Shown here: positions 1-64,000 of the stretch, piece after piece
How positions within the stretch are numbered: position 1 is the stretch's first letter
Layout of the letters: each line of letters opens with the position of its first letter
Origin: an uncultured Eubacteriales bacterium
Lineage (GTDB): Bacteria > Bacillota > Clostridia > Oscillospirales > CAG-272
Direction of reading: 5' to 3'
Length of the DNA stretch: 64,000 bases
Assembly: GCA_934373635.1 (NCBI GenBank)
Contig: CAKROZ010000005.1
Span: forward strand, 20,356-84,355
The notes under the pieces: generated by a model
The model's database searches: none
What the model was told of the DNA's origin: nothing
Seen by the model: the letters and a program-made list of their open reading frames with translations, nothing else
Program-made: the position numbers and the translations under genes

Positions 1-885
1 GCCGAGGAACAGCGTCGCAAAGACGGAGTGATAGGTCGCGGGAGTCTCTCCCGACGCCGCCGTCTTCACCGGGCAGGTGGAGTCGTTCCACACCTTCGCC
101 TCGGTCGTCTCGACGAAGCGGACGCCGCCGATCTCGCCGATCTCGCCCGCATAGAGGTTTTCGGGAGTCGCGTACTTGTGCGCGTCGATCCACTCGGGGT
201 CACGCATCAGGTCGTAGGCGACGTAGGGATGAATGATGGCGACGTACTTGCCGCCGATGGGGGGCGCGTTCTGCCCGCGGAGCTTCGCGACGACCTTCTG
301 GACCGTCTTGACGGTCAGCTTTGCGCTCGTATCGAGTCCCGATCTCGAGGTCACCGCCGTTTCCACGGATGCCGCGACCTTCGAGCAGTAGGACACGTTC
401 GTGCCGCCGACGAGGATGTTTCTCGTCACGGTATCGAGCGTGACGCCCGCCTGCCTGCCGAGGAGCTTCGTCGCCTCGAGAATGGTATTGTCGAGGGCGG
501 TCAGCTCGAGGACGTCGGACTGCTGAATGTAGTCGCCGTACTGGGAAACGGTCGCGGTCACGGCGGTCACGTCGAGTCTCTTGCCGACGGGCGTGACGCC
601 TTCGGTCAGGGGTGTGGTCGCCTTCGGAAGGGCGGAAAACTTGCGGAATTCGATGGTCTTGCCGCCGTTCTTCGGGATCGGTCTCTTCTGACCGAACTGG
701 TCGTGCACGAGGGCGGCGGATGCCTCGTCGATGAGCGTCATGTCATAGAAGGTCTTCATCTCCGCGGAAAGCCCGTTGGCTCCGACGGGATCATACGCCC
801 CCGATCTCGTGTCCGTGGTAACGTTGGTGTGCGTGGCGGTATCGGCGAAAAGCTGAAGGTCGAACCCTCTCAAAAATTCTTTCAT
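1..885 (-). CDS. Phage major capsid protein (HK97-fold, resembles the N4-gp56-type family), C-terminus cut by the window edge
   Basis: Not in the ORF track because there is no stop in the window. My own translation from ATG 885 (AAGGAG RBS) gives MKEFLRGFDLQLFADT...KTIEFRKFSALPKATTPLTEGVTPVGKRLDVTAVTATVSQYGDYIQQSD... The gene lies directly after the scaffold gene. Confidence 0.78.
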   Translation of the reverse strand, partial: MKEFLRGFDLQLFADTATHTNVTTDTRSGAYDPVGANGLSAEMKTFYDMTLIDEASAALVHDQFGQKRPIPKNGGKTIEFRKFSALPKATTPLTEGVTPVGKRLDVTAVTATVSQYGDYIQQSDVLELTALDNTILEATKLLGRQAGVTLDTVTRNILVGGTNVSYCSKVAASVETAVTSRSGLDTSAKLTVKTVQKVVAKLRGQNAPPIGGKYVAIIHPYVAYDLMRDPEWIDAHKYATPENLYAGEIGEIGGVRFVETTEAKVWNDSTCPVKTAASGETPATYHSVFATLFLG

Positions 886-945
886 GTTAAAATCTCCTTT
901 GTTTTTTAAGTTTTTTGACGGATAAGGAGATTTCGGATCTGCCTC

Positions 946-1890
946 TTAAAAGCGGATCTTCTCTCCCCTTGCGACCCTGCGGATGATCTCCGCACGGTCT
1001 TCTTTCGTAAGCTGTGACACGTCGCTTTTTATGACGGCGGACGCCGAAGAGTCGATGCCGTTTTCCGTCGGTCTCGCTCCACCCGCGATGATCCGGTTGA
1101 CCGTCTTCTGCTCTGCCTGCTTTGCGGCAAAGCCCATGGCGGCGGGGATGATCTCATCCTTGTGCACCACGGTATACGCCGTGTCAACGTCGATCCCGCT
1201 GCGGAGAAGAGACGCGAACTGCGGGTTCTTTATCTCTTCGCCGAGATTCAGAGAGGGGTACTTCGCCTTGGCGCGTTCTGCCTGTTCGATCCACCCTGCG
1301 TAGATCTTCTTGGCTTCATCGTCCGCCTTCCGGCTGTCCACCTGCCGTTTCAGCTCGGCGTTTTCTCTCTCCATCTTCTTGACTTCCTTGAGCTGTTCCA
1401 CGGTAAGCCCCCGCTCGAGTGCCTCATCCTCGTAGTAGGAATCGTCCTCTTCGATGGCTTTGACCAGCGCGCCGATATCGGACGCGTCGGCACCGTACTT
1501 CTTGGAAAGCATCTCAAGGACGGGAGAGAGCGCCTCGTACTTCTCGACGGTTTCCTTCGTCCCCTTGAGTCTCTTCTGAACGGTATCCTGTACCCGCGCG
1601 TCGTAAAGGTCTTTGTACTCGCCCTTGATGAGCTTTTCAAATTCCGCGTTGCGATCGGGGGGCGTCGGGACACTGTCCTCGTCCGTTTTCCCATTGGCGG
1701 GATGGGGTTTCTCCTCTTCCTGTTTGCCATATCTGACAGCGGAGAGAGGATTCTTGTTTTCTGCCTTGCTTTGCAGGTCGGAGGCACCTGCCGTTACTCC
1801 CGTTGCTCCGTCGGCACCTGTGCCACCCTCTCCCGCTCCTTCTGCGAAGAGCTGAAGATCGATGCGACGAAAATCTTTGCTGTTTTTCAT
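946..1890 (-). CDS. Phage scaffolding protein
   Basis: ORF 946..1998 trimmed to ATG 1890 (AAAGGA RBS). Begins MKNSKDFRRIDLQLFAEG, followed by a long charged, helical-looking body (KKMERENAELKRQVDSRKADDEAKK). Lies between the Prp-like protease and the capsid gene. Confidence 0.7.
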   Translation of the reverse strand: MKNSKDFRRIDLQLFAEGAGEGGTGADGATGVTAGASDLQSKAENKNPLSAVRYGKQEEEKPHPANGKTDEDSVPTPPDRNAEFEKLIKGEYKDLYDARVQDTVQKRLKGTKETVEKYEALSPVLEMLSKKYGADASDIGALVKAIEEDDSYYEDEALERGLTVEQLKEVKKMERENAELKRQVDSRKADDEAKKIYAGWIEQAERAKAKYPSLNLGEEIKNPQFASLLRSGIDVDTAYTVVHKDEIIPAAMGFAAKQAEQKTVNRIIAGGARPTENGIDSSASAVIKSDVSQLTKEDRAEIIRRVARGEKIRF

Positions 1891-1945
1891 GTGGTAATCC
1901 TTTCTGTCCGTCAAGTGGACGATCCTTTTGGTATATAGTAAGGCG

Positions 1946-2290
1946 TTACGCCTGACCAAACGATGTGAGTGTGACATGGTGCGGGTAGCTTTCCGCAAGG
2001 AGCGCGTACCCTTCCTCTATCACACAGAAGACACGGAGAAGCGACCGATAGTCATCGGGATCGCCCGCGGTGCAGAGAATGTGCGCGTCCCCCTCGTCGA
2101 GGCGGATCGAAGCATCGAGGCTTTCCCCGCGCTCCCGCGCCGTGTCGACGTTTTTCGCGAGGGTGTAGGTGAGGATCGAGACGGCGGCGCATACGACGTC
2201 CCGTCCCTTTTCTCCGTATCCCGCGTGCCCTTTGACGGTGAGAGACAGGCGTCTTTCCCCGTCGTCCTTTGCAAGGGTGATCTCGATCAT
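1946..2290 (-). CDS. Phage-encoded Prp-like cysteine protease (ribosomal-processing protease / YsxB family)
   Basis: ORF trimmed to ATG 2290. Reads MIEITLAKDDG...VKGHAGYGEKGRDVVCAAVSILT, which shows the His...Cys context typical of the Prp family. 114 aa. Confidence 0.78.
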   Translation of the reverse strand: MIEITLAKDDGERRLSLTVKGHAGYGEKGRDVVCAAVSILTYTLAKNVDTARERGESLDASIRLDEGDAHILCTAGDPDDYRSLLRVFCVIEEGYALLAESYPHHVTLTSFGQA

Positions 2291-2571
2291 CGGAACATCC
2301 TCGACGCGTCGGTAAGCTCCGTGTCGGCGGGGAGATAGTCCGCGTTGTCGAAGAGGGTGAGGACGATCTCCTTCTCCCCCATTCCGAGCCAATCGAGCAC
2401 CGCCTCCTTGACCTCTTCGGGCTTTCTTGCCAACCCGTCGTCGAGGTCATACATGTCGAGGTTATCGAAGAACGTCCCCACCGCGGCGATAGCGGCGCGG
2501 AAGCCTTCGACAAACGCACGGTCTTTCTCGCTCAGCTTGTCCGTTTCTTTTCTGTAATCGGGAATGTACAT
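2287..2571 (-). CDS. Hypothetical head-module protein (94 aa, acidic)
   Basis: Intact ORF whose stop overlaps the Prp start in an ATGA junction. Starts 11 nt after the portal stop. No recognisable motif. Confidence 0.5.
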   Translation of the reverse strand: MYIPDYRKETDKLSEKDRAFVEGFRAAIAAVGTFFDNLDMYDLDDGLARKPEEVKEAVLDWLGMGEKEIVLTLFDNADYLPADTELTDASRMFR

Positions 2572-2582
2572 GTCCGTCTCCT

Positions 2583-4628
2583 TTATGTCGGCGAGGTGGA
2601 CTCTGCCACTCTCTGCCGTGCTTTTTTCGTGGTGGTGCTCTCTGCGCTTCCGCTCTCGCCGCCGAGCGCCTCGGTATCGTCTACCCGTGCCGCGGGATCG
2701 GTACCGTCGATCGGTGCGACGGGTGCGCCACCCGAAAACTGCGCCATCAGCCCCTCGGCGATGTTGCTTCCGCGGCTCGCGTCGACCATCTGCGCGAGCA
2801 TGAGCATCTGCTGTTGCATCATCTGCATCTGACGGAACATGCCGCCGTTCTCCGAGATCTTCCGCATGACGAAGGTCTTGCGGTCGAAGTCCATCATGTC
2901 GAGACAGGCGAGCGCCTGATCGGCAAGCTGAGGATTGAAAAATCCCGCCTGATAAAACTGCAAGGCAAGCTCGTTTTGGCTCATCTTGGAATACGGACTC
3001 TGCTTCTGCGCGGTCACCTCGATGTCGAAGAGGGGCAATCTGTACCCCATGTCGACGCCGAAGTCCGTCCCCTGTCCCTGCGGTCGGATGTTCGCATTGC
3101 TATACTGCACGTAGCGCGTGGCGCCGCTCTCTCCCATGATGCGGAAGCATCGCGGCGTATCGTAAAACTGGCGGATCAGCTCGATACAGAGGATGCACAG
3201 CTTTCGGAACGCCCGATAGGACGCTTTGATGTTATCGCGGGAGAGCTTCGAGCCTGCCTCCTGCATTGCCGCGATGGCGGACGCCGCCGTGACGCCGCTC
3301 GTCGTTCCTCCCGTGGAGATGTCCCGGTTCCCCGTCGTCTCCTTCAGCTCGTCGATCTTGTTGTTGATGACCGAGACGTAGATGTCGGAGAGAGGCTTTC
3401 CCTGCACGGGCTTGATGCTGTCGTCACCGAGGTTGCCGTCCACGTGAACGAAGTCCTTCGAGAGGTCTGCATACTCTTCCTCGTTGACGGAGCCGTCGCT
3501 TCGGATGAAGTGCCGCGGCTTCGCGTTGGCGAGCATGTTCTCCATGATCGCCTGATTGCCTTTGTCGATGTACTGTTGTGCGTCCTTGCCGACGTCGATA
3601 TATCCGAAGCCCGTCGGCGTCCCTTCCACGGGGAAAAGCACGTCGAAGACAAAGGGATATTCCCCGTGATCGTACCATCCGCGCTCCGCGAAGGCGGGGT
3701 CGTTTTCCGTGGCGAAGAGGACGACGTCATTCACGTACTTGCAATAGTGGAGCACGCGCCGCCCGTCGACGAATTTGCGATAGTACCAGTCCACAACGAC
3801 GGATTTCTCCGAGGTGTCGACTTTATCGTCGTATACGTACTTTGCGATATTGTCGCCGCCCCCGCCGAGCTTCCCCGAGAGTTGCGGGTATTTTTGCAGA
3901 AGCGCATCGTTGTCCGCGAGCTCTACGTGAAAGAGGTTCGGGGACTTCTGTATGTCCGTAATCCCCGGCTCCCAAAAGAGATGCAAAAGGTCGATCTTGC
4001 AAAGGGCAATGTCACCGAGACCGCCGAGCTTCGTCTTGTCCCAAAACACGCCGTAAACGCCCGTGCCGGTCTTCAGCTTATACATCCATACGTCCGAGTA
4101 CACCTGCTCGAAGTCGCATTGATCGAGCACCACGGGGACGACGGAGGAGAGCATCTCCGCCTCCGCCCTGTCGCCCTCCTCTCTCGGGAGAATGTTCGGC
4201 GACGGGAAGTTGTCCATCGCGTCGGCGTGCTTGTTCGCGATACAGTTGAAGAGCCACGCGGACACGGGCTTGATGCGGTCGTCTTCGCTCCGCATACATT
4301 CCCAATGACGGAGCTTGTACCATTGCTCGTTGTCGACGATCTTCTGCTCGAGGTTGCTTTTCCCCTCTTTGTACCGATTCAGGATGAGGTTCGCGTTCTG
4401 AAGCTGTTCTCTTCCGATCGGTTGCTCTATGACGCGAAAGCCGTTCACGGCGCCGTCCGCGAAGACGCCCTGCCCGTTTTGCATTTGCTCCCGTGCCCGT
4501 GCGACATAATCGCTCGCGGTCGGCTGCGGGGCGGACTGATGCCGCATCGTCTGCTCTTCGTAAGGCGCCTGCGCGTCAATGCTCCGTGATGCGGGGGCTT
4601 GTGCGATTGTTTTCTTTCTGATCTCCAT
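2583..4628 (-). CDS. Phage portal protein (putative)
   Basis: The ORF in the track is 696 aa. The likely start is ATG 4628 (GGAGAACGGA RBS), 29 nt after the TerL stop. The call rests on size and on position between TerL and the head-maturation genes. Confidence 0.72.
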   Translation of the reverse strand: MEIRKKTIAQAPASRSIDAQAPYEEQTMRHQSAPQPTASDYVARAREQMQNGQGVFADGAVNGFRVIEQPIGREQLQNANLILNRYKEGKSNLEQKIVDNEQWYKLRHWECMRSEDDRIKPVSAWLFNCIANKHADAMDNFPSPNILPREEGDRAEAEMLSSVVPVVLDQCDFEQVYSDVWMYKLKTGTGVYGVFWDKTKLGGLGDIALCKIDLLHLFWEPGITDIQKSPNLFHVELADNDALLQKYPQLSGKLGGGGDNIAKYVYDDKVDTSEKSVVVDWYYRKFVDGRRVLHYCKYVNDVVLFATENDPAFAERGWYDHGEYPFVFDVLFPVEGTPTGFGYIDVGKDAQQYIDKGNQAIMENMLANAKPRHFIRSDGSVNEEEYADLSKDFVHVDGNLGDDSIKPVQGKPLSDIYVSVINNKIDELKETTGNRDISTGGTTSGVTAASAIAAMQEAGSKLSRDNIKASYRAFRKLCILCIELIRQFYDTPRCFRIMGESGATRYVQYSNANIRPQGQGTDFGVDMGYRLPLFDIEVTAQKQSPYSKMSQNELALQFYQAGFFNPQLADQALACLDMMDFDRKTFVMRKISENGGMFRQMQMMQQQMLMLAQMVDASRGSNIAEGLMAQFSGGAPVAPIDGTDPAARVDDTEALGGESGSAESTTTKKARQRVAESTSPT

Positions 4629-4656
4629 TCCGTTCTCCGTCTGCCGCAGGAGCGGC

Positions 4657-6132
4657 TCATTCGATGATCTCAAATCTTGTCTTCTTCGGTTTCGCCGTGA
4701 TGTCCTCCTTCGGGATATCGAGGAACATCGCCATCGGCGACGAAAGGTATTTATCGGGTGCTTTGTTCGCTCTCGCCTTGATCGGGCGCGACATGCAGAA
4801 GTACCGCCACTCGTCCGCCTGATGGTCTTCTCCGTCCGTGTCGAGGTCTTCCGTGCGGTTCTCGTCGTAGATCAGCGTCGGGATCGTCCGAAGGAACGCC
4901 CGGCACCCCGAGAACACATACATCATCGGGTAGCCGTTCTCGTCGAAGGAGAGGCGGTAGTGACACTGAAGCCACCCCGAAAGGCGGTCGTTGTCCCCCT
5001 TGGTGAAATAGACCCGATGCTTTGCCGCGGTCTCCGCGATGGACTCGCCCGTCTGCGCGTTCCATATCGCGGGGTCGGCGACGCCGATGATCTTCTTCCC
5101 TCTGAGCCATCGGTGCTCGCACTCGATCCTGCAGATCTCCGAGAACACCTCGTCGGGGATCATCTCGACGCCCGTGTTCGGTGTCTTCTTGCACCCGTAA
5201 TACTCGAGAATCCGATATGCCACGCCGTCGGTGTCGACCGCCCACCATCCGACGGAAAAGGGGTGATGATACCCCCAGTCGAAGGAGCGGTAGAGCGTCC
5301 AGTTCTCGGGAATCTCGAAGGGGGCGATCACATGCGTCCACCGTCTGTCCTCATAGTGTGCGGGGTCGTCCTTCCACTCAGAGAAATACTGTCCCGTGTA
5401 GGAATTCCAGTCTCCGTACAAAAGCGCATTTTTCTCCGCCTCGGGCAAAGAGGCAAGTCGCGTGAGATACTCCGGGTCGTTTTCGAGCAGGATCTTGTTG
5501 TCGAAAACCGACGAGGGGACGAAGATGCGGGAGCGGCGTCTTCTTTCCGCTCTCCCGTCGGGGAAAGTGACATCGACATTCTCCCATATCGTCGTCATCG
5601 GCTTCGCCGCCGTGATAAACCTGTCCTTGACCCATCCGTGCCCGATGCCGCCGGGGTTGGCGGTCGCCCGGATATAGCACCTTGTGCCCTCCCCGTTCGG
5701 GCGGTTACGGGAGGAAAGGTAGATGTATTCGTCGTAGGTGAAGTGCGTCAGCTCGTCAAACGCGATGAAGTCATACGCCTTGCCCTGATAGTTGGTCTTG
5801 TCCTGTGCGTGTTGCATCGAGCCGAAGATGATTTTCGCCCCGCTCGGGAATCGCCATGTGTGCTCGGTGCCGTTGTACCTTGCCCCGGGGAACGCCTGCG
5901 GGTAATACTTCAGAGACTTGTCGATCAGCTCGGTGAGTTGCGGATAGGTCTTGCGCAGGATCAATCCCTTATAGTGGGGAATGTGCACCTGCCTTGTCGC
6001 CTCGATCACGAGCGCGTCGCTCTTCCCTCCGCCCGCGGCACCGCCGTACAGTGCCTCGTCTTCGGGGCGGGACATAAAAGCACGCTGTCGCGGTTGCGGC
6101 TCCCATACGATATGGTCAGCCACCCGTCTCAC
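4657..6132 (-). CDS. terL: Terminase large subunit
   Basis: The N-terminus WEPQPRQRAF..LYGGAAGGGKS is Walker A-like. YDFIAFDELTHF is Walker B-like. 491 aa. The GTG start overlaps the end of TerS. Confidence 0.9.
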   Translation of the reverse strand: MRRVADHIVWEPQPRQRAFMSRPEDEALYGGAAGGGKSDALVIEATRQVHIPHYKGLILRKTYPQLTELIDKSLKYYPQAFPGARYNGTEHTWRFPSGAKIIFGSMQHAQDKTNYQGKAYDFIAFDELTHFTYDEYIYLSSRNRPNGEGTRCYIRATANPGGIGHGWVKDRFITAAKPMTTIWENVDVTFPDGRAERRRRSRIFVPSSVFDNKILLENDPEYLTRLASLPEAEKNALLYGDWNSYTGQYFSEWKDDPAHYEDRRWTHVIAPFEIPENWTLYRSFDWGYHHPFSVGWWAVDTDGVAYRILEYYGCKKTPNTGVEMIPDEVFSEICRIECEHRWLRGKKIIGVADPAIWNAQTGESIAETAAKHRVYFTKGDNDRLSGWLQCHYRLSFDENGYPMMYVFSGCRAFLRTIPTLIYDENRTEDLDTDGEDHQADEWRYFCMSRPIKARANKAPDKYLSSPMAMFLDIPKEDITAKPKKTRFEIIE

Positions 6133-6610
6133 CCGTCTTTCCGTCCGAGACCGCGGGGAGCAAAAGAACGCCGAACCGACCGTCCGTCTCCTCTTCCGTC
6201 GTGCTCTCCCGTCTCAGTTTCTCGATTCTTGCGATCTGCTCCTGCATATCGAGTTCCGCTTTCAGTCCCTTGATCTCGCGGAGATCTTTCAGGGCACCCG
6301 TAATATCGCGATATCCGCGACCTGCGACGGCGACGGCAAGAGACCCGTCGTCGATCCCGTCACTGATCATCTTCAGCAGTTTGTCCGCGATGGAATCAAA
6401 CATCTCCGCGCGCTTTGCCGACCGACTTGCCACGGATTCCACGATTTTCGCATTCGCTTTGGTTTCGCTTTGCTTCCGCAAGTCTGCCCATTTCTCACCG
6501 ATTGCTCTTCGGGTGACGGAGCTGAGCGAAACTCCGTATTTCACGGCAAGTTTGCGGTAACTTGTCCCACCTCGGATATACTCTGCCTTGATCCTTTTGA
6601 AATCCGGCAT
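6116..6610 (-). CDS. terS: Terminase small subunit (HTH-containing)
   Basis: 164 aa with an N-terminal HTH-like segment (GTSYRKLAVKYGVSLSSVTRR). Overlaps the TerL start. AAGGAGG RBS before ATG 6610. Confidence 0.7.
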   Translation of the reverse strand: MPDFKRIKAEYIRGGTSYRKLAVKYGVSLSSVTRRAIGEKWADLRKQSETKANAKIVESVASRSAKRAEMFDSIADKLLKMISDGIDDGSLAVAVAGRGYRDITGALKDLREIKGLKAELDMQEQIARIEKLRRESTTEEETDGRFGVLLLPAVSDGKTGETGG

Positions 6611-6691
6611 AGCATACCTCCTTTATGCTGTTATTATAAAACGCGCCCCCCTCAAAACTAAATCCCACCCCCCCTCAAAAAAATTTTCAAC

Positions 6692-6719
6692 AAAAAAAGA
6701 GGGCGCCGAAGCACCCTCC
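6692..6719 (-). terminator. Rho-independent terminator after the ASCH gene
   Basis: On the minus strand, the hairpin GAGGGTGCTTCGGCGCCCTC is followed by a TTTTTTT run. Confidence 0.55.
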
Positions 6720-6730
6720 GTTTTGCGGGT

Positions 6731-7321
6731 TTATATAAGCTTTTCCACATAGCACCAAGACTGCGGGGGGCGGGTAAGCGTTTCGCCACATCTTTGCGTT
6801 TGCCCTGCGCGGAAACAATGGTATTTGTATGTGCAGCCGCTTTCGGTCGCATAGGGGCACTTGTCCGCTTTCCAAAAGTTCCCCAACTCCTTCGGCTTGT
6901 CGTAGATTTTGAGGTCGGAGATGTGCCAGCCGTATAGCGTTTTCCCATTTCCATAAGCAAGGATTTCCCCGTATGGCAAACAGGTTTCTTTTTCCTCTGG
7001 AATCCAGTACGCGAACACGCCGTCTTTGGGCTCTGTGATAATCGTCCCATCCAAATCTTCTGCTCCAACAAAGTCATCCGCATAATATGTTTTTATGTCA
7101 TCACACACAAACTCACCGATGACCTGCCCGCGCCCTGTGTAAAGCACATGACCGTCCTCGTCAACGAATGTCGGCATATCCGACCGCGCTTTTGTCTCGT
7201 ATATGTAGCACCTGAACGGTGTCTCGATCATCGGTCGCGTCTTGCGCACCTCGATTGTCTTCTCTCCACTCGCTATGAGTTCACACCACTTCGGGTGGAT
7301 GCTGATAAGTACGGATTTCAT
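6731..7321 (-). CDS. ASCH domain protein
   Basis: ORF trimmed to ATG 7321. MKSVLISIHPKWCELIASGEKTIEVRK is the typical ASCH N-terminus. Confidence 0.7.
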   Translation of the reverse strand: MKSVLISIHPKWCELIASGEKTIEVRKTRPMIETPFRCYIYETKARSDMPTFVDEDGHVLYTGRGQVIGEFVCDDIKTYYADDFVGAEDLDGTIITEPKDGVFAYWIPEEKETCLPYGEILAYGNGKTLYGWHISDLKIYDKPKELGNFWKADKCPYATESGCTYKYHCFRAGQTQRCGETLTRPPQSWCYVEKLI

Positions 7322-7500
7322 TGTCTTCTCCTTTTCTCGGACGCCTTGTCCGCTTCTTTCCACACATGGTAGAGTGCGTATGCTACCGGGTCGTTGACAT
7401 ACTGCGCCGCGCGTGCTTTTTCGTATTCCTCGCGCAATCGTTCGATTGCCTTTTCGATCGTCATGCCGTGCTTGTCTGCCTCTTCTTTGCACTCTCTCAT
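7318..7500 (-). CDS. Hypothetical small phage protein (60 aa)
   Basis: ORF trimmed to ATG 7500, which overlaps the upstream stop in an ATGA junction. Its own stop overlaps the ASCH start. Confidence 0.4.
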   Translation of the reverse strand: MRECKEEADKHGMTIEKAIERLREEYEKARAAQYVNDPVAYALYHVWKEADKASEKRRRQ

Positions 7501-7802
7501 TCGCTCTCGCCTCCGTCCATCTTTGCACCGCACCACGGGCAATAGGTATATCTCGCGCGGATCATGTATGCGATCTTCCCGCAAAGCGAGCAGATGCGGC
7601 GATAACTTTTTGTAGTGGTCGGAACGGTGCGGAACCATTTTCCGTGCTTTACTTCCTGCACATTGGCAGTCGAAAGTCCTTCAATGTCTTCTCGTTTTGC
7701 ATATAACCCGTCAAGCTTTTTCGTGCGAACCATCATGCCGTCAAGCATAGGCACGAAAATTTCTTTGTACTCGATCAGATCCGCGTCAATGTACCTCGCC
7801 AT
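7497..7802 (-). CDS. Hypothetical phage protein with a C-terminal zinc ribbon
   Basis: 101 aa. The C-terminus reads CSLCGK...CPWCGAKM. Confidence 0.5.
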   Translation of the reverse strand: MARYIDADLIEYKEIFVPMLDGMMVRTKKLDGLYAKREDIEGLSTANVQEVKHGKWFRTVPTTTKSYRRICSLCGKIAYMIRARYTYCPWCGAKMDGGESE

Positions 7803-9003
7803 CTTCCTCTCCTCCTATTCGTTTCTTTGTTACCGCGATCGGAAAATCTATCGTCGTTTGTTCCGCCATAAGAGGGTTTGTTTCGGGACTCCATGCAACT
7901 CCGATGTAATCAAGGACGCGTGCCCAACCGAAAGCGTTTCCTTCTTCATCTTTACAGCACCGAAACATGAGGTAATCCCATTCCTTTGGGTTCGTCTGAT
8001 AAAGATAGTCAAATCGATTCGGACGCTTTTCGAGATGAATTCCGAATCCACACATAGAGCACCCTGTTCTTTGTGCCTTTGTGGTGTACAAATTTCCGTT
8101 TTCGTCAGCGTCGATAGTTCCATAAGCTTCCGGGATTATGGTGTCGATTTCGGTTTCGCCAAATTCGCGCCAGTGTGCATGATAGTATTCATCCATTTCA
8201 AGAGCAAGTCGAAGAATGTCTTGTCTTGAGAATATGGCAAAAGGCGCACTCCTCTGGGTTCCTTCCGTCCAGTAATTGCAGCCGTTCACCATCAGTGCCT
8301 TTTCGCGCCGTCCGCCCTCGGACGCCATGAGACCGACGAATGGGACACTGTTGTGTTCCTTCGCCCAAAGATCACACGGACGTTCTTTCAGGTAGTAGCA
8401 ACATTTCGCGGAAACCTTAAAATTCGGCTTTTGATAACTCACTCTTTCGTTTTCGTTCTCATAACCGCCGAATTTTTCGAGCCATTTTTGCGACAACTTC
8501 ATTCTTGAATTCTTGCGGTTGCCCCCATATTCCCCTGTTTCTCCTGTTATTATCGCGTGTCGTACCGTTGCATTATTTTCGGTCGGATTCTGCAACAGTT
8601 CAATTTTAGCGGCAATTTCTTTTGAAAGAACCGGAAAGCCGAATTCCTGAATGACTGCCGATTTTGTCCACGGCTTTCCGTTTTCTCGTTTGATCGGACT
8701 AACGGATACAATTCCTAACGCCTTATGTACCGCTTGATTTCCTCGATCTTCAAGGTAAGAAGCGGATACGCCGGGGCAATGGATTCCGATAGAGTGTAAG
8801 AACAAAAACAGTGTAATACTATCCAAACCACCGACAGAAACATGATACTCTTTATCATGCTCGTCACACATTTGTACAAACTCGCGGGCGCGAATTGCGG
8901 CATATTCTTTCTTCAGTTCGTAAGGCATTTGTTGTTTTACCTTAAAATATGCACGCTTTGCGTCCGCCCCAATTCTATTGTTTCTTTCGATGATAGATTC
9001 CAT
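7786..9003 (-). CDS. Phosphoadenosine phosphosulfate (PAPS) reductase-family / PP-loop protein
   Basis: 405 aa. PP-loop-like VSVGGLDS near the N-terminus and a C-terminal Cys cluster (CSMCGFG). The gene is visibly AT-richer than its flanks. Confidence 0.75.
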   Translation of the reverse strand: MESIIERNNRIGADAKRAYFKVKQQMPYELKKEYAAIRAREFVQMCDEHDKEYHVSVGGLDSITLFLFLHSIGIHCPGVSASYLEDRGNQAVHKALGIVSVSPIKRENGKPWTKSAVIQEFGFPVLSKEIAAKIELLQNPTENNATVRHAIITGETGEYGGNRKNSRMKLSQKWLEKFGGYENENERVSYQKPNFKVSAKCCYYLKERPCDLWAKEHNSVPFVGLMASEGGRREKALMVNGCNYWTEGTQRSAPFAIFSRQDILRLALEMDEYYHAHWREFGETEIDTIIPEAYGTIDADENGNLYTTKAQRTGCSMCGFGIHLEKRPNRFDYLYQTNPKEWDYLMFRCCKDEEGNAFGWARVLDYIGVAWSPETNPLMAEQTTIDFPIAVTKKRIGGEEDGEVH

Positions 9004-9096
9004 GATTTGAAACCTCCCTCACATTTTCTCTTTTTATGCGACCGCCACACGCTCGCCGCGGATCTCCGTGATGTTCCCTAAATGCTTCATGACAGT

Positions 9097-9324
9097 TTAT
9101 TCTCTCCCGTACCCGATGATTTTCAATTCGCACCGCACCGGGAAAACGACGGTTTCGATGTCCATGGTAATCGGTGCGCCGGTGGAAAGACTGACGGCGT
9201 TATAGCCGCCGAGTTTCGTTTTCATACGGACGTCGGAAGAGTCGGTATCGTAAAGGAGAAAGGTTTCCCCTTCCCGCAGTTCGCAAAGTGCGCACTCCCG
9301 CGCCATCTCCGTTGTGATCTTCAC
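9097..9324 (-). CDS. Hypothetical phage protein (75 aa)
   Basis: The GTG start overlaps the upstream stop in a GTGA junction. No motif found. Confidence 0.4.
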   Translation of the reverse strand: MKITTEMARECALCELREGETFLLYDTDSSDVRMKTKLGGYNAVSLSTGAPITMDIETVVFPVRCELKIIGYGRE

Positions 9325-9485
9325 GTGTCTTCCTCCGCATAAATGATTTTTTTCAGAACGCCGACGCCGCTTTCCTTTTCCCGTCGCAGTTTCACGGCGT
9401 AGCCGAGTTTGACGAGCAGTGCCGCCACGGTCTTGATCTCCTCGTCGGTGAGTGCACTGCCGCCTTTTTGTACGCAGATCTTCAT
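9321..9485 (-). CDS. Hypothetical small phage protein (54 aa)
   Basis: Below the ORF-track size cutoff. My own translation is MKICVQKGGSALTDEEIKTVAALLVKLGYAVKLRREKESGVGVLKKIIYAEEDT. Strong GAAGGAGGAG RBS. Confidence 0.4.
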   Translation of the reverse strand: MKICVQKGGSALTDEEIKTVAALLVKLGYAVKLRREKESGVGVLKKIIYAEEDT

Positions 9486-9495
9486 GTCTCCTCCT

Positions 9496-9834
9496 TCAGA
9501 TCTCCCTGATTTTGATTCCGTGCAGATAGAGCATCAGTTTTCGCTTGAGTATGTACTCTGCCGTCCTGACGCCCTTCGTGTCCTCGACGACCGTCCCGCC
9601 CGCCTCTTTGTCGAAGTAGACGAAGTCCGCGCGGTAGCCGACCTCCCTTTCGATGAGCTTCCCGCGCTCGTCCCTCTGCGTCGGGAGCAGAACGTATTTT
9701 ACCTGCCGTCTGAGTTCCGAGATTTTCCCCGCCTTTTGCAAAAGGCAGAGTTCCGACCATCGCCGCGCCTCTTTGAGGGAATCGAAGCGTATGCCGGCGA
9801 CGGTGACTTTTTGATTGTGATATTTGCTTCTCAT
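9496..9834 (-). CDS. DUF1064-family phage protein (nuclease-like)
   Basis: Trimmed to ATG 9834. MRSKYHNQKVTVAGIRFDSLKEARRWSELCLLQKAGKISELRRQ...YRADFVY...VVEDTKG matches the DUF1064 pattern. Confidence 0.65.
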   Translation of the reverse strand: MRSKYHNQKVTVAGIRFDSLKEARRWSELCLLQKAGKISELRRQVKYVLLPTQRDERGKLIEREVGYRADFVYFDKEAGGTVVEDTKGVRTAEYILKRKLMLYLHGIKIREI

Positions 9835-10049
9835 AAATCCTGATATTTCCGCAAAAGCATCTCGGCGATGCGGCATTTCTCGTAACAGCCGATGCAGTGC
9901 TTCTGTTTGTACGGCCGCTTCTCCCGCTCGTTGCCGAAGGTGAGCTGAAGCGATGTCCCGTCGCACACCCCCTCGCAAAAGATGTGCCACTTGTCCTCGC
10001 TCGAATAAAAAGGGCACTTCACATACTTGTCCACATACCGATCCATCAT
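9831..10049 (-). CDS. Cys-rich hypothetical phage protein (72 aa)
   Basis: Intact ORF with ATGA overlap to the DUF1064 start. Contains eight Cys residues. Confidence 0.45.
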   Translation of the reverse strand: MMDRYVDKYVKCPFYSSEDKWHIFCEGVCDGTSLQLTFGNEREKRPYKQKHCIGCYEKCRIAEMLLRKYQDL

Positions 10050-10213
10050 GCACGCTCCTTTTTCCGAAGAAGATCCTTTTCAAACCGCATCATGCAGTTC
10101 CACCCGCAAAAATACAGGTTTTTGCCGCAACGTTTTCGCTTGTATATATGAAGTGCCGCGGGGATAAACCCTCCGCCGCATACGGGACAGTGTCTGACTC
10201 CAAATCCGTTCAT
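10046..10213 (-). CDS. Small zinc-finger phage protein (55 aa)
   Basis: Trimmed to ATG 10213. Reads MNGFGVRHCPVCGGGF...YFCGWNC. Confidence 0.4.
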   Translation of the reverse strand: MNGFGVRHCPVCGGGFIPAALHIYKRKRCGKNLYFCGWNCMMRFEKDLLRKKERA

Positions 10214-10214
10214 G

Positions 10215-11069
10215 TCATTCTCCTTTTCCGCCGTATGTTCGCTCAAGTGCGTGCCGGAACGCCTCCTCGGGATCAAAAGTGCCCTGCCGTTCCCGCGTCT
10301 TTCTCACGTTCTTCGGTCTCCCGGAGGCGGAATCCTCTGCCCACCACTTTAGGATCGTCTGATAGTGGCTTCGGACTCTCGCGCCCTTTTCGAGAATGAA
10401 GTCGGCGAGCCGTCCGACATAGACGGCGAACATCTCCTCGCCGAGCGTCTCGGTGAGGTTTTGTTTCTGCTCTTCGGTCAGATGCACGACGCCTCGTCCG
10501 AATGCCCCGTCCCCGACGGATTGCATCTTCTCTTTGTCGCTTGTCGTCGGTGCGGCGGCGAAATCGCCGCTACTTCTACTCTCTGACTCTTGTATCTTTC
10601 TCTTTTCTCTTACTCTATTATCTTTCTCTGTGTGGCATTGTCCCGACAATGTCCGGACATTGCCCGCCAAAAGCGGGACATTGTCCGTTTTCTCGATTTT
10701 TTGCCGTGCCCTCTGCACCCTTTTCCGGAGGGCGTCTTCCCCCTCGCTCCCCGTGTTGGAGACCGCATAGGGAAAGAAGAAACTGACATTGTCCGAGGTC
10801 TCCGCAAGTCCGCAGTGAAGCAGATAGGTGAGCGTCATCTTCACGTTGTCGGCATCTTCGTCGAGATCGAGTGCGAGTTCCTCCGCGGCATCACTTTCGA
10901 GTCCCGTCCATTTGAGAATCCCTTCGGTCTTCATGGCGAGGAGTTGCATCTTCAGGTAAATGATCGTGTACGTGTCCCCGCCCGCCATGCGCCGCAGTTT
11001 TTTGATCCTCTTCGAGTCGAAGAAGTCGTCATGCAGTTTCAGCCAGTAGAACCGTTTTCCGTCCGTCAT
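10215..11069 (-). CDS. Phage replisome organizer
   Basis: The N-terminus KRFYWLKLHDDFFDSKRIKKLRRMAGGDTYTIIYLKMQL matches the replisome-organizer N-terminal domain. The central region is low-complexity and carries the iterons. Confidence 0.75.
   Translation of the reverse strand: MTDGKRFYWLKLHDDFFDSKRIKKLRRMAGGDTYTIIYLKMQLLAMKTEGILKWTGLESDAAEELALDLDEDADNVKMTLTYLLHCGLAETSDNVSFFFPYAVSNTGSEGEDALRKRVQRARQKIEKTDNVPLLAGNVRTLSGQCHTEKDNRVREKRKIQESESRSSGDFAAAPTTSDKEKMQSVGDGAFGRGVVHLTEEQKQNLTETLGEEMFAVYVGRLADFILEKGARVRSHYQTILKWWAEDSASGRPKNVRKTRERQGTFDPEEAFRHALERTYGGKGE
10634..10687. repeat. Putative phage origin iterons inside the replisome-organizer gene
   Basis: Four copies of the quasi-palindromic 11-mer GGACA(W)TGYCC. 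Core starts are at 10636, 10647, 10658 and 10679, giving spacings of 11, 11 and 21 bp. Confidence 0.5.
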
Positions 11070-11083
11070 CGTCTCTCACCGCC

Positions 11084-11500
11084 TCAGAACGGAAGGTCGC
11101 CGTCGTCGGGCACTTTGACAGACGCCGCAGGAGACGCGTAGGGACTCGTGTACGGAGGACAGACGCTCGCGGGGGTATTTACTCCCCCGTCGTCCTTCTT
11201 CGCGCTCTCGGCGAAAAATGCGCCGTCACAGAGGATTTCGTAGACGGTGTGCTTCACGCCGTCCTTTTCGTACTTCCGCGAGGTGAGTTTCCCCTCGATC
11301 CCGATGCCGTCTCCCTTGCGGAAATACTTGCAAATGAATTCCGCGTTTTTGTTCCACGCGCTGACGGTGAAGAAGTCGGTGTTCTCGTTGTCCCTACGGA
11401 TTGCGACGGAGAATGAAATCACGCTTTTTCCCGACTGCGTCTGTTTTAACTCAAGGTCGGAAGCCACTCTCCCGCAAAGGATCACCTTGTTATATGCCAT
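11084..11500 (-). CDS. ssb: Single-stranded DNA-binding protein
   Basis: Trimmed to ATG 11500. The OB-fold N-terminus reads MAYNKVILCGRVASDLELKQT. The acidic C-terminal tip is DDGDLPF. Confidence 0.9.
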   Translation of the reverse strand: MAYNKVILCGRVASDLELKQTQSGKSVISFSVAIRRDNENTDFFTVSAWNKNAEFICKYFRKGDGIGIEGKLTSRKYEKDGVKHTVYEILCDGAFFAESAKKDDGGVNTPASVCPPYTSPYASPAASVKVPDDGDLPF

Positions 11501-11501
11501 G

Positions 11502-11720
11502 TCAACCTTCCTCCAGCGAATACTTTGCGAATCTCGTCGTTTCCCCGAGCCGGTTCTTTCCCGTGACAAACTCGGTCTTGACACGGTGCCCCATGTTCTT
11601 GATGTCGTTGATGCGGGAGGCGAGCCGCATGCACCCGAGGTCGCTCACCGCCTCGAGCGGCGTGATGCTCCCGAACACTCTCATGTAATTGATGATCTTC
11701 TGACATTGCGTGACTTTCAT
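11502..11720 (-). CDS. Winged-helix DNA-binding phage protein
   Basis: 72 aa. Reads QKIINYMRVFGSITPLEAVSDLGCMRLASRINDIKNMGH..., a common phage wHTH family. Confidence 0.5.
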   Translation of the reverse strand: MKVTQCQKIINYMRVFGSITPLEAVSDLGCMRLASRINDIKNMGHRVKTEFVTGKNRLGETTRFAKYSLEEG

Positions 11721-11732
11721 CTTTTTTCTCCT

Positions 11733-12017
11733 TTACAGATAGTTTTTATAAAATTTCTGTCGAAATTCCTCGGCAGAAAAGCCGTAGTGCTCCATTGCTT
11801 TTTCCTGTGCATACGCCTGAAGACGCAGGCGCAGCTCTCGGTTTTGATGCACGCCCTGCGGCGGCTCGTTATGGCAGAAGTGACAGAGCCGGACGACGAG
11901 ACCGTACCGCTCCGACTTGCTCCTCAGCGCACCGCCGAAGACGTGATGCGCCTCGAGCCACCGCGTCGAGCCGCACACAAAGCACCGTGTCCCGTCCTTT
12001 TGCAAAATGCTTTTCAT
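11733..12017 (-). CDS. HNH/NinG-like zinc-binding nuclease (putative)
   Basis: Trimmed to ATG 12017. The CFVCGS...EAHHVFGG...LCHFCH arrangement resembles the HNH beta-beta-alpha-metal motif. Confidence 0.45.
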   Translation of the reverse strand: MKSILQKDGTRCFVCGSTRWLEAHHVFGGALRSKSERYGLVVRLCHFCHNEPPQGVHQNRELRLRLQAYAQEKAMEHYGFSAEEFRQKFYKNYL

Positions 12018-12556
12018 CGCTCTCCCCACAGTGCCGCCATCCTCGCGATCTCGTCGGGGGTCTCGGTCTGGATTCCCTGATCCCTGCAATCTCTGACGAT
12101 CAGATCGAGAAGGCGCGACATCTGCGCCGTGTCGTAGGTGGACGAGCCGTAATAAAGAATGACGTTCGTGCACCCGGGGATCTTGCTCGGAAAGGTCTCC
12201 GTCTGCCACCCGAGACCGTTTTTGCGCCACCCGTCGCACAGTCTGTCCACGGCGCCGTCCTTGACGCACACGATCTCGGAATTGCCGCCGATGTGGCGGA
12301 TATATTCACGGTAGACGCTCTCTTTGGATTCTTTCAGCACGGTGGCGAGCCTGTCCATCAAGACCCACGCGTACGCGTTCGCGTCGAGCGAGCGTCTGGC
12401 GCGATACGGTTTTACCTCGATGGAGAGCTTTTCGCACCCGTTCATATCGTCTACCAGTTGCCTGAAGTCTCCCGCCTCGTTGACCTCGAGCGTGAGGCAG
12501 GGTTTCCCGCTTCGAAAGTCGATATTCGCCCCGATGATCTTCCCCGTCACTTTCAT
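12014..12556 (-). CDS. NinB/Orf-like recombination mediator
   Basis: Trimmed to ATG 12556. RRSLDANAYAWVLMDRLA and GSSTYDTAQMSRLLDLI parallel lambda NinB RSLDQNRKLWACLGDVS and QSTSRMRVGEFAELLELI (the lambda sequence is from memory). Confidence 0.6.
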   Translation of the reverse strand: MKVTGKIIGANIDFRSGKPCLTLEVNEAGDFRQLVDDMNGCEKLSIEVKPYRARRSLDANAYAWVLMDRLATVLKESKESVYREYIRHIGGNSEIVCVKDGAVDRLCDGWRKNGLGWQTETFPSKIPGCTNVILYYGSSTYDTAQMSRLLDLIVRDCRDQGIQTETPDEIARMAALWGER

Positions 12557-13101
12557 GGAAATCTCCCTTCTGCCAAGCATTTTGCAAGGTATTTGAGATT
12601 CGGAAGGTACGCTTCGCGAATCCATCCCTCGTCGTAAGAAATCGAAAATTCTTGTCTTCTGTCGCTTTCGATCGGTCTGAAGTAGTTGTCGTAGTCCTCT
12701 TCCGTCAGACCGTACGCGATGATCTTCGCCTTCCTGTACCCGGTGGCAAACATCTGCACCTGCACCTGACGGACATACTTTTTCGGCAACGAAAACCCCT
12801 TTTCGAGCCGATAGGTCTTGCACTCGTAGATCGTGTCGTCGTCGTTGCCGTCAAGGTTCACGCGTAGCTTCAGATCCTCGAGGATCACCTGTCGGTCAAG
12901 TTCCATCGGTATGCCGAGCGACCCGAGAATACGGTGCTCGAAATGAGTGCCCGCCGAGGTGTACTTGTTTTCAAAGTGATCTCTGTCGATCCCGAGCTTC
13001 TGAAGCCACCACTTCGCAAAGGTATCGGACGTCCGCTTGCCGATGATCTTATCGGTGTCGGACGCGCCGAAATACCCGCTCCTGTCCTTCGACTCGATCA
13101 T
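12553..13101 (-). CDS. YqaJ-like phage exonuclease (PD-(D/E)xK)
   Basis: 182 aa. GASDTDKI near the N-terminus. NLDGNDDDTIYECKT fits the D...E.K nuclease motif. Confidence 0.72.
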   Translation of the reverse strand: MIESKDRSGYFGASDTDKIIGKRTSDTFAKWWLQKLGIDRDHFENKYTSAGTHFEHRILGSLGIPMELDRQVILEDLKLRVNLDGNDDDTIYECKTYRLEKGFSLPKKYVRQVQVQMFATGYRKAKIIAYGLTEEDYDNYFRPIESDRRQEFSISYDEGWIREAYLPNLKYLAKCLAEGRFP

Positions 13102-13721
13102 ATCGCCTGCATCTTCTTTTCAAAGCGATCGAGCTGATCAAAGAAGGTGAAAAGCACCTTGACCTCGTCCTCGGACATGCCGCACTTCTCCGCGATCTCT
13201 TTTGTCGTGAGGTGCTTTGTGCGGAGGATGTTCGTGTACTCCTGCTGAAATCTCTCCTTGATGGCGAAGATCTGATGCTTCGTGAGATCCTCGTCGTCGG
13301 CGGGGTCTTCCTCCCCCTTCGCCCACAGGGAAAAACCGAGTCCGTACCGAAGCGCCACCGCCTTGACAAACGCGCGCGTCATTGCCTTGAATACGACGTT
13401 CTGATTGAGCGAGTTGTCCTTTACGGGGCTGATCCCGTTGAGAAGCGGATAGCTGTAAATGAAGCGGTCGTCGTCGACCACGACCTCGATGCGCACCTCG
13501 TAGCAACGATTGATATTGCCCGACTTGTCGACAAACTCACGGTCGGACATGAAGAGGCTACTCCCGTTCTCGTTATACACGGGCGAGAAGAAGACCTTCT
13601 CGGCGCCGTTCTCGTGGAGCAGATCGACCACGGATGCCCACGGAAGATAGTCCGCGCCGTCCCTCTGTTTGATATAACGGGTGACATCCGTCTCCCGAAG
13701 CTCTTTGAAGCTTTTCAGCAT
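13098..13721 (-). CDS. Single-strand annealing protein (Sak/Rad52-like, DUF1071-type)
   Basis: 207 aa with the ADYLPWASVVDLL signature. Overlaps the start of the exonuclease gene. Confidence 0.62.
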   Translation of the reverse strand: MLKSFKELRETDVTRYIKQRDGADYLPWASVVDLLHENGAEKVFFSPVYNENGSSLFMSDREFVDKSGNINRCYEVRIEVVVDDDRFIYSYPLLNGISPVKDNSLNQNVVFKAMTRAFVKAVALRYGLGFSLWAKGEEDPADDEDLTKHQIFAIKERFQQEYTNILRTKHLTTKEIAEKCGMSEDEVKVLFTFFDQLDRFEKKMQAI

Positions 13722-13758
13722 TTTCTTTTCCCTCCTTCTTGAAAAAGGTGTATTTGAT

Positions 13759-13953
13759 TTAAGATTTTTTGAGAAACAGATCTTTCAGGCACTCCTCGCA
13801 GAGCTCTTCCCCGTCGACCTCGTAGATGTCGTCAAGCTCCTCGCCGCACTTGTCGCAGACGTGGACTTCCACCCTGCGGCGCGGACACGCCGCGCCGACG
13901 CAGTGCATCCCGAGATCTTCACACCCGAGACACTGATTTTCAATGCGTACCAT
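13759..13953 (-). CDS. Cys-rich hypothetical phage protein (64 aa)
   Basis: Intact ORF with several CxxC pairs. Confidence 0.4.
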   Translation of the reverse strand: MVRIENQCLGCEDLGMHCVGAACPRRRVEVHVCDKCGEELDDIYEVDGEELCEECLKDLFLKKS

Positions 13954-14260
13954 CTTCTTCCTCCGCGGCGTCTTCCGACGCTTTTGCGGGTTCCGCCGTT
14001 TCGTCCTCTTCGGCGTTGATCCCGAGTTGCCTGTCGAGATATTCGATCCTGTCGAGAAGATCTTTCTTCATGTCTTCGGCGACGGCGAGAATGGCGGAAA
14101 GATTCTTTGTAAGAAGCACGTAGTCCTCTGCGGTTCTGTCCTCCGTGCTCTCCGCAAAATCGGACAGACACTCCTTCGCGCGGCTCAAAAATCCCGCACT
14201 GACGATCCGCATCTTCTCGATGCTTTCTTTTTTGGCTTCGATGTAATACTTTTCAAGCAT
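13940..14260 (-). CDS. Hypothetical phage protein
   Basis: Trimmed to ATG 14260 (GAGGAG RBS at 7 nt). Acidic C-terminus. Confidence 0.4.
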   Translation of the reverse strand: MLEKYYIEAKKESIEKMRIVSAGFLSRAKECLSDFAESTEDRTAEDYVLLTKNLSAILAVAEDMKKDLLDRIEYLDRQLGINAEEDETAEPAKASEDAAEEEDGTH

Positions 14261-14441
14261 ATTCGATCTCCTCATGTATAAAAATTTTGATTTTCTTTTT
14301 CTCTCCGACCTTCCCGGTGCCGATTGCCGCCGAAAAGGTGCCCGCGTGGCGCGCCGTCTCTTTTTTCGGAAGCAACGCCTCGATCTTCTCGCGATCTGCC
14401 CGTTTCTCTTCGGGCGTCGCGTAGCAGGTATAGTAGGTCAT
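14253..14441 (-). CDS. Hypothetical phage protein (62 aa)
   Basis: ATG preceded by a GGAGCGGAG RBS. No motif found. Confidence 0.35.
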   Translation of the reverse strand: MTYYTCYATPEEKRADREKIEALLPKKETARHAGTFSAAIGTGKVGEKKKIKIFIHEEIEYA

Positions 14442-14457
14442 GTTCTCCGCTCCCCTC

Positions 14458-14679
14458 TTACACTTCTTCGTCGTAGTCTTCGATGTCCTCGAACATCTTT
14501 TCCGTGATGCCGACGCCGAGCAGCTTCATCCCCCGCTTCTCAAGATCGCGCAGGGTGTAAAGATACTGCCGTCTGCGATACTTGCGCCGCTGTTCCGCTC
14601 GCGCGACTCTCACCGCCTCGGAGGCGTTCAGCCGCTCGATCTCCTCTTCCACCTGTTCGTCTGTCAAAAATTCTCTCAT
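14458..14679 (-). CDS. Hypothetical phage protein (73 aa)
   Basis: Trimmed to ATG 14679. Charged and helical-looking. Confidence 0.4.
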   Translation of the reverse strand: MREFLTDEQVEEEIERLNASEAVRVARAEQRRKYRRRQYLYTLRDLEKRGMKLLGVGITEKMFEDIEDYDEEV

Positions 14680-14695
14680 GATTCCATCCTTTCTT

Positions 14696-14923
14696 TTATC
14701 GCCATGTCGCAAGGTCTGTGATGTATACCTTGTACTTGGCATTTTTCTTTCCCGCTTTCTTTCCGTCGATGGCGGGAAGCGGATTCCGCCGTCGTTCTAT
14801 CCACGCCTTCACGGTGTGAACATCTACGCCGAACGCTTTCGCGACTTCCGTGACCGTCAGCACAACCCTGTTCGGGTACATCTCACGAATCGCCGCATAC
14901 CTCTCGCGTTGTTGTGGTGTCAT
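14696..14923 (-). CDS. Excisionase-type HTH DNA-binding protein (putative)
   Basis: 75 aa. VLTVTEVAKAFGVDVHTVKAWIERR resembles a MerR/Xis-type HTH. Confidence 0.5.
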   Translation of the reverse strand: MTPQQRERYAAIREMYPNRVVLTVTEVAKAFGVDVHTVKAWIERRRNPLPAIDGKKAGKKNAKYKVYITDLATWR

Positions 14924-14990
14924 CGCTTATGTTCCTTTCTGCTTGTTGATGAGGTTTCGTACTTCTTATGACCGCAGATCGTTCAATCAA

Positions 14991-15191
14991 TTAAACAGTA
15001 TCGGCAAAAAAAATATCGTCCACAGTGGTATCAAGTGCACGAGCAAGTTTCAGCAAAGTTGCCGTCGTTGTGTTTTGCTCTGCATTGTTTTCCAATGAAA
15101 TAATTGTTCCACGGCTCACTCCGCTCTTTTCGGCAAGATCTTCCTGCGTCATGTTCTTTGCTTCGCGCAATTCTTTGATTCTGTATCCCAT
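14991..15191 (-). CDS. cro: Cro-like XRE-family repressor
   Basis: MGYRIKELREAKNMTQEDLAEKSGVSRGTIISLE is a canonical XRE HTH. The gene is divergent from cI. AAGGAG RBS. Confidence 0.8.
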   Translation of the reverse strand: MGYRIKELREAKNMTQEDLAEKSGVSRGTIISLENNAEQNTTTATLLKLARALDTTVDDIFFADTV

Positions 15192-15215
15192 CACTTTCTC
15201 CTTTCTATTTTCGAG

Positions 15216-15235
15216 GTGTTCAACCTACTGAACAC
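15216..15235. promoter_or_regulatory. Candidate operator (inverted repeat GTGTTCA-N6-TGAACAC)
   Basis: Perfect 7-bp arms. On the minus strand it sits immediately downstream of the -10 element of the cro promoter. Confidence 0.45.
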
Positions 15236-15264
15236 ATTATACATCAAGAAATTTCAATTGTCAA
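15236..15264 (-). promoter_or_regulatory. cro (early lytic) promoter
   Basis: The minus strand reads TTGACA-17 nt-TATAAT, a full consensus. Confidence 0.65.
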
Positions 15265-15304
15265 GTGGGTTGAGCGAAAATGTTTAATTTTTTTGACAAA
15301 TCGG

Positions 15305-15333
15305 TTGACATCATCTTTTTTTTGATGTATAAT
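15305..15333 (+). promoter_or_regulatory. cI (lysogenic) promoter
   Basis: TTGACA (15305-15310), a 17-nt spacer, then TATAAT (15328-15333). The AGGAGG RBS and ATG 15360 lie downstream. Confidence 0.65.
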
Positions 15334-15359
15334 ATGTTGTACCAAGGAGGAAGAAAAAC

Positions 15360-16034
15360 ATGACATTAGGAAAAATTATAAAAGAATATCGGGAAAAGCA
15401 TCAATTGTCGCAGCGGCAATTTGCTTCGTTATGCGATGTTTCAAACGGATATATTTCCATGCTTGAAGACGAACGAAATCCGAAAACGAACGAACCGATC
15501 GTACCTTCAATAGCGACTATGAAAAAACTCGCCAAGGCAATGGGCACATCGCTGAATGAACTAATGAGTATAGCCGATGATATGGAAGTATCCATGATGG
15601 ATCAGGAATTTCCAATTGCAAGTATCAAAAATCTCCGCCCCGTAGAAAAGCAAAGAATCCCGATGCTCGGCAGGATCGCCTGCGGTAAGCCGATCTACGC
15701 GGAGGAAGAGCATGAGTGCTATGTCGCTGCGGGGGCAAAGATGGACGCCGACTTCTGCCTCACCTGTCAGGGAGACAGTATGACGGGCGCGGGAATCCAT
15801 GACGGCGACATCGTTTTCATCAAGCAGCAGGAAGCCGTCGACAACGGGCAGGTCGCCGCAATCATCATCGGCGAAGAAGCAACGCTGAAGCGGGTGTACT
15901 ACTTCCCCGAGACCGCAAAGCTCGTTCTGCAAGCGGAAAACCCGAAGTACGAGCCGCTTGTCTACACTGGCGAAGAGCTGAACGGCATCAAAATTCTCGG
16001 AAGAGCCGTCGCCTATATGAGCGCCATCGTTTGA
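15360..16034 (+). CDS. cI: CI-like repressor (XRE HTH plus S24 LexA-like peptidase domain)
   Basis: The N-terminal HTH reads QLSQRQFASLCDVSNGYISMLE. The C-terminus carries CQGDSMTGAGI (Ser nucleophile) and ATLKRVY (Lys). Confidence 0.9.
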   Translation: MTLGKIIKEYREKHQLSQRQFASLCDVSNGYISMLEDERNPKTNEPIVPSIATMKKLAKAMGTSLNELMSIADDMEVSMMDQEFPIASIKNLRPVEKQRIPMLGRIACGKPIYAEEEHECYVAAGAKMDADFCLTCQGDSMTGAGIHDGDIVFIKQQEAVDNGQVAAIIIGEEATLKRVYYFPETAKLVLQAENPKYEPLVYTGEELNGIKILGRAVAYMSAIV

Positions 16035-16067
16035 TATTTCACTATTCATTATAAGGAGGCTTTTGAT

Positions 16068-16484
16068 ATGGTTCCCTCTTATGTTATTTTATTGTTCTGC
16101 GGCATTGCCCTTGTTCTTATTCTATTCAACTGGGCATCTTTGAAAGACAGCTCACGCGGAATGAAATACTGTTTCGGCGCGTGTCTCGCTTTCGGGCTTC
16201 TCTGCCTCATAGCAACCGGTGAGTACGCTTCCGGGTTCTATCAATTTGTGCGCTTGTTTGCCCTGTTCGATCTCGGCATCATGATTATCACATACAGTGC
16301 AGAAACCGAAACATTTCTCAACCCGGTCACATGTATTGCCGGCACAATGCTGATCCTCTTCAATCCTATCGTTCCCATATACTTGGATAAATCGACATGG
16401 CAATCAATCGATATATTCTCCGGCATTGCCTCTTTTGGTCTCGGATGTTACATTTTGAAGAAGAACATTGCGGGAGCAGAATGA
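16068..16484 (+). CDS. Lysogeny-module membrane protein, paralog 1 (138 aa)
   Basis: AAGGAGG RBS. Multi-TM protein. Shares the KYC.GAC.AFGL...FNPI.PIYL domain with the next gene. Confidence 0.6.
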   Translation: MVPSYVILLFCGIALVLILFNWASLKDSSRGMKYCFGACLAFGLLCLIATGEYASGFYQFVRLFALFDLGIMIITYSAETETFLNPVTCIAGTMLILFNPIVPIYLDKSTWQSIDIFSGIASFGLGCYILKKNIAGAE

Positions 16485-16525
16485 GCATCAACGTTTGATA
16501 TTCAATTCTATTATAGGAGTTTGAC

Positions 16526-17176
16526 ATGGATCTCTACCTCGTTGCCGCTATTATTATGTTGGCACTCTTTATTGCCGCGATCGTTACCGTTTACTCTGCC
16601 CGTGCATCTTTGAAAAGCAGACCGCTATGGATAAAATGCGCTCTCGGTATGGGCTTCGTTGTCGGAGTTTTCCTCATGGCGGCGTTCAACGAGCCGGAGT
16701 ATGTTGATGTCGGGATTGTTCTTGTTATTTTGTCACTCTGCGGCGTCATAGCGCTCGCGATTTATTCCAACCGTGCGCCGATTCCCGACGCAACTGTCGC
16801 GAGAAGTCGTGCGGGAATGGCAGTACGATTTTATAAAACTTTGAAGAGTAGCTCCGCGAAAGTCAAATACTGTTACGGTGCGTGCGCCGCTTTCGGGCTC
16901 TTCTGTATCATCGGAATGCTCGACTGCGGAAGCGGGTATTACCACTTTTTGCGCCTATTTACCCTGTTTGCACTCGGCATCACGATCATCGCGTTCGGCA
17001 AGGAGATCGGAACATTTTTCAGTCCCGTCACCTTGATTGCCGGGACACTGGTGATTCTTTTCAATCCGATCTCTCCCATATATTTAACCGCGGGAGCATG
17101 GCTGTTTATAGATTTCATCTCCGCCATCGTTTCCTTTTGGCTCAGCATCTATATTGTGAAGAAATCCACTCAATAG
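16526..17176 (+). CDS. Lysogeny-module membrane protein, paralog 2 (216 aa)
   Basis: TAGGAG RBS. Has extra N-terminal TM segments followed by the same ~110-aa domain as 16068..16484. Confidence 0.6.
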   Translation: MDLYLVAAIIMLALFIAAIVTVYSARASLKSRPLWIKCALGMGFVVGVFLMAAFNEPEYVDVGIVLVILSLCGVIALAIYSNRAPIPDATVARSRAGMAVRFYKTLKSSSAKVKYCYGACAAFGLFCIIGMLDCGSGYYHFLRLFTLFALGITIIAFGKEIGTFFSPVTLIAGTLVILFNPISPIYLTAGAWLFIDFISAIVSFWLSIYIVKKSTQ

Positions 17177-17186
17177 CACCCTGCAA

Positions 17187-17214
17187 TAAAAAAAGCGCCT
17201 TCCGAAGAAGGCGC
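17187..17214 (-). terminator. Terminator of the TAC operon
   Basis: Hairpin GCGCCTTC-CGAA-GAAGGCGC followed on the minus strand by a T7 run. Confidence 0.6.
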
Positions 17215-17242
17215 GGGGAGTAGGCTCTCGATTTATTTCATC

Positions 17243-17656
17243 TTAAATGTTTTTCGTCTCGGCTTTTGCAAAAAGCTCGTTGATGTTCATCACCGGGAGC
17301 GTATACGGAGGAATATTTGCATTTGTAGTAATCATCGTAATCAGCGATCTCAAATAGGGGAACAAGATGGCTGTCGTATTTGAGATCATAAGATCCCGCG
17401 ACTCTTCTTTATCCCAATCGGGCAAAGAGAAGACCCCCTCAATGCAGATATCCATCATAAACGGGGCATCCGATGCCTCAGTGATTCTAAATATTAAATC
17501 GATTGCCGCCGTGTCTGCATCGATTTTGTGAATAATACGCTTAAATTCCGGGTGCAATTCGATCTCATCCCCTTGAGATTGAAAAGACGCATTCAGTTTG
17601 AACGCCATATTTTTCACAACATAGTTTTCCAATGTCAATACACTGTTAACCGACAT
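17243..17656 (-). CDS. SecB-like chaperone (TAC chaperone)
   Basis: AILFPYLRSLITMITTNANIPPYTLPVMNINELF parallels E. coli SecB [34 protein letters not shown]. The likely start is ATG 17656 (GGAGGAG 9 nt upstream), which overlaps the antitoxin end by 11 nt. Confidence 0.7.
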   Translation of the reverse strand: MSVNSVLTLENYVVKNMAFKLNASFQSQGDEIELHPEFKRIIHKIDADTAAIDLIFRITEASDAPFMMDICIEGVFSLPDWDKEESRDLMISNTTAILFPYLRSLITMITTNANIPPYTLPVMNINELFAKAETKNI

Positions 17657-18209
17657 ACCGTTCATCTCCTCCGTTTCTATACGCAAAGAATTTTCCTCTT
17701 GTCGCATACTGCGATCTTGACGAATAATTTGTTTTTATACAAGCTTTATGTGTGTGAATGAGTTGCTCTATTCTCATGTTTTCGCTTTCCGATAAATCAC
17801 CTTTGCGAACGCTCCAAATATCCTCAAAAGCATCAACGTTTTTCATCAATCTGATGAGATTGTCATGACATTCGTCCTGAATCGCGCCGTTTTCGTATCG
17901 CGTTATTGTTTTTTCCCCAAACCCGAGCAGCTTCGAGAATGAAGCCTGCGAAAGCTTATACCTTGCACGAATATCGCGAATCTCCTCCGAAGTAAGTAAA
18001 TGCTCCGATTCTCTGTATACATCGTAAAAACGCTTCAAGGTAGCTCCGTCGAGATCTTCATCGATGATCTCTTCGCCGCAATGCGCACATACCCTGACCT
18101 TCGCGACAAGGGTGATCGGCTTTCCTTTTACGGATAATGTCTGTTCCTTTTCAATAATCTTGGTATCCGTCATTTCATCACAGTCGGGGCAATACCATGA
18201 TTCTTTCAT
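17646..18209 (-). CDS. MqsA-like antitoxin (Zn-ribbon plus XRE HTH) with a C-terminal extension
   Basis: Zn-ribbon CPDCDE...CAHCGEE, then the HTH LSQASFSKLLGFGEKTITRYENG. At 187 aa it is longer than the canonical ~130 aa. Confidence 0.78.
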   Translation of the reverse strand: MKESWYCPDCDEMTDTKIIEKEQTLSVKGKPITLVAKVRVCAHCGEEIIDEDLDGATLKRFYDVYRESEHLLTSEEIRDIRARYKLSQASFSKLLGFGEKTITRYENGAIQDECHDNLIRLMKNVDAFEDIWSVRKGDLSESENMRIEQLIHTHKACIKTNYSSRSQYATRGKFFAYRNGGDERYVG

Positions 18210-18262
18210 ACTCTTCTCCCCCTATTACAATTCAAATTTATGTTTGTTTGATCTTTGAGTTT

Positions 18263-18610
18263 TTAATCGCTATATTCATCTATATGATAACTCAACACTA
18301 ATAATTGCCCTTTGGGATCACTTTTAATCTTTAGTTTAATGTAAAGCCGTTCACCATGCAAATGCTTTTTGATGATCCATACGAACCCGGGGTATCTGGA
18401 ATCTCTGTCATTGTCTTGCCGCCACTGATCCTTAGGCGAAAGATGATAAATGTCGTCCCACACATCCTCGGTGGTGATGCCGAATTGCGACAGAGTTGAC
18501 ATGTACTTGCTCCTGCGATCTAATATTTGCGTGTTTCCGCTGTCAATTGCACATCGAACTTGCTCTAAAAATCGGTCAATTTCAGTCACAATCAAATCAC
18601 CCCCATTCAT
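18263..18610 (-). CDS. MqsR-like toxin (putative)
   Basis: LEQVRCAIDSGN, DVWDDIYHLSPKD and ERLYIKLKI...LLVLSYH parallel E. coli MqsR LSQVKKLVNAGQ, IWQDVY and QVYLKITV..LIVSFKE. The toxin gene comes before the antitoxin gene, as in mqsRA. Start uncertain (18610 or 18631). Confidence 0.6.
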   Translation of the reverse strand: MNGGDLIVTEIDRFLEQVRCAIDSGNTQILDRRSKYMSTLSQFGITTEDVWDDIYHLSPKDQWRQDNDRDSRYPGFVWIIKKHLHGERLYIKLKIKSDPKGQLLVLSYHIDEYSD

Positions 18611-18613
18611 GTT

Positions 18614-18658
18614 GGTATCATGTGATACCATATTAGCACAAAATTTTTTTCATGTCAA
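18614..18658 (-). promoter_or_regulatory. TAC promoter with a palindromic operator
   Basis: The minus strand reads TTGACA-17 nt-TAATAT. The perfect palindrome GGTATCA-CA-TGATACC (18614-18629) follows immediately. Confidence 0.55.
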
Positions 18659-18761
18659 TACCATTTGCAAAAATAACACAATTCGGAACAAATTGTTTAC
18701 AAAATTAGGTGAAAACAGAAAGAAAAATATCCACCTTCAAAACGAGAAAGCGTAATACAAA

Positions 18762-19805
18762 GTGATGATTAAAAAACTTGTAAAAAATGCGGACGGAAGA
18801 TACTCCCGATCCATCACGGGAACGGACGGAAAGCGTCACTATTTTCACGGGTACACACAATCCGAGGTTGAGCTACAAATTCAGAAGTTTCTCGCCTCCG
18901 AGGAACTCGGGCGGTTCTTCTCTACGGTAGCCGATGAATGGTGGAGCGACATCTCGGAGCGGATCGCCGTTCAATCCTATCGGAATTATAAACGCGGGTA
19001 CGACGAGGCTCGCAGCGTGTTCGGAACAATGCCCGTCGGGACTATCACTCCGCGCGATGTTGCCGCATATCTGCGTAGGTTTCAGGAACAGGGCTATGCC
19101 TACAAAACAATTGCAAATTATAAAATGGTATTGTCCTCTATTCTGACGCGGGCAATCTTTGAAGGGGATATTGATGTGAACCCGTGCGCGGTAGTGAAGT
19201 TGCCGAACGGATTGCCGAAAAAAAAGCGCCCTGCCGCTTCTCTTTCCGATGAGGAAAAGATTCTCGCGGCAAAAGGCGACTGTCTTCTCTACTATATTGC
19301 CATCATGACAGGGCTTCGGAAGGGCGAAATTCTTGCTCTTCGATGGAAGTGCTTCCACTTTGACCGACATGTCATCACGATAGACGCCTCCGTCGCTCAT
19401 GCCGGCGATCGTCCCATTGTAAAAGGAACCAAAAGCGAGGCGGGAACGCGCGAGGTTCCTCTTCTCCCCGCGCTCGCCGATGTGCTTCTGCCACTCTCTG
19501 TGGGAACGAACGAAGACGATTATCTTTTTTCCGCAGACGGCGGAAAGACCCCGCTCACAAACCGACGGTTTCTCACGATGACGCGACATCTGTCGGAAAA
19601 ATTCGGTTTGACCTCAACCCTGCATCAGCTACGGCATACCTATGCTTCCATCGCCGTGCAAAGCGGCGTAGAGCCGAAAGTGCTTCAATCCATCATGGGA
19701 CATCGACAGATCTCCACCACCTTGGATATTTACGCGGAAGTGCGCCGGGAAGGACTTGACAAGGCGATGGACGCCTTCGCCTCCTCTCCGCTCGGCAGGC
19801 GATAA
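18762..19805 (+). CDS. int: Tyrosine-type site-specific integrase
   Basis: 347 aa. GLRKGEILALRW (catalytic Arg), HQLRHTYAS (H-x-x-R), and GHRQISTTLDIYAE (His...Tyr). Confidence 0.9.
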   Translation: MMIKKLVKNADGRYSRSITGTDGKRHYFHGYTQSEVELQIQKFLASEELGRFFSTVADEWWSDISERIAVQSYRNYKRGYDEARSVFGTMPVGTITPRDVAAYLRRFQEQGYAYKTIANYKMVLSSILTRAIFEGDIDVNPCAVVKLPNGLPKKKRPAASLSDEEKILAAKGDCLLYYIAIMTGLRKGEILALRWKCFHFDRHVITIDASVAHAGDRPIVKGTKSEAGTREVPLLPALADVLLPLSVGTNEDDYLFSADGGKTPLTNRRFLTMTRHLSEKFGLTSTLHQLRHTYASIAVQSGVEPKVLQSIMGHRQISTTLDIYAEVRREGLDKAMDAFASSPLGRR

Positions 19806-19969
19806 AAGATGTACCGCGAACGCAAGCGCCTTCTTCTATCATTGTATAATCCATGCTTTTTTGCCCAAAAATACAGCTTCATCGGCTGAAAATCTGGCAC
19901 GTTTTTGGCACGCGAAACCTACTTTCGCACAAAAAAGCAAACAAAACGGCGCATTTTGTAAATCATGGA

Positions 19970-20016
19970 AAAAGCCCGAAAACACCTTGAAACATCAGTG
20001 TTTTCGGGCTTTTTTC
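19970..20016. terminator. Bidirectional hairpin between int and tRNA-Ser
   Basis: AAAAGCCCGAAAACAC...GTGTTTTCGGGCTTTTTT. Flanked by an A-run and a T-run. Confidence 0.6.
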
Positions 20017-20029
20017 ACGCTCTACGTGT

Positions 20030-20121
20030 TGGCGGAGAAGGAGAGATTTGAACTCTCGCGCCGGTAAAGCCGGCCTACACCCTTAGCAGGGGCGCCTCTT
20101 CGACCTCTTGAGTACTTCTCC
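20030..20121 (-). tRNA. tRNA-Ser (anticodon GCU)
   Basis: Folded by hand. Acceptor GGAGAAG/CTTCTCC. Anticodon stem CGCCC/GGGTG with loop CTGCTAA. Long variable arm. T-arm GAGAG-TTCAAAT-CTCTC. Encoded CCA. Confidence 0.9.
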
Positions 20122-20159
20122 GTGAAGTTGCAGACCGTCGTTTGGTAGCCTGCCGAATT

Positions 20160-20188
20160 ATTATAGCAAGTTTTTTCCGCTTTGTCAA
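20160..20188 (-). promoter_or_regulatory. tRNA-Ser promoter
   Basis: The minus strand reads TTGACA-17 nt-TATAAT, about 38 nt upstream of the tRNA 5' end. Confidence 0.6.
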
Positions 20189-20617
20189 GGCTTTTTCCGA
20201 AAAATCCGAAAAAAGCGTTGGAAACCGCGGAAAGGCGGAAATCCGGTGAGCGGTGGGCAAGAAACCACGGTGCGCGAGACGGCGCGCGTGGTGGGATGCT
20301 CTTTCCTGTTCGTAAAAACACGGTGCGGGGCATTTTGCGGGGGCTTCGCGATACTTTCTTTTCTTTGGCGATCTCGTGATTTCTTTCATCTTTCTTCTTT
20401 CGAATTCCATCGAATTCGGTCTTTGTTCTTTCGAAAAATCCGATTTTTTCGTCGCGCGGGGCGAAAGTAGGCGAAAACAGGCGTGAAAATACGGAAAAAG
20501 GCTTGCATTTTCTCTTTCTTTATGCTATACTTTTACCATTCTTGCATGACGGAAGCGTCCGTCCGACGCCGCTTACGTATCATGTGCGGCGGACGGTTCG
20601 GACGGGACGGAGGTTTT

Positions 20618-21820
20618 ATGACAAAAATTGCGATTCTCGGATTCGGCGTGGTGGGCGGCGGCGTCGCCGACCTTCTCACCGAGCGGGCGGCGGAAGTCGC
20701 CGCGCTTGCGGGCGATGCGGTGGAGATCGGGTACATACTCGACCTGCGCGACTTCCCCGATTCCCCTTTTTCGGACAGGGTTGTCCATGATTTTTCCGTC
20801 ATTGAGGGAGATCCCGAGGTCGCCGTCGTGATCGAGGTGATGGGTGGCTCGCACCCCGCCTATGAATACACAATGCGCGCGCTCCGCGCGGGAAAGCATG
20901 TCATTACCTCCAATAAGGAGGTCGTCGCGGCATACGGCTCGGAATTTCTCGAGGCGGCGCGGTCGGCGGGGGTCGCCTACCGCTTCGAAGCCTCGGTCGG
21001 CGGGGGAATCCCCGTCATCGAGCCGATCCTCTCGGTCCTGCGGCAGAACCGCATCACGGAGGTGCGCGGCATTCTCAACGGAACGACCAATTACATCCTG
21101 ACAAAGATGTTTACCTTCGGCGAAAGTTTCGACTCCGCGCTCGCGGACGCACAGGCGAGGGGGTATGCCGAGCGCAACCCCGACGCGGACATCCTCGGTC
21201 TTGACGCCTGCCGAAAGATCGCGATTCTCGCGGCGCTCGTCACGGGGGAGGCGGTCCCTCCCTCCGAGATCCCGACGGAGGGAATCACGCATATCCGCCC
21301 CGCGGACGTGCGGCACGCATCGGGGATCGGTGCGGCAATCAAATTGCTCGGCAGATGCCGTCTCACCGACGAGGGGCGCGCCGAGATCTCGGTCTCCCCT
21401 TACCTTGTCTCCTCCGACTCTCCCCTTTCGACGGTGGGAGGCGTCTACAACGCGATCGAGGTCATCGGTGAGCCGGTCGGAAATGTTCTCTTCTACGGCA
21501 GGGGCGCCGGTGCCGGAGCGACGGCTTCCGCCGTCGTCGGCGATCTCGCGGTGATCCTGCGCTCGGGGACGCACACGGCACCCGCCGTCTTCCGTCCCGC
21601 TCGTGCGGGCTTTCTCTGCGGGGAAGAAGAGATCATCGGGCGGCGGTATGTGGCGCTTTCCGAAGAGCCGTCCGATTTTGCCCTTCGCTTTCCTCGGGCG
21701 ACGCGTCTTTCCTCCTCGAACGGAGAGTGTGCGTTTCTGACGGAGGCGACGGACGGCTTCGCGCTTTCGCGCGCGCTCGAGGGGCTCTCTCCCCTTTCGG
21801 TGATTCCCGTCCTCTCATAA
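20618..21820 (+). CDS. hom: Homoserine dehydrogenase
   Basis: Trimmed to ATG 20618. MTKIAILGFGVVGGGV (Rossmann fold), ITSNKE and GILNGTTNYILT motifs. Confidence 0.9.
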   Translation: MTKIAILGFGVVGGGVADLLTERAAEVAALAGDAVEIGYILDLRDFPDSPFSDRVVHDFSVIEGDPEVAVVIEVMGGSHPAYEYTMRALRAGKHVITSNKEVVAAYGSEFLEAARSAGVAYRFEASVGGGIPVIEPILSVLRQNRITEVRGILNGTTNYILTKMFTFGESFDSALADAQARGYAERNPDADILGLDACRKIAILAALVTGEAVPPSEIPTEGITHIRPADVRHASGIGAAIKLLGRCRLTDEGRAEISVSPYLVSSDSPLSTVGGVYNAIEVIGEPVGNVLFYGRGAGAGATASAVVGDLAVILRSGTHTAPAVFRPARAGFLCGEEEIIGRRYVALSEEPSDFALRFPRATRLSSSNGECAFLTEATDGFALSRALEGLSPLSVIPVLS

Positions 21821-23078
21821 GATGAGCGGCGAGCGTCTCCCGACGCACGGTATCGGCACCCCGAAGGAGCGCGGAGAGGGACAGAATTCCCGCGAAAAAT
21901 AACAGAAAATCGCAGATGCGGACAAGGAAGACCTCGGACAAAAGCCCTCCGACGCCTGCGGACAGAAGAAAGAAGAACGGATAGAACGTTCTTCTTTTTT
22001 TCTTTCCCGTAAGGGAGGTCAGGGCGACCTCGCCGTAAAAATACCAACAAAGCGACGTGGACGCGGCGAAGGAAAAAAAGCACAGCATCAGTGCGGGGCG
22101 CCACACGCCGAGCGGAGAGGCGGAAAAGGCGGCGGAGAGATAAGAAAAGCCGTCCGAATATCCGTCGGGATTCCCCGCGCCGAGAAGAAGAGAGAATGCC
22201 GTCAGCATACAGAGAAGGACGGTATCGAAAAAGACCTCGCACATGCCGAGAACGCCCTCCGTCGCGGGGGTGACGCCGCGATTGTTCGCGTGGGCGAGCG
22301 TGGAGGTTCCGGCGCCCGCCTCATTGGAGAGAAGTCCGCGACAAAAGCCCTCGCGAAGGCTCGCGGAGAGAAGAAATCCGAAGATCCCCGATGCTGCGGA
22401 AGAAGGATTGAAAGCAGAAGAGAAGATTGCTGCAAGCGTCTCGGGAAGGCGGGAAATGTTTGAAAATATCGTAAAAATGCAAAGAATAATATACAAAAGC
22501 GTCGTGATCGGAATGAGGATCGACGTTTTCTCCATGATTCTTCCCGCGCCGCCGAGAAAGCAAAGAAAGAGAAAAACGACAAATATCGCGGCGAATATCC
22601 ATGGCGGCAGGGTGTAAAATGTCTCCGCCGCGCCCGTGACGGCACGGCACTGGAGCGCACTGCCGAGGGAAAAAGCGAGCCCGAGGCATAGCAGTGCATA
22701 GACGCCCGCAAGGCATCTGCCCGCAGGAAGGCGCTCCCGTATGACGCCGATCATCCCGTCGGGATGCGCGCCGTGCGCGGTGAGGGTGGATTCGGCATAT
22801 TTTAAGACGGTGGCAAACAGCGCGCTCGCGAGAAGCCAGAGCACGCTCCCCGCCCCGCCGAGAAGAATCCCGACGGCGACGCCCGTAATGTTCCCGACCC
22901 CGAGCGTCCCCGCGAGGGCGAGCATCAACGTGCCGAAGGAATCGGCGTCACGGGTGAATGCGCCGCGGAGCGTTTTCAGCGTGCGAAGGGGATGAAGCAG
23001 GAAAAAGGCGCGCAACTTCCAAAGAAAGTAACCGCCCGTGGCGGCGATGAGCATCGGCAAAAGAGCAAGGATCAACAT
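21633..23078 (-). CDS. Alanine/glycine:cation symporter (AGCS family)
   Basis: Start at ATG 23078 (GGAGGA RBS). LAGTLGVGNITGVAVGILLGGAGSVLWL is the AGCS signature. There is no in-frame stop before 21633, so the R/S/P-rich tail overlaps hom. Confidence 0.78.
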   Translation of the reverse strand: MLILALLPMLIAATGGYFLWKLRAFFLLHPLRTLKTLRGAFTRDADSFGTLMLALAGTLGVGNITGVAVGILLGGAGSVLWLLASALFATVLKYAESTLTAHGAHPDGMIGVIRERLPAGRCLAGVYALLCLGLAFSLGSALQCRAVTGAAETFYTLPPWIFAAIFVVFLFLCFLGGAGRIMEKTSILIPITTLLYIILCIFTIFSNISRLPETLAAIFSSAFNPSSAASGIFGFLLSASLREGFCRGLLSNEAGAGTSTLAHANNRGVTPATEGVLGMCEVFFDTVLLCMLTAFSLLLGAGNPDGYSDGFSYLSAAFSASPLGVWRPALMLCFFSFAASTSLCWYFYGEVALTSLTGKKKRRTFYPFFFLLSAGVGGLLSEVFLVRICDFLLFFAGILSLSALLRGADTVRRETLAAHLMRGRESPKGERAPRARAKARSRPSPPSETHTLRSRRKDASPEESEGQNRTALRKAPHTAAR

Positions 23079-23136
23079 AAAAAATTCCTCCGCTTTATGG
23101 TATGCGGAGGGATAGGGTACAATGATAATTAAAAAT

Positions 23137-24048
23137 TCAGTTTTTTTCCTCTTCTCTCCCGCTCTCATAAAAGACCGAGCCGCCGCGGGAAGAAACGCGG
23201 CGCAGGATGCGGTCAAAGAGACGAAGGGAGGGGGTATTCTCTTCCCTGACCTCCGCGCGTACGCAAAGCAGTCCGAGCGGTTGCAAAGCATAGCGAAGAA
23301 GTGTCTCGACGGCATCCCGTGCGAAGCCGTGCCCGCGGGCATCCGACAAAAGACGCACGGCAAGCGACGCGCCGCCGTGGGCATCGAAACCGTAAAGAAG
23401 GATCTCCCCGACAAATCTTCCGTCGGCGTGAATGGCAAAGGGCAGCGTCCTGCGGCGCTCCCATTCTCCTCTCGCGGTGCGGAGAAAGAAGGTATCGTCC
23501 GTCTGCCCCGCGACATCCGAGCGCATATCGTACCCGTAATAGCGGAGCGTCTCCTCGTCACGGCACAGGGTGGCATACGGGGCGGCGTCCCCGTCGGACA
23601 AGGGCGCCAATGTGACGCGCGCGCCGTGCAGGGTCGGAAGCGCCTCGAGCTCTTCGATCTCGGTGACGGCGCGGACGAGAAGATAGGCGCCCTCCTCGTC
23701 GAGAGGCATGCTCTCGATATGGCGATAGCGGGCACGGAGGGCGGGCAGACGATCGCACGGTGTCTCGGTCAGCACGTAAGGAAGCTCCTCGCCGAGAAGA
23801 TAGGCGTCCCAACGGTCGAGAAAAGCGTCGGGATCCCCCGTGCCGTCAAAGGGGACGGGATAGGTGAAGGCATACCGCCCGTCCTCCGAGAGACGCAGGG
23901 AGAGACAGCCCGCGTGCTCGGCGGCGGAAAGTTCCTCTTCCTCTGCGGCAAGCATCAGCTCGCGCGCCTCCTCGGCAAGGTTCGGATACCGCGCATTCCA
24001 TGCGGCGAGGCGGGAGGCGTCCACGGGGCTATAAAACAATGTCGTCAT
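23137..24048 (-). CDS. GNAT-family N-acetyltransferase with an N-terminal unknown domain
   Basis: The C-terminal part (GEILLYGFD...ARGHGFARDAVETLLRYA...VREENTPSLRLF) looks like a RimJ/RimL-type GNAT. Confidence 0.6.
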   Translation of the reverse strand: MTTLFYSPVDASRLAAWNARYPNLAEEARELMLAAEEEELSAAEHAGCLSLRLSEDGRYAFTYPVPFDGTGDPDAFLDRWDAYLLGEELPYVLTETPCDRLPALRARYRHIESMPLDEEGAYLLVRAVTEIEELEALPTLHGARVTLAPLSDGDAAPYATLCRDEETLRYYGYDMRSDVAGQTDDTFFLRTARGEWERRRTLPFAIHADGRFVGEILLYGFDAHGGASLAVRLLSDARGHGFARDAVETLLRYALQPLGLLCVRAEVREENTPSLRLFDRILRRVSSRGGSVFYESGREEEKN

Positions 24049-25465
24049 CTCCTTTTTTCTCCGTATAGGGGAAGGACAGGTGCGTGATATAGAGGCCGTC
24101 CGAGGTCTCGTAAGAAAAGCCGATCTTCATCGCGTCCGCGATCCGCTCACAGGTGCGGATTCCGATCCCGCTGCTCTCGGCGCGGTCGTTTTCCTTGATT
24201 TTGTTGGTAATTTGTAAATAAAGGTTTTCACCGTCGAGGGTTCCGAGAAAGGTGATCGGATATTCCTTGTCGGCATACTTTGAGAGATTAGAGAAGATAT
24301 TGTCGAAAATTCGCATCAGGTACGGAGCATCGACAAAGACGAGTGCGTCTCCGAAGATCTCGCCCGTGACGCGCGCCTCCACGGCGTAGCCCTGCTCCCG
24401 CATCAGAAGGATATGCTCGGCGAGCATCTGATCGAAGAGGGTGTCGGCGTCATAGGAGACAAGGTGTAATTCAAGCTCACTGTTCCCGAAGGCGAGAAAG
24501 TAACGGAACATGTCGTCCGAGAGATTTTTCAGGCGGACGGCGGTCGCCTCGGAGGCGGCGATATATTTCTCCATCTCGCTGTCGCTCTCGGCATGAAGCT
24601 TCATGATGTCGAGGTAGCCGAGGAGCACCGTCAGGGGCGTGCGGATGTCGTGGGACATGGAGGTGATCAGCTCGCGGTTCATCTCGAGTACCTTGCGCTC
24701 TCCGTCGAGCGTTTCGATCAGGGAGGAGCGCATCTGCTCGATGTTCTCCGACAGCTTGGAGATCTCATCCTGCACGTCGTCCGAGCGGACCGTATGCTTC
24801 ATATCCCCGTCCGACACGATGGAAACGTCGTCGGCAAGGCGGGAGATACGGTTCGAGATCCCGCTGTAATAGATCATGAGGATCAGGGTGATGGCGAGGG
24901 CGGCGACGGCAAGACTGATGATGTTGGCAAGGTCGTAATAGAGGTATTCGGTGAATTCGGCGAGGGTGACGTAAAGGCTCGTGCCGTCGGTCAGGGTGAC
25001 GATGCCGAAGCCCCTCTCCTCCGCATACCGGACGAGCTCGTCCCTCGTGGGATAATCGACGGTGATACCGCCGCTCCCGTCTCCCATGAGTCCGTGTCCG
25101 CCCGTCGTCCCGCCGCGGGAGGCGTAGAGAAGCTCTTCCCCGTTATAAAGCGCGAGGTAGACGTAGCGGTTCTTCTTCGCCCATTCGGAGATCTTGTTCG
25201 CATCGGTGAATGTGACGGCGTTTTCGGTAACGTAATTTTGCAGATCGGAGAGATAGGCGTCCTCCCGCTCCTGCTTTTTCTCGGGGCTGACGTAGAAGGT
25301 GTTGACAAAGGTGACGATCGAGACGCGGACGATCAGATAGGACGCGCCGCCGACCAAGGCGGCGAGAAGAATGAAGAGAAGGAGCTTCGTTTTCAGGGAA
25401 TAGACCTTCTCATAGAGGAAGGAGAAGGGCTTTTGCACCTCTCTGCCCTTTTGTTTTTCAGTCAA
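24029..25465 (-). CDS. Sensor histidine kinase
   Basis: TM segment, then the H-box SMSHDIRTPLTVLLGYLD, then an ATPase region. A TTG start at 25465 is plausible (a GTG at 25438 is an alternative). Confidence 0.85.
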   Translation of the reverse strand: MTEKQKGREVQKPFSFLYEKVYSLKTKLLLFILLAALVGGASYLIVRVSIVTFVNTFYVSPEKKQEREDAYLSDLQNYVTENAVTFTDANKISEWAKKNRYVYLALYNGEELLYASRGGTTGGHGLMGDGSGGITVDYPTRDELVRYAEERGFGIVTLTDGTSLYVTLAEFTEYLYYDLANIISLAVAALAITLILMIYYSGISNRISRLADDVSIVSDGDMKHTVRSDDVQDEISKLSENIEQMRSSLIETLDGERKVLEMNRELITSMSHDIRTPLTVLLGYLDIMKLHAESDSEMEKYIAASEATAVRLKNLSDDMFRYFLAFGNSELELHLVSYDADTLFDQMLAEHILLMREQGYAVEARVTGEIFGDALVFVDAPYLMRIFDNIFSNLSKYADKEYPITFLGTLDGENLYLQITNKIKENDRAESSGIGIRTCERIADAMKIGFSYETSDGLYITHLSFPYTEKKGDDDIVL

Positions 25466-26153
25466 TCTGATACCCCTTTCCCCACACGGTGCGAATGAGC
25501 TTCGGCGAGGAGGGATTTTCCTCAAGCTTACGGCGAAGGTTCAGAATATGGACGGTGACGGTATTGTTCGAGGACGGGAGGGGCATTGCCTCCCAGACCG
25601 CCTCGTACATTTCCGACGCGTCGACGGCGCGACCGCGGTTCTTCGCGAGGTAGATCAGGACATCCATTTCCTTGTCGCGAATATCGACGACCTCTCCCCT
25701 GCGCGTGACCTCCCGCCTGACGGGATCAAGCTCGATGCCGCCCGCGAGGTGAAGAACATTCGGATCCGCGTTATCGCTTTTTGTTCCGTAGCTGTTGTAT
25801 CTGCGGGTCAGGGCTTCCGCCTTGCGCAGAAGCTCGGCGGAGGAAAACGGTTTGACGAGATAATCGTCCCCGCCCTTCGTATAGGCGTTCTCCTTATCGC
25901 GTTCGAGCGATTTTGCGGTGAGGAAAAGCACGGGGAGGGTGGAAAACTTCCGTATCTCCTCCACGGCACGCAGTCCCGACATTTTCGGCATCATGATGTC
26001 CATGATCACGAGGTCAATGCCGCGGTCGGCGCGCACCGTCTCCACGGCGGCGGCGCCGTCGGGCGCCTCGAGCACTTCGTAACCGTTATTTTCAAGCAGC
26101 AGACGAACGACCGTGCGGATGTCCCGCTCGTCGTCGGCGATGAGGATCTTCAT
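25458..26153 (-). CDS. OmpR-family response regulator
   Basis: Trimmed to ATG 26153. MKILIADDERDIR...DLVIMDIMMPKMSG, and a winged-helix C-terminus LIRTVWGKGYQI. Confidence 0.9.
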   Translation of the reverse strand: MKILIADDERDIRTVVRLLLENNGYEVLEAPDGAAAVETVRADRGIDLVIMDIMMPKMSGLRAVEEIRKFSTLPVLFLTAKSLERDKENAYTKGGDDYLVKPFSSAELLRKAEALTRRYNSYGTKSDNADPNVLHLAGGIELDPVRREVTRRGEVVDIRDKEMDVLIYLAKNRGRAVDASEMYEAVWEAMPLPSSNNTVTVHILNLRRKLEENPSSPKLIRTVWGKGYQID

Positions 26154-26216
26154 GCGATCTCTTCCTTTCTCGGGTCTTTTTGTGTTTATGATAGCCCTCC
26201 GCACGCGGCGGAGGCA

Positions 26217-26440
26217 AGAGAGAATTTGAAAATTTTTTGCGAAAATTTATAAGACGGGGGTGTACCCTTCTGCGTCGTCGTGCCGGGGTGGGAGAGTCCG
26301 AAGACTTTCTGCGAAAATTCAGAAGACGGGGTTGCACCCTTCCCCTGCGTCGTCGCGTCAGGATGGAAGAGTCCGAAAACTTTTTTGCGAAAGATCTAAA
26401 AGGCGGGATCGCACCGCTCTTATGCGCCGCAGTGCAGAGC
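26217..26440. repeat. Three tandem imperfect ~74-bp repeats upstream of the two-component operon
   Basis: Units start near 26217, 26291 and 26367. Shared core: GAGTCCGAARACTTTYTGCGAAA..AAGACGGGGTTGCACCCTTC..TGCGTCGTCG. Confidence 0.65.
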
Positions 26441-26496
26441 AAAACGCGTTTTTTCCGCGTCCGCTTGCCTTTTCGGATGTTTTTTAGGGAAACCGG

Positions 26497-27333
26497 TTAT
26501 TTTTTTCTCAATTGCCAAAAGGCAACGGCGCTCGCTGCCGCGACGTTCAGAGAGTCGACGCCGTGGAGCATCGGGATCTTCACGGTGTAATCACATTTCG
26601 CGATGGTATCGTGCGAGAGCCCGTCCCCTTCCGCACCGAGAAGGATGGCGAGACGCGTTTCGGAATTCAATGCGGGATCGTCGAGGGAGACCGAGTTGTC
26701 GGAGAGCGCCATCGCCGCGGTCGTAAAGCCGAGGGCGTGCAGTCGCTCGACCCCCTCACTCGCCCATTCCTCGGGCGTCAGGGAGATATATGTCCACGGC
26801 ACCTGAAGTACGGTGCCCATGCTCACGCGCACCGCGCGACGGCAGAGGGGATCGCAACAGGTGGGAGTCAGAAGAACGGCATCCATCCCGAGTCCCGCCG
26901 CCGAGCGGAAGATGGCGCCGATGTTCGTCGAGTCGACGATGCCCTCAAGCACCGCAATGCGGGTGGCGTCGCGGCAAAGAGTCGCGACATCCAGCGGAGC
27001 GGGACGCCGCATCTCGGCGAGGACGCCGCGCGTCAGATGGAAGCCCGTCATTTTCTCAAGCAGTGTATGCTCCGCCGTATAGACGGGGAGGTCGGGATTG
27101 ACACGCTCCGCGAGAGCAATCACGCGCTCGGCACTCTCGTTGATGAGGCGGCGCTCGGTCAGGAGAGAGACGGGATAGCATCCCGCCTTCACGGCGACCT
27201 CGATGACCGTCGGGCTCTCAGCGATGAAGATCCCACGTTCGGGCTCGAGCCGCCGCCTCTGCTGCGCGCCCGTCAGGCGAACGTAGGCATCAAGCGCGGG
27301 GTCGTGAAAATCCGTGATTTCGATCGTGTTCAA
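26497..27333 (-). CDS. TrmH/SpoU-family RNA 2'-O-methyltransferase
   Basis: IVDSTNIGAIFRSAAGLG, ILLGAEGDGLS and IPMLHGVDSLNVAAASAV motifs. TTG start with a GAGGAG RBS. Confidence 0.85.
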   Translation of the reverse strand: MNTIEITDFHDPALDAYVRLTGAQQRRRLEPERGIFIAESPTVIEVAVKAGCYPVSLLTERRLINESAERVIALAERVNPDLPVYTAEHTLLEKMTGFHLTRGVLAEMRRPAPLDVATLCRDATRIAVLEGIVDSTNIGAIFRSAAGLGMDAVLLTPTCCDPLCRRAVRVSMGTVLQVPWTYISLTPEEWASEGVERLHALGFTTAAMALSDNSVSLDDPALNSETRLAILLGAEGDGLSHDTIAKCDYTVKIPMLHGVDSLNVAAASAVAFWQLRKK

Positions 27334-27348
27334 TGAAAGCTCCTCGAT

Positions 27349-27411
27349 GAGAATTTACTTAACAGTGGTTTTTGATTTTTAAGAATTTACTTATAGTTGT
27401 TTTTGTTTTTT
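27349..27411. repeat. Two tandem 31-bp AT-rich direct repeats
   Basis: GAGAATTTACTTAACAGTGGTTTTTGATTTTT / AAGAATTTACTTATAGTTGTTTTTGTTTTTT. The second copy encodes the last 8 codons and the stop of rsgA. Confidence 0.6.
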
Positions 27412-28328
27412 AAGATCGCGTAAAGTGTGCGGTAGGAGGCGAGTCGGGAGGGCGCGATCTTCCCTTCCTCCGTCGCACGGGCGACGGCGCACTCCGCGGC
27501 GCTTTCCCCGACGTGCGCACAGTCGGCATAGCGGCACTTGCCGCGATAGGCGCGGAATTCGCGGAAGGTGTCGGGCAGATCCTCGAGCGTGAAGAAGTCA
27601 AAGTGCTCGAAGTCGAGGAGCGAAAAGCCCGGGGTATCGGCAAGGAAGCCGACATGCGCCCCCTCCCCGACGGGAAAGAGTTCTACGTGACGGGTGGTAT
27701 GCTTTCCCCTCTCGATCTTCTCGGAGATCGCCGAGGTCGCGAGGGTGAGGGTGGGAAAGAGCGCGTTCATGAGCGTGGACTTTCCGACTCCGGACGCGCC
27801 CGCAAAGGCGGCGGTAACGCCGTCTCTGACATGCGCGTCGATGTAGGCTTTCAAATCGGAAATTCCGTCATTTTGTAAAGAAGAGGTGACAAAAACGTCG
27901 AGTCCGACCTTGCGGTACAGCTCGGCATAGCGTTCTGCCTCTGCTTCTCCGAGGTCGTTTTTCGTAATGACGACGACGGGAGTGATGGCATTGTGCTCCG
28001 CGATCGCGATCAGCTTATCGAGCGTCGCGGTGACGGGTGTCGGCTTCTTTGCCGCAAGGACAATGAAGAGGATATCAAGGTTTGCCATCGGGGGGCGGAT
28101 GAGGGCATTTTTGCGCGGGAGAACCTCGGAGATCACGATGCCGTCGGGGGTGGTATCGTCGATGCGAAGTCTCACATTGTCCCCGACGAGGACGCGCGCG
28201 TCATCTCTGCGGAGGTTGCCCTTCGCGCGGGAGAGAACATGCTCTTCTCCCCGCTCGGCATCATAGGTACGGGTGTCGTAGAGTCCGCCGAGTCCCTTGA
28301 CGACCTTCCCCTCGGGCTCGCGTATCAC
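27387..28328 (-). CDS. rsgA: Ribosome small-subunit-dependent GTPase A
   Basis: VITKNDL (G4), GASGVGKSTLMN (G1), DTPGF (G3), and a C-terminal Zn motif CRYADCAHVGESAAEC. Confidence 0.9.
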   Translation of the reverse strand: MIREPEGKVVKGLGGLYDTRTYDAERGEEHVLSRAKGNLRRDDARVLVGDNVRLRIDDTTPDGIVISEVLPRKNALIRPPMANLDILFIVLAAKKPTPVTATLDKLIAIAEHNAITPVVVITKNDLGEAEAERYAELYRKVGLDVFVTSSLQNDGISDLKAYIDAHVRDGVTAAFAGASGVGKSTLMNALFPTLTLATSAISEKIERGKHTTRHVELFPVGEGAHVGFLADTPGFSLLDFEHFDFFTLEDLPDTFREFRAYRGKCRYADCAHVGESAAECAVARATEEGKIAPSRLASYRTLYAILKNKNNYK

Positions 28329-29629
28329 AGGGCACCTCCTGCGGGCGTCGGAGTCTTCTCTTCCGTACCCGTCGCGGTATGTTCTGTCACGGCGATGTTT
28401 TTCACCTCGGAGCTCTTTGCTCTGCTCTCAACGACGGTGTCTTTTGCTTTGCTTTCTACGGTAGTAACGCTTGTTGTTTTATTCTTTGCGGTAGCAACAT
28501 CTATTGCTTTGTTCTCAGCGACCTCGGAGCGCCCTGCTCCGCACTCCGAAGAGAGAGGATTTCCCGCCTCGGTGCGGTGGGGAACGTTCGCCGTCTTCGC
28601 ACGGGCACGGCGGAGCTGTCCGCAGGCGGCGTTGACATCGCTTCCGAGCCGACGCCTGACCGTAGCGGTCAAGCCCGCATCCTCAAGAAGTGCGGCGAAG
28701 CGGTTCGCCGACTCGACACTGCCCGCTCGCATTCCCGTCTCGGCGACCTCGTTGACGCGGATCAGGTTGACGTGCACGGGGGCGTCGGTGCCGCGGAAGG
28801 CATCGCGCAGAAGGCGAGCGAGTGCGCGGGCATCCGTCTCGCTGTCGTTCTTGCCCGAGATCAGAGTATATTCGAAGGAAATTCTTCGTCCTGTCTTTCC
28901 GTAATAGTAGCGGCAGGCGTCGAGGAGCTCGGCGATCTTCCACTTCCGATTGACGGGCATGATGGCGTCGCGCGCCTCATCGGTCGCGGCGTGAAGAGAG
29001 ATCGACAGGGTGATCGGCAGTTTCTCCTCCGCGAGGGCGCGGATCTTCGGCACGACGCCGCAGGTGGAAAGAGAGATATGCCGATAACCGATATTGAGTC
29101 CGTCCTCGCGGTTCACGAGACGAAGAAATTTCAGTACGTTATCATAATTATCGAGTGGCTCTCCGATGCCCATCATGACGATGTTCGAGACGCGCTCTCC
29201 CATATCCCGCTCGGCGGCGATGACCTGCCCGAGAAGCTCGGAGGGGAGGAGGTCGCGGACTCTTCCGGCAAGGGTGGAGGCGCAGAAGCGACAGCCCATG
29301 CGGCAACCGACCTGACTCGAAATGCAGAGGGTATTCCCGTGGTGATAGCGCATGAATACGCTCTCGATGCACTCTCCGTCATAAAGGCGGAAAAGGTATT
29401 TGACGGTGCCGTCGAGCGCGGAAACGAGCTTTTCCTCCACGCGGGGGAGGGTGTCGACGGTCGTCTCCTTCAATTTCTCCCGAAGGGACTTCGGGAGGTT
29501 TGTCATTTCGTCGAGGGGGACGCCACTTTTCAGAAAGGAGGCGATCTGCGCGGCGCGGAATTTTTTCTCGCCGAGCGAGAGGACGAAGGCGGTCAGCTCT
29601 TCGGTGTTCATGGCATATAAATCGATCAC
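28325..29629 (-). CDS. rlmN: 23S rRNA/tRNA adenine-C2 methyltransferase RlmN (radical SAM) with a ~95-aa C-terminal tail
   Basis: CISSQVGCRMGCRFCAS radical-SAM cluster. MGIGEPL. ACGQLRR marks the canonical end and is followed by a K/T/V-rich repetitive extension. Confidence 0.9.
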   Translation of the reverse strand: MIDLYAMNTEELTAFVLSLGEKKFRAAQIASFLKSGVPLDEMTNLPKSLREKLKETTVDTLPRVEEKLVSALDGTVKYLFRLYDGECIESVFMRYHHGNTLCISSQVGCRMGCRFCASTLAGRVRDLLPSELLGQVIAAERDMGERVSNIVMMGIGEPLDNYDNVLKFLRLVNREDGLNIGYRHISLSTCGVVPKIRALAEEKLPITLSISLHAATDEARDAIMPVNRKWKIAELLDACRYYYGKTGRRISFEYTLISGKNDSETDARALARLLRDAFRGTDAPVHVNLIRVNEVAETGMRAGSVESANRFAALLEDAGLTATVRRRLGSDVNAACGQLRRARAKTANVPHRTEAGNPLSSECGAGRSEVAENKAIDVATAKNKTTSVTTVESKAKDTVVESRAKSSEVKNIAVTEHTATGTEEKTPTPAGGAL

Positions 29630-29766
29630 GGGGTTCTCCTTTCCTTTTTTATACAGTAAATGATCTTCATGAATGGCGATTGTTAAGCCTCTCGGATATG
29701 AGGTGCAGGAATTCTTTGCGTTTGTGATTTTCGCTTTTGATTTTCATAGGTTGCGGAGCGCAAATC

Positions 29767-31089
29767 TCACGAGTCGCGAGAGGCGCGGGTCTTTTGAAAT
29801 TTCGCGATGAAAAAGCCGTCGGTTCCGCTCCTTGGCGGGAAGGCGGTATAGCGTCCCTCGCACTTCTCGCCGAAGGCGTCGAAGGGGACGGGAGAAAACT
29901 CGGGGTGTGAGAAAAGAAAGGCATCCGCGACCTCCTCGTTCTCTTCCCTACGGAGGGTGCAGGTGGAATAGACGAGAATCCCTCCATCCTTCAGATAGGC
30001 GGAGGAGGCGGAGAGAATCTCCTTTTGCAGGGCGGGAAGGGCGTCTATGCCCTCTTCGCTTTTATAGCGCAGATCTGCCTTTTTGGCAAGGACGCCGAGA
30101 CCCGAACAGGGGAGGTCACAAAGGACGCGATCCGCCGTTCCGAGAAGGGCGGGGTCGGGGGTTCTGCCGTCGCGCGCTTCGGCACGGACGATCGAGAGTC
30201 CGAGGCGGCGCGCGCCTTCCCGAATCAGGGAAAGCTTATTTTCGTGAAGGTCGAAAGCATAGACCTCTCCGCGGTTCCCCATCCGCTCGGCGGCGGTGAA
30301 GCTCTTTCCTCCCGGGGCGGCGGCAACGTCAATGACGCGCTCTCCCGCCTGCGGGTCGAGGACGCGGACGGCAAGGGCACTCGACGCGTCCTGCACGTGA
30401 AATTCTCCCTCGGCAAAGCCGGGAAGAGCGCGCGGCGAAAAGCTGTCGGAAAGGCGGACGGTGTACTCAAGCAGGGGTGTCCCGTGAATGCCGCGCGCCC
30501 CGAGTGCTTCGAGATAAGCATCGCGGGAGATCTTGCACGGGTTGACCGTCACGTCGTAGCCGCGGCGTTCCCCGAAAAATGAAAGAAGGGCTTCGGTGTT
30601 CTCGGAGCCATAGATATGCAAATAATTCTTTACGATCCAAAGAGAAACGGAATAGCGGATCGAAAGATAGCGTGCTAAATTTTTGCTTTTCTCGGGGAGA
30701 GGAAGTGCGTCGGCATCTCTTCTTCGCGCCGCTTCCCGTAGGATGGCGTTGACGAAGGAGGCTTCCCCTTTTCCCTTCGCGAGGCTGACCGTCCCGTCGA
30801 CGACCGCATAATCGGGAGTGCCGTCAAGATACAGAAGCTCGGCGAGCCCCACGCGCAAAAGGCGGAGGGTATGCGGGCGAAGGGACGCGGCGCTTCGCTT
30901 CGCGAGGGCGGTGACGATATAATCGAGCGTCAGAAGATGCTCGGTCACCGTATAAAAAAGCGCGGTCACGCGGGCACTCTCCTCGGGTGACAGGGAATCC
31001 GTGCGATGCGAAGAGAGCGCGAGGTTCGCGTATTTTCCCTGCTCCTCCCATTCGGTGAGCAGGGTGAGAGTCAGCTCGCGGCAGGTCAT
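29767..31089 (-). CDS. rsmB: 16S rRNA (cytosine967-C5)-methyltransferase
   Basis: NusB-like N-terminus. DVAAAPGGKS, DLPCSGLGV and YSTCTL motifs. Confidence 0.9.
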   Translation of the reverse strand: MTCRELTLTLLTEWEEQGKYANLALSSHRTDSLSPEESARVTALFYTVTEHLLTLDYIVTALAKRSAASLRPHTLRLLRVGLAELLYLDGTPDYAVVDGTVSLAKGKGEASFVNAILREAARRRDADALPLPEKSKNLARYLSIRYSVSLWIVKNYLHIYGSENTEALLSFFGERRGYDVTVNPCKISRDAYLEALGARGIHGTPLLEYTVRLSDSFSPRALPGFAEGEFHVQDASSALAVRVLDPQAGERVIDVAAAPGGKSFTAAERMGNRGEVYAFDLHENKLSLIREGARRLGLSIVRAEARDGRTPDPALLGTADRVLCDLPCSGLGVLAKKADLRYKSEEGIDALPALQKEILSASSAYLKDGGILVYSTCTLRREENEEVADAFLFSHPEFSPVPFDAFGEKCEGRYTAFPPRSGTDGFFIAKFQKTRASRDS

Positions 31090-31805
31090 CTGCGGTTGTT
31101 GCGGTTCCCCGCGAACATGGCGATCAGACGGAGAAGCTGCAAAAGAGAGACGGCGAGGGCGGCGACATAAGTCAGCGCGGCGGCGGAGAGAACCTTTCTC
31201 GCGCCCGCAAGCTCCGCGGTGGAATACTCTCCCGTCTCGCGAAGGCGAACCAAGGCGCGGTGGGAGGCATCAAACTCACAGGGGAGCGTGACCAGCTGAA
31301 AGAGGGTGGTCACGGCAAAAAGCGCGATTCCCGCGAAGAGGATATACATCCCGAACTCTCCGACAAGTCCCGCAAAAGCGGTGAGAAGCGCGCCGATCAG
31401 GATGAAGATCCACGCGGCGCGGGAGGCGAAACTCGTGACGGGCACAAGCTTTCCGCGGATGACGATCGGAACGTAGCCCTCGGCGTGCTGAATGGCGTGC
31501 CCGACCTCGTGGGCGGCGACGCCGACAGCGGCGGCAGAACCGTTGTCAAAGGTGCTGTCCGAGAGACGAAGGGTATTCGACCTCGGGTCATAGTGGTCGG
31601 TCAGGGAGCCGCCGACGCGCTCGATGCGCACCGACGAAAGTCCCGCGCCGTCGAGAAGCTCACGCGCGACGGCGGCGGCGCTCTTCCCCGCGCCCGCGGG
31701 GACGGAGGAGTATCTGCGGTAGGTCAGGCTCACTTTGATCTGAGCATAGAGAGAAATCAAAACGGCAACACAAAGAAGCAGATAAAGAATCCAGTCGATC
31801 GGCAT
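31086..31805 (-). CDS. Membrane zinc metallopeptidase (YugP-like)
   Basis: YAQIKVSLTYRRYS, LTDHYDP and AAHEVGHAIQH motifs, with C-terminal TM helices. Confidence 0.8.
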   Translation of the reverse strand: MPIDWILYLLLCVAVLISLYAQIKVSLTYRRYSSVPAGAGKSAAAVARELLDGAGLSSVRIERVGGSLTDHYDPRSNTLRLSDSTFDNGSAAAVGVAAHEVGHAIQHAEGYVPIVIRGKLVPVTSFASRAAWIFILIGALLTAFAGLVGEFGMYILFAGIALFAVTTLFQLVTLPCEFDASHRALVRLRETGEYSTAELAGARKVLSAAALTYVAALAVSLLQLLRLIAMFAGNRNNRR

Positions 31806-32737
31806 TACGAAAGTACCTCACCTTTCTCAATTTTTCTGCCGCGGACGAAATCCCCGGCACTCATTTTTCCCTTCCCTTCGGGGATGAGGGAGTATATCTT
31901 TACGGCACCCTGCCCGCAGGCGACGGTCACGCTCCCCGCGCCGACGCCGTCGGTCGCAATCACTTCTCCGGGAGCACCCGTCCCTTCGGTCGGGGCGGCA
32001 AAGAGCAATTTTAAGAGCTTCCCCCGATGGTGACAGAACGCGGTCGGAATCGGGGAGAGCGCGCGGATCTTGTCGGCGACCTGCTTTGCGGGCGCCGTGA
32101 AGTCGACGGCACATTCTTCCTTCTCGATCTTCGCGGCGTAGGAGGCGCCCTCGGTCGGCTGTTTTACCCGATGTGCCCGTCCTGCTTCCATGTCGCGGAG
32201 CGTCTTCGAGAGGAGGGCGGCGCCGACTTCGGCGGAGCGGTCGTGGATCGTGCCGAAGGTGTCCTCGGGCGAGATGGCAAAGCGCTCGACGGCGAGAATG
32301 TCGCCCGTGTCGACGCCCTCGTCCATCTGCATGACGGTGACGCCCGTCTCGGTCTCTCCCGCCATGATGGCGCGCTGCATCGGGGCGGCGCCGCGATACT
32401 TCGGCAACAGGGAAACATGGAGGTTAATACACCCGTATTTCGGGAACGCGAGGACGTCGGGGGGCAGGATCTTGCCGTACGCGACAACAACGATCACGTC
32501 GGGAGAAAGTGCGACGAGCGGTTGTGCAAAAGCGCCGCCGCGCAGGGTCTTCGGTTGATAGACGGGGATCCCGTTCTCCTCTGCCACGCGCTTGACGGGA
32601 GAGGGAGTCATGACGTTTCCTCTGCCGCGGGGTTTGTCCTCTCCCGTCGCGACACCTACGACGGAAAAGCCGTCGTCAAGGAGCCTTGACAGGCAGGCGG
32701 CGGAAATATCGGGGGTTCCCATAAACAGAATGTTCAT
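31805..32737 (-). CDS. fmt: Methionyl-tRNA formyltransferase
   Basis: Trimmed to ATG 32737. MNILFMGTPD, CINLHVSLLPKYRGAAPMQ and MDEGVDTGDIL motifs. Confidence 0.92.
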   Translation of the reverse strand: MNILFMGTPDISAACLSRLLDDGFSVVGVATGEDKPRGRGNVMTPSPVKRVAEENGIPVYQPKTLRGGAFAQPLVALSPDVIVVVAYGKILPPDVLAFPKYGCINLHVSLLPKYRGAAPMQRAIMAGETETGVTVMQMDEGVDTGDILAVERFAISPEDTFGTIHDRSAEVGAALLSKTLRDMEAGRAHRVKQPTEGASYAAKIEKEECAVDFTAPAKQVADKIRALSPIPTAFCHHRGKLLKLLFAAPTEGTGAPGEVIATDGVGAGSVTVACGQGAVKIYSLIPEGKGKMSAGDFVRGRKIEKGEVLS

Positions 32738-32803
32738 AAAAAATCCTTTCCGCAAGTACGAATTTGAAATCGGTTGTTCACAATTCTCCGTTTGCCACTT
32801 TGT

Positions 32804-32939
32804 GAATCGTTGGGGGAAGAAAACAAAAGCAAAAGATGAACGGTTTTTCGCTGATTCTCGGGTGAAAAAACAAAAGGGAAAAAGAACAGCTTCGTCAATT
32901 GTTAGGGGGAAGAAAAACAAAAGCCAAAAAAGAACAGCG
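32804..32939 (-). repeat. Intergenic repeat family C (two full copies and one partial copy)
   Basis: AATCGTTGGGGGAAGAAAACAAAAGCAAAAGATGAAC-type units at 32804-32843, ~32863-32890 and 32896-32939. A reverse-complement copy lies at 42131-42174. Confidence 0.6.
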
Positions 32940-32948
32940 CAAGAAATA

Positions 32949-32986
32949 AGAATCATTCATCATTCATCATTCTTAATTCTTAATTC
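32949..32986 (-). repeat. AT-rich heptamer array (GAATTAT)n, site 1
   Basis: The minus strand reads GAATTAA GAATTAA GAATGAT GAATGAT GAATGAT. It starts 4 nt after the def stop. Confidence 0.8.
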
Positions 32987-32989
32987 GCC

Positions 32990-33448
32990 TTATTCTTCGT
33001 CCGCCGAGCGGATCTCGACGTCGGTAAAGAGCTTCCCGTCGAGGTGGTCGCACTCGTGGCAGATGGCACGGGCGAGAAGGTCGGAGCCCGTCAGGTCATA
33101 GCTCTTCCCTTCCCTGTCGGTCGCGCGGACGGTGACGGTGCGGGGGCGGGAGGTGACGCCGTAGTGCCCCGGGATGGAGAGGCATCCTTCCGCCTCCTCC
33201 TGATGTCCCGAATAGGCGATGATTTTCGGGTTAATCATTTCATAGACTTTGCCGTTCTCGACCTCAATGACGACGACGCGGCGCAGAACGCCGACCTGCA
33301 CGGCGGCGAGCCCGCAACCGTTTGCCTGCCGCATGGTTTCGGTCATGTCGTCGAGAAGCTGAAGAATACGCGGGGTGATCGCCTCGACGGGGCGGGAGAC
33401 CTTTCGCAGCATGGGGTCGCCGTATTTTACGATTTTCAGAGTTGCCAT
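32990..33448 (-). CDS. def: Peptide deformylase
   Basis: GCGLAAVQVG, EGCLSIPG and HECDHLDG motifs. Confidence 0.95.
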   Translation of the reverse strand: MATLKIVKYGDPMLRKVSRPVEAITPRILQLLDDMTETMRQANGCGLAAVQVGVLRRVVVIEVENGKVYEMINPKIIAYSGHQEEAEGCLSIPGHYGVTSRPRTVTVRATDREGKSYDLTGSDLLARAICHECDHLDGKLFTDVEIRSADEE

Positions 33449-33519
33449 AATGGCTCCTTTCTTGTTCTCCGTGCGGGAGGGCGGATGTGATGGTGCCTTT
33501 GACCTTGCGGGGGCGGGAA

Positions 33520-33586
33520 GAATTCGGAATTCAGAATTATGATCAGAATTATGAATTAAGAATTATGAATTAAGAATTATGAATTG
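33520..33586 (+). repeat. AT-rich heptamer array (GAATTAT)n, site 2 (~10 units)
   Basis: GAATTCG GAATTCA GAATTAT GATCA GAATTAT GAATTAA GAATTAT GAATTAA GAATTAT GAATTG. Confidence 0.85.
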
Positions 33587-33598
33587 AAAATGTCGAGA

Positions 33599-33919
33599 GG
33601 TGGGTCGATGGCGCGGGGGGCTTTGATCTCGAGGATGGTTTCGGAGATGTGCTTTTTCGGAACGTGGTGGGTTGATGGCGCGGAGGGTGGTCTCGAGGAT
33701 GGTCGCGAAGATGTTTTTAGGTCGCGAGGGGGCGAGGCGATAGCGCGGGGGGTGGTCTCGAGGATGGTCGCGAAGATGTTTTTAGGTCGCGAGGGGACGG
33801 GTCGATGGCGCGGAGGGTGGTCTCGAGGATGGTTTCGGAGATGTGCTTTTTCGGAACGTGGTGGGTTGATGGCGCGAAGTGTTTGGTCGCGGGAACGGTC
33901 TCGGGATGTATTTTGTCAG
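33599..33919. repeat. Tandem array of ~65-bp units (4 full copies and 1 degenerate copy) between priA and def
   Basis: Units start at 33599, 33666, 33731, 33795 and 33860. There are two subtypes in the order a-b-b-a-partial. All begin GGTGGGTCGATGGCGCGG... and no unique spacers separate them. Confidence 0.8.
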
Positions 33920-36171
33920 ACCGTCAGGGGGTTCAGGTCGATGGCGAGGGCGACGGATTTTTTATCGGCAAAGGTGAGAAGAATTTCGTGAAAAAGTCTT
34001 CTTGTTGTCTTGTTTAGTTTACATTTTACGACCATACGGAGGCGGAAGCGGTCATTGAGCTTATAGACCTGCGCCTCGAAGGGTCCGTAGACGACAAAGG
34101 GGTAATTTTTATAGGGATCGACGGTGAGCTTTTCTTTCAGGTAAGAGGTCAGTTGCTCGGCTGCGGAGAAGAGCTCCTCCTCGCACTCTGCGGACAGGGT
34201 GATCTGCACCATGTCGCAAAAGGGAGGATAGGAGAGCTCCCGCCGTAAGGCGATCTCTCCTTCATAGAAGGCGTCGTAGTCCTGCTTACAGGCGAGGCGA
34301 ATGATCTCGTTGTCGGGAGAGTAGGTCTGAATGACCGCGCGCCCGGCATCTCCCGCTCTCCCTGCCCTGCCGATAACCTGCGTGAGGAGGGAGAAGGTGC
34401 GCTCCGAAGCGCGAAAATCGCTGACATAAAGAGAGGTATCCGCCAACACGACACCGACCAGCGTGACCTTCGGGAAATCGTGTCCCTTCGTCACCATCTG
34501 CGTGCCGAGGAGAACGTCGGCGTGTCCCGCGCGAAAGTCCTCGAGCATACGGTCATAAGAGAATTTCTCCCCCGTAGTGTCGGCATCCATGCGCATGACG
34601 CGGGAATCGGGCAAGAATTTCGAAAGGTCGCCCTCCACCCTTTGCGTCCCGTAGCCGAGATAGGAGAGGTGCTCTCCTCCGCAGGAGGGGCAGACCTTCG
34701 GCGGCGGCTCACTGTGTCCGCAGAGATGGCAGAGCATCCGTCCGCCGCCTCTGCCCGTATGATAGGTCAGGGAGACCGAGCAACGCGGACAGGTGATAAC
34801 GTCTCCGCAGCTCTTACAGCTGATCTGGCTGTTATAGCCGCGGCGGTTCAGAAAGAGGATCGCCTGTTTTTCCTTCTCCGCGACCTCGGACAAGGATTCG
34901 AGCAGGCGGCGGCTGATCGGTGAGGAGTTGCCGAGGCGAAGCTCCTCACGCATATCGACGATCACCGCCTCGGGCAGGCGGGCACCGCCGTAGCGCTCCC
35001 GCAGAGGGATGAGGGTATATGCCCCTTCCTTGGCTTTATAAAAGCTCTCGACGGAAGGGGTGGCGGAGGCGAGAAGCATCAGGGCGTTATGCCGCCCCGC
35101 ACGGTAGGCAGCGACGTCACGCGCGTGGTACTTCGGATCACTCTCGGATTTATAGGTATGCTCATGCTCCTCGTCAATGACGATCATACCGAGGTTCGGG
35201 ATCGGGGAGAAGACGGCGGAGCGCGTCCCGATCACGAGATCGACGGCGCCCGCGCGAATCCTGCGATAGGCATCGAGCCGTTCCCCCTGCGATAAAGAGG
35301 AGTGAATGACGGCGACCCGCTCCCCGTACCGACGGCAGAAGATCTGCACGGTCTGGGGCGTCAGGGCGATCTCGGGCACCATCATAATGACGGTCTTGCC
35401 GAGGGCGAGGGTACGGTCGATGAGTTTCATGATGACCTTGGTCTTCCCGCTTCCCGTCACGCCGTACAAAAGGGCGGCGCGGGGGGCGTCCTCGGTAAGA
35501 AGTGTGTCCGCCGCGCGGTAGGCGGTCATCTGCGCATCGCTGAGGTTGATCTCGGAGGTATCCCTCTCCCCTGCGAGTGCCGCATAGGGATTCCGGAGCT
35601 CCTCCTCCGTATCGACACGCAGAATCCCCTTCTCGGTCAGTGCCGAGAGGTGCGCCGCCGTGACCTCGGGCAGGGCGCGGAGCAATTCCCCGTCCGCCTC
35701 GCCGATGGGCAAAAGATACTCGAGAATGCGGCGCTGTCCCTCACTGCGCACGCCCTTTCGCCCCGAGGCGGCAAGGAGCGCGCGGGTCTCCTCTTCCGAG
35801 AGGGTGAGGGTATAGCGCTTCCGATAGCGGATGTTGGGGCTCTCGGTCATGGCGCCCGGGGGAAGGACGGTACGCACCGCCTCGCCGAGGGTGCAGAGCG
35901 TATATTCCTTCAGAAACAGACAGAGCCCGAGCATTTCCTCATCGAGAAAATAGCGGTCGTCAAGAACCGCCTGCACGGGCTTTGTCCTCGGGCTGTCGGT
36001 CGTGTCCTTTACGTTCAGGACGACGCCGAGGCGCATATGATTTGCCGCGCCGAAGGGCACACGCACGAGAGCCCCCGGACGGAGCTTCCCTGCGAGGGCG
36101 GGCGGGCAGAGATAGTCGAACGGGCGGTCGAGTGCGTGCGGGGCATCTGTCAGGCAGACCTCACAATACAT
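33916..36171 (-). CDS. priA: Primosomal protein N' (replication restart helicase)
   Basis: LLYGVTGSGKT (Walker A), VIDEEHE (DEAH-like), and a Cys-rich Zn region CKSCGDVITCPRCSVSLTYH...CHLCGH...CPSCG. Confidence 0.92.
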   Translation of the reverse strand: MYCEVCLTDAPHALDRPFDYLCPPALAGKLRPGALVRVPFGAANHMRLGVVLNVKDTTDSPRTKPVQAVLDDRYFLDEEMLGLCLFLKEYTLCTLGEAVRTVLPPGAMTESPNIRYRKRYTLTLSEEETRALLAASGRKGVRSEGQRRILEYLLPIGEADGELLRALPEVTAAHLSALTEKGILRVDTEEELRNPYAALAGERDTSEINLSDAQMTAYRAADTLLTEDAPRAALLYGVTGSGKTKVIMKLIDRTLALGKTVIMMVPEIALTPQTVQIFCRRYGERVAVIHSSLSQGERLDAYRRIRAGAVDLVIGTRSAVFSPIPNLGMIVIDEEHEHTYKSESDPKYHARDVAAYRAGRHNALMLLASATPSVESFYKAKEGAYTLIPLRERYGGARLPEAVIVDMREELRLGNSSPISRRLLESLSEVAEKEKQAILFLNRRGYNSQISCKSCGDVITCPRCSVSLTYHTGRGGGRMLCHLCGHSEPPPKVCPSCGGEHLSYLGYGTQRVEGDLSKFLPDSRVMRMDADTTGEKFSYDRMLEDFRAGHADVLLGTQMVTKGHDFPKVTLVGVVLADTSLYVSDFRASERTFSLLTQVIGRAGRAGDAGRAVIQTYSPDNEIIRLACKQDYDAFYEGEIALRRELSYPPFCDMVQITLSAECEEELFSAAEQLTSYLKEKLTVDPYKNYPFVVYGPFEAQVYKLNDRFRLRMVVKCKLNKTTRRLFHEILLTFADKKSVALAIDLNPLTV

Positions 36172-36198
36172 CCTTCTCCTCCGTTCTTTTCCTGTGAA

Positions 36199-36468
36199 TT
36201 ATTCCGCGGCGGCGGGATGATGAATGCGGAATCTGCCGTCCTGAAGTCTCGCGATGGCGATCTTTACCGCCTTCTGATCCTTGTACTCGGGGTCGATGAG
36301 GGCGGAGAGGGGCTTATCCGTCTCGCGGTTGTCGATCAGGCGCTGTGCTCTCACACGCATGGCGACGTATTCGTCGGTGACGATGCGCGCGCATTTTGCG
36401 ACGGCAACGACAAGCTCGTAACGGTTGAATTCGCCTTTGGTCAGCTCATCAATGGTAGGATAGATCAT
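36199..36468 (-). CDS. rpoZ: DNA-directed RNA polymerase subunit omega
   Basis: Trimmed to ATG 36468 (AAGGAGAA RBS). MIYPTIDELTKGEFNRYELVVAVAKCARIV is typical of Firmicutes RpoZ. Confidence 0.8.
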   Translation of the reverse strand: MIYPTIDELTKGEFNRYELVVAVAKCARIVTDEYVAMRVRAQRLIDNRETDKPLSALIDPEYKDQKAVKIAIARLQDGRFRIHHPAAAE

Positions 36469-36559
36469 GATATTCTCCTTTTTCGGATGAAGTTTTCGTT
36501 TTCTTTCGGGGAAGTGCTGTCCCTCGCGAAGGAGGGGAGTCGTCGGGGGTACCGATCGG

Positions 36560-36829
36560 TTATTCCTCGTCCTCGTCGTCCTCGTCGGTGTCATCGTCAC
36601 TCGAGAGACGGTTGGTGATGGTCTCCGCCTGAATGGCGGAAAGAATGACGTGCTCGGAATCGGTGATGATGACCGCGCGGGTACGTCTGCCGCAGGAGAC
36701 GTCGATGATACGGTTATCCTCCTTCGCATCCTGCACAAGGCGTTTGATCGGTGCGGAATCGGGTCCCGCGATGGCGATGATCCGCCCCGCCGACACCATA
36801 TTGCCGAAGCCGACATTGATAAATTTCAT
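36560..36829 (-). CDS. remA: RemA/DUF370-family regulatory protein
   Basis: Trimmed to ATG 36829. Reads [36 protein letters not shown]...[13 protein letters not shown], with an acidic tail. Confidence 0.8.
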
Positions 36830-36863
36830 ATTCTTTCTCCGTTCCGCCGCAACGCGGCGATCG

Positions 36864-37754
36864 TTATTCGATATTCTGCACCTGCTCGCGGATCTTTTCA
36901 AACTCGCCCTTGACGGCAACGACGAGTCTCGCGATCTCCGCGTTGTTTGCCTTCGAGCCGACGGTATTGATCTCGCGGTTCATCTCCTGCATCAGGAAAT
37001 CGAGCTTTCTGCCCGAGGGTTCTTTCAGTGCGGCAATCTCATCGAAGGCATCGAAGTGCGAGCGAAGCCTGACGAGCTCCTCATCAATCGCGATCTTGTC
37101 GGCGAAGACGGCGCACTCGGTGAGCAGACGCCCTTCGTCGGGGGTAACACCCGCGTCCCCGAGGATCGCGCGGAGGCGGGTCTCGAGCTTCTCGCGGTAG
37201 CCGACGGTATCGGCGGCGCTTAGCTTCTCCACGGTGTCGACGTAGGTGCGCACCGTCTCGAGTTTCTTTTTCATATCCTCCGCCGCGCGGGCGCCCTCTG
37301 CCGTGCGCATCGCGACATAGCCCGCGATCGCCTCGTCGAGGACGGGACAAAGCTCTTCCCACGCCTCGGTAAGATCGGCATCCTCCCGCTTCGTGCGGAA
37401 GACGGCGGGATTTTTCGCCACGGTCATGACGGAGATGTCGTCGGCAAGCCCGTACTCGTCGCGAAGACGGGCGAGCGCCGCGAGATACCCTCCGAGATAG
37501 GCTTCATCGAGAAGCACCTCGCCGTTCCCCTTCGCGTGCTCTTCGACGGTGATGTAGACGTCGATCTTCGCACGGGAGACGGCAGTCTCGCGAATGCGGT
37601 TCTTGATCTTCTCTTCGAGGAAGAGATAGGAATGCGGGAGCTTGACCGAGCAATCGAAGAAGCGGGAATTGACGCTCCGAAGCTCTACGGTGATGTCCCG
37701 TGCCTCGCCCTCGTGCTTTGCCCTGCCGAAGGCGGTCATGCTTTTCATCATCAC
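36864..37754 (-). CDS. yicC: YicC/YloC-family stress-induced protein (endoribonuclease)
   Basis: SMTAFGRA...[11 protein letters not shown] at the N-terminus. [23 protein letters not shown]...[10 protein letters not shown] at the C-terminus. Confidence 0.85.
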
Positions 37755-38302
37755 GATTTCTCCGTCGGGTCAGGCGTCCGAGCCGTCGTGTCTTCCCCGT
37801 TTTCTTTGGTAGTTTCTTCCGTTTGTTTTTTTCCTGCGCTCTTCCCTTTGCGTTTGCCCCGCCCGCGGCTCAGGGAGCGGATCTCCTCCATGAAGGAGTC
37901 GATGTCGGTAAACTCGCGGTAGACCGACGCGAAGCGGATATAGGACACGATGTCGATGTCGCGCAGGCGCTGTAAGACCATCTCGCCGATGTCGTGCGAG
38001 GTGACCTCGTTGACAATGGAATTCTGGAGCTCCGCCTCGATAGACGCCGCGATGACCTCCGCGTTGACGGGTCGCTTCTGACAGGCGCGCTGGATGCCGA
38101 GCATAAGCTTATGCTTATCGAAAAACTCGTGCTTCCCGCTCCGCTTCACGACGTCGATCGGAACGGTATCGACGACCTCGTAGGTCGTAAACCGCTTCCC
38201 GCACATGGGACATTCCCGCCGCCGCTTGATACTGGCGTCGTCGTCCACGGGGCGCGAATCCAACACGCGGGAATCGTGATAATTGCATACCGGACACTTC
38301 AT
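37751..38302 (-). CDS. nrdR: Transcriptional repressor NrdR
   Basis: MKCPVCNYHDSRVLDSR...CPMCGKRFTTYE Zn-ribbon followed by an ATP-cone. Has an extra K/E-rich tail. Confidence 0.92.
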   Translation of the reverse strand: MKCPVCNYHDSRVLDSRPVDDDASIKRRRECPMCGKRFTTYEVVDTVPIDVVKRSGKHEFFDKHKLMLGIQRACQKRPVNAEVIAASIEAELQNSIVNEVTSHDIGEMVLQRLRDIDIVSYIRFASVYREFTDIDSFMEEIRSLSRGRGKRKGKSAGKKQTEETTKENGEDTTARTPDPTEKS

Positions 38303-38462
38303 ACCGACTTCCTCCGAGGGGCTCCTTTTCTATAATCCATATTATTATAGCACAATATGTTATAAAAGTAAAGGGGTTTCGGAAATTTTACTTCTTCCGC
38401 GGGGCGGCGTCTCTTTTCCCTTCCCGAAGAATTCGGGCGTTTCTTGTCTGCGGGCGAGGGGG

Positions 38463-39494
38463 TCAGGGTCGGGAGGGAGTGTCTTCGTCCGAGGGTGTTT
38501 CTTTTGCATCCGTGGTCTTCTTCCCCGAGAAGAAACCTGCGACACGGTTGCCGAAGGCATCGAGAGAGGCGACGCGCCACTTTGCAAACCACGGGAAGGT
38601 CAGCGGATAGACCACCCCCGCGAAGGCGACGACGAGGAAGTAACGCACGACGCGCGCGACGCCCGCGTTGCCGAAGCAGAGAAATTCGAGCGGCACTTTG
38701 AGCCCCGCCTTCAAGAGGAGGACGGCGGCGAAGCCGAGGACAAGCTGTGAGATCCTCGCGTACCATTTGCCTCCGATCTTGAAATCGAGCAGGCGGGTAT
38801 CGAGGAACCATGTGAAGGCGATGCCGAGGGCGGCACCGTGGAGGGCGAGGGCATTCTGTCTCGCGCTCGCGAGATTCTCTGCATCCGCCGCGCCGTCGGG
38901 GGTCAGATGCGTATAGAAGATGAGTGCGGCGGAGAGGAGCCAGCCCGCGAGGACAAAATACGGCATGGCGGCGCGGAATCTCTTCTCATCGGTGAAGACG
39001 GGGCGGAAGGCGAAGACGAGGATCAGGGCAAGAACGAAGGAGACGGAGACATCAAGGGGAGTATGCACGCCGAGATACATGCGGGAGAATGCCACGAGCA
39101 GGATCACGACGGAAAGAAGCAGGACGGGGAGCTTTTTGCGGCGCTTCGTATAATCGAACGCGGCGATCGCGCCGAAGGTGCCCGTCGCGTTCTGCGTATG
39201 TCCCGAGGGGAAGGAATAGCCCGTCGCCTCTTCCCTCGCGCTCTCGACGATGGTGAAATTCGGGTCCTTGACCCACGGTCGGGGGATCTTACAAAGGAGT
39301 TTCAGCGTCTGATTGATCAGGGTGCCGAAGAGTCCCGTGAAGAAGAGATAGTACCCTTCCTTCTTGTCGACACACCAAAAGACGGCGATGGCGACCACGA
39401 GGAACAGAGTCTCTCCGCCGAGAAAGGTGACGGTGGAAAGAAGCGCGTCGCAGACAGGGTTTCGGATGCTCTCAAGAAAATATAAAAACGACAT
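38463..39494 (-). CDS. PAP2-family membrane phosphatase
   Basis: KLLCKIPRP, FPSGHT and SRMYLGVHTPLD are the three PAP2 motifs. The C-terminal half has additional TM segments. Confidence 0.8.
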   Translation of the reverse strand: MSFLYFLESIRNPVCDALLSTVTFLGGETLFLVVAIAVFWCVDKKEGYYLFFTGLFGTLINQTLKLLCKIPRPWVKDPNFTIVESAREEATGYSFPSGHTQNATGTFGAIAAFDYTKRRKKLPVLLLSVVILLVAFSRMYLGVHTPLDVSVSFVLALILVFAFRPVFTDEKRFRAAMPYFVLAGWLLSAALIFYTHLTPDGAADAENLASARQNALALHGAALGIAFTWFLDTRLLDFKIGGKWYARISQLVLGFAAVLLLKAGLKVPLEFLCFGNAGVARVVRYFLVVAFAGVVYPLTFPWFAKWRVASLDAFGNRVAGFFSGKKTTDAKETPSDEDTPSRP

Positions 39495-39573
39495 GACGGG
39501 TTCCTTTTTCGTTGTTTTATGGTTTCAATGAAAAGATTTATTTACATATTACTATATTTTTTGGAGGTTTATG

Positions 39574-39613
39574 AAAAAGAGCGGGCGGAATTCCGCGCTT
39601 CGGAAATCCGCCC
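39574..39613 (-). terminator. Terminator after the rpiB-like gene
   Basis: Hairpin GGGCGGA(T)TTCC...GGAATTCCGCCC followed on the minus strand by TCTTTTTC. Confidence 0.55.
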
Positions 39614-39621
39614 TTTTGCCT

Positions 39622-40263
39622 TTATTCGGCGAGAAGTTTCTTCACACAATCGATGATGCGCTCATCCTTCGCGTTCGCGAAGAAGTACTCTTTGAAGTGT
39701 ACGCCTGCGATGGCGCCACGCACGAGGTCGCGGTCAAGATGCTCGAGGATGTACACGATGTCGGTGTGTGTAACTTTTTTGACCTCATCGAGGATCTTCT
39801 TGTTTCTCTGCTCGGGCACGGCTCTCTCACGGGGATAGCCGAGTCCCCACTCGGAGACGAAGAGCTTCTCGAAGACGTAACGGAGGTTCAGCTCACAGCC
39901 CCAGCCCCAGCCCTTCGCAAAGGGGAGCGCGATGGCGTTGCCGTTGTTGACCTGCGTAAACTGGTAGGCATCGGTCGGGTCAACAACGTGACCGCAGAGG
40001 ACCCCCGGGAAGGCGTTGCAGGCGAGCATGGCACCCTCGCCCGTGCCGCAACCCGTAATCACGAGGTCGGCGGCGCCCGAGTTCAGAAGAATGGCGGAGA
40101 GGATACCGATCTGCACATAGGTGAGCTGTTCCTTATCCTCGGCGGAATACATACCGTAGTTATCGACGGTGTGTCCGAGCGGAAGTACGACGTCCTTCAG
40201 GGTGCTTTCAATGAGGGCGTTCTTTGCCGCTTGGCTGTTTTCGTTGATGAGTGCGATTTTCAT
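39622..40263 (-). CDS. RpiB/LacA/LacB-family sugar-phosphate isomerase (long form)
   Basis: 213 aa with the LVITGCGTGEGAMLACN active-site region. Confidence 0.78.
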   Translation of the reverse strand: MKIALINENSQAAKNALIESTLKDVVLPLGHTVDNYGMYSAEDKEQLTYVQIGILSAILLNSGAADLVITGCGTGEGAMLACNAFPGVLCGHVVDPTDAYQFTQVNNGNAIALPFAKGWGWGCELNLRYVFEKLFVSEWGLGYPRERAVPEQRNKKILDEVKKVTHTDIVYILEHLDRDLVRGAIAGVHFKEYFFANAKDERIIDCVKKLLAE

Positions 40264-40276
40264 ACAAACTCCTTTT

Positions 40277-40305
40277 GATAATTAAGAATTATGAATTATG
40301 AATTG
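40277..40305 (+). repeat. AT-rich heptamer array, site 3
   Basis: GATAATTAA GAATTAT GAATTAT GAATTG, 14 nt upstream of the rpiB-like ATG. Confidence 0.8.
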
Positions 40306-40440
40306 TCTTCATTCTTGCTTTGTTTTGTTGACGCGGAGTGTTTTTTGGAGGGAGAGGGCGAGGCTTGAAGAGGAAGTGTCGCTTACTCCTCATCCACCGT
40401 TTCGCGGTCCCCCTGTCTCGCTACGGCTCGGGTTCACTTG
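40306..40440 (+). repeat. Composite intergenic module B, copy X
   Basis: TCTTCATTCTTGCTTTG..TTGTTGACGCGG...GCTTACTCCTCATCC...CCCCTGTCTCGCTACGGCTCGGGTTCAC. Aligns with 41915-42045. Confidence 0.6.
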
Positions 40441-40518
40441 GGGAGCGGACGGATAGAAGCGGGGTTTAACGGGTCAGACGGTTGGAATTACAGGGTTAGA
40501 AAGTTGGGGTTATGCGAG

Positions 40519-41805
40519 TTACGGGGTCAGGCGGTTGGGGCCGCGGAAGAGGAATTCCGCCTCCTTGATGGAGAGACCGAGGAAGAGCATGGTCAGGCGG
40601 TCGACGCCGAGACCGAAGCCGCCGTGCGGCGGGCAACCGTACTTGAAGAATTGGAGATAGAATTCGACGTCCTTCGCGAGTCCCTTCTCTTCTGCCTGCT
40701 TTTTCAGCACCTCGTAGCGGTGCTCTCTCTGTGCGCCCGTGGTGATCTCCACGCCGCGCCAGATGAGGTCGTAGCCCTGCGGAACACCGTTCTCGTCGCG
40801 CATGTGATAGAAGGCGCGCTCCTTGGCGTCATAGTCGGTGATAAAGAGGAATTCGTGACCGTATTTTTCCTCGCAGAGCTTTTTCGTCATTCTCTCCGCG
40901 TCGGTGGTGAGGTCGCCTTTCAGGCTATCGGGAACGGTATAGCCGTAGCGCTCCTCAAGCTCGCGGTAGACATCGGCGAGCTTCATCCTCGGGAACGGGA
41001 GGGTCGGAACGACGACCTCCAGACCGAAGAGCTCGCGGATCTTTTCGCCGTGTGCCTCTTTGACACGTTTCAGGGCATAGGTAAGGAGCTCCTCCTCCAT
41101 CTTCATGACGTCCTCAACGCCGTCGATGTAGGAGAATTCAAGGTCGAAGCCCGTGAATTCGGTCGCGTGCTTATTGGTATAGGATTTTTCCGCACGGAAG
41201 ACGGGGCCCGACTCGAAAATGCGCTCCAGTCCCGCCGCCATTGCCATCTGCTTATAGAATTGGGGCGACTGGGCAAGATACGCCTTCGTATCAAAATATT
41301 TCACCTCAAAGACATCGGAGCCCGACTCGCTCGCCGCGCCGATCAGCTTCGGGGTATGGATCTCGATAAAGTTGCGTTCGAGGAGGAATTCCCGCAGGGC
41401 GGCGACGAGGGTCGTCTGCATCTCCATCATCAGATGATTCTGATCGCGGCGCAGGTCGATCCAGCGGTAGTCCATACGACAATCGATGTCCGAGTCGTCC
41501 TTGATGGGCAAGGCGTCGGCGAGCGACTCGATCTTCATCGTATCGGGCAGAAGCTCAATGCCTCCCATCTTTACATATTCGTTGTTTACGACCTCACCCT
41601 CGACCGTAATGACCGAGTGGAGGGTCAGCTCGTCCACGATGGCGGCGAGCTCGGCGGATTTTTCCTTCTCTACCGTGATCTGAAGCTTTCCCGTGATGTC
41701 TTTCAAAACGATGAAAGCCATCGTTCTCTTGTTCCGCAATTTATCGACGAAGCCCTGTACTTTATGTCTTCCGGGCGTTACGTCCTTGATATAGGTGCGT
41801 TCCAT
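40519..41805 (-). CDS. aspS: Aspartate--tRNA ligase, archaeal/type-2 (~430 aa)
   Basis: Class II motifs FRAEKSYTNKHATEF and GGFGLGVDRLTM, with an N-terminal OB anticodon-binding domain. Confidence 0.9.
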   Translation of the reverse strand: MERTYIKDVTPGRHKVQGFVDKLRNKRTMAFIVLKDITGKLQITVEKEKSAELAAIVDELTLHSVITVEGEVVNNEYVKMGGIELLPDTMKIESLADALPIKDDSDIDCRMDYRWIDLRRDQNHLMMEMQTTLVAALREFLLERNFIEIHTPKLIGAASESGSDVFEVKYFDTKAYLAQSPQFYKQMAMAAGLERIFESGPVFRAEKSYTNKHATEFTGFDLEFSYIDGVEDVMKMEEELLTYALKRVKEAHGEKIRELFGLEVVVPTLPFPRMKLADVYRELEERYGYTVPDSLKGDLTTDAERMTKKLCEEKYGHEFLFITDYDAKERAFYHMRDENGVPQGYDLIWRGVEITTGAQREHRYEVLKKQAEEKGLAKDVEFYLQFFKYGCPPHGGFGLGVDRLTMLFLGLSIKEAEFLFRGPNRLTP

Positions 41806-41871
41806 AATTTTGTCCTTTCAAAAGAGCAATCTGAATACTACTATTATAGAAGATTTTATTCGAAAAGTCAA

Positions 41872-41914
41872 GAGAATTGATAATTATGAATGAAGAATTA
41901 TGAATTATGAATTG
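41872..41914 (+). repeat. AT-rich heptamer array, site 4
   Basis: GAGAATT GATAATTAT GAATGAA GAATTAT GAATTAT GAATTG, 67 nt upstream of the aspS ATG. Confidence 0.8.
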
Positions 41915-42045
41915 CCTTAATTCTTGCGTTGGGCTGTTGACGTGGGGATGAGGGGGAGATGAGGGGGCGTTGACGGGAGGATGTGCGATTCCTTGCTTAC
42001 TTCTCATCCTTCAGTCGTAGGCTGACCCCTGTTTCGCTGCGGCTC
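41915..42045 (+). repeat. Composite intergenic module B, copy Y
   Basis: CCTTAATTCTTGCGTTGGGCTGTTGACGTGG...GCTTACTTCTCATCC...CCCCTGTTTCGCTGCGGCTCGGGCAC. Confidence 0.6.
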
Positions 42046-42130
42046 GGGCACACTCGGGCTCTTTCATTTCGGCGGTGTGAGATTCGGTGCTCTCGTGACG
42101 CTCTCTTACTCGTAGGAGAAGGCTTAGATA

Positions 42131-42174
42131 CGTTGTTCTTCTTTGACTTTTGTTTTTCTTTACCCCAACGATTG
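42131..42174 (+). repeat. Intergenic repeat family C, copy 3
   Basis: CGTTGTTCTTCTTTGACTTTTGTTTTTCTTTACCCCAACGATTG. It is the reverse complement of the units at 32804-32939. Confidence 0.6.
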
Positions 42175-42241
42175 GCGAGGAGATGTCCTGCTTTCGCTCT
42201 CGTTTCTTCTCTAAAATACGCCCCTCTAAAAGTAAAAATTC

Positions 42242-42269
42242 GCCCCCGAGGCTTTTGGCTTCGGGGGCG
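42242..42269 (-). terminator. Terminator of the secreted-protein operon
   Basis: Hairpin GCCCCCGAAGC-CAAAA-GCCTCGGGGGC followed on the minus strand by AATTTTTACTTTT. Confidence 0.55.
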
Positions 42270-42275
42270 GGCGTT

Positions 42276-42410
42276 TTATTGCAAAACGTTTCCGAACTCG
42301 TCGTTGTTCGGGTCATCGAAGAAGTAGAACGGCGATTGACCGCTACTCGTCAGAACATCCTTCGTTTCGAGAAGGAGAATTTCGAGCTCTGCTTTGGTAT
42401 ATTGTTTCAT
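42276..42410 (-). CDS. Small hypothetical protein (44 aa)
   Basis: Below the ORF-track cutoff. GAAAGGAGAA RBS. Reads MKQYTKAELEILLLETKDVLTSSGQSPFYFFDDPNNDEFGNVLQ. The stop abuts the terminator. Confidence 0.4.
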   Translation of the reverse strand: MKQYTKAELEILLLETKDVLTSSGQSPFYFFDDPNNDEFGNVLQ

Positions 42411-42428
42411 GTTCGTTTTCTCCTTTCT

Positions 42429-45400
42429 TTAGTTACCCTGTGCGCCGAGATAGGCTTGCGCCGCAAGAATATAGCGATAGAACGCATTCAGGTAGGCGGG
42501 AATCTCGCCCTGACTCTTGGTATATGCCATATAGAGATCAAAGCTATATGTGATCTTGTGACCCTCAAGCTCCACCGTCAGAGCATTTGTATAGTTCGAA
42601 ACATAAATGTCGCCGACGATGATGTAGGGGTCACTTCCTTCGACTGTGGTGACTTTGTAGGACTTCGTTACACCGTTGATCGTTACCTCCACGGTTTCGG
42701 CGGTTGCGTACTTGGTGCTATCGAGGAAGAAGATGAAGCCCGGGGTACTCGCGAGTTTGAGCGATGCGGCCGTGATGTTGCCCTTTTTGAGGTCTTCCGA
42801 TGTTGTCGATTTGTCCCACTTTGTGTCGGAAAGCAGGGCTTTATAGGTATCGAGTCTATCAGTGATTGCCTTGAAGCCGGGATCTGCGACGGTCTTGTTG
42901 CTGAATTCCGCGGACATCTCACGAACGTAATCGAGGATCGCAACAACGAGTTTCTTGCCGCTCTCGGAGCCTTTTTCATCTGCGAGAACCGCCGTTGCAT
43001 ACTTCACGAGAGAGGTCTTCACCGTGTAGGTTGCCGCCGTTTCACCGTTTTTGAGATTCACCTCGAGGGTGAACGCCTCGGAGAGGTCCTTCGGGGAGAT
43101 GTCGTCGATCTTGAAGAGGTAGTAGTCTCCATCACTCAAGGTGACAAGATCTTTGTTTTCGAAAGTGACATTGATCTTTGTTTTCCCATCGGGATGCGTA
43201 TACGTCACGCCATTGATGAAGCCGTCGTTTCTGAAGTAGAGGTTGAAGGTGATGTTTGCGTAGAGGGTGAGGTTGCCCGTAATCTTCGACTCGGTGGTTT
43301 TGAGCGTTGCATCATAAGAAGTAGTGTCACCTGCTACTACAGCCTTCGTTGCTTTCGCATACCAGTAATACGTGTCGAAAGCAGAGTTGCTGTAAACGGG
43401 AGTTTCTCCCTGTTTCCACGTTTCCGACACCTCTTCGGTTCCCACCTTGAAGGTTACCGTACCGGTATTATTCGCATCGGTCGCCGTGTAGTAATACTTG
43501 TCGGTACCGACGGTCACCTCATTGATACGCGCGGAAACAAAAGCATTGCCGTCAAGTGTGACGGTGTTCAGCATGTCGGAGTACGACAAAGAGACTTTAG
43601 AGTAGATCTCGGTATTGTTCATCGCAACGGAACCGTTCTTCTCCGAAACCGAAGTACTCGTCGTGGCAAGCTGTCCGGAGGTCGTATAAATCTTTGAGTT
43701 ATTAACGGTTGCGTCCAGAGTTTTTACTGCGTTAAGCTCGTAGAATAACGGCATTTGCAAGGCAAAGGTACAATCACTCAATTTGACACTACCACCTGCA
43801 TTCTGAAGCTGAAAAACGCCGGCGGTGCGCGCTTTTTCGTTGATATAATCGACCTTTGCGACATCCGCGGTGTTAGAAGCGGCACCATTCATTTTGACAA
43901 AAATGTTTCCGGTTACCTTCAGTCTTTCCGTGGTCACCGCGGAATCCGATGCTTGACCGACATACAATTTACCATTGCCCACGACAAAGAGGACTCCGCC
44001 TTGCGAGTCGGAAATCTGTGCCCCTTGTGCGGTAGAATAGACATAAAGAGCTAAATTTTCTGCACTTGTGCGAATGATACCGTTATTCAGCTGCGCTGTC
44101 GTCGTAAGGCTATGTCCGTTCAAATCAAGATCCACCGTGACAGCAGTACGAATAACTACTCCAGTTTTTACTTCATAGTCCCGGTACAATTTGATTTTCG
44201 TTGCAACTTTCACGCCTTCGAGAGCGGTTTTGAGTTTATTAAAGTCGGTATCGGTATAGATTGTCTTACCGCCGTCCGTCACTACTTCAAACGCCTTGGC
44301 AACCTTTTCATACTCGGGTGTAGCATCAAGCGTTTGACCCGCCGACGACTCGGGAAGTGCGCCGGTGATACCCGGAATGTTCCACTTTCCACTCGGCTTG
44401 AGTACATAATCCCCCTCTTCCTGTTCGGAAAAGGCATGTTCATACTTCGGCGTGCTCCCTACTGCCCATTTTTGGGTAGCAAGCGTACTATCACCATCTT
44501 TAAAATTGATGGTTGCATATTGATTCACCACGCCGTATTTGAGCGTCTCGACTTCGTCAATGTGCGCGTAACTATATCCTTCCGCGAGGGAAAGTCCGTT
44601 TTGCTCTTCGCACAAGCGCACCCCTTCGGAAAGCGTAACAGGGAAAAGTTCTGCATTACACGTCAGCGCCTTCGACGAGACAAGATCCGTACCGGTCATT
44701 GTGACGGTTCCGACCTTATTCGTCACCGAACCATCCGCCGCAGTAATCGGCGTATCCCCCGTTGCCGTTGCATTAATCGAAGACGCAGCTATCGTCGCGC
44801 TGAAGTTTGTTGCACTTGTATTGTATGCATAGAACAGCGGGAACTGCGAGGTGCCGAGGTTCAAGGTGCAATTTGTCATATTGACGGCGGCACTTGAACC
44901 GCGAAGGTCAAAAGCGCCGTTTCTGCGGGCATACTTTGCGTTGTATGTAATCTGTTTCAAATTCACCTTTGCTTCGCTACCATTGATCTTTGCGATGGTC
45001 GCAGCCTCAATCGTCAGCGGAAAAACCGTCGTTCCCGCGTCCGGCGCGTATCCGACATGCAGCTCAGCACCAGCACCAGCCGCGGTGAAAATGGGGGTAT
45101 TAATACCGGATGCCGTCAAAAGCGAAGCACCGGCTTTGGTAGAATAGACATACAGCTTCTGCGTCGTGTAAAAAACGGCGTTATCCAAACTAACCGCTTC
45201 CGTAAGGCTATGTCCGTTCAAATCGAGCTCTACTATGGCGTCCTGATACGTAATCTTCGCGAATGCACTCTTTGTTTCACCAAAGGCAGCCAAGGCTTCG
45301 CACGAATAGTTCTGATACAATTTGATTTTCGTTCTCCCGGCTTTCGCGTTCGCGAGAGTGTCGGAAAGCTTTTCAGGCGAGCCATCTGCGATATATTCGG

Positions 45401-45536
45401 GGGCGGCGTCGCCTACGGTCATCTCAAAACCCGTCGTGTGTTCTGTCTCATCCGCCGCCGACGCCGACACAAAAAGAATGCCGCACAGCAAGGCGAGGGT
45501 CAAAAACAGGATGAGGATTTTGCTTTTTGTTTTCAT
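42429..45536 (-). CDS. Large secreted repeat protein (1035 aa), function unknown, possibly beta-helix/adhesin-like
   Basis: Signal peptide MKTKSKILILFLTLALLCGILFVSASA. Internal duplication around KIKLY..Y....DLNGHSLT...LYVYST. No LPXTG or other anchor seen. AT-richer than its flanks. Confidence 0.72.
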   Translation of the reverse strand: MKTKSKILILFLTLALLCGILFVSASAADETEHTTGFEMTVGDAAPEYIADGSPEKLSDTLANAKAGRTKIKLYQNYSCEALAAFGETKSAFAKITYQDAIVELDLNGHSLTEAVSLDNAVFYTTQKLYVYSTKAGASLLTASGINTPIFTAAGAGAELHVGYAPDAGTTVFPLTIEAATIAKINGSEAKVNLKQITYNAKYARRNGAFDLRGSSAAVNMTNCTLNLGTSQFPLFYAYNTSATNFSATIAASSINATATGDTPITAADGSVTNKVGTVTMTGTDLVSSKALTCNAELFPVTLSEGVRLCEEQNGLSLAEGYSYAHIDEVETLKYGVVNQYATINFKDGDSTLATQKWAVGSTPKYEHAFSEQEEGDYVLKPSGKWNIPGITGALPESSAGQTLDATPEYEKVAKAFEVVTDGGKTIYTDTDFNKLKTALEGVKVATKIKLYRDYEVKTGVVIRTAVTVDLDLNGHSLTTTAQLNNGIIRTSAENLALYVYSTAQGAQISDSQGGVLFVVGNGKLYVGQASDSAVTTERLKVTGNIFVKMNGAASNTADVAKVDYINEKARTAGVFQLQNAGGSVKLSDCTFALQMPLFYELNAVKTLDATVNNSKIYTTSGQLATTSTSVSEKNGSVAMNNTEIYSKVSLSYSDMLNTVTLDGNAFVSARINEVTVGTDKYYYTATDANNTGTVTFKVGTEEVSETWKQGETPVYSNSAFDTYYWYAKATKAVVAGDTTSYDATLKTTESKITGNLTLYANITFNLYFRNDGFINGVTYTHPDGKTKINVTFENKDLVTLSDGDYYLFKIDDISPKDLSEAFTLEVNLKNGETAATYTVKTSLVKYATAVLADEKGSESGKKLVVAILDYVREMSAEFSNKTVADPGFKAITDRLDTYKALLSDTKWDKSTTSEDLKKGNITAASLKLASTPGFIFFLDSTKYATAETVEVTINGVTKSYKVTTVEGSDPYIIVGDIYVSNYTNALTVELEGHKITYSFDLYMAYTKSQGEIPAYLNAFYRYILAAQAYLGAQGN

Positions 45537-45734
45537 AATTATCTCCTTTTATGCTTTTTTATTTTTGCAAGATTTTGAATTGCTCCGGAGGTTTGCACAG
45601 GCGCGGAAGTTTTACTTCCCGATTCTCCTCCTGCAGAATTCGCCGATGCAAAACGCCCCTCATCGAGGCTTTCTCCCCCGAGGCGTCAATGTGTGGGGAA
45701 GATGATAGCATTATGATGGGGCTTCTCTGTAATT

Positions 45735-45763
45735 ATTATACTATAGATAAGCAATGATGTCAA
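45735..45763 (-). promoter_or_regulatory. Promoter of the secreted-protein gene
   Basis: The minus strand reads TTGACA-17 nt-TATAAT. This implies a ~190-nt 5' leader. Confidence 0.55.
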
Positions 45764-45948
45764 GTGGCAAGTTAGACAAAATTCAGCACTTTAATTTGTT
45801 TGTTTTGCCGATTTCCCTTGAGAAGTCGCTCTTTTGAGTTGTAAACTTTTCAAGATGCGGGCGCTTCGCGTTGACAACGGGGCGGGGATGTGGTATACTT
45901 CCCAAGAAGAAGTTCCTTTTCAAGGACCTACGAAAGGACAGGCTTTCT

Positions 45949-46656
45949 ATGGAAGATATGGAGCGCTACGGCGACTATAACGAGTTCGAAGACGATATAC
46001 CGAAGAAGCGGCGGGGCGGATTTTTGCGGGTACTACAGATCCTTGTGGCGCTCGTTTGCCTTGCGACGGCGGGGGTCATCGGGTATCGGTTATATTTATT
46101 TGATTACTACCCTGCGTCGATCAAGCAATTGGTGTTCACCGAGCGGCTCACCGAGCTTTATCACGAGGTCGGGAGCGATGGGCTCGGTGTCAGGACGCAG
46201 AAGCTGCGATTCCCTTACGACGACAACGACAAGGGGAATTTCTTCTGCGATCATCTTTACGTAATCTCCGCGGCGGGTGAGCTTCAGATCTCGGTGCGGT
46301 ACAACGAATCGGCGCTTGCCGACGTGGCGGCACGCTACGGGTTCGAGGCACTGTCCCCTTCGGACGATCTTTTCACCTTCCGCATCACCGACAATGTGGG
46401 GCGGGACTACGGTGCGCCCGTATATGTTGCCTGTGACTCTTACGCGATGTATCATTATTACAAGCTCGTCTTCGACGGCATTGAGTTCGACACGCCCTCC
46501 GACGGCGGCGAGGCGCCCGCGTGGATTCGTCTCGAGATCTTCGTCAAGGGGGCAGCGGAGGAAGGCGCTTATTCCTATGTGGCGATCTATGAAAATAATG
46601 AAGACTACGCGAAATTCTCGGAATACAAGCCGAGCCGAAAGGAGCTTCCCTCATGA
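45949..46656 (+). CDS. Membrane-anchored hypothetical protein
   Basis: Trimmed to ATG 45949. TTGACA-17-TATACT promoter at 45870-45898. One TM segment (VLQILVALVCLATAGVIGY). Confidence 0.55.
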   Translation: MEDMERYGDYNEFEDDIPKKRRGGFLRVLQILVALVCLATAGVIGYRLYLFDYYPASIKQLVFTERLTELYHEVGSDGLGVRTQKLRFPYDDNDKGNFFCDHLYVISAAGELQISVRYNESALADVAARYGFEALSPSDDLFTFRITDNVGRDYGAPVYVACDSYAMYHYYKLVFDGIEFDTPSDGGEAPAWIRLEIFVKGAAEEGAYSYVAIYENNEDYAKFSEYKPSRKELPS

Positions 46657-47198
46657 TTCGTGATCTTACCGTGCGGGTCAAGCCGCAAAACAAGTGTGCG
46701 CACACGTTGTGCATCGTTTTTCTCGCTCTTGCGGCGGCGGGATTCATCGCTTCGTTTTCCGTGCCTTTGTACCGCGGGATCATTCAGCTTTTTGCCGCGA
46801 TCCTTATCGTGGCGGCGCTGACGGTCTATGCGCGCTATATCGGAGCGAAATATTCTTACGAGATCTTCACCGACGGCGGGGAGGGCGAGCCCCTCTTCAT
46901 CGTGCGGCAGGAGACGGGAAAGCGCATCAGTATTCTTTGCCGTGTCGCGCTCGCGGGGATGTCGGAAATCGTCCCCCTCTCCATGAAGGAGGCAAAAGAA
47001 AAAGCGAAGAGCTCGGGGGCTCATCGCTATCTTTACACGCAGACGCTCTTCCCTGCCCGCGTGTATTATGTCAAGGTACGCACGCGACACGAGAAAGCCG
47101 ATCTGATCCTTGAGGGGTCGGAGGAGTTTTTTGAGATGTTGAAGCTTGCGGCGGGGGAGGCGGCGATGCTTTATCCGCCGTTTGCGGAGGAAGAATGA
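46653..47198 (+). CDS. Two-TM membrane protein (bacterial PH-like architecture, tentative)
   Basis: ATGA overlap with the upstream gene. Two TM helices followed by a soluble domain (YSYEIFTDG...LFIVRQETGKRISI). Confidence 0.5.
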   Translation: MIRDLTVRVKPQNKCAHTLCIVFLALAAAGFIASFSVPLYRGIIQLFAAILIVAALTVYARYIGAKYSYEIFTDGGEGEPLFIVRQETGKRISILCRVALAGMSEIVPLSMKEAKEKAKSSGAHRYLYTQTLFPARVYYVKVRTRHEKADLILEGSEEFFEMLKLAAGEAAMLYPPFAEEE

Positions 47199-47234
47199 GA
47201 TAATTATGAATTATGAATTATGAATTATGAATTT
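47199..47234 (+). repeat. AT-rich heptamer array, site 5
   Basis: GATAATTAT GAATTAT GAATTAT GAATTAT GAATTT. Starts at the base after stop codon TGA 47196-47198. Confidence 0.85.
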
Positions 47235-47309
47235 GGTGCTAAGCGGGCGACCGTCTTGTAAATATTATGAAAAAATTTGAATTCCGAACATGAGGTGAAG
47301 ACAATTAGA

Positions 47310-47666
47310 ATGGACAATCTGATTCTTGATAAAAGCAAGGCGTTTGCAGTGCGTATCGTAAACCCCTATCGACATTTGGTTGCAGAAAAGCACGAATTCA
47401 CCTTGGCAAAACAAATACTGAAAAGCGGCACGAGCGTTGGTGCAAATTGCAGAGAAGCAATCAGGGCGCAAAGTACAGCGGATTTCATATCGAAAATGAA
47501 TATCGCCTTAAAGGAAGCCGACGAGACGGCATACTGGCTCGAATTGCTCCGCGAGACCGATTACCTGACGCAGGAACAATACGAAAGTATTTATGCCGAT
47601 TGTCAGGCGCTCATCAAATTGCTTTTCAGTATTGTAAAAACGACAAAAATTAAAGTGCAGAATTGA
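47310..47666 (+). CDS. Four-helix-bundle protein (23S rRNA intervening-sequence protein / Avd-like family)
   Basis: Trimmed to ATG 47310. AKQILKSGTSVGANCREA...SKMNIALKEADETAYWLELL is the family signature. Confidence 0.8.
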   Translation: MDNLILDKSKAFAVRIVNPYRHLVAEKHEFTLAKQILKSGTSVGANCREAIRAQSTADFISKMNIALKEADETAYWLELLRETDYLTQEQYESIYADCQALIKLLFSIVKTTKIKVQN

Positions 47667-47807
47667 TTCAAACCGCCGCATCACCATTACCGGTGGTAAT
47701 GTGATGACTTCATTACTGCTTCACTCCCATCAGTGAAAACGCGATAGCTCCGACTCATTCTGATTTTAGAAAAAAGTATGATACAAAAAGAGCACCGCAT
47801 GAAGTAA

Positions 47808-47850
47808 GATCATTCATAATTCATAATTCATCATTCATAATTCTTAATTA
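47808..47850 (-). repeat. AT-rich heptamer array, site 6 (inverted relative to site 5)
   Basis: The minus strand reads TAATTAA GAATTAT GAATGAT GAATTAT GAATTAT GAATGATC. It contains the stop codon (47844-47846) of the next gene. Confidence 0.85.
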
Positions 47851-48377
47851 AAATAGCTTTTTGGGGTGAATTTTTTTATTAGGGTGCGGAGGCGCGGGGT
47901 GGTGTCGAAGAGGACGGCGGCGCTTTTGCCGTTTTCCGCGAAGCGGAGGAGGACGGTGGAGTCTGCGGTTTTTGACGAGGAATAGTCGTAGAAACGTCCC
48001 TCCGTGTCGGCGCGCTCCTCGCGCGGGGTCCTGCCGTCGTAGGCGCCTTCGGCGTCCTGCGTGCGCAGGGTGAGCATCGGTCGAATCCCCTTCTTCGGCT
48101 TTCTGCCCGACCGGCAGTAGAAGGTGAGCGTCCCGCTCTCAAAGGTGACGTAAATATCGTAGGAGACGCAGCGCCACGTGAAGCAGACGAGGATCCACAG
48201 AAGAAGCGGGGCAACGGCGAAAAACGGAACGAGGCGGGAGAGATAGCAAACGAGGAAAAATCCGGCGAAAAAGGTGACATAGAGAAGAACCAAGAGGACG
48301 GCGTGAAAAAGAAGCCTGCCCTCTTTTTTCTTTGTGTAGGAATAGTCGGCGTGATTCAGTGCTTCGGCATCGAACAT
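47844..48377 (-). CDS. Two-TM membrane protein (bacterial PH-like architecture, tentative)
   Basis: 177 aa. Two TM helices followed by YDIYVTFESGTLTFY.... Confidence 0.5.
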   Translation of the reverse strand: MFDAEALNHADYSYTKKKEGRLLFHAVLLVLLYVTFFAGFFLVCYLSRLVPFFAVAPLLLWILVCFTWRCVSYDIYVTFESGTLTFYCRSGRKPKKGIRPMLTLRTQDAEGAYDGRTPREERADTEGRFYDYSSSKTADSTVLLRFAENGKSAAVLFDTTPRLRTLIKKFTPKSYFN

Positions 48378-48399
48378 GGCGATCTTTTCTCTCGTGATG

Positions 48400-50394
48400 T
48401 CAATCTTTGTTTGTATTTTCTTCGTTTTCTTCCGATGTTTCGGCTGTCGGCTCTTCGGTCGAGCCGTCCGACGTGGCTTCGCTTGACTTCTCTACCATCT
48501 GCATTTCCTCCGACTTCTCCGCCTCGGCATTGACCTCCTCGGGGGAGCGGTAGGTGGGAACGACGCGCTTCATCGCGGCGACGACCGACTTCGCCTCGAT
48601 CTCACCCTCGGCGGCGGCAACCGCCGCCTTCAGGATCGCGATCTTCTCTTCGATTTCGGCTCTGGTATAGGGGGTATCGCGCTCGACGAAAATCATGCGG
48701 TTCTCGGTCTTGGTGAGAGTCTCTGTTTTCATGAGAAGCTCTTCATAGAGCTTTTCGCCCGGGCGGAGTCCCGTTTCGACGATATCGATGTCCTGATAGG
48801 GGATCAGCCCCGAGAGGCGGATCATGTTCTCGGCAAGCTCGATGATTTTCACGGGTTTGCCCATATCGAGGACGAACAGCTCACCCTTCTTCGCCATGGC
48901 GCCCGCCTGCATCACGAGTCCCGACGCCTCGGGGATCGTCATGAAATAACGGATGATGCGTTTATCCGTCACGGTGACGGGTCCGCCCGCCTCGATCTGC
49001 CTGCGGAAAAGAGGAATGACCGAGCCGTTGCTGCCGAGGACGTTTCCGAATCTTACGGCGGCGAAGGCGGTCTCACTGTCGGTGCGGCACTGGATGATCA
49101 TCTCGCACATGCGCTTGGACGCGCCCATCACGTTGGTCGGGTTGACCGCCTTATCGGTGGAGATGAGGATGAATTTCTTGACGCCGTACTTCTCCGCCAT
49201 ATCGGCGGTATTGTAAGTACCGAGGCAATTGTTCTTGATCGCCTCCTGATTGCTGTGCTCCATCAGGGGGACGTGCTTATGTGCCGCGGCGTGGAAGACG
49301 ATCTCGGGGCGGTAGAAGGCGAACACCGCGTCAAGGCGGTTGCGGTCCCTGACCGAGCCGATCTCGACCGCGAGGTCGAGGGAGGCGCCGTACTTGCGGG
49401 TCAGCTCCTGCTGAATGTCGTAGGCGTTGTTCTCGTAAATATCGAAGATGATGAGTTTTTTCGGTGCGAGCTTCGCGATCTGACGGCAGAGCTCACTGCC
49501 GATCGAACCGCCGCCGCCCGTGACGAGGACGGTCTTCCCCGTATAGAAGGCGCGGTTGGCTTCGTCATTGACGTTCAGGGAATCGCGGAAAAGAAGGTCC
49601 TCGATCTTGATCTCTCGAAGGACGCGGCGACCGCCCTCCTCACGGCGGGCATCGCCCTCCTTGAAGGGAACGTCATAGAGCTTGATCTTACAGCCCGTGG
49701 GCGCGTAAAACTCGTGGATCCTCTGCGCGGTGGCGCTGTCGATCGAAGGGAGGGCAACGAAGATCTCGGCAACGGGCAGTGTCTTCAACAATGCGAGGGT
49801 GTGGCGCGACTCGGCATAGACGCGGACGCCCGAGACGAGGCCGCCGACCTTATCGACATTCTTATCAATGAAGCAAACGGGATAGTAGTGGGAATTCGGA
49901 TTATAGATCAGCTCCTCGGCGAGCATGGCGCCGACCTGCCCCGCGCCGATGATGGCGACGCCGATCTTATTCATCTCGAGGGTCGCGGTATTCGCGTGGC
50001 GATAATACTGCTGATAGACGAAGCGGGAGGCGAGCGTCACCATATCGAGTGCGGCGATGACGGACGCGCTCGGCCAAAAGCCGAGGTAGGCAAAGGGGAT
50101 CATCGAGGAGATCAGCAGTGCGACCGCGCCGCCGAAGAAATCGGCGCCCATCAGGGCGAGATAGCTCCGCGAGTTCGCATACCGCCACACGTCGGCATAG
50201 ACCGCGAAGATCACGCGCGCGCCGAAGATACAGACGGCAAAAAGCAGGACGCTGATCGCATAGCCGCCCGCCTCCAAAATGGCACCGCCCGCGGTGACGG
50301 AGGACAAAATGTTGGCGATTACGTAAACAACGATGTACATCAAGAGGTCAATTGCCGCAAGAAGCTGTTTCCGTTTATTCTTAATCAGATTCAT
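48400..50394 (-). CDS. Membrane-bound nucleotide-sugar 4,6-dehydratase (CapD/PglF/WbpM-like)
   Basis: N-terminal TM helices, two Rossmann regions (VAIIGAGQVG and VLVTGGGGSIGSEL), and an acidic C-terminal tail. Confidence 0.88.
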   Translation of the reverse strand: MNLIKNKRKQLLAAIDLLMYIVVYVIANILSSVTAGGAILEAGGYAISVLLFAVCIFGARVIFAVYADVWRYANSRSYLALMGADFFGGAVALLISSMIPFAYLGFWPSASVIAALDMVTLASRFVYQQYYRHANTATLEMNKIGVAIIGAGQVGAMLAEELIYNPNSHYYPVCFIDKNVDKVGGLVSGVRVYAESRHTLALLKTLPVAEIFVALPSIDSATAQRIHEFYAPTGCKIKLYDVPFKEGDARREEGGRRVLREIKIEDLLFRDSLNVNDEANRAFYTGKTVLVTGGGGSIGSELCRQIAKLAPKKLIIFDIYENNAYDIQQELTRKYGASLDLAVEIGSVRDRNRLDAVFAFYRPEIVFHAAAHKHVPLMEHSNQEAIKNNCLGTYNTADMAEKYGVKKFILISTDKAVNPTNVMGASKRMCEMIIQCRTDSETAFAAVRFGNVLGSNGSVIPLFRRQIEAGGPVTVTDKRIIRYFMTIPEASGLVMQAGAMAKKGELFVLDMGKPVKIIELAENMIRLSGLIPYQDIDIVETGLRPGEKLYEELLMKTETLTKTENRMIFVERDTPYTRAEIEEKIAILKAAVAAAEGEIEAKSVVAAMKRVVPTYRSPEEVNAEAEKSEEMQMVEKSSEATSDGSTEEPTAETSEENEENTNKD

Positions 50395-50422
50395 AATTCA
50401 TTTGCCTTTCGATGATAATTTG

Positions 50423-50923
50423 TCAATAGCCGCGAACGACTTCGCCGGCGTCGAGCTTGACCTTCTCGGGGACATGACTCCCCGCCTTACAGATGGCGCC
50501 CGCGTTGATATGTGCGCCGTCACCGACCGTCGCGTTGTGGTCGACGATGGCGCCGACCGAGACGATCACGCCGATGCCGAGAGTCGCCTCACGATTGACG
50601 ATCGCCATCGGCTCGATCACGGTGCCGTCGCCGACCTTGGCATCGGGGGAGACGTAGGCGCGGGGAGAGATGAGCGGCGGCGTTTTGTAACCCGCCGCGC
50701 GGAGCTTCAAAAGCAGCTCGAGACGGAGCGCGTTATTGCCGATGCCGACGGCGGCGACATCAAAATCGGAGCGAAAGCGCGCGTATTCCGAGAGGGGTGC
50801 GAGTGCACCTTCCGCGGCATCGTCGAGAAAGGCAACGCGGTCAAACGCGCCCGTCGAGCGGGCAACGTCGGCAACGACGCGGCCGTGACCGCCCGCGCCG
50901 AGGATCAAAAGGGATGCACCCAC
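50423..50923 (-). CDS. NeuD/PglD-family hexapeptide sugar N/O-acetyltransferase
   Basis: LLILGAGGHGRVVADV followed by left-handed beta-helix repeats. A GTG start at 50923 (AGGTGA RBS) is preferred over the ORF-track start at 50971. Confidence 0.72.
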   Translation of the reverse strand: MGASLLILGAGGHGRVVADVARSTGAFDRVAFLDDAAEGALAPLSEYARFRSDFDVAAVGIGNNALRLELLLKLRAAGYKTPPLISPRAYVSPDAKVGDGTVIEPMAIVNREATLGIGVIVSVGAIVDHNATVGDGAHINAGAICKAGSHVPEKVKLDAGEVVRGY

Positions 50924-51066
50924 AAAAGTCACCTGTACTTTCCGGTAGATATTCCCGTTTCTTCTAAACACTACCTATATTTATATACATTATACACGCG
51001 CGCGAGGGTTTTGTCAAGGTAAATTTGTATTTTGCGCGCGATTTCGGGCGAATTGACGCGTTTTCT

Positions 51067-51627
51067 TTATTTTTCGAGGACTCCTGCCGCCGCTTTCCGC
51101 TCTCTGACGGTCATGTCGATCAGGGCGGCGAGGTCGATCGCGAAGATCGCGAGGTTCGACAGGGCGGTGACGATATCGAGGATATAGAAGGAATAGACGA
51201 TCCACAAAAGGACATTGACAAGGATGCTGTATTTGACGCCGCGCAGGCTCTTTGCCGCGTAGGAGGCGATCGTCAGCTGAACGCCCGCGATCACGGGGAG
51301 AAAGTTCAGAAAGAGGCGGGGATCGGCGAGGGCGCCCATGACGGCGGGGAGATCGGCGAGCACGCCGCAGATCAGCGTCAGGGAGGAAAAGAGCACCGCC
51401 TCCCACCGTCCGAAGCGCCCGAAGGCGACGAGCAGATTCCGCCCCGCGGCGACAAGGAGGGCGACGGCGCCCGCGGGCATATGAAAGACGAGCTGTGCCA
51501 TGGCGAGAAGCAGGGATTCGGCAAACAGGCAGAGATAGACCGTGCGTTTTTCCTTTGCGAGGCAGGAGGCGCCGAGAAAGACCGCGCCGCCGAGAGAGAT
51601 GAGGTTTCCGAGAAGGAGTCGCAGCAT
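51067..51627 (-). CDS. YgjV-like inner membrane protein
   Basis: Only the last 186 aa of ORF 51067..52839 look coding (hydrophobic, from ATG 51627). The upstream part is an antisense shadow of the MATE gene. Confidence 0.55.
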   Translation of the reverse strand: MLRLLLGNLISLGGAVFLGASCLAKEKRTVYLCLFAESLLLAMAQLVFHMPAGAVALLVAAGRNLLVAFGRFGRWEAVLFSSLTLICGVLADLPAVMGALADPRLFLNFLPVIAGVQLTIASYAAKSLRGVKYSILVNVLLWIVYSFYILDIVTALSNLAIFAIDLAALIDMTVRERKAAAGVLEK

Positions 51628-51696
51628 GATTTGGTCCTCTTTTGCGTAGTTATTGTTTTTTCTTCTATTTTCTCCGCAAAAAGGGAAAACTATCCC

Positions 51697-51725
51697 TTGA
51701 CATTCTCCGCGACATCCTGTATAAT
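51697..51725 (+). promoter_or_regulatory. MATE gene promoter
   Basis: TTGACA-17 nt-TATAAT. Confidence 0.55.
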
Positions 51726-51774
51726 CATAGTCTGTGTGTTTATCCGTCGGTGTTTTTTTATGAAAGGAGACGTC

Positions 51775-53106
51775 ATGAAGATCCGTTTGTCCGACCATTT
51801 CACCACGTCGCGGCTGTTGCGATTTACCTTCCCTTCCATCGTGATGATGGTATTTACCTCGATCTACAGCGTGGTGGACGGTCTTTTCATCGCCAACTGC
51901 GTGGGGAGCAACGCGCTCTCCGCCATCAATATCATTTTTCCCGCGCTGATGATCCTCGGCGCCTTCGGCTTTATGCTCGGTGCGGGGGGCAGTGCGGAGG
52001 TCGGGCGGGCACTCGGCGAGGGAAAGCCCGAGCTCGCAAAGAAATACTTTACGACGCTGATTCTGACCATCGTCTTCCTCGGGGCTCTCCTTTCCGCGCT
52101 CGTGTTTCTGCTCATCCGTCCGATCTCGGTGCTCCTCGGTGCGACCGACCTGTTGATCGACGACTGCATTATTTACGGGCGGATCCTCGCGGCGGGGAAC
52201 GTATTCTTCATGCTGCAATCCGCGTTTCAGACCTTCTTTGTCCTTGCGGAAAAGCCGAAGCTCGGTCTTCTCTTCACCGTGGCATCGGGACTGACGAACA
52301 TCGTCTTTGACTTTGTGTTCGTCTACCTTCTCGAGATGGGAGTCGCGGGTGCCGCGACCGCCACGGTGATGGGGTACGCGGTCGGAGGGGTGATTCCGCT
52401 CTTCTATTTCCTCTCGAACAACGACAGTCTGCTCCGCTTCACGAAGACCGAGATCTACCCGAAAATGCTCCTTTCGAGCGCGGCGAACGGCTCCTCCGAG
52501 ATGGTATCGAACATCTCCTCCTCGGTCGTCACCATGCTTTACAACTTGCAGATGCTCCGTCTGCTCGGCGAGGGAGGCGTCGCTTCCATCACCGTCATCA
52601 TGTACATCAATTTCATCTTTGTTGCCGTCAACATCGGCTTTGCCATCGGGGCGGCGCCCGTCGTCAGCTATCATTACGGCGCGCAAAACACGGCGGAGCT
52701 GAAAAACGTATTCAAGCGAAGCCTCGGCATCATCGGGATAGTCTCTCTTATCATGTTCGTCTTGGCGGAGGCGCTCTCTTCCCTCTTGATTTCTCTGTTC
52801 CTTTCCTCCGACCCCGAATTTGCGGCAATCTCTCTGCACGGGCTCCGCGTGGCGTCCTTCTCTTTCCTTCTCGCGGGGGTGAATATTTATGCGTCCTCCT
52901 TCTTCACCGCGCTCTGCAACGGCAAGATATCCGCGATCATCTCCTTCCTTCGCGCGTTGGTCTTCCCCGTCGCGGCGCTCCTGACGCTTCCCTATCTTTT
53001 CGATGTGGAGGGCGTCTGGTTTTCCCTCGTATTATCGGAAGCGCTCGCCTTTGCCATTTCGGTGTTCTTCCTCATTTTTGAGAAGAAAAAGTATCAATAT
53101 GTATAG
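51775..53106 (+). CDS. MATE-family efflux transporter
   Basis: Start at ATG 51775 (AAAGGAG RBS). RLLRFTFPSIVMMVFTSIYSVVDGLFIANCVG is a MATE N-terminus. 12-TM pattern. Confidence 0.9.
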   Translation: MKIRLSDHFTTSRLLRFTFPSIVMMVFTSIYSVVDGLFIANCVGSNALSAINIIFPALMILGAFGFMLGAGGSAEVGRALGEGKPELAKKYFTTLILTIVFLGALLSALVFLLIRPISVLLGATDLLIDDCIIYGRILAAGNVFFMLQSAFQTFFVLAEKPKLGLLFTVASGLTNIVFDFVFVYLLEMGVAGAATATVMGYAVGGVIPLFYFLSNNDSLLRFTKTEIYPKMLLSSAANGSSEMVSNISSSVVTMLYNLQMLRLLGEGGVASITVIMYINFIFVAVNIGFAIGAAPVVSYHYGAQNTAELKNVFKRSLGIIGIVSLIMFVLAEALSSLLISLFLSSDPEFAAISLHGLRVASFSFLLAGVNIYASSFFTALCNGKISAIISFLRALVFPVAALLTLPYLFDVEGVWFSLVLSEALAFAISVFFLIFEKKKYQYV

Positions 53107-53125
53107 AATTCTTTGCATTTTATAT

Positions 53126-53164
53126 AAAGCCCCCGTGTGCAATCAAATTGCACACGGGGGCTTT
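53126..53164. terminator. Bidirectional terminator (MATE / pepF)
   Basis: AAAGCCCCCGTGTGCAAT-CAA-ATTGCACACGGGGGCTTT. Confidence 0.7.
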
Positions 53165-53225
53165 ATGAATTTGTTTTTTATCGATGGACGTATTTTTTTG
53201 CTGTTGTCCCTGCCTTCCGGAGGAT

Positions 53226-55001
53226 TCAAAGCGCCTCGAACTCTTCGAGTGCCTCTTTGAAGGACACCATGCAGGCGTCGAAGGCGGTGCGCTTCGTGAG
53301 GTCGACGCCCGCGAGCTTCAGAAGCTCGACGGGGCTGTCGCTTCCGCCCGAGGAGAGGAAGCGGAAGTAATCGCGAACGGCGGGCTCGCCCTCTTTCAGG
53401 ATGCGCTCGGCAATGGAGACGGCGCTGATGATGCCCGTCGCGTACTTATAGACATAGAAGCCGCGGTAGAAGTGCGGGATTCTCGCCCATTCATAGGCGA
53501 TCATGGGATCGGAGACAACCGAGCGACCGTAATACTTTTTATTGAGGTCGAGGTAGACGGCGTTCAGCGAGTCGGTGGTGAGGGGCTGTCCCTTCTCTGC
53601 CATATCGTGGGCGATATACTCGAACTCGGCGAACTGTGTCTGACGGAAGAGGGTGCCTTTCAGGGTATCCATATAGTAGGAGAGAAGGTACTTTTTGAGC
53701 TTCTTATCCTCGGTGGTGGCGAGAAGGTACTTGATGAGAAGGATCTCGTTGACGGTGCTCGCGACCTCGGCGACGAAGATCTTATACTGCGCCTTCTCCT
53801 GCGGCTGATTCCTCTCGGAATGATAGGAGTGCATGGCGTGTCCGAGCTCATGGGCGATGGTGAAGATGTCCGACGTGGTCTTCTGATAATTGAGAAGGAC
53901 ATAGGGGTGCTTCAAGCCGTAGACGCTGATGCTGTACGCGCCACTCCGCTTCCCTGCCGTCTCCTCGACGTCGATCCAGCGGTTGTCGTGTGCCTCGTCA
54001 AGCAGCTTTCCGTACTCTTCGCCGAGGGGAGCGAGTCCCTTCTTCACCAGGCGGAAGGCATCCTCGTATTCGAGCTGCATCTCCGCGTTCTCGACAAGGG
54101 GAGTATAAACATCGTACATATGGAGAGAGGAGACGCCGAGAATCTTCTTTCTGTCGCGGAAGTAGCGGTGAAGAAGGGGGAGATTCTTATGAACGCTCGC
54201 CAAAAGGTTCTCGTACACCTTGGTATCGACGTCCTCTTCGGCAAGGGCGCGTGCGAGGGAGGAAGGGTACTTTCTCGCCTTGGCGAGGAAGACATCCTTA
54301 TCGACGTTTCCGACATAGGCGGCGGTGATGGTATGGATGAGTCCGATATAGGCTTTATAGTAGGCTTCAAACACCGTGCGGCGCACCTTGCGGTCGGGCG
54401 ACCGAAGGAGGACGCCGTAGAGTCCGTGGGTGAGGGTGGTCTTCTCGCCGTTCACCTTCACGGTCGGAAAGGGGAAATCGGCGTTGTCGATCATCGAGTA
54501 GATCGTATGGAAGCCCTCGAAAATTCTGCCCTCTTGGGAGAGGACCTCCTCGGTCTCGCGGGAGAGGACGTGGGGCTTTTGCTTCAGGATCAGGCGGAGG
54601 GTATAATCGTAATCGGAGAGCGCGGGATCCGCCATCATCTCCTTCAGGGTCTTCTCGGGAAGAGCGGAGAGCTCGGGAGTGATGAACGCCGCCGCGCCCG
54701 AGAGCTTCATACCGAGCATATCGACGCGGGAGGTGAGGGCGGTATATTCCGCATTTCTCGTATCCTGATCCCGGAGCATGAAGGCATAGACATCCAGGCG
54801 CATGAGCCCGAGCATGGCGCGGTTCAGCTTCGTCATGCAGGAAAGGAAGCTCTCGCGGTCGCCGAGCTTACCCTCGAATTCGGAGAGGTCGCACAGATCG
54901 GATACCTCCGCGTAGGTCGCCTCAAACTCTTCCTTGTTCTCGAAAATATCCTCGACGCGCCATTTGAGGTGCTCGGGAATCTGATCTCTTTCTTTTGCCA
55001 T
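53226..55001 (-). CDS. pepF: Oligoendopeptidase F (M3B)
   Basis: 591 aa with the HELGHAMHS zinc motif. Confidence 0.9.
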   Translation of the reverse strand: MAKERDQIPEHLKWRVEDIFENKEEFEATYAEVSDLCDLSEFEGKLGDRESFLSCMTKLNRAMLGLMRLDVYAFMLRDQDTRNAEYTALTSRVDMLGMKLSGAAAFITPELSALPEKTLKEMMADPALSDYDYTLRLILKQKPHVLSRETEEVLSQEGRIFEGFHTIYSMIDNADFPFPTVKVNGEKTTLTHGLYGVLLRSPDRKVRRTVFEAYYKAYIGLIHTITAAYVGNVDKDVFLAKARKYPSSLARALAEEDVDTKVYENLLASVHKNLPLLHRYFRDRKKILGVSSLHMYDVYTPLVENAEMQLEYEDAFRLVKKGLAPLGEEYGKLLDEAHDNRWIDVEETAGKRSGAYSISVYGLKHPYVLLNYQKTTSDIFTIAHELGHAMHSYHSERNQPQEKAQYKIFVAEVASTVNEILLIKYLLATTEDKKLKKYLLSYYMDTLKGTLFRQTQFAEFEYIAHDMAEKGQPLTTDSLNAVYLDLNKKYYGRSVVSDPMIAYEWARIPHFYRGFYVYKYATGIISAVSIAERILKEGEPAVRDYFRFLSSGGSDSPVELLKLAGVDLTKRTAFDACMVSFKEALEEFEAL

Positions 55002-55023
55002 GGGTTTCTATCTCCTTTTTATT

Positions 55024-56208
55024 TTATTCGTTCGGGGTGTGCTCTTCGGAGGAGTCCTCCTCGGAGGTACGGGGCTGTGTTTTCCCCGGGAGGCGGACAT
55101 CGAGTCCGTTCAGCTCCACGCCGCCGTCGGCGCGGATAAGCAGGTAGGTGACGCCGCCGATCTCCTTTGTCGACACGCGGTCGGACGCGCCGGGGGCGAC
55201 GGTAATCTTCACGTCGGGGGTGCGAAGCTCGAACTTCGAGGCTTCGACAAGGTTCTTCGGCGAGAGGTAGCCGTTCCCGAATTCTTCGGTATAGCGAGCG
55301 GTAAAGGCTTCAAGCCTCTCTTCCCCGATGCCCGTGTCCGAGAGAATCTCGCGCACGGTATTCGCGGAGACGGTTAGGGGTTCGGGATTCTTCGTCTCCT
55401 TATGTACGAGGATCCTCTCGCGCAGCTCCTCGTGGATGGCGCGGATGCGCGGGAGGGTACACTCCTCCTCGAGGGTATCGGCGAGAACGGCACGGAAGGC
55501 TTTCCCCTGTTCCCTCGCGGGCATGGGGATGCTCTTTTTGAAGATCGCGTCGGTGAATGCCTCGTGAGAGTCTTCAAGGCTCTTGGTATAAAGGAGTGCA
55601 TTGTAAATATTTGTTTGCCTTCCGTCGAACGCGGGGAACAAAAAGCCGAGGGTCGGCGGGGTAATGGCGTTGGTACCGAGGAGATCGGCGAAGGATTTTT
55701 CTTCCTCGTTATAGGAGAGGGTGGACTTCGTGGATTTGACGGGGCAGATCGCCGAGACGAGGTAGGTATACATCTCGGTGGAATCGCCCGCGTCCTCGCC
55801 GTCCTTCTGTTTTTTCACCACGTCGTAGGCGGCACAGCCGAGCAGAATGACGAAGTTGTCCTCCGACGGGACGCTCGCGGCGACGCGGGAAAAGAAGGTA
55901 TTGCGGGCGCTCTCGTCCTCGAGGCGCGTCTTTCTCAGGGTCATGAGAAGTCCGTGCTCTTCCCCGCCCGCGACCTGCGAGTTGGAAAAAGGGATGTCGA
56001 TGAGGTTGCGGTAAGGGGTGCCCGTCAGGACGCGGCGGAAAATGGCGAGATATTTCTCGCTCTCCTCCTCTCCCATGAGGGCGAAGGAGCGGCAGAACTT
56101 CGCGATAATCTGCCCTTCGGCATTGACGTAACAGCCGTAAACGGCGGGGATCGTGCTCCGCTCGGGGCGGAGGGTGCGCCGCACTTCGGCGATTTCTCTT
56201 TCGTTCAT
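55024..56208 (-). CDS. DUF4317-family protein
   Basis: Trimmed to ATG 56208. The ~394-aa size and the N-terminus MNEREIAEVRRTL...CYVN are typical of this Clostridia family (recognised from memory). Confidence 0.6.
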   Translation of the reverse strand: MNEREIAEVRRTLRPERSTIPAVYGCYVNAEGQIIAKFCRSFALMGEEESEKYLAIFRRVLTGTPYRNLIDIPFSNSQVAGGEEHGLLMTLRKTRLEDESARNTFFSRVAASVPSEDNFVILLGCAAYDVVKKQKDGEDAGDSTEMYTYLVSAICPVKSTKSTLSYNEEEKSFADLLGTNAITPPTLGFLFPAFDGRQTNIYNALLYTKSLEDSHEAFTDAIFKKSIPMPAREQGKAFRAVLADTLEEECTLPRIRAIHEELRERILVHKETKNPEPLTVSANTVREILSDTGIGEERLEAFTARYTEEFGNGYLSPKNLVEASKFELRTPDVKITVAPGASDRVSTKEIGGVTYLLIRADGGVELNGLDVRLPGKTQPRTSEEDSSEEHTPNE

Positions 56209-56369
56209 AGTCTGTTCCTTTGGTATCCGTCTTTTTGAATTTCTACCATAGTATAGCACATTTTTGCGGCTTTGTGTAGGGGGTATTTGAATTTTTTACA
56301 TTTTTAACGGCAAAGGCAACGTAATATCGATGCGAATCTCGAAATTGCTGAACACATGAAGGCTCCTCC

Positions 56370-56398
56370 TTGACTTTTTCCGTATGATGAGGTATACT
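56370..56398 (+). promoter_or_regulatory. trmO promoter
   Basis: TTGACT-17 nt-TATACT. Confidence 0.5.
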
Positions 56399-56474
56399 TA
56401 ACACGAAGCACGTGAGACCTGAGGATTTATTTTTCTCTAACAGATTTTTACGATAGGAAAAGGATTGCTTGAAT

Positions 56475-57191
56475 ATGTGTAAAATCCGAAATGTGCCCAT
56501 GAGAGAACCACTGAAGATCATCGCGACGATACGAACGGGGTACAAAGAAAAATTCGGGATCCCGCGGCAGAGCGGAATTGCGGACGAGGCGATCGGAGAG
56601 ATCGTCTTTCTGCCCCCTTACAACCGAGCTGAGGCGGTGCGCGGCATCGAGGGCTTCTCGCACCTCTGGCTCCTCTGGGAATTCTCCGAGGCGAAGCGGG
56701 AGGGATGGTCGCCGACGGTGCGACCGCCACGGCTCGGAGGAAATCGGCGGGTCGGTGTCTTCGCCACCCGCTCCCCCTTCCGTCCGAATCCGATCGGGCT
56801 CTCTTCCGTGCGTCTTCTCGGCGTGGATGATCGCACCGAGGGTCCCGTCCTGCGGGTGGCGGGCGCCGACCTCCTCGACGGGACGCCGATCTACGACATC
56901 AAGCCATATCTCGCCTACACCGACGCGCATCCCGAGGCGGTGGGCGGTTTTTCCGACGGGGTGAGGGATCACGCGCTCCGCGTCGAATTCCCGACGGAGC
57001 TTGCGCAAGGGGTGCCCGAAGACATCCGCGAGGTATTTCTCACAATCCTTCGGAACGACCCGCGTCCTGCCTACCAAGAGGACGACGACCGCATTTATTA
57101 TTCGGACTACGGCGAATATGAGGTCGCGTTTCGCGTAACGGGAGGCGTCGCCGTGGTGACGGATTTGAAAATTAAGAATTATGAATTATGA
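56475..57191 (+). CDS. trmO: tRNA (t6A37-N6)-methyltransferase TrmO (TsaA/YaeB family)
   Basis: FGIPRQSG, FSHLWLLWEF, FATRSPFRPNPIG and DGTPIYDIKPY motifs. The start is ambiguous (56469, 56475 or 56499). The last 7 codons lie in heptamer array 7. Confidence 0.85.
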   Translation: MCKIRNVPMREPLKIIATIRTGYKEKFGIPRQSGIADEAIGEIVFLPPYNRAEAVRGIEGFSHLWLLWEFSEAKREGWSPTVRPPRLGGNRRVGVFATRSPFRPNPIGLSSVRLLGVDDRTEGPVLRVAGADLLDGTPIYDIKPYLAYTDAHPEAVGGFSDGVRDHALRVEFPTELAQGVPEDIREVFLTILRNDPRPAYQEDDDRIYYSDYGEYEVAFRVTGGVAVVTDLKIKNYEL

Positions 57192-57195
57192 ATTG
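57168..57195 (+). repeat. AT-rich heptamer array, site 7
   Basis: AAAATTAA GAATTAT GAATTAT GAATTG. Encodes KIKNYEL plus the TGA stop of trmO. Confidence 0.8.
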
Positions 57196-57255
57196 ATCTT
57201 AAGTCCGGCGTATCCGATTCGGAATGCGGGGGGCGCTTGAAAGACGATTCTGAAC

Positions 57256-57310
57256 AAAAAGCGGTTGCCGCAGATCGGTTTTTAACGACCGACTGCGGCA
57301 ACCGCTTTTT
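57256..57310. terminator. Bidirectional terminator (trmO / fhs)
   Basis: AAAAAGCGGTTGCCGCAG...CTGCGGCAACCGCTTTTT. Confidence 0.7.
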
Positions 57311-57483
57311 GGTGTTTTTTTGATGAGGGCGAAAGAGAATCTTTCGGCGTTCGGAGCGGGAATGTCTTATCTTCTTTTCGGCACTCGGGCTAAGGCGTCT
57401 GTATTTTTCGACGCTCGGTGAAAGTGATCTGCCTTGCTTTTGAGATCCGAGCCGAAAAGTTTTTACTCTTTGGGGTGCCGACG

Positions 57484-59160
57484 TCAGAAGAGTCCTACGA
57501 TCCTGCCGTCGGGAAGGACGTCGATGTTCTCGGCGGCGGGAACCTTCGGCAAGCCCGGCATGGTCATGATGTCCCCCGTCAGGACGACAAGGAAGCCTGC
57601 GCCCGCGGCGATACGGATGTTCTTGACGCTGACGGTGAAGTGCTCGGGGGCGCCGAGCTTCTTCGCGTCATCCGAGAAGCTGTACTGCGTCTTTGCCATG
57701 CAGACGGGGAGGTGCGCGTAGCCCATGGTTTTCATGGCGGCGAGCTGTTTTTCCGCCGCGGGAAGATAGGTGACGCCCTCTCCGCCGTAGACCTTTTTGA
57801 CGATCGCCTCGATCTTTTCTTTTATCGTGGCGGTATCGGGGTAGGCAAAGCGGAAATCGCCCGTCTCCTCCTCACAGAGGCGGACGACCTCGCGGGCGAG
57901 CGCTTCACTGCCCCGCCCGCCCTCCGCGTATGCGGTGGAGGTCTCGGCACGGACGCCGAGGGTGAGGCAATGTGCCTTCACACATTCGAGCTCGGCATCG
58001 GTATCGGTCGGGCGACGGTTGATGGCGACGGTGACGGGAAGTCCGTAGACCTCCTTGATGTTACGGAGGTGACGCGTGAGGTTCGGGAGTCCCCTCCGAA
58101 GGGCTTCAAGATCCTCGGTATGGAGTGCGTCCTTCGGGAGTCCGCCGTGCATTTTCAGCGCGCGAACGGTGGCGACGAGAACGACGGCATCGGGCACGAG
58201 TCCCGCGGCGCGGCACTTGATGTCGAAGAATTTCTCCGCGCCGAGATCGGCACCGAAGCCCGCCTCGGTGACGGCATATTCCCCGCTGCGGAGCGCCATG
58301 CGGGTGGCGAGCACCGAATTGCATCCGTGGGCAATGTTGGCAAAAGGTCCGCCGTGGACGAAGGCGGGTGTGCCCTCGAGAGTGCCGACGAGATTCGGCT
58401 TCAAGGCGTCGCGCAGGAGCGCGCACATGGCCCCCGCCGCCTTCAGATCTCCGACCGTGACGGGACGTCCGTCATAGGTATAGCCGACGATCATGCGGGA
58501 GAGTCTCTCCTTTAAGTCCGTATACGACTCCGCAAGGCAGAGCACCGCCATAACCTCGGTCGCGACGGTGATGTCGAAGCCGTCCTCCCGCGGCGTGCCG
58601 TTCACGGTGCCGCCGAGCCCGTCGACGAGGAAGCGGAGCTGTCGGTCGTTCATATCCACCGCGCGTCGCCACGTGATGCGGCGGGGATCGATACCGAGGG
58701 CGTTGCCCTGATGGATGTGGTTATCGAGCATGGCGGCGACGAGGTTGTTCGCCGCGCCGATGGCGTGGAAATCCCCCGTGAAATGCAGATTGATGTCCGC
58801 CATCGGGGCGATCTGCGCATATCCGCCCCCCGTCGCGCCACCTTTGATGCCGAAGACGGGTCCGAGCGACGGCTCACGCAGGGCGAGGGTCGCCTCCCGT
58901 CCGATGAACCGCAATCCGTCGGCAAGACCGATGGACATGGTGGTCTTTCCCTCTCCTGCGGGAGTCGGAGAGATGGCGGTGACGAGCACCAGTTTGCCCT
59001 GCTTTTCCTTTTTGTCCGAAAGACGGGAGAAATTGACCTTCGCTTTATACGAGCCGTAGGGCTCGATGTCCTCTTTCGCCAGATGCGCCCGTGCGGCGAC
59101 GGTCCCGATGCTGTCGAGGCGGGCGGCATCGGCAATTTCGATGTCGGTCAGAAATTCCAT
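57484..59160 (-). CDS. fhs: Formate--tetrahydrofolate ligase
   Basis: Start at ATG 59160 (GGAGAA RBS). [14 protein letters not shown]-loop. ~558 aa. Confidence 0.95.
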
Positions 59161-59291
59161 GCGATTCTCCAATCATTTTTTCATATTTTTCCACGCGCGT
59201 CGTCTGAAAATGCCTGATTTAAATACATCCTCAAAACTCATTTTTCCGGATTTGCTTTCAGAATGATTGTTTTGATGAAAAGTGTATTTTT

Positions 59292-59320
59292 ATTATACAC
59301 GTATCTACGCCCAAAGTCAA
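59292..59320 (-). promoter_or_regulatory. fhs promoter
   Basis: The minus strand reads TTGACT-17 nt-TATAAT, with a ~125-nt leader. Confidence 0.5.
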
Positions 59321-59355
59321 GAAAACCCCGAAATTTTATGCTTTCGGGGCTCTTT
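59321..59355. terminator. Terminator after the EFR1-like gene
   Basis: Hairpin CCCCGAAA-N8-TTTCGGGG flanked by an A-run and a T-run. Confidence 0.6.
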
Positions 59356-59361
59356 TCCATT

Positions 59362-60168
59362 CTATGTATGCTTCGGCTTTTTGTCGCACGGCTTCGGGAT
59401 CGGTGTTTTCCATCTGACCTTCGGATTGACAAATCTGCCGTGGCGGTTCACCGTTTTATAGCGGATCGCGCCCTTCGGGCATCGGTGCAGGCATCCGAGG
59501 CAGAGGGTACACTCGGGGGGCTCGAAGCTCGGCTTCCCTCCCCTCATCACGATCGCACCGTCGGGGCACTGCGCGGCGCAGAGGGAGCACCCGACGCACG
59601 CCTCGGCGTCCACCGCGAAATATTTGGTTCTCCGCGCGGTGTGGTAGTTCCGATACACGCCCCACGCGAGGGGGAGCGGAGGAACGGCGCCGACGAAATT
59701 GCCGTGCAGACGGGCGGCAACGTCACGCGCGACATTCTCCGCAAGACGTGCCGCCTGCTCGGTGATGCGGCGGTTCTTCTCCCCGTCGCGGAGGTCGAAG
59801 ATCGGCACCCACGTATCGACGGTGCGCACCGAAAAGCTCGCGCGCACGGTGATGCCCCGTCTCTCCGCCATCTCACGGAAGAAGAAGGCAGACTGTCCCG
59901 GCGTCGTGCCGTAGACGGTGACGTGGTAGATGTAGGGATTCTCGGGCAGGCTTAGCTCGAGTACCTCGAGAAAGGAGAGTACCGCGGCGGGCAAGCCCCA
60001 GAAATAGGTCGGGGTGACGAAGCCGACGCGCTCTTCCTTCTCCGCCCGAAAGGAAAAGCGCCCCTCGCGAAGGCAATCGGCAATCGAAATCATGGTGTCG
60101 CCCGTACGAGCGGCGATGATCTCGGCGATCATGCGGCAATTCCCCGTCGCGGAAAAATAAAAGATCAC
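59362..60168 (-). CDS. EFR1-family ferredoxin (flavodoxin-like domain plus 2x[4Fe-4S])
   Basis: GTG start at 60168 (GGGAGG RBS). IFYFSATGNC N-terminus. CVGCSLCAAQCP and CTLCLGCLHRCP clusters. Confidence 0.7.
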   Translation of the reverse strand: MIFYFSATGNCRMIAEIIAARTGDTMISIADCLREGRFSFRAEKEERVGFVTPTYFWGLPAAVLSFLEVLELSLPENPYIYHVTVYGTTPGQSAFFFREMAERRGITVRASFSVRTVDTWVPIFDLRDGEKNRRITEQAARLAENVARDVAARLHGNFVGAVPPLPLAWGVYRNYHTARRTKYFAVDAEACVGCSLCAAQCPDGAIVMRGGKPSFEPPECTLCLGCLHRCPKGAIRYKTVNRHGRFVNPKVRWKTPIPKPCDKKPKHT

Positions 60169-60278
60169 GGATGTTGCCTCCCTTCTCGCGGTGTGCGCTT
60201 TTTTTGTTTTGTTTGTTATTTTTTGTTTTTTATAAGTCGGGGTCTCGGATGTCTTGTCTTTTCCGTGCGCGGGGTGTT

Positions 60279-61418
60279 TTACGCGCGCTTTTCGTTCACC
60301 CTGCGGACGGTCTCCTCGAGCATACGTTCCATGGCGTCCATGCAGGCGGTGTGGTCGAATTTTTCTCTCGCCATCTGCGCGTACTTTTTGCTGTATTCCG
60401 CCTTTTCTTCGGGGTGGTCGAGCCACCAATCGATCTTTCTCGCAAGCTCCTTGGCGTCGCCTGCGCGGAAAAGGCTCTTTTCGTCGAGGGCGTAGAAGCG
60501 GGTCGCGCTCTTCGGCGAGTCGCAAATGACGGGAACGACGCCCGTGGCAAGTGCCTCGAGACATCCGATGCCCTCCGCCTCATACTCGGCGGCGTGGACG
60601 TAGAGATCGGCACGGCGGTTGACATGCACCATCTCTTCTCGCGTGAAAAAGCGGAAGACGGGAGGAACGGGAAGCTTTCCCGCCATGCGCTCAAGCTTCT
60701 TTTTCATCGGTCCGTCGCCCGCAAAGATCAGGCGGATCCTGTCCTTGTATGCCGAATATTTCACGGCGCGGATGAGAGTCTTATGCGACTTTTCCTTCGA
60801 ATATCTTCCGGTATAGAGGATATTGATCCTGCCGTCGTCCTCGCGCTCCTCTTCCTTCGGGAAGAAGACCTCGTTGACGCCGTTGGAGATCACGTAGCCG
60901 TTCGTCTTTCCGTACATCCCCTCGTAGAGGTCGCGGATGTACTGTGTGACGTAATGGATCGAGTCGCACTTCTTATAAAGGCGGCTGAAATGAAGGTAGG
61001 CAAGGCGGTTGACGAGCCGGCTCTTCTTCATAAACACATGCACGGAAAAGTTCTCGGCAAGGAGATGGCATCCCGAGGAGAGGGGGATGCCCGCCGCGCG
61101 TGCCTCCTTCGCGGCGGAGAGTCCGAGCGAAAAGGGCAACATGACATGCACGATGTCGGCGCCCGAGATCGCCTCGCGGACGACCTCGCGATCCGGCTTT
61201 GCCAGTGTGACGCCGTTCGACGCGAGGTAGGGGTCAAGGGGTCCGAAGCTGCGGTTCGGCACCACGTAGCACCCGGCGTGACCCTTCTTATCCTTATCGG
61301 CACAGAGGATGCGTACCTCGTGCCCGCGGGAGGACAAATGGCGGATCAGATTCATCGCGGCGATGGTCGTGCCGTTGTTTTCTTCTCCGAGGACATCACA
61401 TACTACGGTGATCTTCAT
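60279..61418 (-). CDS. Glycosyltransferase family 4 (GT-B), glycolipid synthase-like
   Basis: 379 aa with the EYEAEGIGCLEALATGVVPV (E-x7-E) region. Confidence 0.82.
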   Translation of the reverse strand: MKITVVCDVLGEENNGTTIAAMNLIRHLSSRGHEVRILCADKDKKGHAGCYVVPNRSFGPLDPYLASNGVTLAKPDREVVREAISGADIVHVMLPFSLGLSAAKEARAAGIPLSSGCHLLAENFSVHVFMKKSRLVNRLAYLHFSRLYKKCDSIHYVTQYIRDLYEGMYGKTNGYVISNGVNEVFFPKEEEREDDGRINILYTGRYSKEKSHKTLIRAVKYSAYKDRIRLIFAGDGPMKKKLERMAGKLPVPPVFRFFTREEMVHVNRRADLYVHAAEYEAEGIGCLEALATGVVPVICDSPKSATRFYALDEKSLFRAGDAKELARKIDWWLDHPEEKAEYSKKYAQMAREKFDHTACMDAMERMLEETVRRVNEKRA

Positions 61419-62199
61419 TCGTTTCGTCTTCCTTTTTTATATACTCGACATAGGCGTAGCTTTGCTCTTTTTGGACGGTTTCTTTCATGAAATTGTAAAC
61501 TTTATCACGCATTTCGGTCTTGTTTTCACATTCCTTCGGGAAGATCGGCTTCCCGATCGTGACCTTTACGGTCGGGGGGAGGAAGCGGAGGATCCGCCGC
61601 TTATGATACGTGACGGTAAAGCCGACGGCGGGCACGCCGAAGAGGAACGGATAGGAAAAGGAAGCGTCGGAAAAATGACGGATGTCATTATAGTAGGGCC
61701 AGATATGCGCCTCGGGATAGACGGTGACGACCTCTCCCTTCCCGATCAGGTGTTTCATCTCATGGAGGAGATGCCTTGCGGCGCACATGTCGGCGGGCAC
61801 GGGGATCGCCCCCATGAAGGGAACGATGGCGCGTGCGACGGGGATCGACACGATGTCGGGGTGGACGAGGACGTTCGCCTTCTTCGGGAAGGTAATCATC
61901 GTGGGGGTGAAGGCATCCCCGCCCATCTGCGTATGGTTGCCGTACAGAAGGTAACCGCCGCGGAGCCCGCGGAGGTTCCGTCTGCCGCGCACGCGGAGTC
62001 CGCGTCCGACGTACATATAGAGGGCGGCAATAGGGGTGGCGAGAAGACGGTAGAGCAAGATCTCGACGATCTTCCAGAAGACATTTTTTTCGTGTGAATA
62101 GCGATATTTCCCGTCGATCTTTCTTGCGTCGATCTTATTATGTGTCGAGGCGAAGTCGTCATTCAGCTCGTCGGTATAATAGATGGTCCGTTTTTTCAT
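61396..62199 (-). CDS. Lysophospholipid (PlsC-family) acyltransferase
   Basis: YGNHTQMGGD (H-x4/5-D block) and VTVYPEAH (the EGTR-equivalent block). Confidence 0.75.
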   Translation of the reverse strand: MKKRTIYYTDELNDDFASTHNKIDARKIDGKYRYSHEKNVFWKIVEILLYRLLATPIAALYMYVGRGLRVRGRRNLRGLRGGYLLYGNHTQMGGDAFTPTMITFPKKANVLVHPDIVSIPVARAIVPFMGAIPVPADMCAARHLLHEMKHLIGKGEVVTVYPEAHIWPYYNDIRHFSDASFSYPFLFGVPAVGFTVTYHKRRILRFLPPTVKVTIGKPIFPKECENKTEMRDKVYNFMKETVQKEQSYAYVEYIKKEDETNEDHRSM

Positions 62200-62206
62200 T
62201 CCGTCG

Positions 62207-63061
62207 TCACGCCCGTGTCGCAGGCACCGCTTCCGCGGTCGCGCACCCGGCGTCCTCTTTCATAAATTCGTCGTAGAAGGCATAGTCGGTATCGAAATGG
62301 GTGATTTTCAGCCGTTTATGCACGGCATCCCTTTGCCACTGCTTGATGTTATAGATATGGAACGGGAACCAGACGATGCCCTTATTGAAGTGCTTGATTA
62401 CGGTCTCGGGGGTGATGCCGCGCTGTTCGTTGAAACGGCGCTCCAAGGTATAGCGGGCGGTGGCGCTCCGATGAATTGCCGACTGGTCGGGCATGGCAAA
62501 CCACTTCTCGCGGATGAGCTTCCGACAGGCACGGAACATGCCCGTCTCTCGGATCTTCGCGAGGTTGAGAAGAAGGACGCCCGAGTTGCAATAATCCTTC
62601 GCGACCCAGAAGGTGCCCATGTAGTCGAGGACGGCGCCGTACTCGTACTCCGAGATGTCGATGTCCCAGAGCTCGCGGATGTCGCGGCACGCCATGGTAT
62701 CAATGTCGAGGTAGATCGCCTTATCGTAAGGGATGACCGCGGGGTCGTCGGCAAGCAGGCGAAGCAGGGCGTAGGGGGTATAGGAATTTTTCAGATTCTT
62801 GCCGCCGTCGAAGGCGTCGACGAATTCCTTCGTCAGGTCGACGCGCACGGCGCGGCTCTCGGGATGAAAGCGCTTTAAGGCTCGGTCGAGGGTGTCGACG
62901 TGCTCCTTTGTGATCGGGAGATATTTCGGATTCGCGGCGGAATCGTCCATCGTCAGAATACGGATCTCGAGCGCCTCCTCGGTGCGGCGCGCAACGCTCA
63001 CCGCCGAGAGGAACACGCCCTCGAAGATCCTGTCGTTTCCGCAATAAAAGATCGGTATCAT
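62207..63061 (-). CDS. Glycosyltransferase family 8
   Basis: Trimmed to ATG 63061. YLDIDTM (DxD) and NSGVLLLNL motifs. Confidence 0.8.
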   Translation of the reverse strand: MIPIFYCGNDRIFEGVFLSAVSVARRTEEALEIRILTMDDSAANPKYLPITKEHVDTLDRALKRFHPESRAVRVDLTKEFVDAFDGGKNLKNSYTPYALLRLLADDPAVIPYDKAIYLDIDTMACRDIRELWDIDISEYEYGAVLDYMGTFWVAKDYCNSGVLLLNLAKIRETGMFRACRKLIREKWFAMPDQSAIHRSATARYTLERRFNEQRGITPETVIKHFNKGIVWFPFHIYNIKQWQRDAVHKRLKITHFDTDYAFYDEFMKEDAGCATAEAVPATRA

Positions 63062-64000
63062 TCGGGTTCTCCTTCCGTTTCGGGAATTTCGGGGGTCGCT
63101 CTTCTCTTCTCCCGCGCCGTGCGCCATTCAAGGAAGAAGTAGGAGAGCATACTGACAAGGATAGTAAAATAGTAGGTGATGAGACGCCAGATGAGCATTC
63201 CGCCGTAGCTCACCGCGCCCCCGGCACCGAGCGCCAAGGCGGCGAAGATGCCCGAAAAGGCGAATTCGATACCGCCGCTCGAGCCCGGGGTGGGGACGAA
63301 GACAACGGTCGTGACGGCAAAGGCGGAGCCGAGCACCACGAAGAGAAGACGGTCAAAGCCGATATCGAGATGCAGGGCGCGGATGATGAAGAAGGTGACG
63401 GCGTAGTAGAAAAACATGGTGACAAAGCGGGTGAGATAGCAGAGGGCGAAGGTCTTCTTATCCCGCCAAAGAGCGCGAAACGCCGTCTGCGTATTCTCGG
63501 TATACTCGGTGAACGCCGCCGTCCTTTTCTCGATGAAATCGTGCAGAAAGCCGATGTGCGAAAAGAGGTGCATGAGGGAGACGATCCATCCGCGCACGCG
63601 TCGGCTCGTCCCGAGGATCACGGTACAGATGAGGACGAGGAAGTTCGCGGAAAAGCCGACGATCGCGACGATGCCCATTCCCTCGGAGCGGATGAAATCC
63701 CGCGCGTAGATAAGGGAAAGCAGGGCGTAGGTATTCGTGACCATCATGAAGATCAGAAAGTTCATGATGAGGAGTCCCGTCGCGTCGGCGAGAGTTGTCT
63801 TTTTCTTCGAGAGGGCATATGCCTGAAATGGCTGCCCGCCCGTGGCGAAGGGAGTGATGCCGTTGAAAAAGTGCTCGGTCATACCGATGGTATAGACGTC
63901 TCCGAAACGGGCGGGGATCCCCTTCGAGCGGGCAAGGAGGCAGAGGGTCAGCGGGTAGAGAGCGAGATAGACAAGGACGAAAAGCAGAGCGACGAGGACA
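63058..64000 (-). CDS. Flippase-like membrane protein (LPG-synthase TM / UPF0104 family), N-terminus outside the window
   Basis: The frame stays open to the window end (…VLVALLFVLVYLALYPL...). FFNGITPFATGGQPFQAYAL is the family signature. Confidence 0.7.
   Translation of the reverse strand, partial: VLVALLFVLVYLALYPLTLCLLARSKGIPARFGDVYTIGMTEHFFNGITPFATGGQPFQAYALSKKKTTLADATGLLIMNFLIFMMVTNTYALLSLIYARDFIRSEGMGIVAIVGFSANFLVLICTVILGTSRRVRGWIVSLMHLFSHIGFLHDFIEKRTAAFTEYTENTQTAFRALWRDKKTFALCYLTRFVTMFFYYAVTFFIIRALHLDIGFDRLLFVVLGSAFAVTTVVFVPTPGSSGGIEFAFSGIFAALALGAGGAVSYGGMLIWRLITYYFTILVSMLSYFFLEWRTAREKRRATPEIPETEGEPE

What the first reader, a model, noticed from the sequence alone, without database searches (positions are those of the whole stretch)
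17243..18658. Three-gene toxin / antitoxin / SecB-like chaperone (TAC) module in the prophage lysogeny region
Between the cI operon and the integrase, three minus-strand genes form one transcription unit.
- An MqsR-like toxin, 18263-18610.
- An MqsA-like Zn-ribbon/HTH antitoxin, 17646-18209.
- A SecB-like chaperone, 17243-17656.

The toxin-first gene order matches mqsRA. The antitoxin is about 50 aa longer than canonical MqsA. Its extra C-terminal segment (…HTHKACIKTNYSSRSQYATRGKFFAYRNGGDERYVG) overlaps the chaperone start by 11 nt. In characterised TAC systems (M. tuberculosis HigBA1-SecB-like, and MqsRA- and HicAB-type TACs), the chaperone-addiction segment sits in that position.

The unit has its own consensus promoter, TTGACA-17-TAATAT. 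A perfect palindrome, GGTATCA-CA-TGATACC, follows directly and is a plausible autoregulatory operator.

The location (between int and cI, and AT-richer than the phage core) suggests a lysogen-expressed stabilisation or abortive-infection function. As far as I know this has not been tested for TAC systems in Clostridia prophages.
Basis: partly seen in the sequence, partly recalled or inferred. Interest (0 to 1): 0.72.

Follow-up and report, generated by a model that had tools for sequence, protein, structure and literature searches.

The report
Prophage toxin–antitoxin–chaperone (MqsRA-type TAC) module
A prophage in an uncultured gut-type Clostridia bacterium carries a real three-gene toxin / antitoxin / SecB-like chaperone cassette with its own repressible promoter; this kind of system is already known in E. 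coli, Vibrio and Mycobacterium, where it defends against phages, so this is a well-supported new member and not a new kind.

Summary
Three minus-strand genes (17243-18610) encode a diverged MqsR-fold toxin, an MqsA-family Zn-ribbon/HTH antitoxin and a SecB-like chaperone. A sigma-70-type promoter precedes them and a strong terminator follows.

The toxin misses the Pfam cut-off. Profile-profile comparison (94% probability), the fold match (top PDB hit 3HI2_B) and family linkage (87 of 140 relatives hit MqsR_toxin) place it with MqsR.

The antitoxin is folded to about residue 158. A predicted-disordered 29-residue tail follows, with two conserved aromatic positions (Y162, Y168), and its end overlaps the chaperone start by 11 nt.

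The palindrome next to the -10 box is nearly invariant in diverged relatives. Searching public DNA with that 22-nt site alone recovered the same gene family downstream in 25 of 26 loci.

A relative without a SecB gene lacks the tail.

MqsRA-type TACs (Bordes 2016), phage defence by an E. coli MqsRAC (Vassallo 2022) and prophage-borne TACs next to cI (Mets 2024) are published. This is therefore a new member of a known kind, in a new host group and untested experimentally. The conserved operator and the diverged toxin subfamily are the only modest additions. Interest is about 0.3.

The parts
18630..18658 (-). Sigma-70-type promoter: -35 TTGACA (18658-18653), 17-nt spacer, TG-extended -10 TAATAT (18635-18630)
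   Evidence: 10 of 12 matches, TG present. The -35 TTGACA and -10 TAnAAT recur at the same distance from the palindrome in 7 of 8 diverged relatives.
18613..18630 (.). Palindromic operator TGGTATCA-ca-TGATACCA (core GGTATCAcaTGATACC at 18614-18629). It abuts the -10 box and covers the expected transcription start.
   Evidence: single copy in the window. The 14-nt core is 98% identical across 8 diverged loci, against 54-65% in the flanks. Searching with the site alone retrieved the same gene family in 25 of 26 loci.
18263..18610 (-). The likely true start is GTG 18589 or TTG 18595, behind the SD GGGGGTGA at 18604-18597.
   Evidence: Pfam MqsR_toxin E 0.007, below cut-off. Family profile against E. 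coli MqsR by hhalign: 94.4% probability, E 9e-8. AF2 model pLDDT 83. Top PDB fold hit is 3HI2_B (MqsR), probability 1.00, TM 0.73. 87 of 140 family members hit PF15723. Start inferred.
17646..18209 (-). MqsA-family antitoxin, 187 aa: Zn-ribbon (C7, C10, C41, C44), HTH domain, extra helix 141-158, then a tail
   Evidence: TIGR03830 E 1.7e-30 and PF15731 E 3.4e-11. Profile against 3GN5 E 8e-10. Foldseek top hit 3GN5_A, E 4.5e-6. Cys ligands invariant or nearly invariant in 119 homologues.
17649..17735 (-). Predicted chaperone-addiction (ChAD-like) tail, antitoxin residues 159-187 (IKTNYSSRSQYATRGKFFAYRNGGDERYVG)
   Evidence: Coil with pLDDT falling from 59 to 48, after a well-folded core. Y162 is aromatic in 95% and Y168 in 100% of 119 homologues; position 176 is aromatic in 73%; G181 is kept in 82%. 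The tail is absent from the Clostridium pascui relative that has no SecB gene.
17243..17656 (-). SecB-like TAC chaperone, 137 aa. SD GGAGGAG at 17672-17666. The start overlaps the antitoxin stop by 11 nt.
   Evidence: PF02556 E 2.8e-11, above cut-off. PADLOC PD-T4-9_C E 6e-20. phrog_21664 E 8e-20. H. influenzae SecB 1FX3 E 4e-4. NCBIfam housekeeping SecB models score far below their cut-offs. The same 11-nt overlap is seen in L025, L026 and L028.
17185..17214 (-). Intrinsic terminator GCGCCTTC-ttcg-GAAGGCGC followed by TTTTTTTATT
   Evidence: 8 pairs, 6 of them G-C.

Best explanation
This is a tripartite toxin-antitoxin-chaperone (TAC) module of the MqsRA type. It is carried as AT-rich cargo between the cI-like repressor operon and the integrase of a prophage in an uncultured Clostridia bacterium.

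Shown by sequence, profile, fold and comparative evidence:
- One promoter drives three translationally linked genes and one terminator ends them.
- The genes encode an MqsR-fold toxin, an MqsA-family Zn-ribbon/HTH antitoxin with a disordered, aromatic-rich C-terminal tail, and a SecB-like protein of the TAC-chaperone type.
- An 18-bp palindrome abutting the -10 box is conserved specifically with this gene family.

Inferred from characterised TACs (M. tuberculosis HigBA1-SecB, V. cholerae and E. coli MqsRAC, E. coli HigBAC and CmdTAC):
- The antitoxin's Zn-ribbon domain binds and neutralises the toxin, which is most likely an mRNA-cleaving RNase.
- The antitoxin's HTH dimer sits on the palindrome and represses the operon.
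- The tail makes the antitoxin unstable unless a tetramer of the chaperone holds it through aromatic anchors (here Y162 and Y168, and perhaps the aromatic at about 176).
- When the chaperone is titrated away, most plausibly by nascent structural proteins of a superinfecting phage, the antitoxin is degraded. The toxin then shuts down translation and the infection aborts.

My probabilities: about 0.9 that it is a genuine chaperone-dependent TAC, and about 0.55 that its main role is defence of the lysogen against other phages.
For: **Anatomy**
- ORFs, Shine-Dalgarno sites, promoter, terminator and the 11-nt overlap.

**Family assignments**
- Antitoxin and chaperone.
- Toxin: AF2 model; top PDB hit is MqsR 3HI2_B, about 100-fold better in E-value than the next; hhalign 94.4%, with E. 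coli Y81 aligned to the family's invariant Tyr; 87 of 140 relatives hit PF15723.

**Architecture**
- Toxin-antitoxin-chaperone order in L001-L007, L009 and L025-L030.
- The same order in all loci found through the operator that have enough downstream sequence.

**Tail**
- Predicted disordered with conserved aromatic positions.
- Y-x5-Y has the same i, i+6 spacing as the W108/Y114 anchors of the M. tuberculosis ChAD (PMC6377645).
- Aromatic ChAD motifs are the recognition element in HigBAC.
- A natural control without SecB has no tail.

**Operator**
-.

**Context**
- GC 42% against 55-60%.
- The neighbours are cI, integrase and tRNA-Ser.
- The cI-integrase interval varies from 10 nt to 2.7 kb in distant relatives.
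- Relatives sit beside integrases, ImmA, Bro/ANT genes and defence genes.
- Three operator hits lie in IMG/VR viral contigs.

**Literature**
- E. coli MqsRAC protects against T2, and extra chaperone abolishes that protection (PMC9519451).
- HigBAC sits downstream of cI in a lambdoid prophage and is triggered by a tail protein that competes with the ChAD.
Against: - Nothing here is experimental. Toxicity, neutralisation, chaperone dependence, DNA binding and defence are all inferred.
- The toxin alone fails Pfam's MqsR cut-off. A shallow profile found no MqsR in the PDB by sequence.
- Of the four E. coli MqsR active-site residues, only Y81 is kept. K56 aligns to R, K96 to H and Q68 to I. Substrate, and even RNase activity, are therefore not assured.
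- The tail's low pLDDT could partly reflect alignment variability.
- I could not co-fold the tail with the chaperone.
- The palindrome differs from the E. coli MqsA site (ACCT-N-AGGT; my own knowledge), so binding is inferred from conservation only.
- The prophage is cut by the window edge, so whether it is intact or active is unknown.
- No isolate phage carries this cassette.
Confidence: 0.78

Rival explanations
1. The same TAC works mainly as an addiction (post-segregational killing) module. It penalises loss or excision of the prophage and does not act as a phage sensor.
For: - It lies beside the integrase and att site.
- The antitoxin is built to be unstable.
- Stabilisation of mobile elements is a classic TA role, for example higBA on plasmid Rts1.
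Against: - Chaperone dependence is not needed for addiction.
- The two TAC types tested for a function on prophages or in E. coli acted in phage defence.
- Relatives also occur in defence-island contexts without an integrase nearby.
Confidence: 0.2
2. It is a stress-responsive growth regulator like the chromosomal M. tuberculosis TAC. Toxin release follows general proteotoxic stress that occupies the chaperone, and has no particular link to phages.
For: The M. tuberculosis TAC is induced by heat, hypoxia and starvation (PMC3581621). Any flood of unfolded clients could in principle titrate a SecB-like holdase.
Against: The cassette is horizontally acquired prophage cargo with foreign base composition and travels with mobile and defence genes. 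That fits a conflict system better than host physiology.
Confidence: 0.1
3. It is an ordinary two-component MqsRA pair. The SecB-like gene downstream has an independent role, and the antitoxin tail is a neutral extension with no chaperone addiction.
For: - A promoter-like site lies just inside the chaperone gene (17638-17609).
- Chaperone dependence was not tested.
Against: - The 11-nt overlap, or close coupling, of antitoxin and chaperone genes is conserved.
- The three genes co-occur in every close relative.
- Tail aromatic positions are conserved at 95-100%.
- The relative without SecB has no tail.
- The internal promoter-like site is at chance level.
Confidence: 0.05
4. It is a decaying, non-functional remnant.
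For: One related contig (L059) shows fragmented antitoxin and chaperone reading frames.
Against: - All three window ORFs are intact, with Shine-Dalgarno sites.
- The DNA is identical in several independent metagenome assemblies.
- Family-invariant residues are present.
- The L059 contig name gives 0.88x coverage, so its breaks are probably assembly errors.
Confidence: 0.03

Closest known systems
MqsRA-type TAC systems: V. cholerae RC385 Vcho-TAC (Bordes et al. 2016, PMC5105189) and E. coli C496_10 MqsRAC (Vassallo et al. 2022, PMC9519451)
   Same: - The gene order is MqsR-like toxin, then MqsA-like Zn-ribbon/HTH antitoxin, then SecB-like chaperone.
- The antitoxin carries a C-terminal extension of about 40-55 aa beyond the MqsA core. 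The Vcho-MqsA ChAD is residues 136-176; here the extension runs from about residue 137 to 187.
- The E. coli system defends against phage T2, and excess chaperone disarms it.
   Different: - The host is an uncultured Clostridia bacterium, not a gamma-proteobacterium.
- The toxin belongs to a diverged subfamily that fails the Pfam MqsR cut-off and keeps only one of the four E. coli active-site residues unchanged.
- The ChAD sequence is unrelated. ChADs are known to be hypervariable.
- The operator palindrome is GGTATCAyATGATACC.
- There are no experimental data.
Prophage-borne TACs: E. coli NT1F31 HigBAC (lambdoid prophage, downstream of cI) and CmdTAC / PD-T4-9 (Mets et al. 2024 bioRxiv 10.1101/2024.02.24.581848; PMC11618068)
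   Same: - Both are carried in the variable lysogeny or cargo region of a prophage.
- The SecB-like chaperone is homologous. The window protein matches PADLOC PD-T4-9_C at E 6e-20.
- The ChAD is recognised through conserved aromatic residues.
- In those systems the proposed trigger is a phage structural protein competing for the chaperone.
   Different: - The toxin and antitoxin families differ: HigB/HigA and the ADP-ribosyltransferase CmdT with CmdA, against MqsR/MqsA here.
- The window's toxin and antitoxin give no match to any PD-T4-9 model; the only PD-T4-9 hit is the chaperone's.
M. tuberculosis TAC (Rv1955-1957, HigB1-HigA1-SecB^TA)
   Same: - It is a tripartite operon with a chaperone-addiction tail.
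- The two aromatic anchors are six residues apart: W108/Y114 there, Y162/Y168 here.
- A basic residue and a Gly lie nearby in both tails.
   Different: - The TA pair is HigBA, not MqsRA.
- It is chromosomal and stress-induced.
- The chaperone can also replace the export SecB.
- The tails share no detectable sequence similarity beyond the pattern.
Canonical E. coli MqsR/MqsA (PDB 3HI2, 3GN5, 3O9X)
   Same: - The toxin and the antitoxin have the same folds.
- The gene order is toxin first.
- The four Zn-binding Cys are kept.
- The HTH Arg (E. coli R101, window R104) is conserved.
   Different: - It has two genes only, with no tail and no chaperone.
- Its antitoxin is 131 aa, against 187 aa here.
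- The base-reading Asn97 is Lys100 here, and the operator sequence differs.

Membership tests
TAC (toxin-antitoxin-chaperone) systems | Three adjacent co-oriented genes in one operon: a type II toxin, its antitoxin, and a SecB homologue last | tested here: met
   The same order is found in all close relatives.
TAC (toxin-antitoxin-chaperone) systems | The chaperone is homologous to SecB (PF02556) but is not the housekeeping export SecB | tested here: met
   - PF02556 scores 43.9 bits against a cut-off of 26.
- PD-T4-9_C matches at E 6e-20.
- NCBIfam SecB equivalog models score 20-39 bits against cut-offs of 103-277.
TAC (toxin-antitoxin-chaperone) systems | The antitoxin resembles a canonical antitoxin and adds an unstructured, variable C-terminal extension (ChAD) with aromatic recognition residues | tested here: met
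   - The core matches MqsA.
- Residues 159-187 are coil with pLDDT 59 falling to 48.
- Y162 and Y168 are aromatic in 95% and 100% of homologues.
- The tail is absent in the relative that lacks SecB.
TAC (toxin-antitoxin-chaperone) systems | The antitoxin needs the cognate chaperone to be stable and to neutralise the toxin | not testable with these tools
   This needs co-expression and rescue assays. Multimer co-folding was not available.
MqsR toxin family (PF15723) | Score above Pfam's gathering threshold | tested here: not met
   17.2 bits against 26.2.
MqsR toxin family (PF15723) | Remote homology and the same fold as E. coli MqsR | tested here: met
   - hhalign gives 94.4% probability, E 9e-8, over 87 columns.
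- Foldseek's top hit is 3HI2_B, probability 1.00, TM 0.73, rmsd 2.8 A.
- 87 of 140 family members hit PF15723 on their own.
MqsR toxin family (PF15723) | Active-site residues K56, Q68, Y81 and K96 of E. coli MqsR. The residue list is from my own knowledge of Brown et al. 2009; the sequence was checked against 3HI2. | tested here: inconclusive
   Y81 aligns to the invariant Tyr. K56 aligns to R, K96 to H and Q68 to I. RNase activity is plausible but not assured.
MqsA antitoxin family (TIGR03830 / PF15731) | Model score above cut-off; two CxxC Zn-ribbon motifs; a C-terminal Xre-type HTH | tested here: met
   - TIGR03830 scores 105.4 bits against 61.8, and PF15731 scores 43.8 against 30.
- C7, C10, C41 and C44 are conserved.
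- HTH_3 matches.
CmdTAC / PD-T4-9 | ADP-ribosyltransferase toxin CmdT and antitoxin CmdA | tested here: not met
   Only the chaperone matches a PD-T4-9 model. The toxin and antitoxin do not.
Anti-phage defence system | Reduces productive infection by at least one phage | not testable with these tools
   This rests on analogy and on genomic context only.

The most novel reading that the evidence does not exclude
In this Clostridial MqsR-like clade, the C-terminus of the MqsA-type antitoxin is an exchangeable slot for stability or sensor modules. One toxin/antitoxin core is found with nothing attached (Clostridium pascui), with a ChAD tail plus a SecB-like chaperone (this window), or with a fused SocA/Panacea domain (Lachnospiraceae relatives). 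The SecB version would then be a prophage-encoded sensor of nascent structural proteins of competing Clostridia phages, read through a Y-x5-Y aromatic motif. All versions with the chaperone share one conserved operator. If so, TAC-type sensing would be a general superinfection-immunity device in gut anaerobes, and its trigger logic could be read from the tail motif.
Probability: 0.3. Interest if true: 0.5.

Novelty: new member of a known kind. Interest (0 to 1): 0.3.

Why it matters
It extends a recently recognised class of phage-defence systems (TACs) to prophages of uncultured gut-type Clostridia, where no such system has been tested.

It also gives concrete handles for experiments:
- a diverged MqsR-fold toxin subfamily that current Pfam annotation misses;
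- a short aromatic tail motif (Y162, Y168) as the candidate chaperone-binding element;
- a conserved 16-18-bp operator that by itself identifies the family in metagenomes (25 of 26 hits).

It does not change how these systems are understood. The architecture, the chaperone-addiction principle, the defence role and the prophage location are all already published for proteobacterial examples.

Tried and rejected
- **Shallow toxin profile against PDB sequences (12 sequences).** No MqsR hit, only noise. The deeper 140-sequence profile gave 3HI2 at only E 0.037. Profile-profile and fold comparison were needed.
- **DNA search of the cassette against 50,697 isolate phages.** No match.
- **Integrase and chaperone protein scans of IMG/VR.** No confirmed relatives.
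- **Search for the second att repeat of the tRNA-Ser end within the window.** None found. The prophage runs off the window edge, so its intactness could not be judged.
- **Cluster look-up for organism names.** The names were blank. Host assignment rests on named orthologues of homoserine dehydrogenase at 62-66% identity and on relatives' hosts.
- **Rfam scan of 16.9-20.2 kb.** It found only the tRNA plus sub-threshold noise.
- **Different toxin calls in identical DNA.** I considered that the 79-aa toxin call in contigs L031-L033 meant a truncated toxin. I rejected this because the DNA is 100% identical to the window and the difference is a gene-caller choice.
- **Housekeeping SecB.** I considered this for the chaperone and rejected it on the NCBIfam cut-offs, the translational coupling and the prophage context.
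Full report
**1. What is in the sequence**

On the minus strand between 17243 and 18658 there are three consecutive ORFs:
- a toxin candidate ending at 18263;
- a 187-aa ORF at 17646-18209;
- a 137-aa ORF at 17243-17656.

The toxin and antitoxin genes are 53 nt apart, and GGGGGAG lies 6 nt before the antitoxin ATG. The antitoxin stop (17646-17648) and the third gene's ATG (17656) overlap by 11 nt, and GGAGGAG lies 9-11 nt upstream of that ATG.

Upstream lies TTGACA-17 nt-TAATAT with a TG extended -10 (18658-18630). The palindrome TGGTATCA-ca-TGATACCA follows directly at 18613-18630 and occurs once in the window. An 8-bp GC-rich hairpin plus a T-run at 17214-17195 ends the unit.

The region is 42% GC against 55-60% around it. 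Its neighbours are:
- an HTH + S24 cI-like repressor (15360-16034, + strand);
- two DUF6804 membrane proteins;
- a tyrosine integrase (18762-19805, + strand);
- tRNA-Ser(GCT) at 20030-20121.

Phage replication and recombination genes run leftward from a Cro-like gene.

There are two small corrections:
- The promoter match by itself is not above chance (4 sites found against 4.6 expected).
- The toxin probably starts at GTG 18589 or TTG 18595, behind GGGGGTGA. ATG 18610 has no SD, ATG 18631 lies in the -10 box, and homologues start at the equivalent of "(M)TEID".

**2. Identity of the three proteins**

*Antitoxin.*
- TIGR03830 (MqsA family) gives E 1.7e-30 at 105 bits against a cut-off of 62. 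PF15731 gives E 3.4e-11.
- A 119-sequence profile matches E. coli MqsA (3GN5) at E 8e-10 over residues 7-123.
- The AF2 model's best PDB match is 3GN5_A, E 4.5e-6, probability 1.0.
- The four Zn-ligand cysteines C7, C10, C41 and C44 are invariant or nearly so.

*Chaperone.*
- PF02556 (SecB) gives E 2.8e-11, above cut-off.
- The PADLOC model for the CmdTAC chaperone (PD-T4-9_C) gives E 6e-20.
- H. influenzae SecB (1FX3) gives E 4e-4.
- NCBIfam housekeeping-SecB equivalogs score far below their cut-offs.

*Toxin.* This was the weak point of the claim. Pfam MqsR_toxin reaches only 17.2 bits against a cut-off of 26.2, and only 11 close homologues exist, none annotated. Three further lines of evidence place it with MqsR:
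- A profile of those homologues finds 527 representatives in 1.84 billion proteins. Of 140 aligned members, 87 hit PF15723 individually.
- The family profile aligns to E. coli MqsR with 94.4% probability, E 9e-8. I verified that sequence against 3HI2.
- An AF2 model (pLDDT 83) has 3HI2_B (MqsR) as its top PDB hit: probability 1.00, TM 0.73, rmsd 2.8 A over 99 columns. The next hit is about 100-fold worse in E-value.

The fold and the family are therefore MqsR-like. The active site is only partly conserved: Y81 aligns to the invariant Tyr, K56 to R, K96 to H and Q68 to I.

**3. Is it a unit, and is the tail special?**

All close toxin relatives have the same toxin-antitoxin-SecB order. These are L001-L007, L009 and L025-L030, with toxin identity down to about 30%. 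In three lineages the 11-nt antitoxin/chaperone overlap is identical.

The antitoxin model is confident to about residue 150 and helical to 158. It is coil from 159 to 187, with pLDDT falling from 59 to 48.

Within that tail, 119 homologues keep the following features:
- an aromatic residue at Y162 (95%) and at Y168 (100%);
- an aromatic residue near position 176 (73%);
- G181 (82%);
- a terminal Y-A/V-G.

Y-x5-Y has the same spacing as the W108/Y114 anchors of the M. tuberculosis ChAD peptide EVPTWHRLSSYRG (PMC6377645). Aromatic ChAD motifs are the recognised element in E. coli HigBAC.

Relatives give natural controls:
- The Clostridium pascui relatives (L008, L010) have the toxin and an MqsA that ends at the folded core, with no tail and no SecB gene.
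- More distant relatives (L011-L024) have no SecB. They carry an MqsA fused to a SocA/Panacea domain.

The tail and the chaperone therefore travel together.

**4. The operator**

I anchored eight diverged loci on the palindrome. The 14-nt core GTATCAyATGATAC is 98% identical and always abuts a TAnAAT -10 box. The spacer and downstream leader are only 54-65% identical.

As an independent test I searched IMG/VR and the metagenome collection with the 22-nt site alone, TAWAATGGTATCAYATGATACC. That returned 26 loci, 19 of them distinct.
- In 25 loci an MqsR-like ORF starts 5-49 nt downstream.
- Every one of those 25 with at least 1.4 kb of downstream sequence carries the antitoxin and chaperone genes in order; in L059 both are fragmented.
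- The one exception (L060) has an unrelated GC-rich gene downstream.

This is strong comparative evidence for a dedicated cis-element placed to block the transcription start. The half-site centres lie about one helical turn apart, which fits an HTH dimer (inference).

The site differs from the E. coli MqsA palindrome (my own knowledge). Consistent with that, the base-reading Asn97 of E. coli MqsA aligns to an invariant Lys100 here, while Arg101 is kept as R104.

**5. Context and host**

The window is 100% identical to an 85.5-kb ENA metagenome contig, and the cassette recurs identically in several assemblies. The host homoserine dehydrogenase has its best named relatives, at 62-66% identity, in "Clostridia bacterium" and Ruminococcaceae/Oscillospiraceae MAGs. 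Toxin relatives lie in Christensenellaceae, Clostridium and Lachnospiraceae.

Relatives of the cassette sit beside integrases and excisionases, ImmA, Bro/ANT phage genes, recombinases, Fic, type I restriction and STAND-like genes. In distant cI relatives the cI-integrase gap ranges from 10 nt to 1.3 kb, against 2.7 kb here. That is consistent with a cargo slot.

**6. Mechanism**

Shown: the anatomy, the family and fold assignments, the coupling of the genes, the tail features and the operator conservation.

Inferred by analogy with characterised TACs:
- The chaperone tetramer holds the aromatic tail and protects the antitoxin.
- The antitoxin neutralises the RNase-type toxin and represses the promoter.
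- Diversion of the chaperone, most likely by nascent structural proteins of an incoming phage, frees the toxin and aborts the infection.

Rival roles (prophage addiction, general stress response) use the same machinery and cannot be excluded computationally.

**7. Comparison and novelty**

The relevant published work is:
- MqsRA-, HigBA- and HicAB-type TACs were catalogued in 2013 (PMC3581621).
- The V. cholerae MqsRA-TAC and its ChAD (residues 136-176) were tested in 2016 (PMC5105189).
- An E. coli MqsRAC protects against T2, and excess chaperone disarms it (PMC9519451).
- Prophage-borne HigBAC sits downstream of cI and senses a tail protein through ChAD mimicry (bioRxiv 10.1101/2024.02.24.581848). 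The same paper mentions an MqsRA-associated SecB in a Lactiplantibacillus species.

A full-text search found no study of TACs in Clostridia prophages.

The finding is therefore correct and well read, but it is a new member of a known kind. The modest additions are the diverged and currently unannotated toxin subfamily, the Y-x5-Y tail motif and the conserved operator.

**Verdict.** Interest is 0.3. My confidence is about 0.9 that it is a genuine TAC and about 0.55 that its role is phage defence.

Noticed in passing
window 16068-16484 and 16526-17176 (+ strand): Two tandem DUF6804 (PF20619) multi-pass membrane proteins lie directly downstream of the cI-like repressor and converge on the TAC terminator. 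They are probably lysogen-expressed cargo of unknown function; superinfection exclusion is one possibility.
   Followed up: partly
L011-L024 (e.g. L013 6365-7441, L011 6347-7360): More distant relatives of the toxin, in Lachnospiraceae, Clostridium and Falcatimonas, pair with antitoxins of about 350 aa. These fuse an MqsA core to a SocA/Panacea domain (PF13274, E 8e-19 and 1e-14), and no SecB gene is present. This is an alternative C-terminal module on the same TA core.
   Followed up: partly
L008 5983-6826; L010 (Clostridium pascui, Clostridium sp. BSD9I1): These are two-gene MqsR-like/MqsA pairs. The antitoxin ends at the folded core, with no tail, and the next gene is an unrelated membrane protein. 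They serve as a natural control linking the tail to the presence of SecB.
   Followed up: yes
L035 1948-3390 (Latilactobacillus phage TMW 1.1386 P1, OP455936.1); L036 2214-2938 (Streptococcus satellite phage Javan245): SecB-like genes annotated as hypothetical (PF02556 E 1.5e-5 and 2.4e-4, just below cut-off) lie last in small gene clusters, one of them between the lysis genes and the integrase of an inducible phage. The upstream partners have no Pfam match. These may be TAC-like modules with unknown toxin and antitoxin families.
   Followed up: partly
L031-L034 (identical to window 17101-18800); L001 5993-6008: Gene callers disagree on the toxin start in identical DNA, giving 79 aa or 122 aa. 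In homologue P0003 the called ATG lies inside the operator palindrome and the AAGGAG that follows is the real SD. Database N-termini for this family are unreliable.
   Followed up: yes
window 19931-20121: tRNA-Ser(GCT) lies 225 nt beyond the integrase stop and is the probable integration site, but no matching att repeat is in the window. A hairpin between the integrase and the tRNA gives a sub-threshold Rfam Thr_leader hit (26.9 bits against 55). It is most likely just a bidirectional terminator, although homoserine dehydrogenase lies about 600 nt further on.
   Followed up: partly
protein P0136: A 2,367-aa protein matches positions 38-77 of the toxin-family profile in 16 separate stretches (E 6e-9). 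It is a repeat protein sharing a short motif with the toxin's helix-loop region. I have no explanation for this.
   Followed up: no
L060 (Ga0115028_10126331), site at 1344-1365: This is the only operator-pattern hit with no TAC downstream. The same TAAAAT + GGTATCATATGATACC site precedes an unrelated GC-rich ORF. It could be chance or a borrowed operator.
   Followed up: partly
L037-L040 (IMG/VR contigs with cI relatives at 43-55% identity): The distance between cI and the integrase varies: 10 nt, 455 nt and 1.3 kb in these contigs, against 2.7 kb in the window. This suggests the interval is a variable cargo slot in this loose group of prophages.
   Followed up: partly

Follow-up and report, generated by a model that had tools for sequence, protein, structure and literature searches.

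Intergenic heptamer arrays in a Clostridia genome as the probable ends of an S23p-type gene cassette and gene-less copies of these ends

What are the short, AT-rich repeats that punctuate gene boundaries in this stretch of a 58% G+C Clostridia genome, and do they belong to the neighbouring genes or to an element of their own? The whole stretch that was analysed, 64 kb long, is called the window here. An earlier note on its sequence had described seven intergenic arrays of the unit GAATTAT, and all seven were recovered at the positions and on the strands that it gave (Table 1). Searching with GAATTATGAATTAT (14-mer threshold, up to two mismatches allowed) returned 29 matches against 0.23 expected from shuffled sequence; the repeat family noted at the gene boundaries is genuine. 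All but one of these (28/29) fell inside the seven sites; the remaining match, at 23125, was isolated and carried two mismatches. Tandem Repeats Finder reported head-to-tail repeats of period 7 at 7/7 sites, and a period-7 detector blind to the unit found the same seven arrays in the 64 kb together with one weak TTCTTTC run at 20381. The unit variants GAATTAA, GAATGAT and GAATTCG were confirmed, as was a core, AAGAATTATGAATTATGAATTG, common to sites 3, 4 and 7. The label "AT-only" had to be dropped, because every unit contains G and some contain C; the arrays are AT-rich.

Table 1. Positions of the arrays, their inner junctions and the cassette gene in the window
Feature	Position	Strand	Detection or remark
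Site 1, gene-less array, GAATTAA x2 + GAATGAT x3	32949..32986	-	motif search, Tandem Repeats Finder, unit-blind detector
Site 1 junction, CTTATTTCTTGCG	32938-32950		
Site 2, gene-less array, ~10 units	33520..33586	+	Tandem Repeats Finder: 10 copies, 73% matches
Site 3, gene-less array	40277..40305	+	motif search
Site 3 junction	40307-40319		
Site 4, gene-less array	41872..41914	+	motif search
Site 4 junction, CTTAATTCTTGCG	41916-41928		
Site 5, cassette 5' arm, (AATTATG)x5	47199..47234	+	directly after stop codon of 181-aa ORF
Cassette gene, 118 aa, PF05635 (23S_rRNA_IVP) / TIGR02436 'four helix bundle protein'	47310..47666	+	Pfam E = 9e-27
Site 6 inner-side junction, CTTACTTCATGCG, same motif as solo sites	47796-47808		
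Site 6, cassette 3' arm, inverted relative to site 5	47808..47850	-	includes stop codon of convergent 177-aa ORF
Possible degenerate remnant, ~1.5 units, start of capD-like gene	50385..50405	-	11-nt match, GAATTATGAAT, below the 2-mismatch 14-mer threshold
Site 7, gene-less array	57168..57195	+	motif search, unit-blind detector

All arrays fall within 24 kb of the window, and the following 16 kb contain none. Neither the motif search nor the unit-blind detector found any in the first 20 kb, in agreement with the reported absence of copies from the prophage part, and the intervals 20-32.9 kb and 57.2-64 kb, as well as the 9 kb past the window end, were likewise array-free. (Sampling within the species covered those 9 kb and the same locus in other strains.) All seven arrays lie between genes or overlap stop codons only: four are found at gene 3' ends, and three are located upstream of start codons, at the distances already given in the earlier note (72 nt from def for site 2, 14 nt from the rpiB-like gene for site 3 and 67 nt from aspS for site 4). 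Their orientation is uniform. At 7/7 sites, judging from the coordinates, the gene-proximal end is the 5' end of the GAATTAT strand, each array occupying the outer edge of a non-coding stretch with its outer end against the gene boundary. The inner end of site 1, which begins 3 nt past the def stop codon, faces a 211-nt spacer before fmt; that of site 2 faces five 65-nt tandem repeats, and that of site 7 a 288-nt convergent spacer. Sites 3 and 4 form the ends of two copies of a composite repeat, which reach ~40432 and ~42048, respectively; the two sites can be aligned over 57 nt at 86% identity, and the shared similarity covers ~170 nt. No inverted ends were found in these two copies, and the solo (i.e. 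gene-less) sites have one array end only.

A small gene lies between sites 5 and 6; it had gone unnoticed in the earlier note. Its product belongs to the family named "23S rRNA intervening-sequence protein", also S23p or four-helix-bundle protein, which is Avd-like. The protein scored 110.9 bits against TIGR02436 (cut-off 24), and its structural matches were PDB 2RLD (E = 2e-54) and PDB 2GSC (XCC0516, E = 0.003). No known catalytic motif or transposase domain was detected in it. The gene is single-copy in the window and is located, together with its two arrays, between two protein-coding genes, the 181-aa and 177-aa ORFs. Sites 5 and 6 have an inverted-complement score of 57, as opposed to a cross-locus median of 19, with a complementary arm of 31 nt; folding of 47185-47865 predicts that they pair as a terminal stem, in the centroid as well as in the minimum-energy structure (z = -4.2), giving a duplex of ~31-35 bp. 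We call such an arrangement an S23p-type (IVS-type) cassette: two arrays of 7-bp units in inverted orientation, with a small PF05635/TIGR02436 gene between them. The window holds one complete cassette, made up of site 5, site 6 and the gene; the remaining sites (1-4 and 7) are solo arms. It seems reasonably probable to us that all seven arrays are terminal repeats, or gene-less copies, of this cassette type. The earlier note would have been refuted had the arrays turned out to be the ends of a known IS or MITE family; this came true in part, as sites 5 and 6 are the ends of a PF05635 cassette, an element that is neither an IS nor a MITE. No direct repeat (target-site duplication) was visible outside the cassette arms, and no rRNA genes were found in the window, so that the cassette is not inside a 23S rRNA gene (helix 9, 25 or 45).

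The architecture is general. In a metagenome sample of 80 loci, picked only for encoding a relative of the cassette protein (53-66% identity), an array was present within 200 nt of the PF05635 gene in 62 of the 73 loci assessable on the upstream side and in 60 of the 70 assessable on the downstream side; arrays occurred on either side in 61/63 loci and on both sides in 44/63. Non-coding gaps flanking the gene contained an array far more often (62/75, 83%) than other gaps of the same loci (7/45, 16%; odds ratio 26, p = 3e-13). Arrays also flanked the gene on all of five viral contigs and at 11 of 12 plasmid loci of cultured isolates from five phyla (Bacteroidota, Bacillota, Spirochaetota, Cyanobacteriota and Chloroflexota), for example in a Planktothrix plasmid with G-rich AATCCCC units. 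Although the units vary among loci, with a consensus AAT(T/G)NNN (logo A.95, A.97, T.89, T/G.56/.40, N, N, N), the flanks of a single gene are reverse complements of each other: the median score of arm complementarity was 48 within loci and 19 across loci, and 47 of 64 loci exceeded the cross-locus 95th percentile. Gene and arms are inherited together, cassette proteins of 84-100% identity being accompanied by related units. Near-identical cassettes were mostly found at orthologous loci, which gives no sign of recent transposition, and no pair of filled and empty cassette sites was found. In the wide sense, the arrays are not confined to the window, since the same 19-mer was found in more than 119 genome stretches of many phyla. 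The PF05635 gene adjoins only 5 of the ~200 AATT-type arrays in those stretches, most arrays being gene-less.

The cassette and the ORF-bearing intervening sequences of 23S rRNA are elements of one kind, with the difference that the cassette is situated between protein-coding genes. Intervening sequences of Coxiella, Leptospira and Brucella encode S23p, a member of the same gene family PF05635. In Coxiella, the terminal stem measures 28 bp and is cleaved by RNase III, and two to three strain-variable GACAGAT heptamers precede the S23p ORF (PMC4990558). Both kinds of element consist of a small ORF inside terminal inverted repeats with a long stem (predicted in the case of the window), horizontal transfer is suspected for both, and tandem heptamers beside the ORF are shared with Coxiella. 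The intervening sequences reside in 23S rRNA (helix 25 or 45), which is not so for the window cassette; the latter also stands apart in having arms composed of heptamer units throughout and in the presence of gene-less arm copies. By analogy with the rRNA intervening sequences, the paired arms might be cut by RNase III in a transcript. The cassette protein may be connected in some way with the repeats.

The solo arrays resemble the arms found around the resident gene. Gene-less arrays within the sampled loci shared a repeated 7-mer with the arms of their own locus in 23 of 41 cases, compared with 5.2% across loci; in the window, 5/5 solo arrays share both units and polarity with sites 5 and 6, and the junction CTTAnTTCnTGCG adjoins the inner end of solo sites 1, 3 and 4 as well as of arm site 6. 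No remnants of a PF05635 gene were found beside the solo arrays of the window, and we can therefore only infer that they were derived from cassettes. The relatives L208 and L209, also Clostridia, were array-free in 21 kb each. Strains L120, L121 and L122 carry arrays. The junctions of L208 and L209 are compact, measuring 35 and 51 nt between aspS and rpiB (255 nt in the window), 39 and 21 nt between priA and def (467 nt), and 12 and -4 nt between def and fmt (252 nt). Arrays at sites 1-4 are therefore lineage-specific additions, and the absence of the whole non-coding stretch from the related species means that it was inserted. At fixed sites, both the number and the type of units differ in L120, L121 and L122, the different unit content of site 2 being one instance.

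Such differences between strains would also suit plain simple-sequence repeats, each arising on its own through replication slippage at an AT-rich seed, with a PF05635 gene captured or retained nearby. So would the predominance of gene-less arrays and the reported over-representation of heptamers among long simple-sequence repeats of many bacteria, for which a polymerase-footprint explanation has been proposed (PMC4692102). We regard this origin as distinctly unlikely, since slippage alone does not account for flanks that pair in inverted orientation around a single gene, for an AAT(T/G)NNN consensus common to several phyla, for the constant polarity and common inner junction of arrays in the window, for the two copies of the ~170-nt composite repeat (sites 3 and 4), or for the appearance of AT-rich arrays in a 58% G+C genome at junctions that measure 12-51 nt in relatives. 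The 26-fold enrichment beside the gene relative to other non-coding gaps also argues against it.

The three arrays located 14-72 nt upstream of start codons could alternatively represent cis-regulatory DNA, namely operators or UP-element-like AT tracts for def, the rpiB-like gene and aspS, with unit number tuning expression and a four-helix-bundle protein or a nucleoid protein as the putative binder. UP elements act upstream of the -35 box, and site 4 is exactly at this position, abutting the -35 box of an aspS promoter (TTGACT-N17-TATAAT, 41871-41843, minus strand). Strain-variable unit number, as in phase-variable promoters, and the units shared by solo arrays with the arms of the resident gene would fit this explanation too. 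We nevertheless consider it unlikely. Four of the seven arrays are at gene 3' ends, relatives manage with compact junctions that contain no array at these housekeeping genes, and neighbours of such arrays in other phyla have no common theme apart from PF05635. Moreover, the strong aspS promoter lies just outside the site 4 array and, being also found in the array-free L208, predates the array. The geometry TTCATA-N17-CATAAT, to which attention had been drawn as resembling -35 and -10 boxes, is indeed present at sites 2, 4, 5 and 6, but it matches a promoter at 9 of 12 positions only, and matches of this quality were found 14 times against 8.7 +/- 2.8 expected from shuffles, i.e. near chance. 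Arrays acting as sigma-70 promoters were rejected on these grounds, and the original caution that a simple promoter role is not established was justified. We conclude that the arrays are probably selfish or neutral dispersed repeats and not regulatory sites of the host.

Could the arrays function at the RNA level, as RNase III processing duplexes, terminators or translation insulators whose pairing is selected in RNA? The predicted duplex of the cassette arms and the RNase III cleavage of intervening-sequence stems of the same gene family (PMC4990558) would be in line with this. So would site 1, where an AU-rich hairpin (-21.2 kcal/mol, z = -4.65) precedes a U-rich tract in the def-fmt spacer, and stop codons in all frames. 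However, 4/5 solo sites fold no better than shuffled sequence, which leaves site 1 as the only one with a significant hairpin. Mismatches in the arms showed no RNA-type bias (42 of G:U type versus 40 of A:C type, with many G:A and A:A mismatches), and no Rfam match was obtained even at E = 1. None of 31 terminator-like sites found in a terminator scan coincided with an array; intrinsic terminators were thereby rejected, the site 1 hairpin being suggestive only. As for the stop codons, TGA is carried by the GAATTAT strand and TAA by the opposite one, and the claim that they occupy three frames holds for the units: at least one strand is covered at every site, and both strands at sites 2, 3 and 5. 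The arrays even provide the stop codons of two genes, the 177-aa ORF at site 6 and a TrmO-like gene at site 7, where the array encodes the last 7 codons (KIKNYEL) and the stop. Across the family, however, three-frame stops were present in 37% and 27% of arrays (two strands) compared with 44% and 42% of unit-permuted controls, and this lack of enrichment means that they are unselected. Taken together, a selected role in RNA appears very improbable; the all-frame stops, like the promoter-like geometry, are by-products of the particular unit.

Parallels in organization are offered by other repeat systems. REP/REPIN-RAYT systems reportedly comprise a low-copy gene flanked by inverted short repeats, with gene-less singlets and inverted doublets scattered intergenically; the repeat type is said to track the gene lineage, and the gene to be mostly vertically inherited at a fixed locus. 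RAYTs are Y1 (IS200/IS605-type) transposases, and REPs are imperfect palindromes of 20-40 nt. PF05635 cassettes are similar in their inverted flanks, dispersed gene-less copies of the same type, lineage-tracking units and mostly fixed locus. The window cassette differs in having a tandem array of 7-bp units in place of such a palindrome, and in its 118-aa helical bundle, for which no catalytic activity is known; identity with REP/REPIN-RAYT was rejected because the flanked gene is not a Y1 (IS200/IS605-like) transposase. MITEs are likewise short non-coding inserts at gene boundaries, with inverted ends in paired forms and lineage-specific proliferation, and the ~170-nt repeat, with its two copies in the window, adds to the likeness. 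The window arrays, in contrast, have variable tandem ends instead of fixed inverted repeats, their copies are not near-identical, and no parent transposase is known for them; the lack of fixed terminal inverted repeats and of a recognisable target-site duplication led us to reject a MITE identity. Finally, PF05635 resembles Avd, the accessory protein of diversity-generating retroelements, by comparison of PDB 4DWL with 2GSC (PMC10053308). The window protein shares this fold and superfamily, but its match to the Avd model NF033474 was weak (20.6 bits, E = 4e-4; cut-off 80), and its gene is a stand-alone one with heptamer arms and with no reverse transcriptase, template or variable repeat nearby. 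It was not accepted as Avd.

On the cassette reading, the present arrangement came about as follows. The arrays entered this Clostridia lineage after its split from relatives with 84-85% identical AspS, and they then multiplied within the genome, at least partly inside the ~170-nt composite repeat. At present, units are being gained, lost and replaced in them through slippage and recombination. One more copy may be represented by a remnant, pointed out in the earlier note, at the start of the capD-like gene (Table 1). A match does exist there, and the assignment is plausible but weak because the match does not reach the search threshold.

The arrays had been thought not to correspond to any described REP, MITE or IS end. 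This is right for IS and MITE ends; by the accounts in PMC4692102 and PMC4679880, however, they belong to a described class, the intergenic heptanucleotide arrays (STRR or long SSR), and two of them are PF05635 cassette ends. Members of the class are the STRR of Calothrix and Nostoc, GGGAATC of Xanthomonas, GGGGA(T/C)T of Nostoc and TAACTGA of Beggiatoaceae, cyanobacteria and Bacteroidetes, with a handful to ~190 arrays per genome that often abut start or stop codons; inverted pairs are frequent, X. campestris having 70. Array length is described as differing among close relatives, and repeat-free relatives as having shorter junctions; G-quadruplex or translational roles are proposed there, and the transfer mechanism is stated not to be evident. 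The window arrays agree with these accounts in their period of 7, intergenic position, occurrence at several sites and strain-variable unit number, and differ in the unit GAATTAT and in the host, a 58% G+C member of Clostridia. The cassette architecture ties these long-unexplained bacterial 7-bp repeats to one gene family. No link between PF05635 and heptanucleotide arrays was found in the passages and supplement searched of PMC4692102 and PMC4679880. According to the PMC4692102 supplement, GGGAATC array no. 15 of Xanthomonas extends over the annotated start of XCC0516, the protein of PDB 2GSC, which is itself an S23p protein.

The seven heptamer arrays (sites 1 to 7) lie exactly where the earlier note had placed them, and each of them showed a period of 7 in Tandem Repeats Finder. 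Allowing up to two mismatches, GAATTATGAATTAT matched the window 29 times against 0.23 expected, and 28 of the 29 matches fell inside the seven sites. A unit-blind detector, which scores only period-7 self-similarity of any unit and requires about three good units, returned exactly seven arrays over the 64 kb, plus a single weak TTCTTTC run. The units are GAATTAT, GAATTAA, GAATGAT and GAATTCG. The arrays are indeed AT islands in GC-rich DNA (about 58% G+C around them) and are clustered within 24 kb. None was detected in the first 20 kb, the prophage stretch for which absence had been reported, nor at 20-32.9 kb, at 57.2-64 kb or in the 9 kb past the window end. The sole tRNA of the window, tRNA-Ser(GCT), is located at the edge of the low-G+C stretch, which fits the prophage proposed at first reading being integrated at a tRNA gene.

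Features of the window (gene order based on Pfam, NCBIfam and gene calls on matching contigs)
Feature	Position (nt)	Strand	Setting
tRNA-Ser(GCT)	20030-20121	minus	edge of low-G+C stretch (14-20 kb, 45-50% G+C)
27-nt T-rich segment, two copies, starts 48 nt apart	32864-32938		def-fmt spacer, downstream of site 1
Site 1	32949-32986	minus	fmt <- site 1 <- def <- site 2 ... priA
Site 2	33520-33586	plus	as for site 1
65-nt G+C-rich unit, five in tandem	33593-33915		fill priA-def spacer, adjoining site 2
Site 3	40277-40305	plus	rpiB-like <- site 3 ... aspS <- site 4
G+C-rich repeat, ~55 nt	40381-40432	minus	inside site 3
Site 4	41872-41914	plus	as for site 3
G+C-rich repeat, ~55 nt	~41975-42048	minus	inside site 4
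Divergent promoter	45735-45763	minus	spacer between 1035-aa gene and next operon
Divergent promoter	45871-45899	plus	same spacer
Site 5	47199-47234	plus	181-aa ORF -> site 5 -> 118-aa PF05635 gene -> site 6 (inverted) <- 177-aa ORF <- capD-like
118-aa PF05635 gene	47310-47666	plus	between sites 5 and 6
Site 6	47808-47850	minus	as for site 5
Site 7	57168-57195	plus	TrmO-like -> site 7

All seven sites share one polarity, the gene-adjacent end being the 5' end of the GAATTAT strand. At sites 1, 5, 6 and 7 this end overlaps a stop codon or lies 0-3 nt away from one; at sites 2-4 a start codon is 14-72 nt away. The opposite ends face 75-514 nt of non-coding DNA. Site 7 even provides the final seven codons and the stop of the TrmO-like gene, and the stop of the 177-aa ORF comes from site 6. 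A junction sequence, CTTAnTTCnTGCG, is common to sites 1, 3, 4 and 6, 0-2 nt past the inner end (the one facing non-coding DNA). A composite repeat of about 170 nt occurs twice, at sites 3 and 4, and is ordered as array, junction, TTGACG-containing spacer and G+C-rich module of about 55 nt.

Several further repeats were observed in these spacers. The G+C-rich repeat of about 55 nt (CCCGAGCCGYAGCGARACAGGGG...GGTGGATGAGGAGTAAGC), which sits 100-135 nt inside sites 3 and 4, is dispersed, and strains carry from one to three copies of it in the same spacers (also in L121 and L122, other strains of the species, and in L207, a locus with an allele of the 118-aa gene). In strain L120 the priA-def spacer with its tandem 65-nt units is 273 nt long, a length consistent with about two copies; in L122 it measures 171 nt. 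After each 27-nt T-rich segment of the def-fmt spacer comes a stretch that contains TTGAC or TTCAC, and these segments might represent a new fmt promoter after the spacer expanded. The divergent promoters are near-perfect and of sigma-70 type (TTGACA-N17-TATAAT, and TTGACA-N17-TATACT with a TG extension).

Relative to related species, the arrays are insertions. By its AspS, which is 97% identical to that of a 'Clostridiales bacterium' MAG, the genome groups with uncultured Clostridia. Two related species (L208 and L209, AspS 84-85% identical) keep the gene order, and the 21 kb retrieved from each contain no heptamer array, save for one weak run rich in A within the L208 nrdR-like gene. Both species have tiny junctions, namely 35 and 51 nt for aspS-rpiB (255 nt in the window), 39 and 21 nt for priA-def (467 nt) and 12 and -4 nt for def-fmt (252 nt); therefore, the arrays arrived with extra non-coding DNA after the lineages split. 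In further strains of the species the array sites of the window are likewise occupied, but with a different number and kind of units; site 4, for example, measures 28, 40 and 64 nt across three strains. For the window alone, the practical message is a modest one: the arrays are recent variable insertions rather than conserved regulatory sites.

Regulatory roles were considered in turn. The promoter-like geometry TTCATA-N17-CATAAT pointed out in the earlier note is present (score 9/12), but such scores occur at about chance frequency. Site 4 lies directly upstream of the -35 box of the aspS promoter (TTGACT-N17-TATAAT), and this promoter is present without array in L208; from this and the promoter scan, the array as a general promoter was rejected. 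Stop codons in all frames, likewise noted from the sequence, do hold for the GAATTAT unit, which closes two frames in the window, but not as a trait of the family, where they are no commoner than in unit-permuted controls, and so do not qualify as a selected feature. As for hairpins, site 1 forms an AU-rich one between def and fmt, with a U-rich tract after it (z = -4.65 against shuffles), while sites 2, 3, 4 and 7 fold no better than shuffles; solo (gene-less) arrays are thus not hairpins in general, the fold being significant at site 1 only. No Rfam family matched the whole window at gathering score, or the 32.5-58 kb part at E <= 1. Our inference is that the arrays have no regulatory role and are selfish or neutral.

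Sites 5 and 6 enclose a gene of the families PF05635 ('23S rRNA-intervening sequence protein', S23p) and TIGR02436 ('four helix bundle protein'). The 118-aa product of this gene is a close relative of structure 2RLD and a distant one of 2GSC (XCC0516), and shows a weak profile match to Avd of diversity-generating retroelements, a likeness described for PF05635 (PMC10053308). The two arrays pair in the predicted fold; gene and inverted arms form a cassette. This architecture is general. Among 80 metagenome loci picked solely for encoding a relative with 53-66% identity, 62 of the 73 assessable upstream had an array within 200 nt on that side of the gene, as had 60 of the 70 assessable downstream; 61/63 loci carried an array on at least one side, and 44/63 on both. 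Non-coding gaps adjacent to the gene contained arrays in 62 of 75 cases, against 7 of 45 other gaps in the same loci (odds ratio 26, p = 3e-13), and the control gaps were on average longer, yet had fewer arrays. The comparative loci are short stretches throughout, many of them metagenomic.

The units vary by locus (AATTCAT, AATTGAC, AATGCGG, TAAAGTG, CGTAATG, GACAGTT, AAAAATT and others). Despite these differences, the downstream array is the reverse complement of the upstream one: the median inverted-complement score was 48 for flanks of one gene and 19 for flanks of different genes, and 47 of 64 loci scored above the 95th percentile of mismatched pairs. Arms are typically about 32 nt long, i.e. 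4-5 units, and the sense-strand consensus of the 5' arm is A(.95) A(.97) T(.89) T/G(.56/.40) N N N, the 3' arm being complementary; the window cassette matches it, its left arm having AATTATG and its right arm CATTCAT or AATTCAT. Where proteins are 84-100% identical, their units are related, therefore gene and arms descend together. The pattern was also present in five of five relatives on viral contigs, with identity down to 42%, and in 11 of 12 plasmid loci of cultured bacteria (Bernardetia, Monoglobus, Treponema, Euhalothece, Nostoc, Dolichospermum, Pseudanabaena, Planktothrix, Chlorohelix and Gloeocapsa), with units including the cyanobacterial G-rich AATCCCC (GGGGATT on the other strand) and ACTGGTC.

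In six of the plasmid genera (L219, L224-L228; Monoglobus, Dolichospermum, Pseudanabaena, Planktothrix, Chlorohelix and Gloeocapsa), the relatives lie inside operons on the same strand. Several of these are defence operons (type I R-M, DISARM/BREX-like, CRISPR-Cas), with orders such as hsdS-gene-hsdR, DrmD-gene-PglX, csx2-gene-cas1, helicase-gene-methylase and DUF1156-gene-HEPN. No PADLOC defence-system model fits the window protein.

Most arrays lack the gene. More than 119 genome stretches contain the exact 19-mer GAATTATGAATTATGAATT; they are from Bacteroidota, Lentisphaerota, Cyanobacteriota, spirochaetes, Planctomycetota, Chloroflexota, Patescibacteria and Clostridia, and the 19-mer is often beside arrays of different heptamers. 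Three forms were found: solo arrays, inverted pairs 16-130 nt apart and inverted pairs 410-570 nt apart, most of the last containing a PF05635 gene. This was the only recurrent family among small ORFs beside AATT-type arrays (five cases), the remaining ORFs being unrelated and mainly housekeeping. Arrays thus accompany nearly every PF05635 gene and the gene only a few per cent of arrays, an imbalance that, by analogy, matches the ratio of autonomous elements to gene-less derivatives. Units also agree within genomes: 23 of 41 gene-less arrays share a repeated 7-mer with the arms of their own locus, compared with 5.2% between loci, and so do all five solo arrays of the window with the cassette arms. 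In some loci, for example L009, L029, L093 and L109 of Lentisphaeria and L019 of Microcystis, GAATTAT arrays are directly followed by arrays of GAATGCT (opposite strand), CCCCTCG or CTCCTGT/CTCCTGA, and in L029 the entire compound block is repeated several times across about 300 nt.

Could the arms be maintained as RNA? Their mismatches comprise 42 of G:U type and 40 of A:C type, therefore there is no sign of RNA-specific maintenance of pairing, and selection at the RNA level was rejected for want of a G:U excess. G:A mismatches are frequent because the choice of T or G at unit position 4 is independent. Arm symmetry looks like a DNA-level property or a product of conversion between arms. By analogy with rRNA intervening sequences, the paired arms may serve as RNase III substrates; the 23S intervening sequence of Coxiella has a 28-bp terminal stem and is cleaved by this enzyme (PMC4990558).

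No decayed gene copies lie beside the solo arrays (best other six-frame match E = 2.6), no target duplication was seen and the cassette protein has no catalytic domain. Look-ups with the 177-aa ORF and with close alleles gave filled sites only, and the flank comparison between locus sets yielded no usable filled/empty pair. Frequent inversion between the arms was rejected, all orthologous pairs being conserved in orientation. Locus L207 (ENA ERZ27263843) has a cassette-gene allele (89% protein and 86% DNA identity) that adjoins the conserved 181-aa ORF (95% DNA identity) in opposite orientation and with a different far-side gene; this suggests cassette replacement, or rearrangement or recombination through the arms, rather than a clean inversion. 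This cassette also contains one copy of the 55-nt G+C-rich repeat.

On the best-supported reading, a family of S23p-type cassettes invaded this lineage of Clostridia, and the window arrays are its ends together with copies of those ends that lack the gene. ORF-bearing 23S intervening sequences resemble the cassette in gene family and layout and differ in location; in Coxiella, two or three GACAGAT heptamers, variable between strains, precede the S23p ORF (PMC4990558). The heptanucleotide arrays of cyanobacteria, Xanthomonas and Beggiatoaceae are of the same repeat class as those of the window. Such intergenic arrays were recorded earliest in Calothrix and later found over-represented in many genomes; the authors of PMC4692102 and PMC4679880 state that neither a function nor a mechanism of transfer is known. 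By the supplementary table of the former, Xanthomonas GGGAATC array no. 15 extends over the start annotated for XCC0516, whose product is the S23p protein of PDB 2GSC; this detail and the Coxiella heptamers both agree with the cassette pattern. REPIN-RAYT pairs are alike in logic and differ in kind of gene and of repeat, and the window arrays lack the defining features of MITEs. The searchable literature held no link between PF05635 and heptamer arrays beyond the Coxiella remark, nor any mention of PF05635 genes being regularly flanked by inverted heptamer arrays, most subscription journals lying outside this search, so a prior description is possible.

The cassette protein may act on the repeats. 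Rather doubtfully, this may extend to PF05635 four-helix-bundle proteins being trans-acting partners of heptanucleotide arrays in general. Each protein lineage would then have AAT(T/G)NNN-type arrays of its own to bind, maintain or spread, a pairing of gene and repeat like RAYT/REPIN with a non-enzymatic, Avd-like nucleic-acid-binding protein. A single cassette family would explain how STRR and other heptamer repeats arose and spread horizontally in Cyanobacteria, Bacteroidota, Xanthomonas, Beggiatoaceae, spirochaetes and Clostridia, and would also account for the ORF-bearing 23S rRNA intervening sequences. As pure speculation, arms of about 32 nt (4-5 units) and the homopentamer formed by the 2GSC protein (PMC4990558) are compatible with one unit per subunit.

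Three observations, separate and unexplained for decades, are concerned here: heptamer arrays in bacterial intergenic DNA, S23p ORFs in 23S intervening sequences and the very common 'four helix bundle protein' genes. The evidence says that they are one phenomenon. The gene almost always lies within inverted arrays whose unit co-varies between the arms, and gene-less arrays of the same genome tend to match. If true in a full census, this would offer a concrete, testable candidate for repeat origin and horizontal spread and a first functional context for a protein family of many thousands. It would also point to a frequent reason why contigs break and gene ends are altered; in the window, two stop codons are array-derived. 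Many contigs carrying the cassette gene are only 0.5-3 kb long, and contigs L204 and L206 terminate within or directly beside an array, so the arrays appear to break short-read assemblies.

Follow-up and report, generated by a model that had tools for sequence, protein, structure and literature searches.

The stretch of DNA analysed here (64,000 nt, hereafter the window) contains two convergent genes with hydrophobic products, between which lies an AT-rich segment (47199-47850) that an original prediction, made from the letters of the DNA alone, had read as an inserted cassette with a single gene. This raises the question of what kind of element the segment represents, whether it was indeed inserted and how its gene relates to the repeats at its two ends. 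Our analysis shows that the cassette belongs to a very widespread class, in which a gene for a four-helix-bundle (4HB) protein lies between two inverted five-unit heptamer arrays. The protein family concerned (PF05635/TIGR02436) is very large and its function is known only for Avd, whilst catalogues of heptamer arrays (STRRs, GGGAATC, TAACTGA) go back to 1990 but give neither an origin nor a partner protein. The class described here links both of these to the intervening sequences (IVSs) of rRNA, and we suggest that three descriptive puzzles, namely the function of the 4HB family, the heptamer arrays and the origin of ORF-bearing rRNA IVSs, belong together.

The cassette and its protein

The gene calls confirm that two convergent genes with hydrophobic products bracket the cassette: the left flanking gene (46653-47198, plus strand) encodes 181 aa with two predicted membrane helices and the right flanking gene (47844-48377, minus strand) a hydrophobic, membrane-like protein of 177 aa, with neither product having a family match. 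The AT-richness of the interior also holds quantitatively, with a GC content of 39.3% for 47199-47850 compared to 55.6% for the whole window, which is within the lowest 0.5% among 652-nt windows, and a GC3 of 0.50 in the enclosed gene compared to 0.70-0.79 in neighbouring genes. An Rfam search of the whole window matched no RNA family, rRNA included; the element sits between two protein-coding genes rather than in 23S rRNA (helix 25 or 45).

Both ends of the cassette are built from tandem heptamers with a polarity that points into the element. The left terminal array (47199-47235, plus strand) exhibits 4.6 copies of AATTATG at 47202-47233 with five AATT cores (at 47202, 47209, 47216, 47223 and 47230), and the right terminal array (47809-47850, minus strand) exhibits six cores, reading AATTAAG AATTATG AATGATG AATTATG AATTATG AATGAT on the minus strand. 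The arms are 94% complementary over an inverted repeat of 33 nt, and the array stem closes the element in minimum-energy and centroid structures alike. The copies of the left array begin 3 nt after the TGA stop codon of the left flanking gene; on the other side, the stop codon of the right flanking gene (47844-47846) lies inside the outermost unit of the right array. Over the window, the heptamer pattern is matched 29 times, with 0.23 matches expected by chance.

Inward of the left array there follow an inner junction segment (GGTGCTAAGCGGGCG; 47236-47250, plus strand), an AT-rich leader (47251-47309, plus strand) with the motif GAGGTG at 47292-47297, 12 nt ahead of the ATG, and the 4HB gene itself (47310-47666, plus strand). 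The hairpin that had been noted after the gene (47679-47706, plus strand), a 12-bp imperfect stem 3' of the stop codon, does appear in the predicted fold; no T-run stands behind it, it was not called as a terminator and it is not conserved in the copies of the element in two related genomes (L091 and L093, see below). A variable 3' spacer completes the interior (47707-47808, plus strand); many relatives in the family lack it, the array then following directly on the stop codon.

The 118-aa protein encoded by the cassette is a member of the 'S23p' or 23S rRNA IVS protein family, as originally assigned: it scores 94.2 bits against PF05635 (cut-off 33.8) and 110.9 bits against TIGR02436 (cut-off 24), and these are its only family matches, with none to an HUH/Y1 transposase. 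The AF2 model (pLDDT 95.4) comprises four helices (residues 2-25, 31-51, 56-82 and 88-117) and resembles the pentameric BT_0352 (2RLD, 5 chains; TM 0.91, 65% sequence identity), XCC0516 (2GSC, 5 chains; TM 0.80) and Avd (4DWL, 8UB7; TM 0.76-0.83). XCC0516 and Avd have been described as pentamers (PMC4990558; DGR preprint), with the Avd pentamer binding an RNA element within the DGR particle (DGR preprint), and by analogy to its relatives 2RLD and 2GSC the window protein is probably homopentameric as well. Comparison of the window gene with the L091 copy gave a dN/dS of 0.08, a value that reflects strong purifying selection on the protein. Relatives are numerous, with 10,589 clusters at 50% identity matching the window protein, whilst among 2.9 million viral contigs only 10 viral relatives were found, likewise with arrays. 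Assignment as a defence or phage protein was rejected, with no match in PADLOC or PHROGs.

Insertion, alleles and solo arrays

Three sister species possess the same convergent gene pair, with homologues of the 181-aa protein that are 83, 81 and 66% identical. In all three, the intergene comprises only 64-78 bp with one terminator hairpin and holds neither an array nor a 4HB gene. The window cassette is an insertion, arrays included, at a place where the sister species hold only this hairpin, although the junctions at their empty sites are too diverged to be placed exactly. The comparison with relatives that the original prediction had proposed for the syntenic locus thus had a positive outcome: the sister species have empty sites, and these carry no array.

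Alternative alleles within the species complex also support the idea of an inserted cassette. In the L007/L008 allele, the flanks are 95% identical to the window and both arrays are kept, with a GC-rich filler of ~130 bp present instead of ~47250-47816. In the L091 allele, nt 708-1819 match window positions 47249-46138 and the left-flank protein is 99% identical to that of the window (the left flanking gene is 99% identical in both L007 and L091); the 4HB copy, however, shows 86% DNA identity, is inverted relative to the left-flank gene and has a different neighbour beyond the far side of the element. The dS between the window and L091 4HB genes amounts to 0.73, as compared to only ~5% difference in the flanks, and ~35 nt of the leader at 47251-47309 are homologous in L091. 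Hence, the interior between the arrays takes one of three forms in the species complex: the gene, the filler or, oppositely oriented, a diverged copy. All three alleles retain GGTGCTAAGCGGGCG beside the left array, which places the left-hand breakpoint of the interchangeable part at ~47250. Element sites differ in related genomes, with the element found after a serine dehydratase gene in L093 and between smpB and ssrA in L038, L045 and L049.

Arrays of this kind are not confined to the cassette, as the same unit builds five others elsewhere in the window. The first of these (32952-32986, minus strand; five units) separates def (32990-33448) from the next gene and folds with -18 kcal/mol (z = -3.8), with AAGAAATAAGAAT at 32938-32950 as a short partner in inverted orientation, whilst the second (33518-33587, plus strand; ten units) lies upstream of def. 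Behind a third (40279-40306, plus strand; four units) come CTTCATTCTTGC and a dispersed repeat rich in GC (40375-40420), and behind a fourth (41873-41915, plus strand; ~six units) come CTTAATTCTTGCG and, at ~42026-42067, a further member of the same GC-rich repeat family; the fifth (57169-57196, plus strand; four units) overlaps the stop codon of the gene at 56469-57191. Five 65-bp tandem repeats (33593-33915) are also seen after the ten-unit array. Using 28 family members as tblastn queries, no further 4HB copies or decayed remnants were detected near the solo arrays, only noise. Two interpretations of the arrays were tried and rejected. A reading of the solo arrays as 'collapsed' hairpin pairs finds weak support at best: in eight folds (one strand of two arrays and both strands of the other three), z values below about -2.7 relative to shuffles were obtained only for 32925-32995 (both strands) and 41865-41950 (plus strand). 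A promoter reading relied on matches to TTCATA-17-CATAAT (9/12), which point outward, antisense to the neighbours, and are specific to the AATTATG unit; other units cannot yield such matches.

A tyrosine integrase at 18762-19805 is the only recombinase in the window and forms part of an island that is 28 kb distant and unrelated to the cassette; the earlier statement that the window holds no transposase needs to be amended to this extent.

Architecture across the protein family

Among 80 homologous loci, which represent at least eight phyla, 72 have period-7 arrays on both sides of the gene, and no other period occurs. The original prediction had considered the window gene an orphan family member, but genes of this subfamily ordinarily stand alone between inverted heptamer arrays. 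The unit of one arm is the reverse complement of that of the other arm, with at most one mismatch, in 63 of the 72 loci, and exactly five cores are found in 83 of 139 arrays, giving a modal size of five cores or 32 nt. Aligned units read A (129/134), A/G, T (134/134), T/G, N, N, N. Their core, A-A-T-(T/G), is conserved and always inward in polarity, and the G variant always resides on the inward-reading strand. Each element in other genomes has a unit of its own, with its polarity fixed relative to the ORF. Arrays are 15-fold enriched beside the 4HB gene compared to the remainder of the same loci; extra arrays occur in the loci of other carriers at ~0.15 per kb, and 12 of 31 such arrays match the local unit, as opposed to 14% for foreign units. 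Across phyla the 4HB proteins are 55-69% identical, and their identity goes with the class of unit rather than with the phylum (62% vs 56%; 0 of 2000 permutations reached the observed difference).

Pairing between the two arms reaches 91%, compared to 74% in shuffles, with changes on both sides in 26 of 31 arm pairs: the arms co-vary between elements. As an alternative to selection on the stem, a copy mechanism could account for this covariation. The commonest variation within arrays, T/G at unit position 4, is uncompensated in the other arm, and the non-Watson-Crick cells in the arm pairing are mostly T.C and G.A rather than G.U, which indicates that pairing alone does not shape the arrays; an enrichment of G.U wobbles as a sign of RNA selection was sought and not seen.

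With respect to their surroundings, both neighbours are co-oriented with the 4HB gene in 32 of 46 loci (based on crude ORF calls) and the stop codon of the upstream gene lies a median of ~2 nt into the array. Elements of this class would enter intergenic sites, even within the accBC operon, and rRNA. In X. campestris, a distant homologue is located between accB and accC, where four copies of GGGAATC begin 6 nt past the accB stop codon, the accC ATG marks the end of the inverted array and a predicted stem closes the element. For metagenome loci of this distant branch, arrays were found upstream in 33 of 69 cases and downstream in 28 of 69.

Possible explanations and known systems

We consider it probable that the cassette is an IVS-type selfish element, in which a 4HB gene carries two inward-pointing arrays of about five AAT(T/G) heptamers as its own termini. 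Such an element would have no promoter of its own and would be transcribed by read-through from a co-oriented upstream gene. In the transcript, the two arms would pair into a stem of ~32-38 bp, as in ORF-bearing 23S rRNA IVSs, and RNase III would cut this stem, freeing the ORF mRNA and leaving host RNAs intact. The homopentamer may bind the five-core array with one AAT(T/G) core per subunit, although the agreement of five cores with five subunits is numerology as it stands, and the array-bound protein may control or propagate the arrays, comparable to TRAP with (G/U)AG repeats and RAYT with REP. Recombination inside the arrays would then swap and flip interiors. Counting against this explanation are the arrays that persist without a 4HB gene (the solo arrays and the filler allele) and the distant branch, in which only about half of the loci show arrays. 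The uncompensated variation at unit position 4, the failure to find a target-site duplication or a mobilising enzyme, and the Coxiella protein, which appeared not to be made, weigh against it too.

Some of these same observations would be expected if the arrays were a host intergenic repeat (STRR- or REP-like) and the 4HB gene had landed or been retained between two of them, for example through homologous recombination: the five AATTATG-unit arrays in the window have neither gene nor remnant, the gene-less L007/L008 allele retains both arrays, extra arrays occur in the loci of other carriers, and the heptamer arrays of Xanthomonas, Nostoc and Beggiatoaceae have been documented without mention of a 4HB gene. 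We nevertheless regard insertion into a pre-existing array hotspot, an option of the original prediction, as quite unlikely, given the array-free empty sites of the three sister species, the matched array pair that 72 of 80 homologues in other phyla possess, with fixed polarity to the ORF, the enrichment of arrays at the 4HB gene and the way in which protein similarity follows unit class across phyla. The symmetric inward polarity at both ends would also suit the terminal inverted repeats (TIRs) of a MITE-like DNA transposon moved in trans, with the protein as cargo or accessory and RNA pairing incidental, as would the presence/absence and inversion polymorphism, the differing sites in related genomes and the uncompensated variation at position 4, which speaks against a pure RNA constraint. 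This explanation we judge to be rather unlikely: neither the flanks of the window element (GAATGAGAT and AAAATAGC) nor those of the Xanthomonas accB/accC element (TGATTTGAC and ATGCTCG) contain a direct repeat indicative of target-site duplication, no transposase is associated with the element in any gene map, and co-oriented neighbours together with arrays abutting stop and start codons are unexpected for a pure DNA element. TIRs made of tandem heptamers are not known from any transposon family. Of the non-autonomous mobile cassette proposed originally, the insertion is thus upheld, whilst its nature as a transposon is unproven, with no target-site duplication or mobilising enzyme found.

The position of the sister-species terminator hairpin, exactly at the place of the element, and the dominance of the array stem in the fold would be in keeping with an RNA element that serves the host, the array hairpin having replaced an ancestral bidirectional terminator as an insulator or stabiliser and the ORF being incidental. 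This is very improbable in view of the low dN/dS of the ORF and its conservation across phyla; furthermore, no T-run stands behind the array stem, and a role in termination is disfavoured since termination would be harmful between co-oriented genes, where most family members sit. The Avd-like fold and a weak match to the Avd model would in turn be explained by a degenerate DGR, with an Avd gene left after loss of the reverse transcriptase and template repeat. Here, the evidence amounts to an effective refutation: the Avd equivalog NF033474 reaches 20.6 bits on the window protein with a cut-off of 80, no reverse transcriptase is present among the called genes within 6 kb either side of the 4HB gene and no suitable TR/VR pair exists among the window repeats, both as already observed in the original prediction, and the stand-alone, array-flanked state is the rule in the subfamily.

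Going beyond the selfish IVS-type element, we tentatively raise the possibility that PF05635 pentamers serve bacterial heptamer arrays as partners in trans, the ring reading five-unit AAT(T/G)NNN repeats and the gene with its arrays acting as a 'master copy' that seeds solo arrays. If this were true, ORF-bearing rRNA IVSs, Xanthomonas GGGAATC arrays and possibly cyanobacterial STRRs would form one element class, a repeat-gene symbiosis like REP/RAYT built on a non-enzymatic nucleic-acid-binding ring. The puzzles named at the outset become directly testable in the cultivable hosts Bacteroides thetaiotaomicron (BT_0352) and Xanthomonas campestris, and there is a practical side to the arrays in that they interrupt metagenome assemblies and flag the places at which strains are rearranged.

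The closest described relative of the window element is the ORF-bearing 23S rRNA IVS, the Coxiella example of which has heptamer-built termini; Leptospira reportedly also harbours ORF-bearing 23S rRNA IVSs. These share with the window element an S23p / PF05635 ORF, terminal inverted repeats that close a long stem and a size of ~430-760 nt, and they are regarded as selfish elements. In the Coxiella burnetii IVS, 3-4 GACAGAT heptamers precede the S23p ORF, RNase III cuts the 28-bp terminal stem at the first repeat and the protein appeared not to be made (PMC4990558). Both elements thus have a terminal repeat of tandem heptamers, with GACAGAT as the unit in Coxiella and AATTATG in the window, but the window element is located between protein-coding genes, has solo arrays of its own unit dispersed in the genome and is only predicted to be processed by RNase III. 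In the literature searched, this Coxiella paper is the only one to note heptamers for an element of the PF05635 family, and no paper was found that describes the general architecture or ties inverted heptamer arrays to the family as a whole, although others could exist.

Dispersed heptamer arrays are known as GGGAATC in Xanthomonas (PMC4692102), TAACTGA in Beggiatoaceae (PMC4679880) and STRR / GGGGA(C/T)T in cyanobacteria (Nostoc), and like the 4HB arrays they are intergenic 7-nt tandem units in 2-10 or more copies that abut start or stop codons. In Xanthomonas, 70-75 convergent pairs have been reported (PMC4692102) and the 4HB gene is flanked by exactly these dispersed arrays; the papers in question draw no link to a 4HB gene and propose G-quadruplex or translational roles instead. 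Avd has the same fold and Pfam family as the window protein and assembles into a pentameric barrel, which in the DGR particle binds a defined RNA element, whereas the window gene is below the Avd cut-off, has no reverse transcriptase or TR/VR pair, stands alone and exhibits heptamer termini. A mechanistic parallel is offered by TRAP, a ring-shaped homo-oligomer that reads (G/U)AG repeats equal in number to its subunits, with a U/G-tolerant position in the core; the fold is unrelated, the likeness is one of mechanism only and binding of arrays by the 4HB protein is hypothetical. In case of REP/RAYT, the gene encodes an HUH/Y1 (IS200/IS605-like) transposase and the repeats are single palindromes, compared to tandem heptamers and a 118-aa four-helix bundle with no known catalysis in the window element. 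The overall organisation is nonetheless alike: inverted copies of a repeat bracket the gene, the same repeat is scattered over the intergenic regions of the genome and its type is specific to the gene lineage, just as protein identity tracks unit class in the 4HB family.

The cassette in the window and its protein

The four-helix-bundle (4HB) gene (47310–47666, plus strand, 118 aa) is preceded by a GAGGTG motif and lies between two inverted heptamer arrays. The left array (47202–47233, plus strand; AATTATG repeated 4.6 times, giving five AATT cores) starts three bases past the TGA stop codon of the co-oriented upstream gene (46653–47198, plus strand, 181 aa), whilst the right array (47809–47850, minus strand; AATTAAG/AATTATG/AATGATG units as read on that strand) contains the stop codon (47844–47846) of the convergent downstream gene (47844–48377, minus strand). 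These arms form a 33-nt inverted repeat with 94% complementarity, and the predicted RNA fold of the element is closed by arm-arm pairing in both the minimum-energy and the centroid structures. The cassette has a GC content of 39.3% compared to 55.6% for the window, which places it in the lowest 0.5% of same-size windows, and the GC3 of the 4HB gene is 0.50, against 0.70–0.79 in neighbouring genes. Inspection of the sequence thus agrees with the layout of the original prediction: a gene with an RBS-like GAGGTG, inverted arrays, AT-rich DNA and convergent neighbours. The hairpin reported downstream of the gene is also present (47679–47706, imperfect 12-bp), but it lacks a T-run and is not terminator-like.

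The proposed membership of the protein in the 4HB family of 23S rRNA intervening sequences (IVSs; 'S23p') is supported by matches above cut-off to PF05635 (94.2 bits, cut-off 33.8) and TIGR02436 (110.9 bits, cut-off 24). Only two solved structures match by sequence, 2RLD (B. thetaiotaomicron BT_0352) and, weakly, 2GSC (Xanthomonas XCC0516), both exhibiting five chains. The AF2 model of the window protein (pLDDT 95.4) has a TM score of 0.91 to 2RLD and 0.80 to 2GSC, and of 0.76–0.83 to Avd, the diversity-generating retroelement (DGR) accessory protein, whether free or within the DGR particle; Avd is a solved pentameric-ring homologue that binds an RNA element. Identity of the protein as Avd itself was rejected (20.6 bits, cut-off 80), and no reverse transcriptase within 6 kb on either side and no TR/VR pair in the window were found, as had been noted from the sequence.

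Insertion, strain variation and solo arrays

A search of public assemblies with the flanking proteins revealed the same cassette in contigs with 96–97% identical flanks. Two further contigs (L007 and L008), whose flanks are 95% identical, retain the left array in shortened form together with the 15-nt junction GGYGCTAAGCGGGCG, and also the right array, with a GC-rich filler of ~130 bp in place of window ~47250–47816; the filler of this gene-less allele is the dispersed repeat GCTTACTCCTCATCCACCGYTTCGCGGTCCCCC. Contig L091 encodes a left flanking protein with 99% identity, whilst its 4HB gene is just 86% identical in DNA, lies in the opposite orientation relative to the left flanking gene and has a different gene on its far side. 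The dN/dS of 0.08 between the window and L091 copies indicates strong purifying selection on the 4HB protein; their dS of 0.73, with flanks only ~5% different, shows that they are not simple alleles, interiors having been swapped or rearranged at the arrays. Such swapped and inverted interiors would be explained by recombination inside the arrays. The same convergent pair occurs in three sister species, in which the left-gene homologue is 83, 81 and 66% identical, with a spacer of 64–78 bp; each spacer contains a single hairpin resembling a terminator, but neither an array nor a 4HB gene. Therefore, the arrays were either part of the inserted DNA or arrived along with it. Two contigs of one sample terminate within the left and right arrays, consistent with assembly breaking where the site varies. 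Thus, the suspected cassette is borne out as an insertion comprising array, gene and array, with a strain-variable interior; no target-site duplication and no associated mobilising enzyme were seen.

The heptamer dimer pattern has 29 matches in the window compared to 0.23 expected: the arrays bracketing the gene are both there as predicted, but they are not peculiar to the locus. Five further arrays built from this unit, lacking a 4HB gene, lie at gene boundaries: 32952–32986 (minus strand) and, on the plus strand, 33518–33587 (unusually long, ten units), 40279–40306, 41873–41915 and 57169–57196. The inner side of arrays often carries a short remnant in inverted orientation, CTTA(N)TTC(T/A)TGCG (32938–32986, 40279–40318, 41873–41927, 47780–47850), and array 32952–32986 folds with its remnant to a hairpin (-18 kcal/mol, z = -3.8); such arrays may be collapsed or decayed elements. 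The dispersed GC-rich repeat, composed of GCTTACTCCTCATCCACCGYTTCGCGGTCCCCC and a CCTTCCCC...GGGGAAGG hairpin, recurs beside heptamer arrays (window 40375–40420 and ~42026–42067; L007 1990–2023; L091 152–221; contig L093 3798–3836), with GCTTACTCCTCATCCACCGYTTCGCGGTCCCCC adjoining the solo arrays at 40279 and 41873; it has no match in Rfam. Directly inside the ten-unit array, between def and a 751-aa gene (33916–36171), a GC-rich sequence of 65 bp is repeated five times in tandem (33593–33915).

Elsewhere in the window, a low-GC island (15360–19805), unrelated to the cassette, is probably a small integrated element. It carries a LexA-like HTH and peptidase S24 repressor (15360–16034), two DUF6804 paralogues (16068–16484 and 16526–17176) sharing a 247-nt 70% repeat, a SecB-like chaperone beside an MqsA-type antitoxin (17243–18209; a toxin-antitoxin-chaperone-like module) and a tyrosine integrase (18762–19805). 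Upstream of the left neighbours of the cassette lies a secreted-looking protein of 1035 aa with internal repeats (42429–45536) and no Pfam or NCBIfam match; sister species have different genes at this position.

Array-gene-array architecture across the family

The window locus alone is an ordinary member of its class, and its interest lies in what the class reveals. At least 7,923 relatives of the protein were found at E < 1e-10 among 8,000 candidates scored, and there are 10,589 clusters at 50% identity. Taking one genome per species gave 80 loci (proteins 53–69% identical) from Bacteroidales, Clostridia, Thermoguttaceae, Treponemataceae, Fibrobacter, Verrucomicrobia, Cloacimonadales, Blastocatellia and Spirosoma, including the cultured isolates Bacteroides nordii and Spirosoma arboris. 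Period-7 arrays were present on both sides within 300 nt in 72/80 loci, with no other period among the 80, and in 63 of the 72 the upstream unit is the reverse complement of the downstream unit with at most one mismatch. The units themselves vary by locus (AATTCGG, AATGCGT, AATGCAC, AATTCAT, AATTGAG, CATTGAA, AGTGTAA and others), and an arm scores a median of 21 against its own partner compared to 3 against the partners of other loci. In gap-free alignments of 32 array pairs 91% of cells are paired, against 74% in shuffles (0/500 reach 91%) and 26–38% in slid registers, and changes are seen on both arms in 26/31 pairs. Exactly five cores (32 nt) occur in 83/139 arrays, with the unit logo A (129/134), A/G, T (134/134), T/G, N, N, N; variation within arrays is nearly all T/G at position 4, and at position 7. 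Without exception, the G variant is on the strand reading towards the ORF: array polarity relative to the gene is hence fixed, and gene and arrays form one unit. These data show covariation of the arms, conservation of both core and polarity, and a norm of five cores.

Arrays are 15-fold denser beside the gene (2.19/kb) than elsewhere in family loci (0.146/kb), where solo arrays are still common; 39% of these match the local unit compared to 14% for foreign units. Across phyla, proteins of the same unit class are 62% identical and others 56% (0/2000 within-phylum permutations reach this difference), and therefore protein and arrays travel or evolve together. Some C-termini are a heptamer array translated in frame, such as ...NVELRIKN (GAATTAAGAATTAAGAAT); this is the case in the related genome L093 (2907–3760), where the element following a serine dehydratase is tandemly duplicated as array, leader and gene, then array, leader and decayed gene fragment, with the frame of the first gene continuing into the next array. 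Insertion sites vary among relatives. In three Acutalibacteraceae species (L038, L045 and L049) the element is found at one shared position, flanked by smpB and the tmRNA gene; the units differ slightly (AATGCGT, AATTCGC), and the shared position reflects either a preferred site or long vertical inheritance accompanied by drift of the arrays. A Blastocatellia MAG (L064) and a Bacteroidota MAG (L065) have identical upstream arrays and near-identical elements, either through very recent transfer or a binning error.

Proposed mechanism and known systems

By crude ORF-based calls, the genes on both sides run in the direction of the 4HB gene in 32/46 assessable loci (25% expected by chance), and the stop codon of the upstream gene lies a median of ~2 nt within the array. 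In many copies, moreover, the array directly adjoins the start codon, or the stop codon directly adjoins the array, which suggests a reliance of the element on read-through transcription. We propose that the element would be transcribed from the upstream gene and that the arms would pair into a 32–38-bp stem, which RNase III could cut as in rRNA IVSs, freeing the ORF mRNA and leaving host RNAs usable; such excision would explain tolerated insertion into operons and rRNA. The T/G variation at position 4 is uncompensated, and non-Watson-Crick cells are mostly T.C and G.A rather than G.U, so that pairing is not the sole constraint on the arrays. A polar, conserved and U/G-tolerant core repeated five times, beside a gene with pentameric-ring homologues of which Avd binds RNA, leads us to hypothesise that a pentameric ring might read the array, one core per subunit.

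The association reaches a distant branch of the family, although less completely than in the main subfamily: among 69 metagenome loci, period-7 arrays occur upstream in 33 and downstream in 28. A homologue from Xanthomonas campestris (L109), 86% identical to XCC0516 and ~17% to the window protein, lies between accB and accC; the upstream array (GGGAATC GGGAGTG GAGAATC GGGAATC) begins 6 nt past the accB stop codon, the inverted downstream array finishes exactly at the accC ATG, and the predicted RNA has a closing stem with six pairs and one mismatch per unit. The accC start sits directly against the C-rich downstream array with no visible Shine-Dalgarno sequence (L109 1418–1880), and the array stem would juxtapose the accB stop and accC start. 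This model hints at possible translational coupling across the element. GGGAATC arrays are described as a dispersed Xanthomonas repeat, often convergently paired, with the 4HB gene unmentioned there (PMC4692102).

In the Coxiella 23S rRNA IVS, the S23p ORF is preceded by three to four GACAGAT heptamers, the terminal stem measures 28 bp, and RNase III cleaves at the first repeat (PMC4990558). The design is the same as in the window, but the Coxiella element lies inside rRNA. The window element is predicted to work like an ORF-bearing rRNA IVS, yet fails the defining location, since it lies between protein-coding genes; the window contains no rRNA. REP/RAYT systems are alike in the logic of the arrangement, although the protein differs. 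We did not find a general description of the array-gene-array architecture in the literature, where further papers could exist. Thus, whilst the S23p-encoding IVS is known already, array-gene-array with five-unit heptamer termini as the normal genomic state of a large family outside rRNA, and the tie of the S23p-type element to dispersed heptamer arrays, appear to be undescribed.
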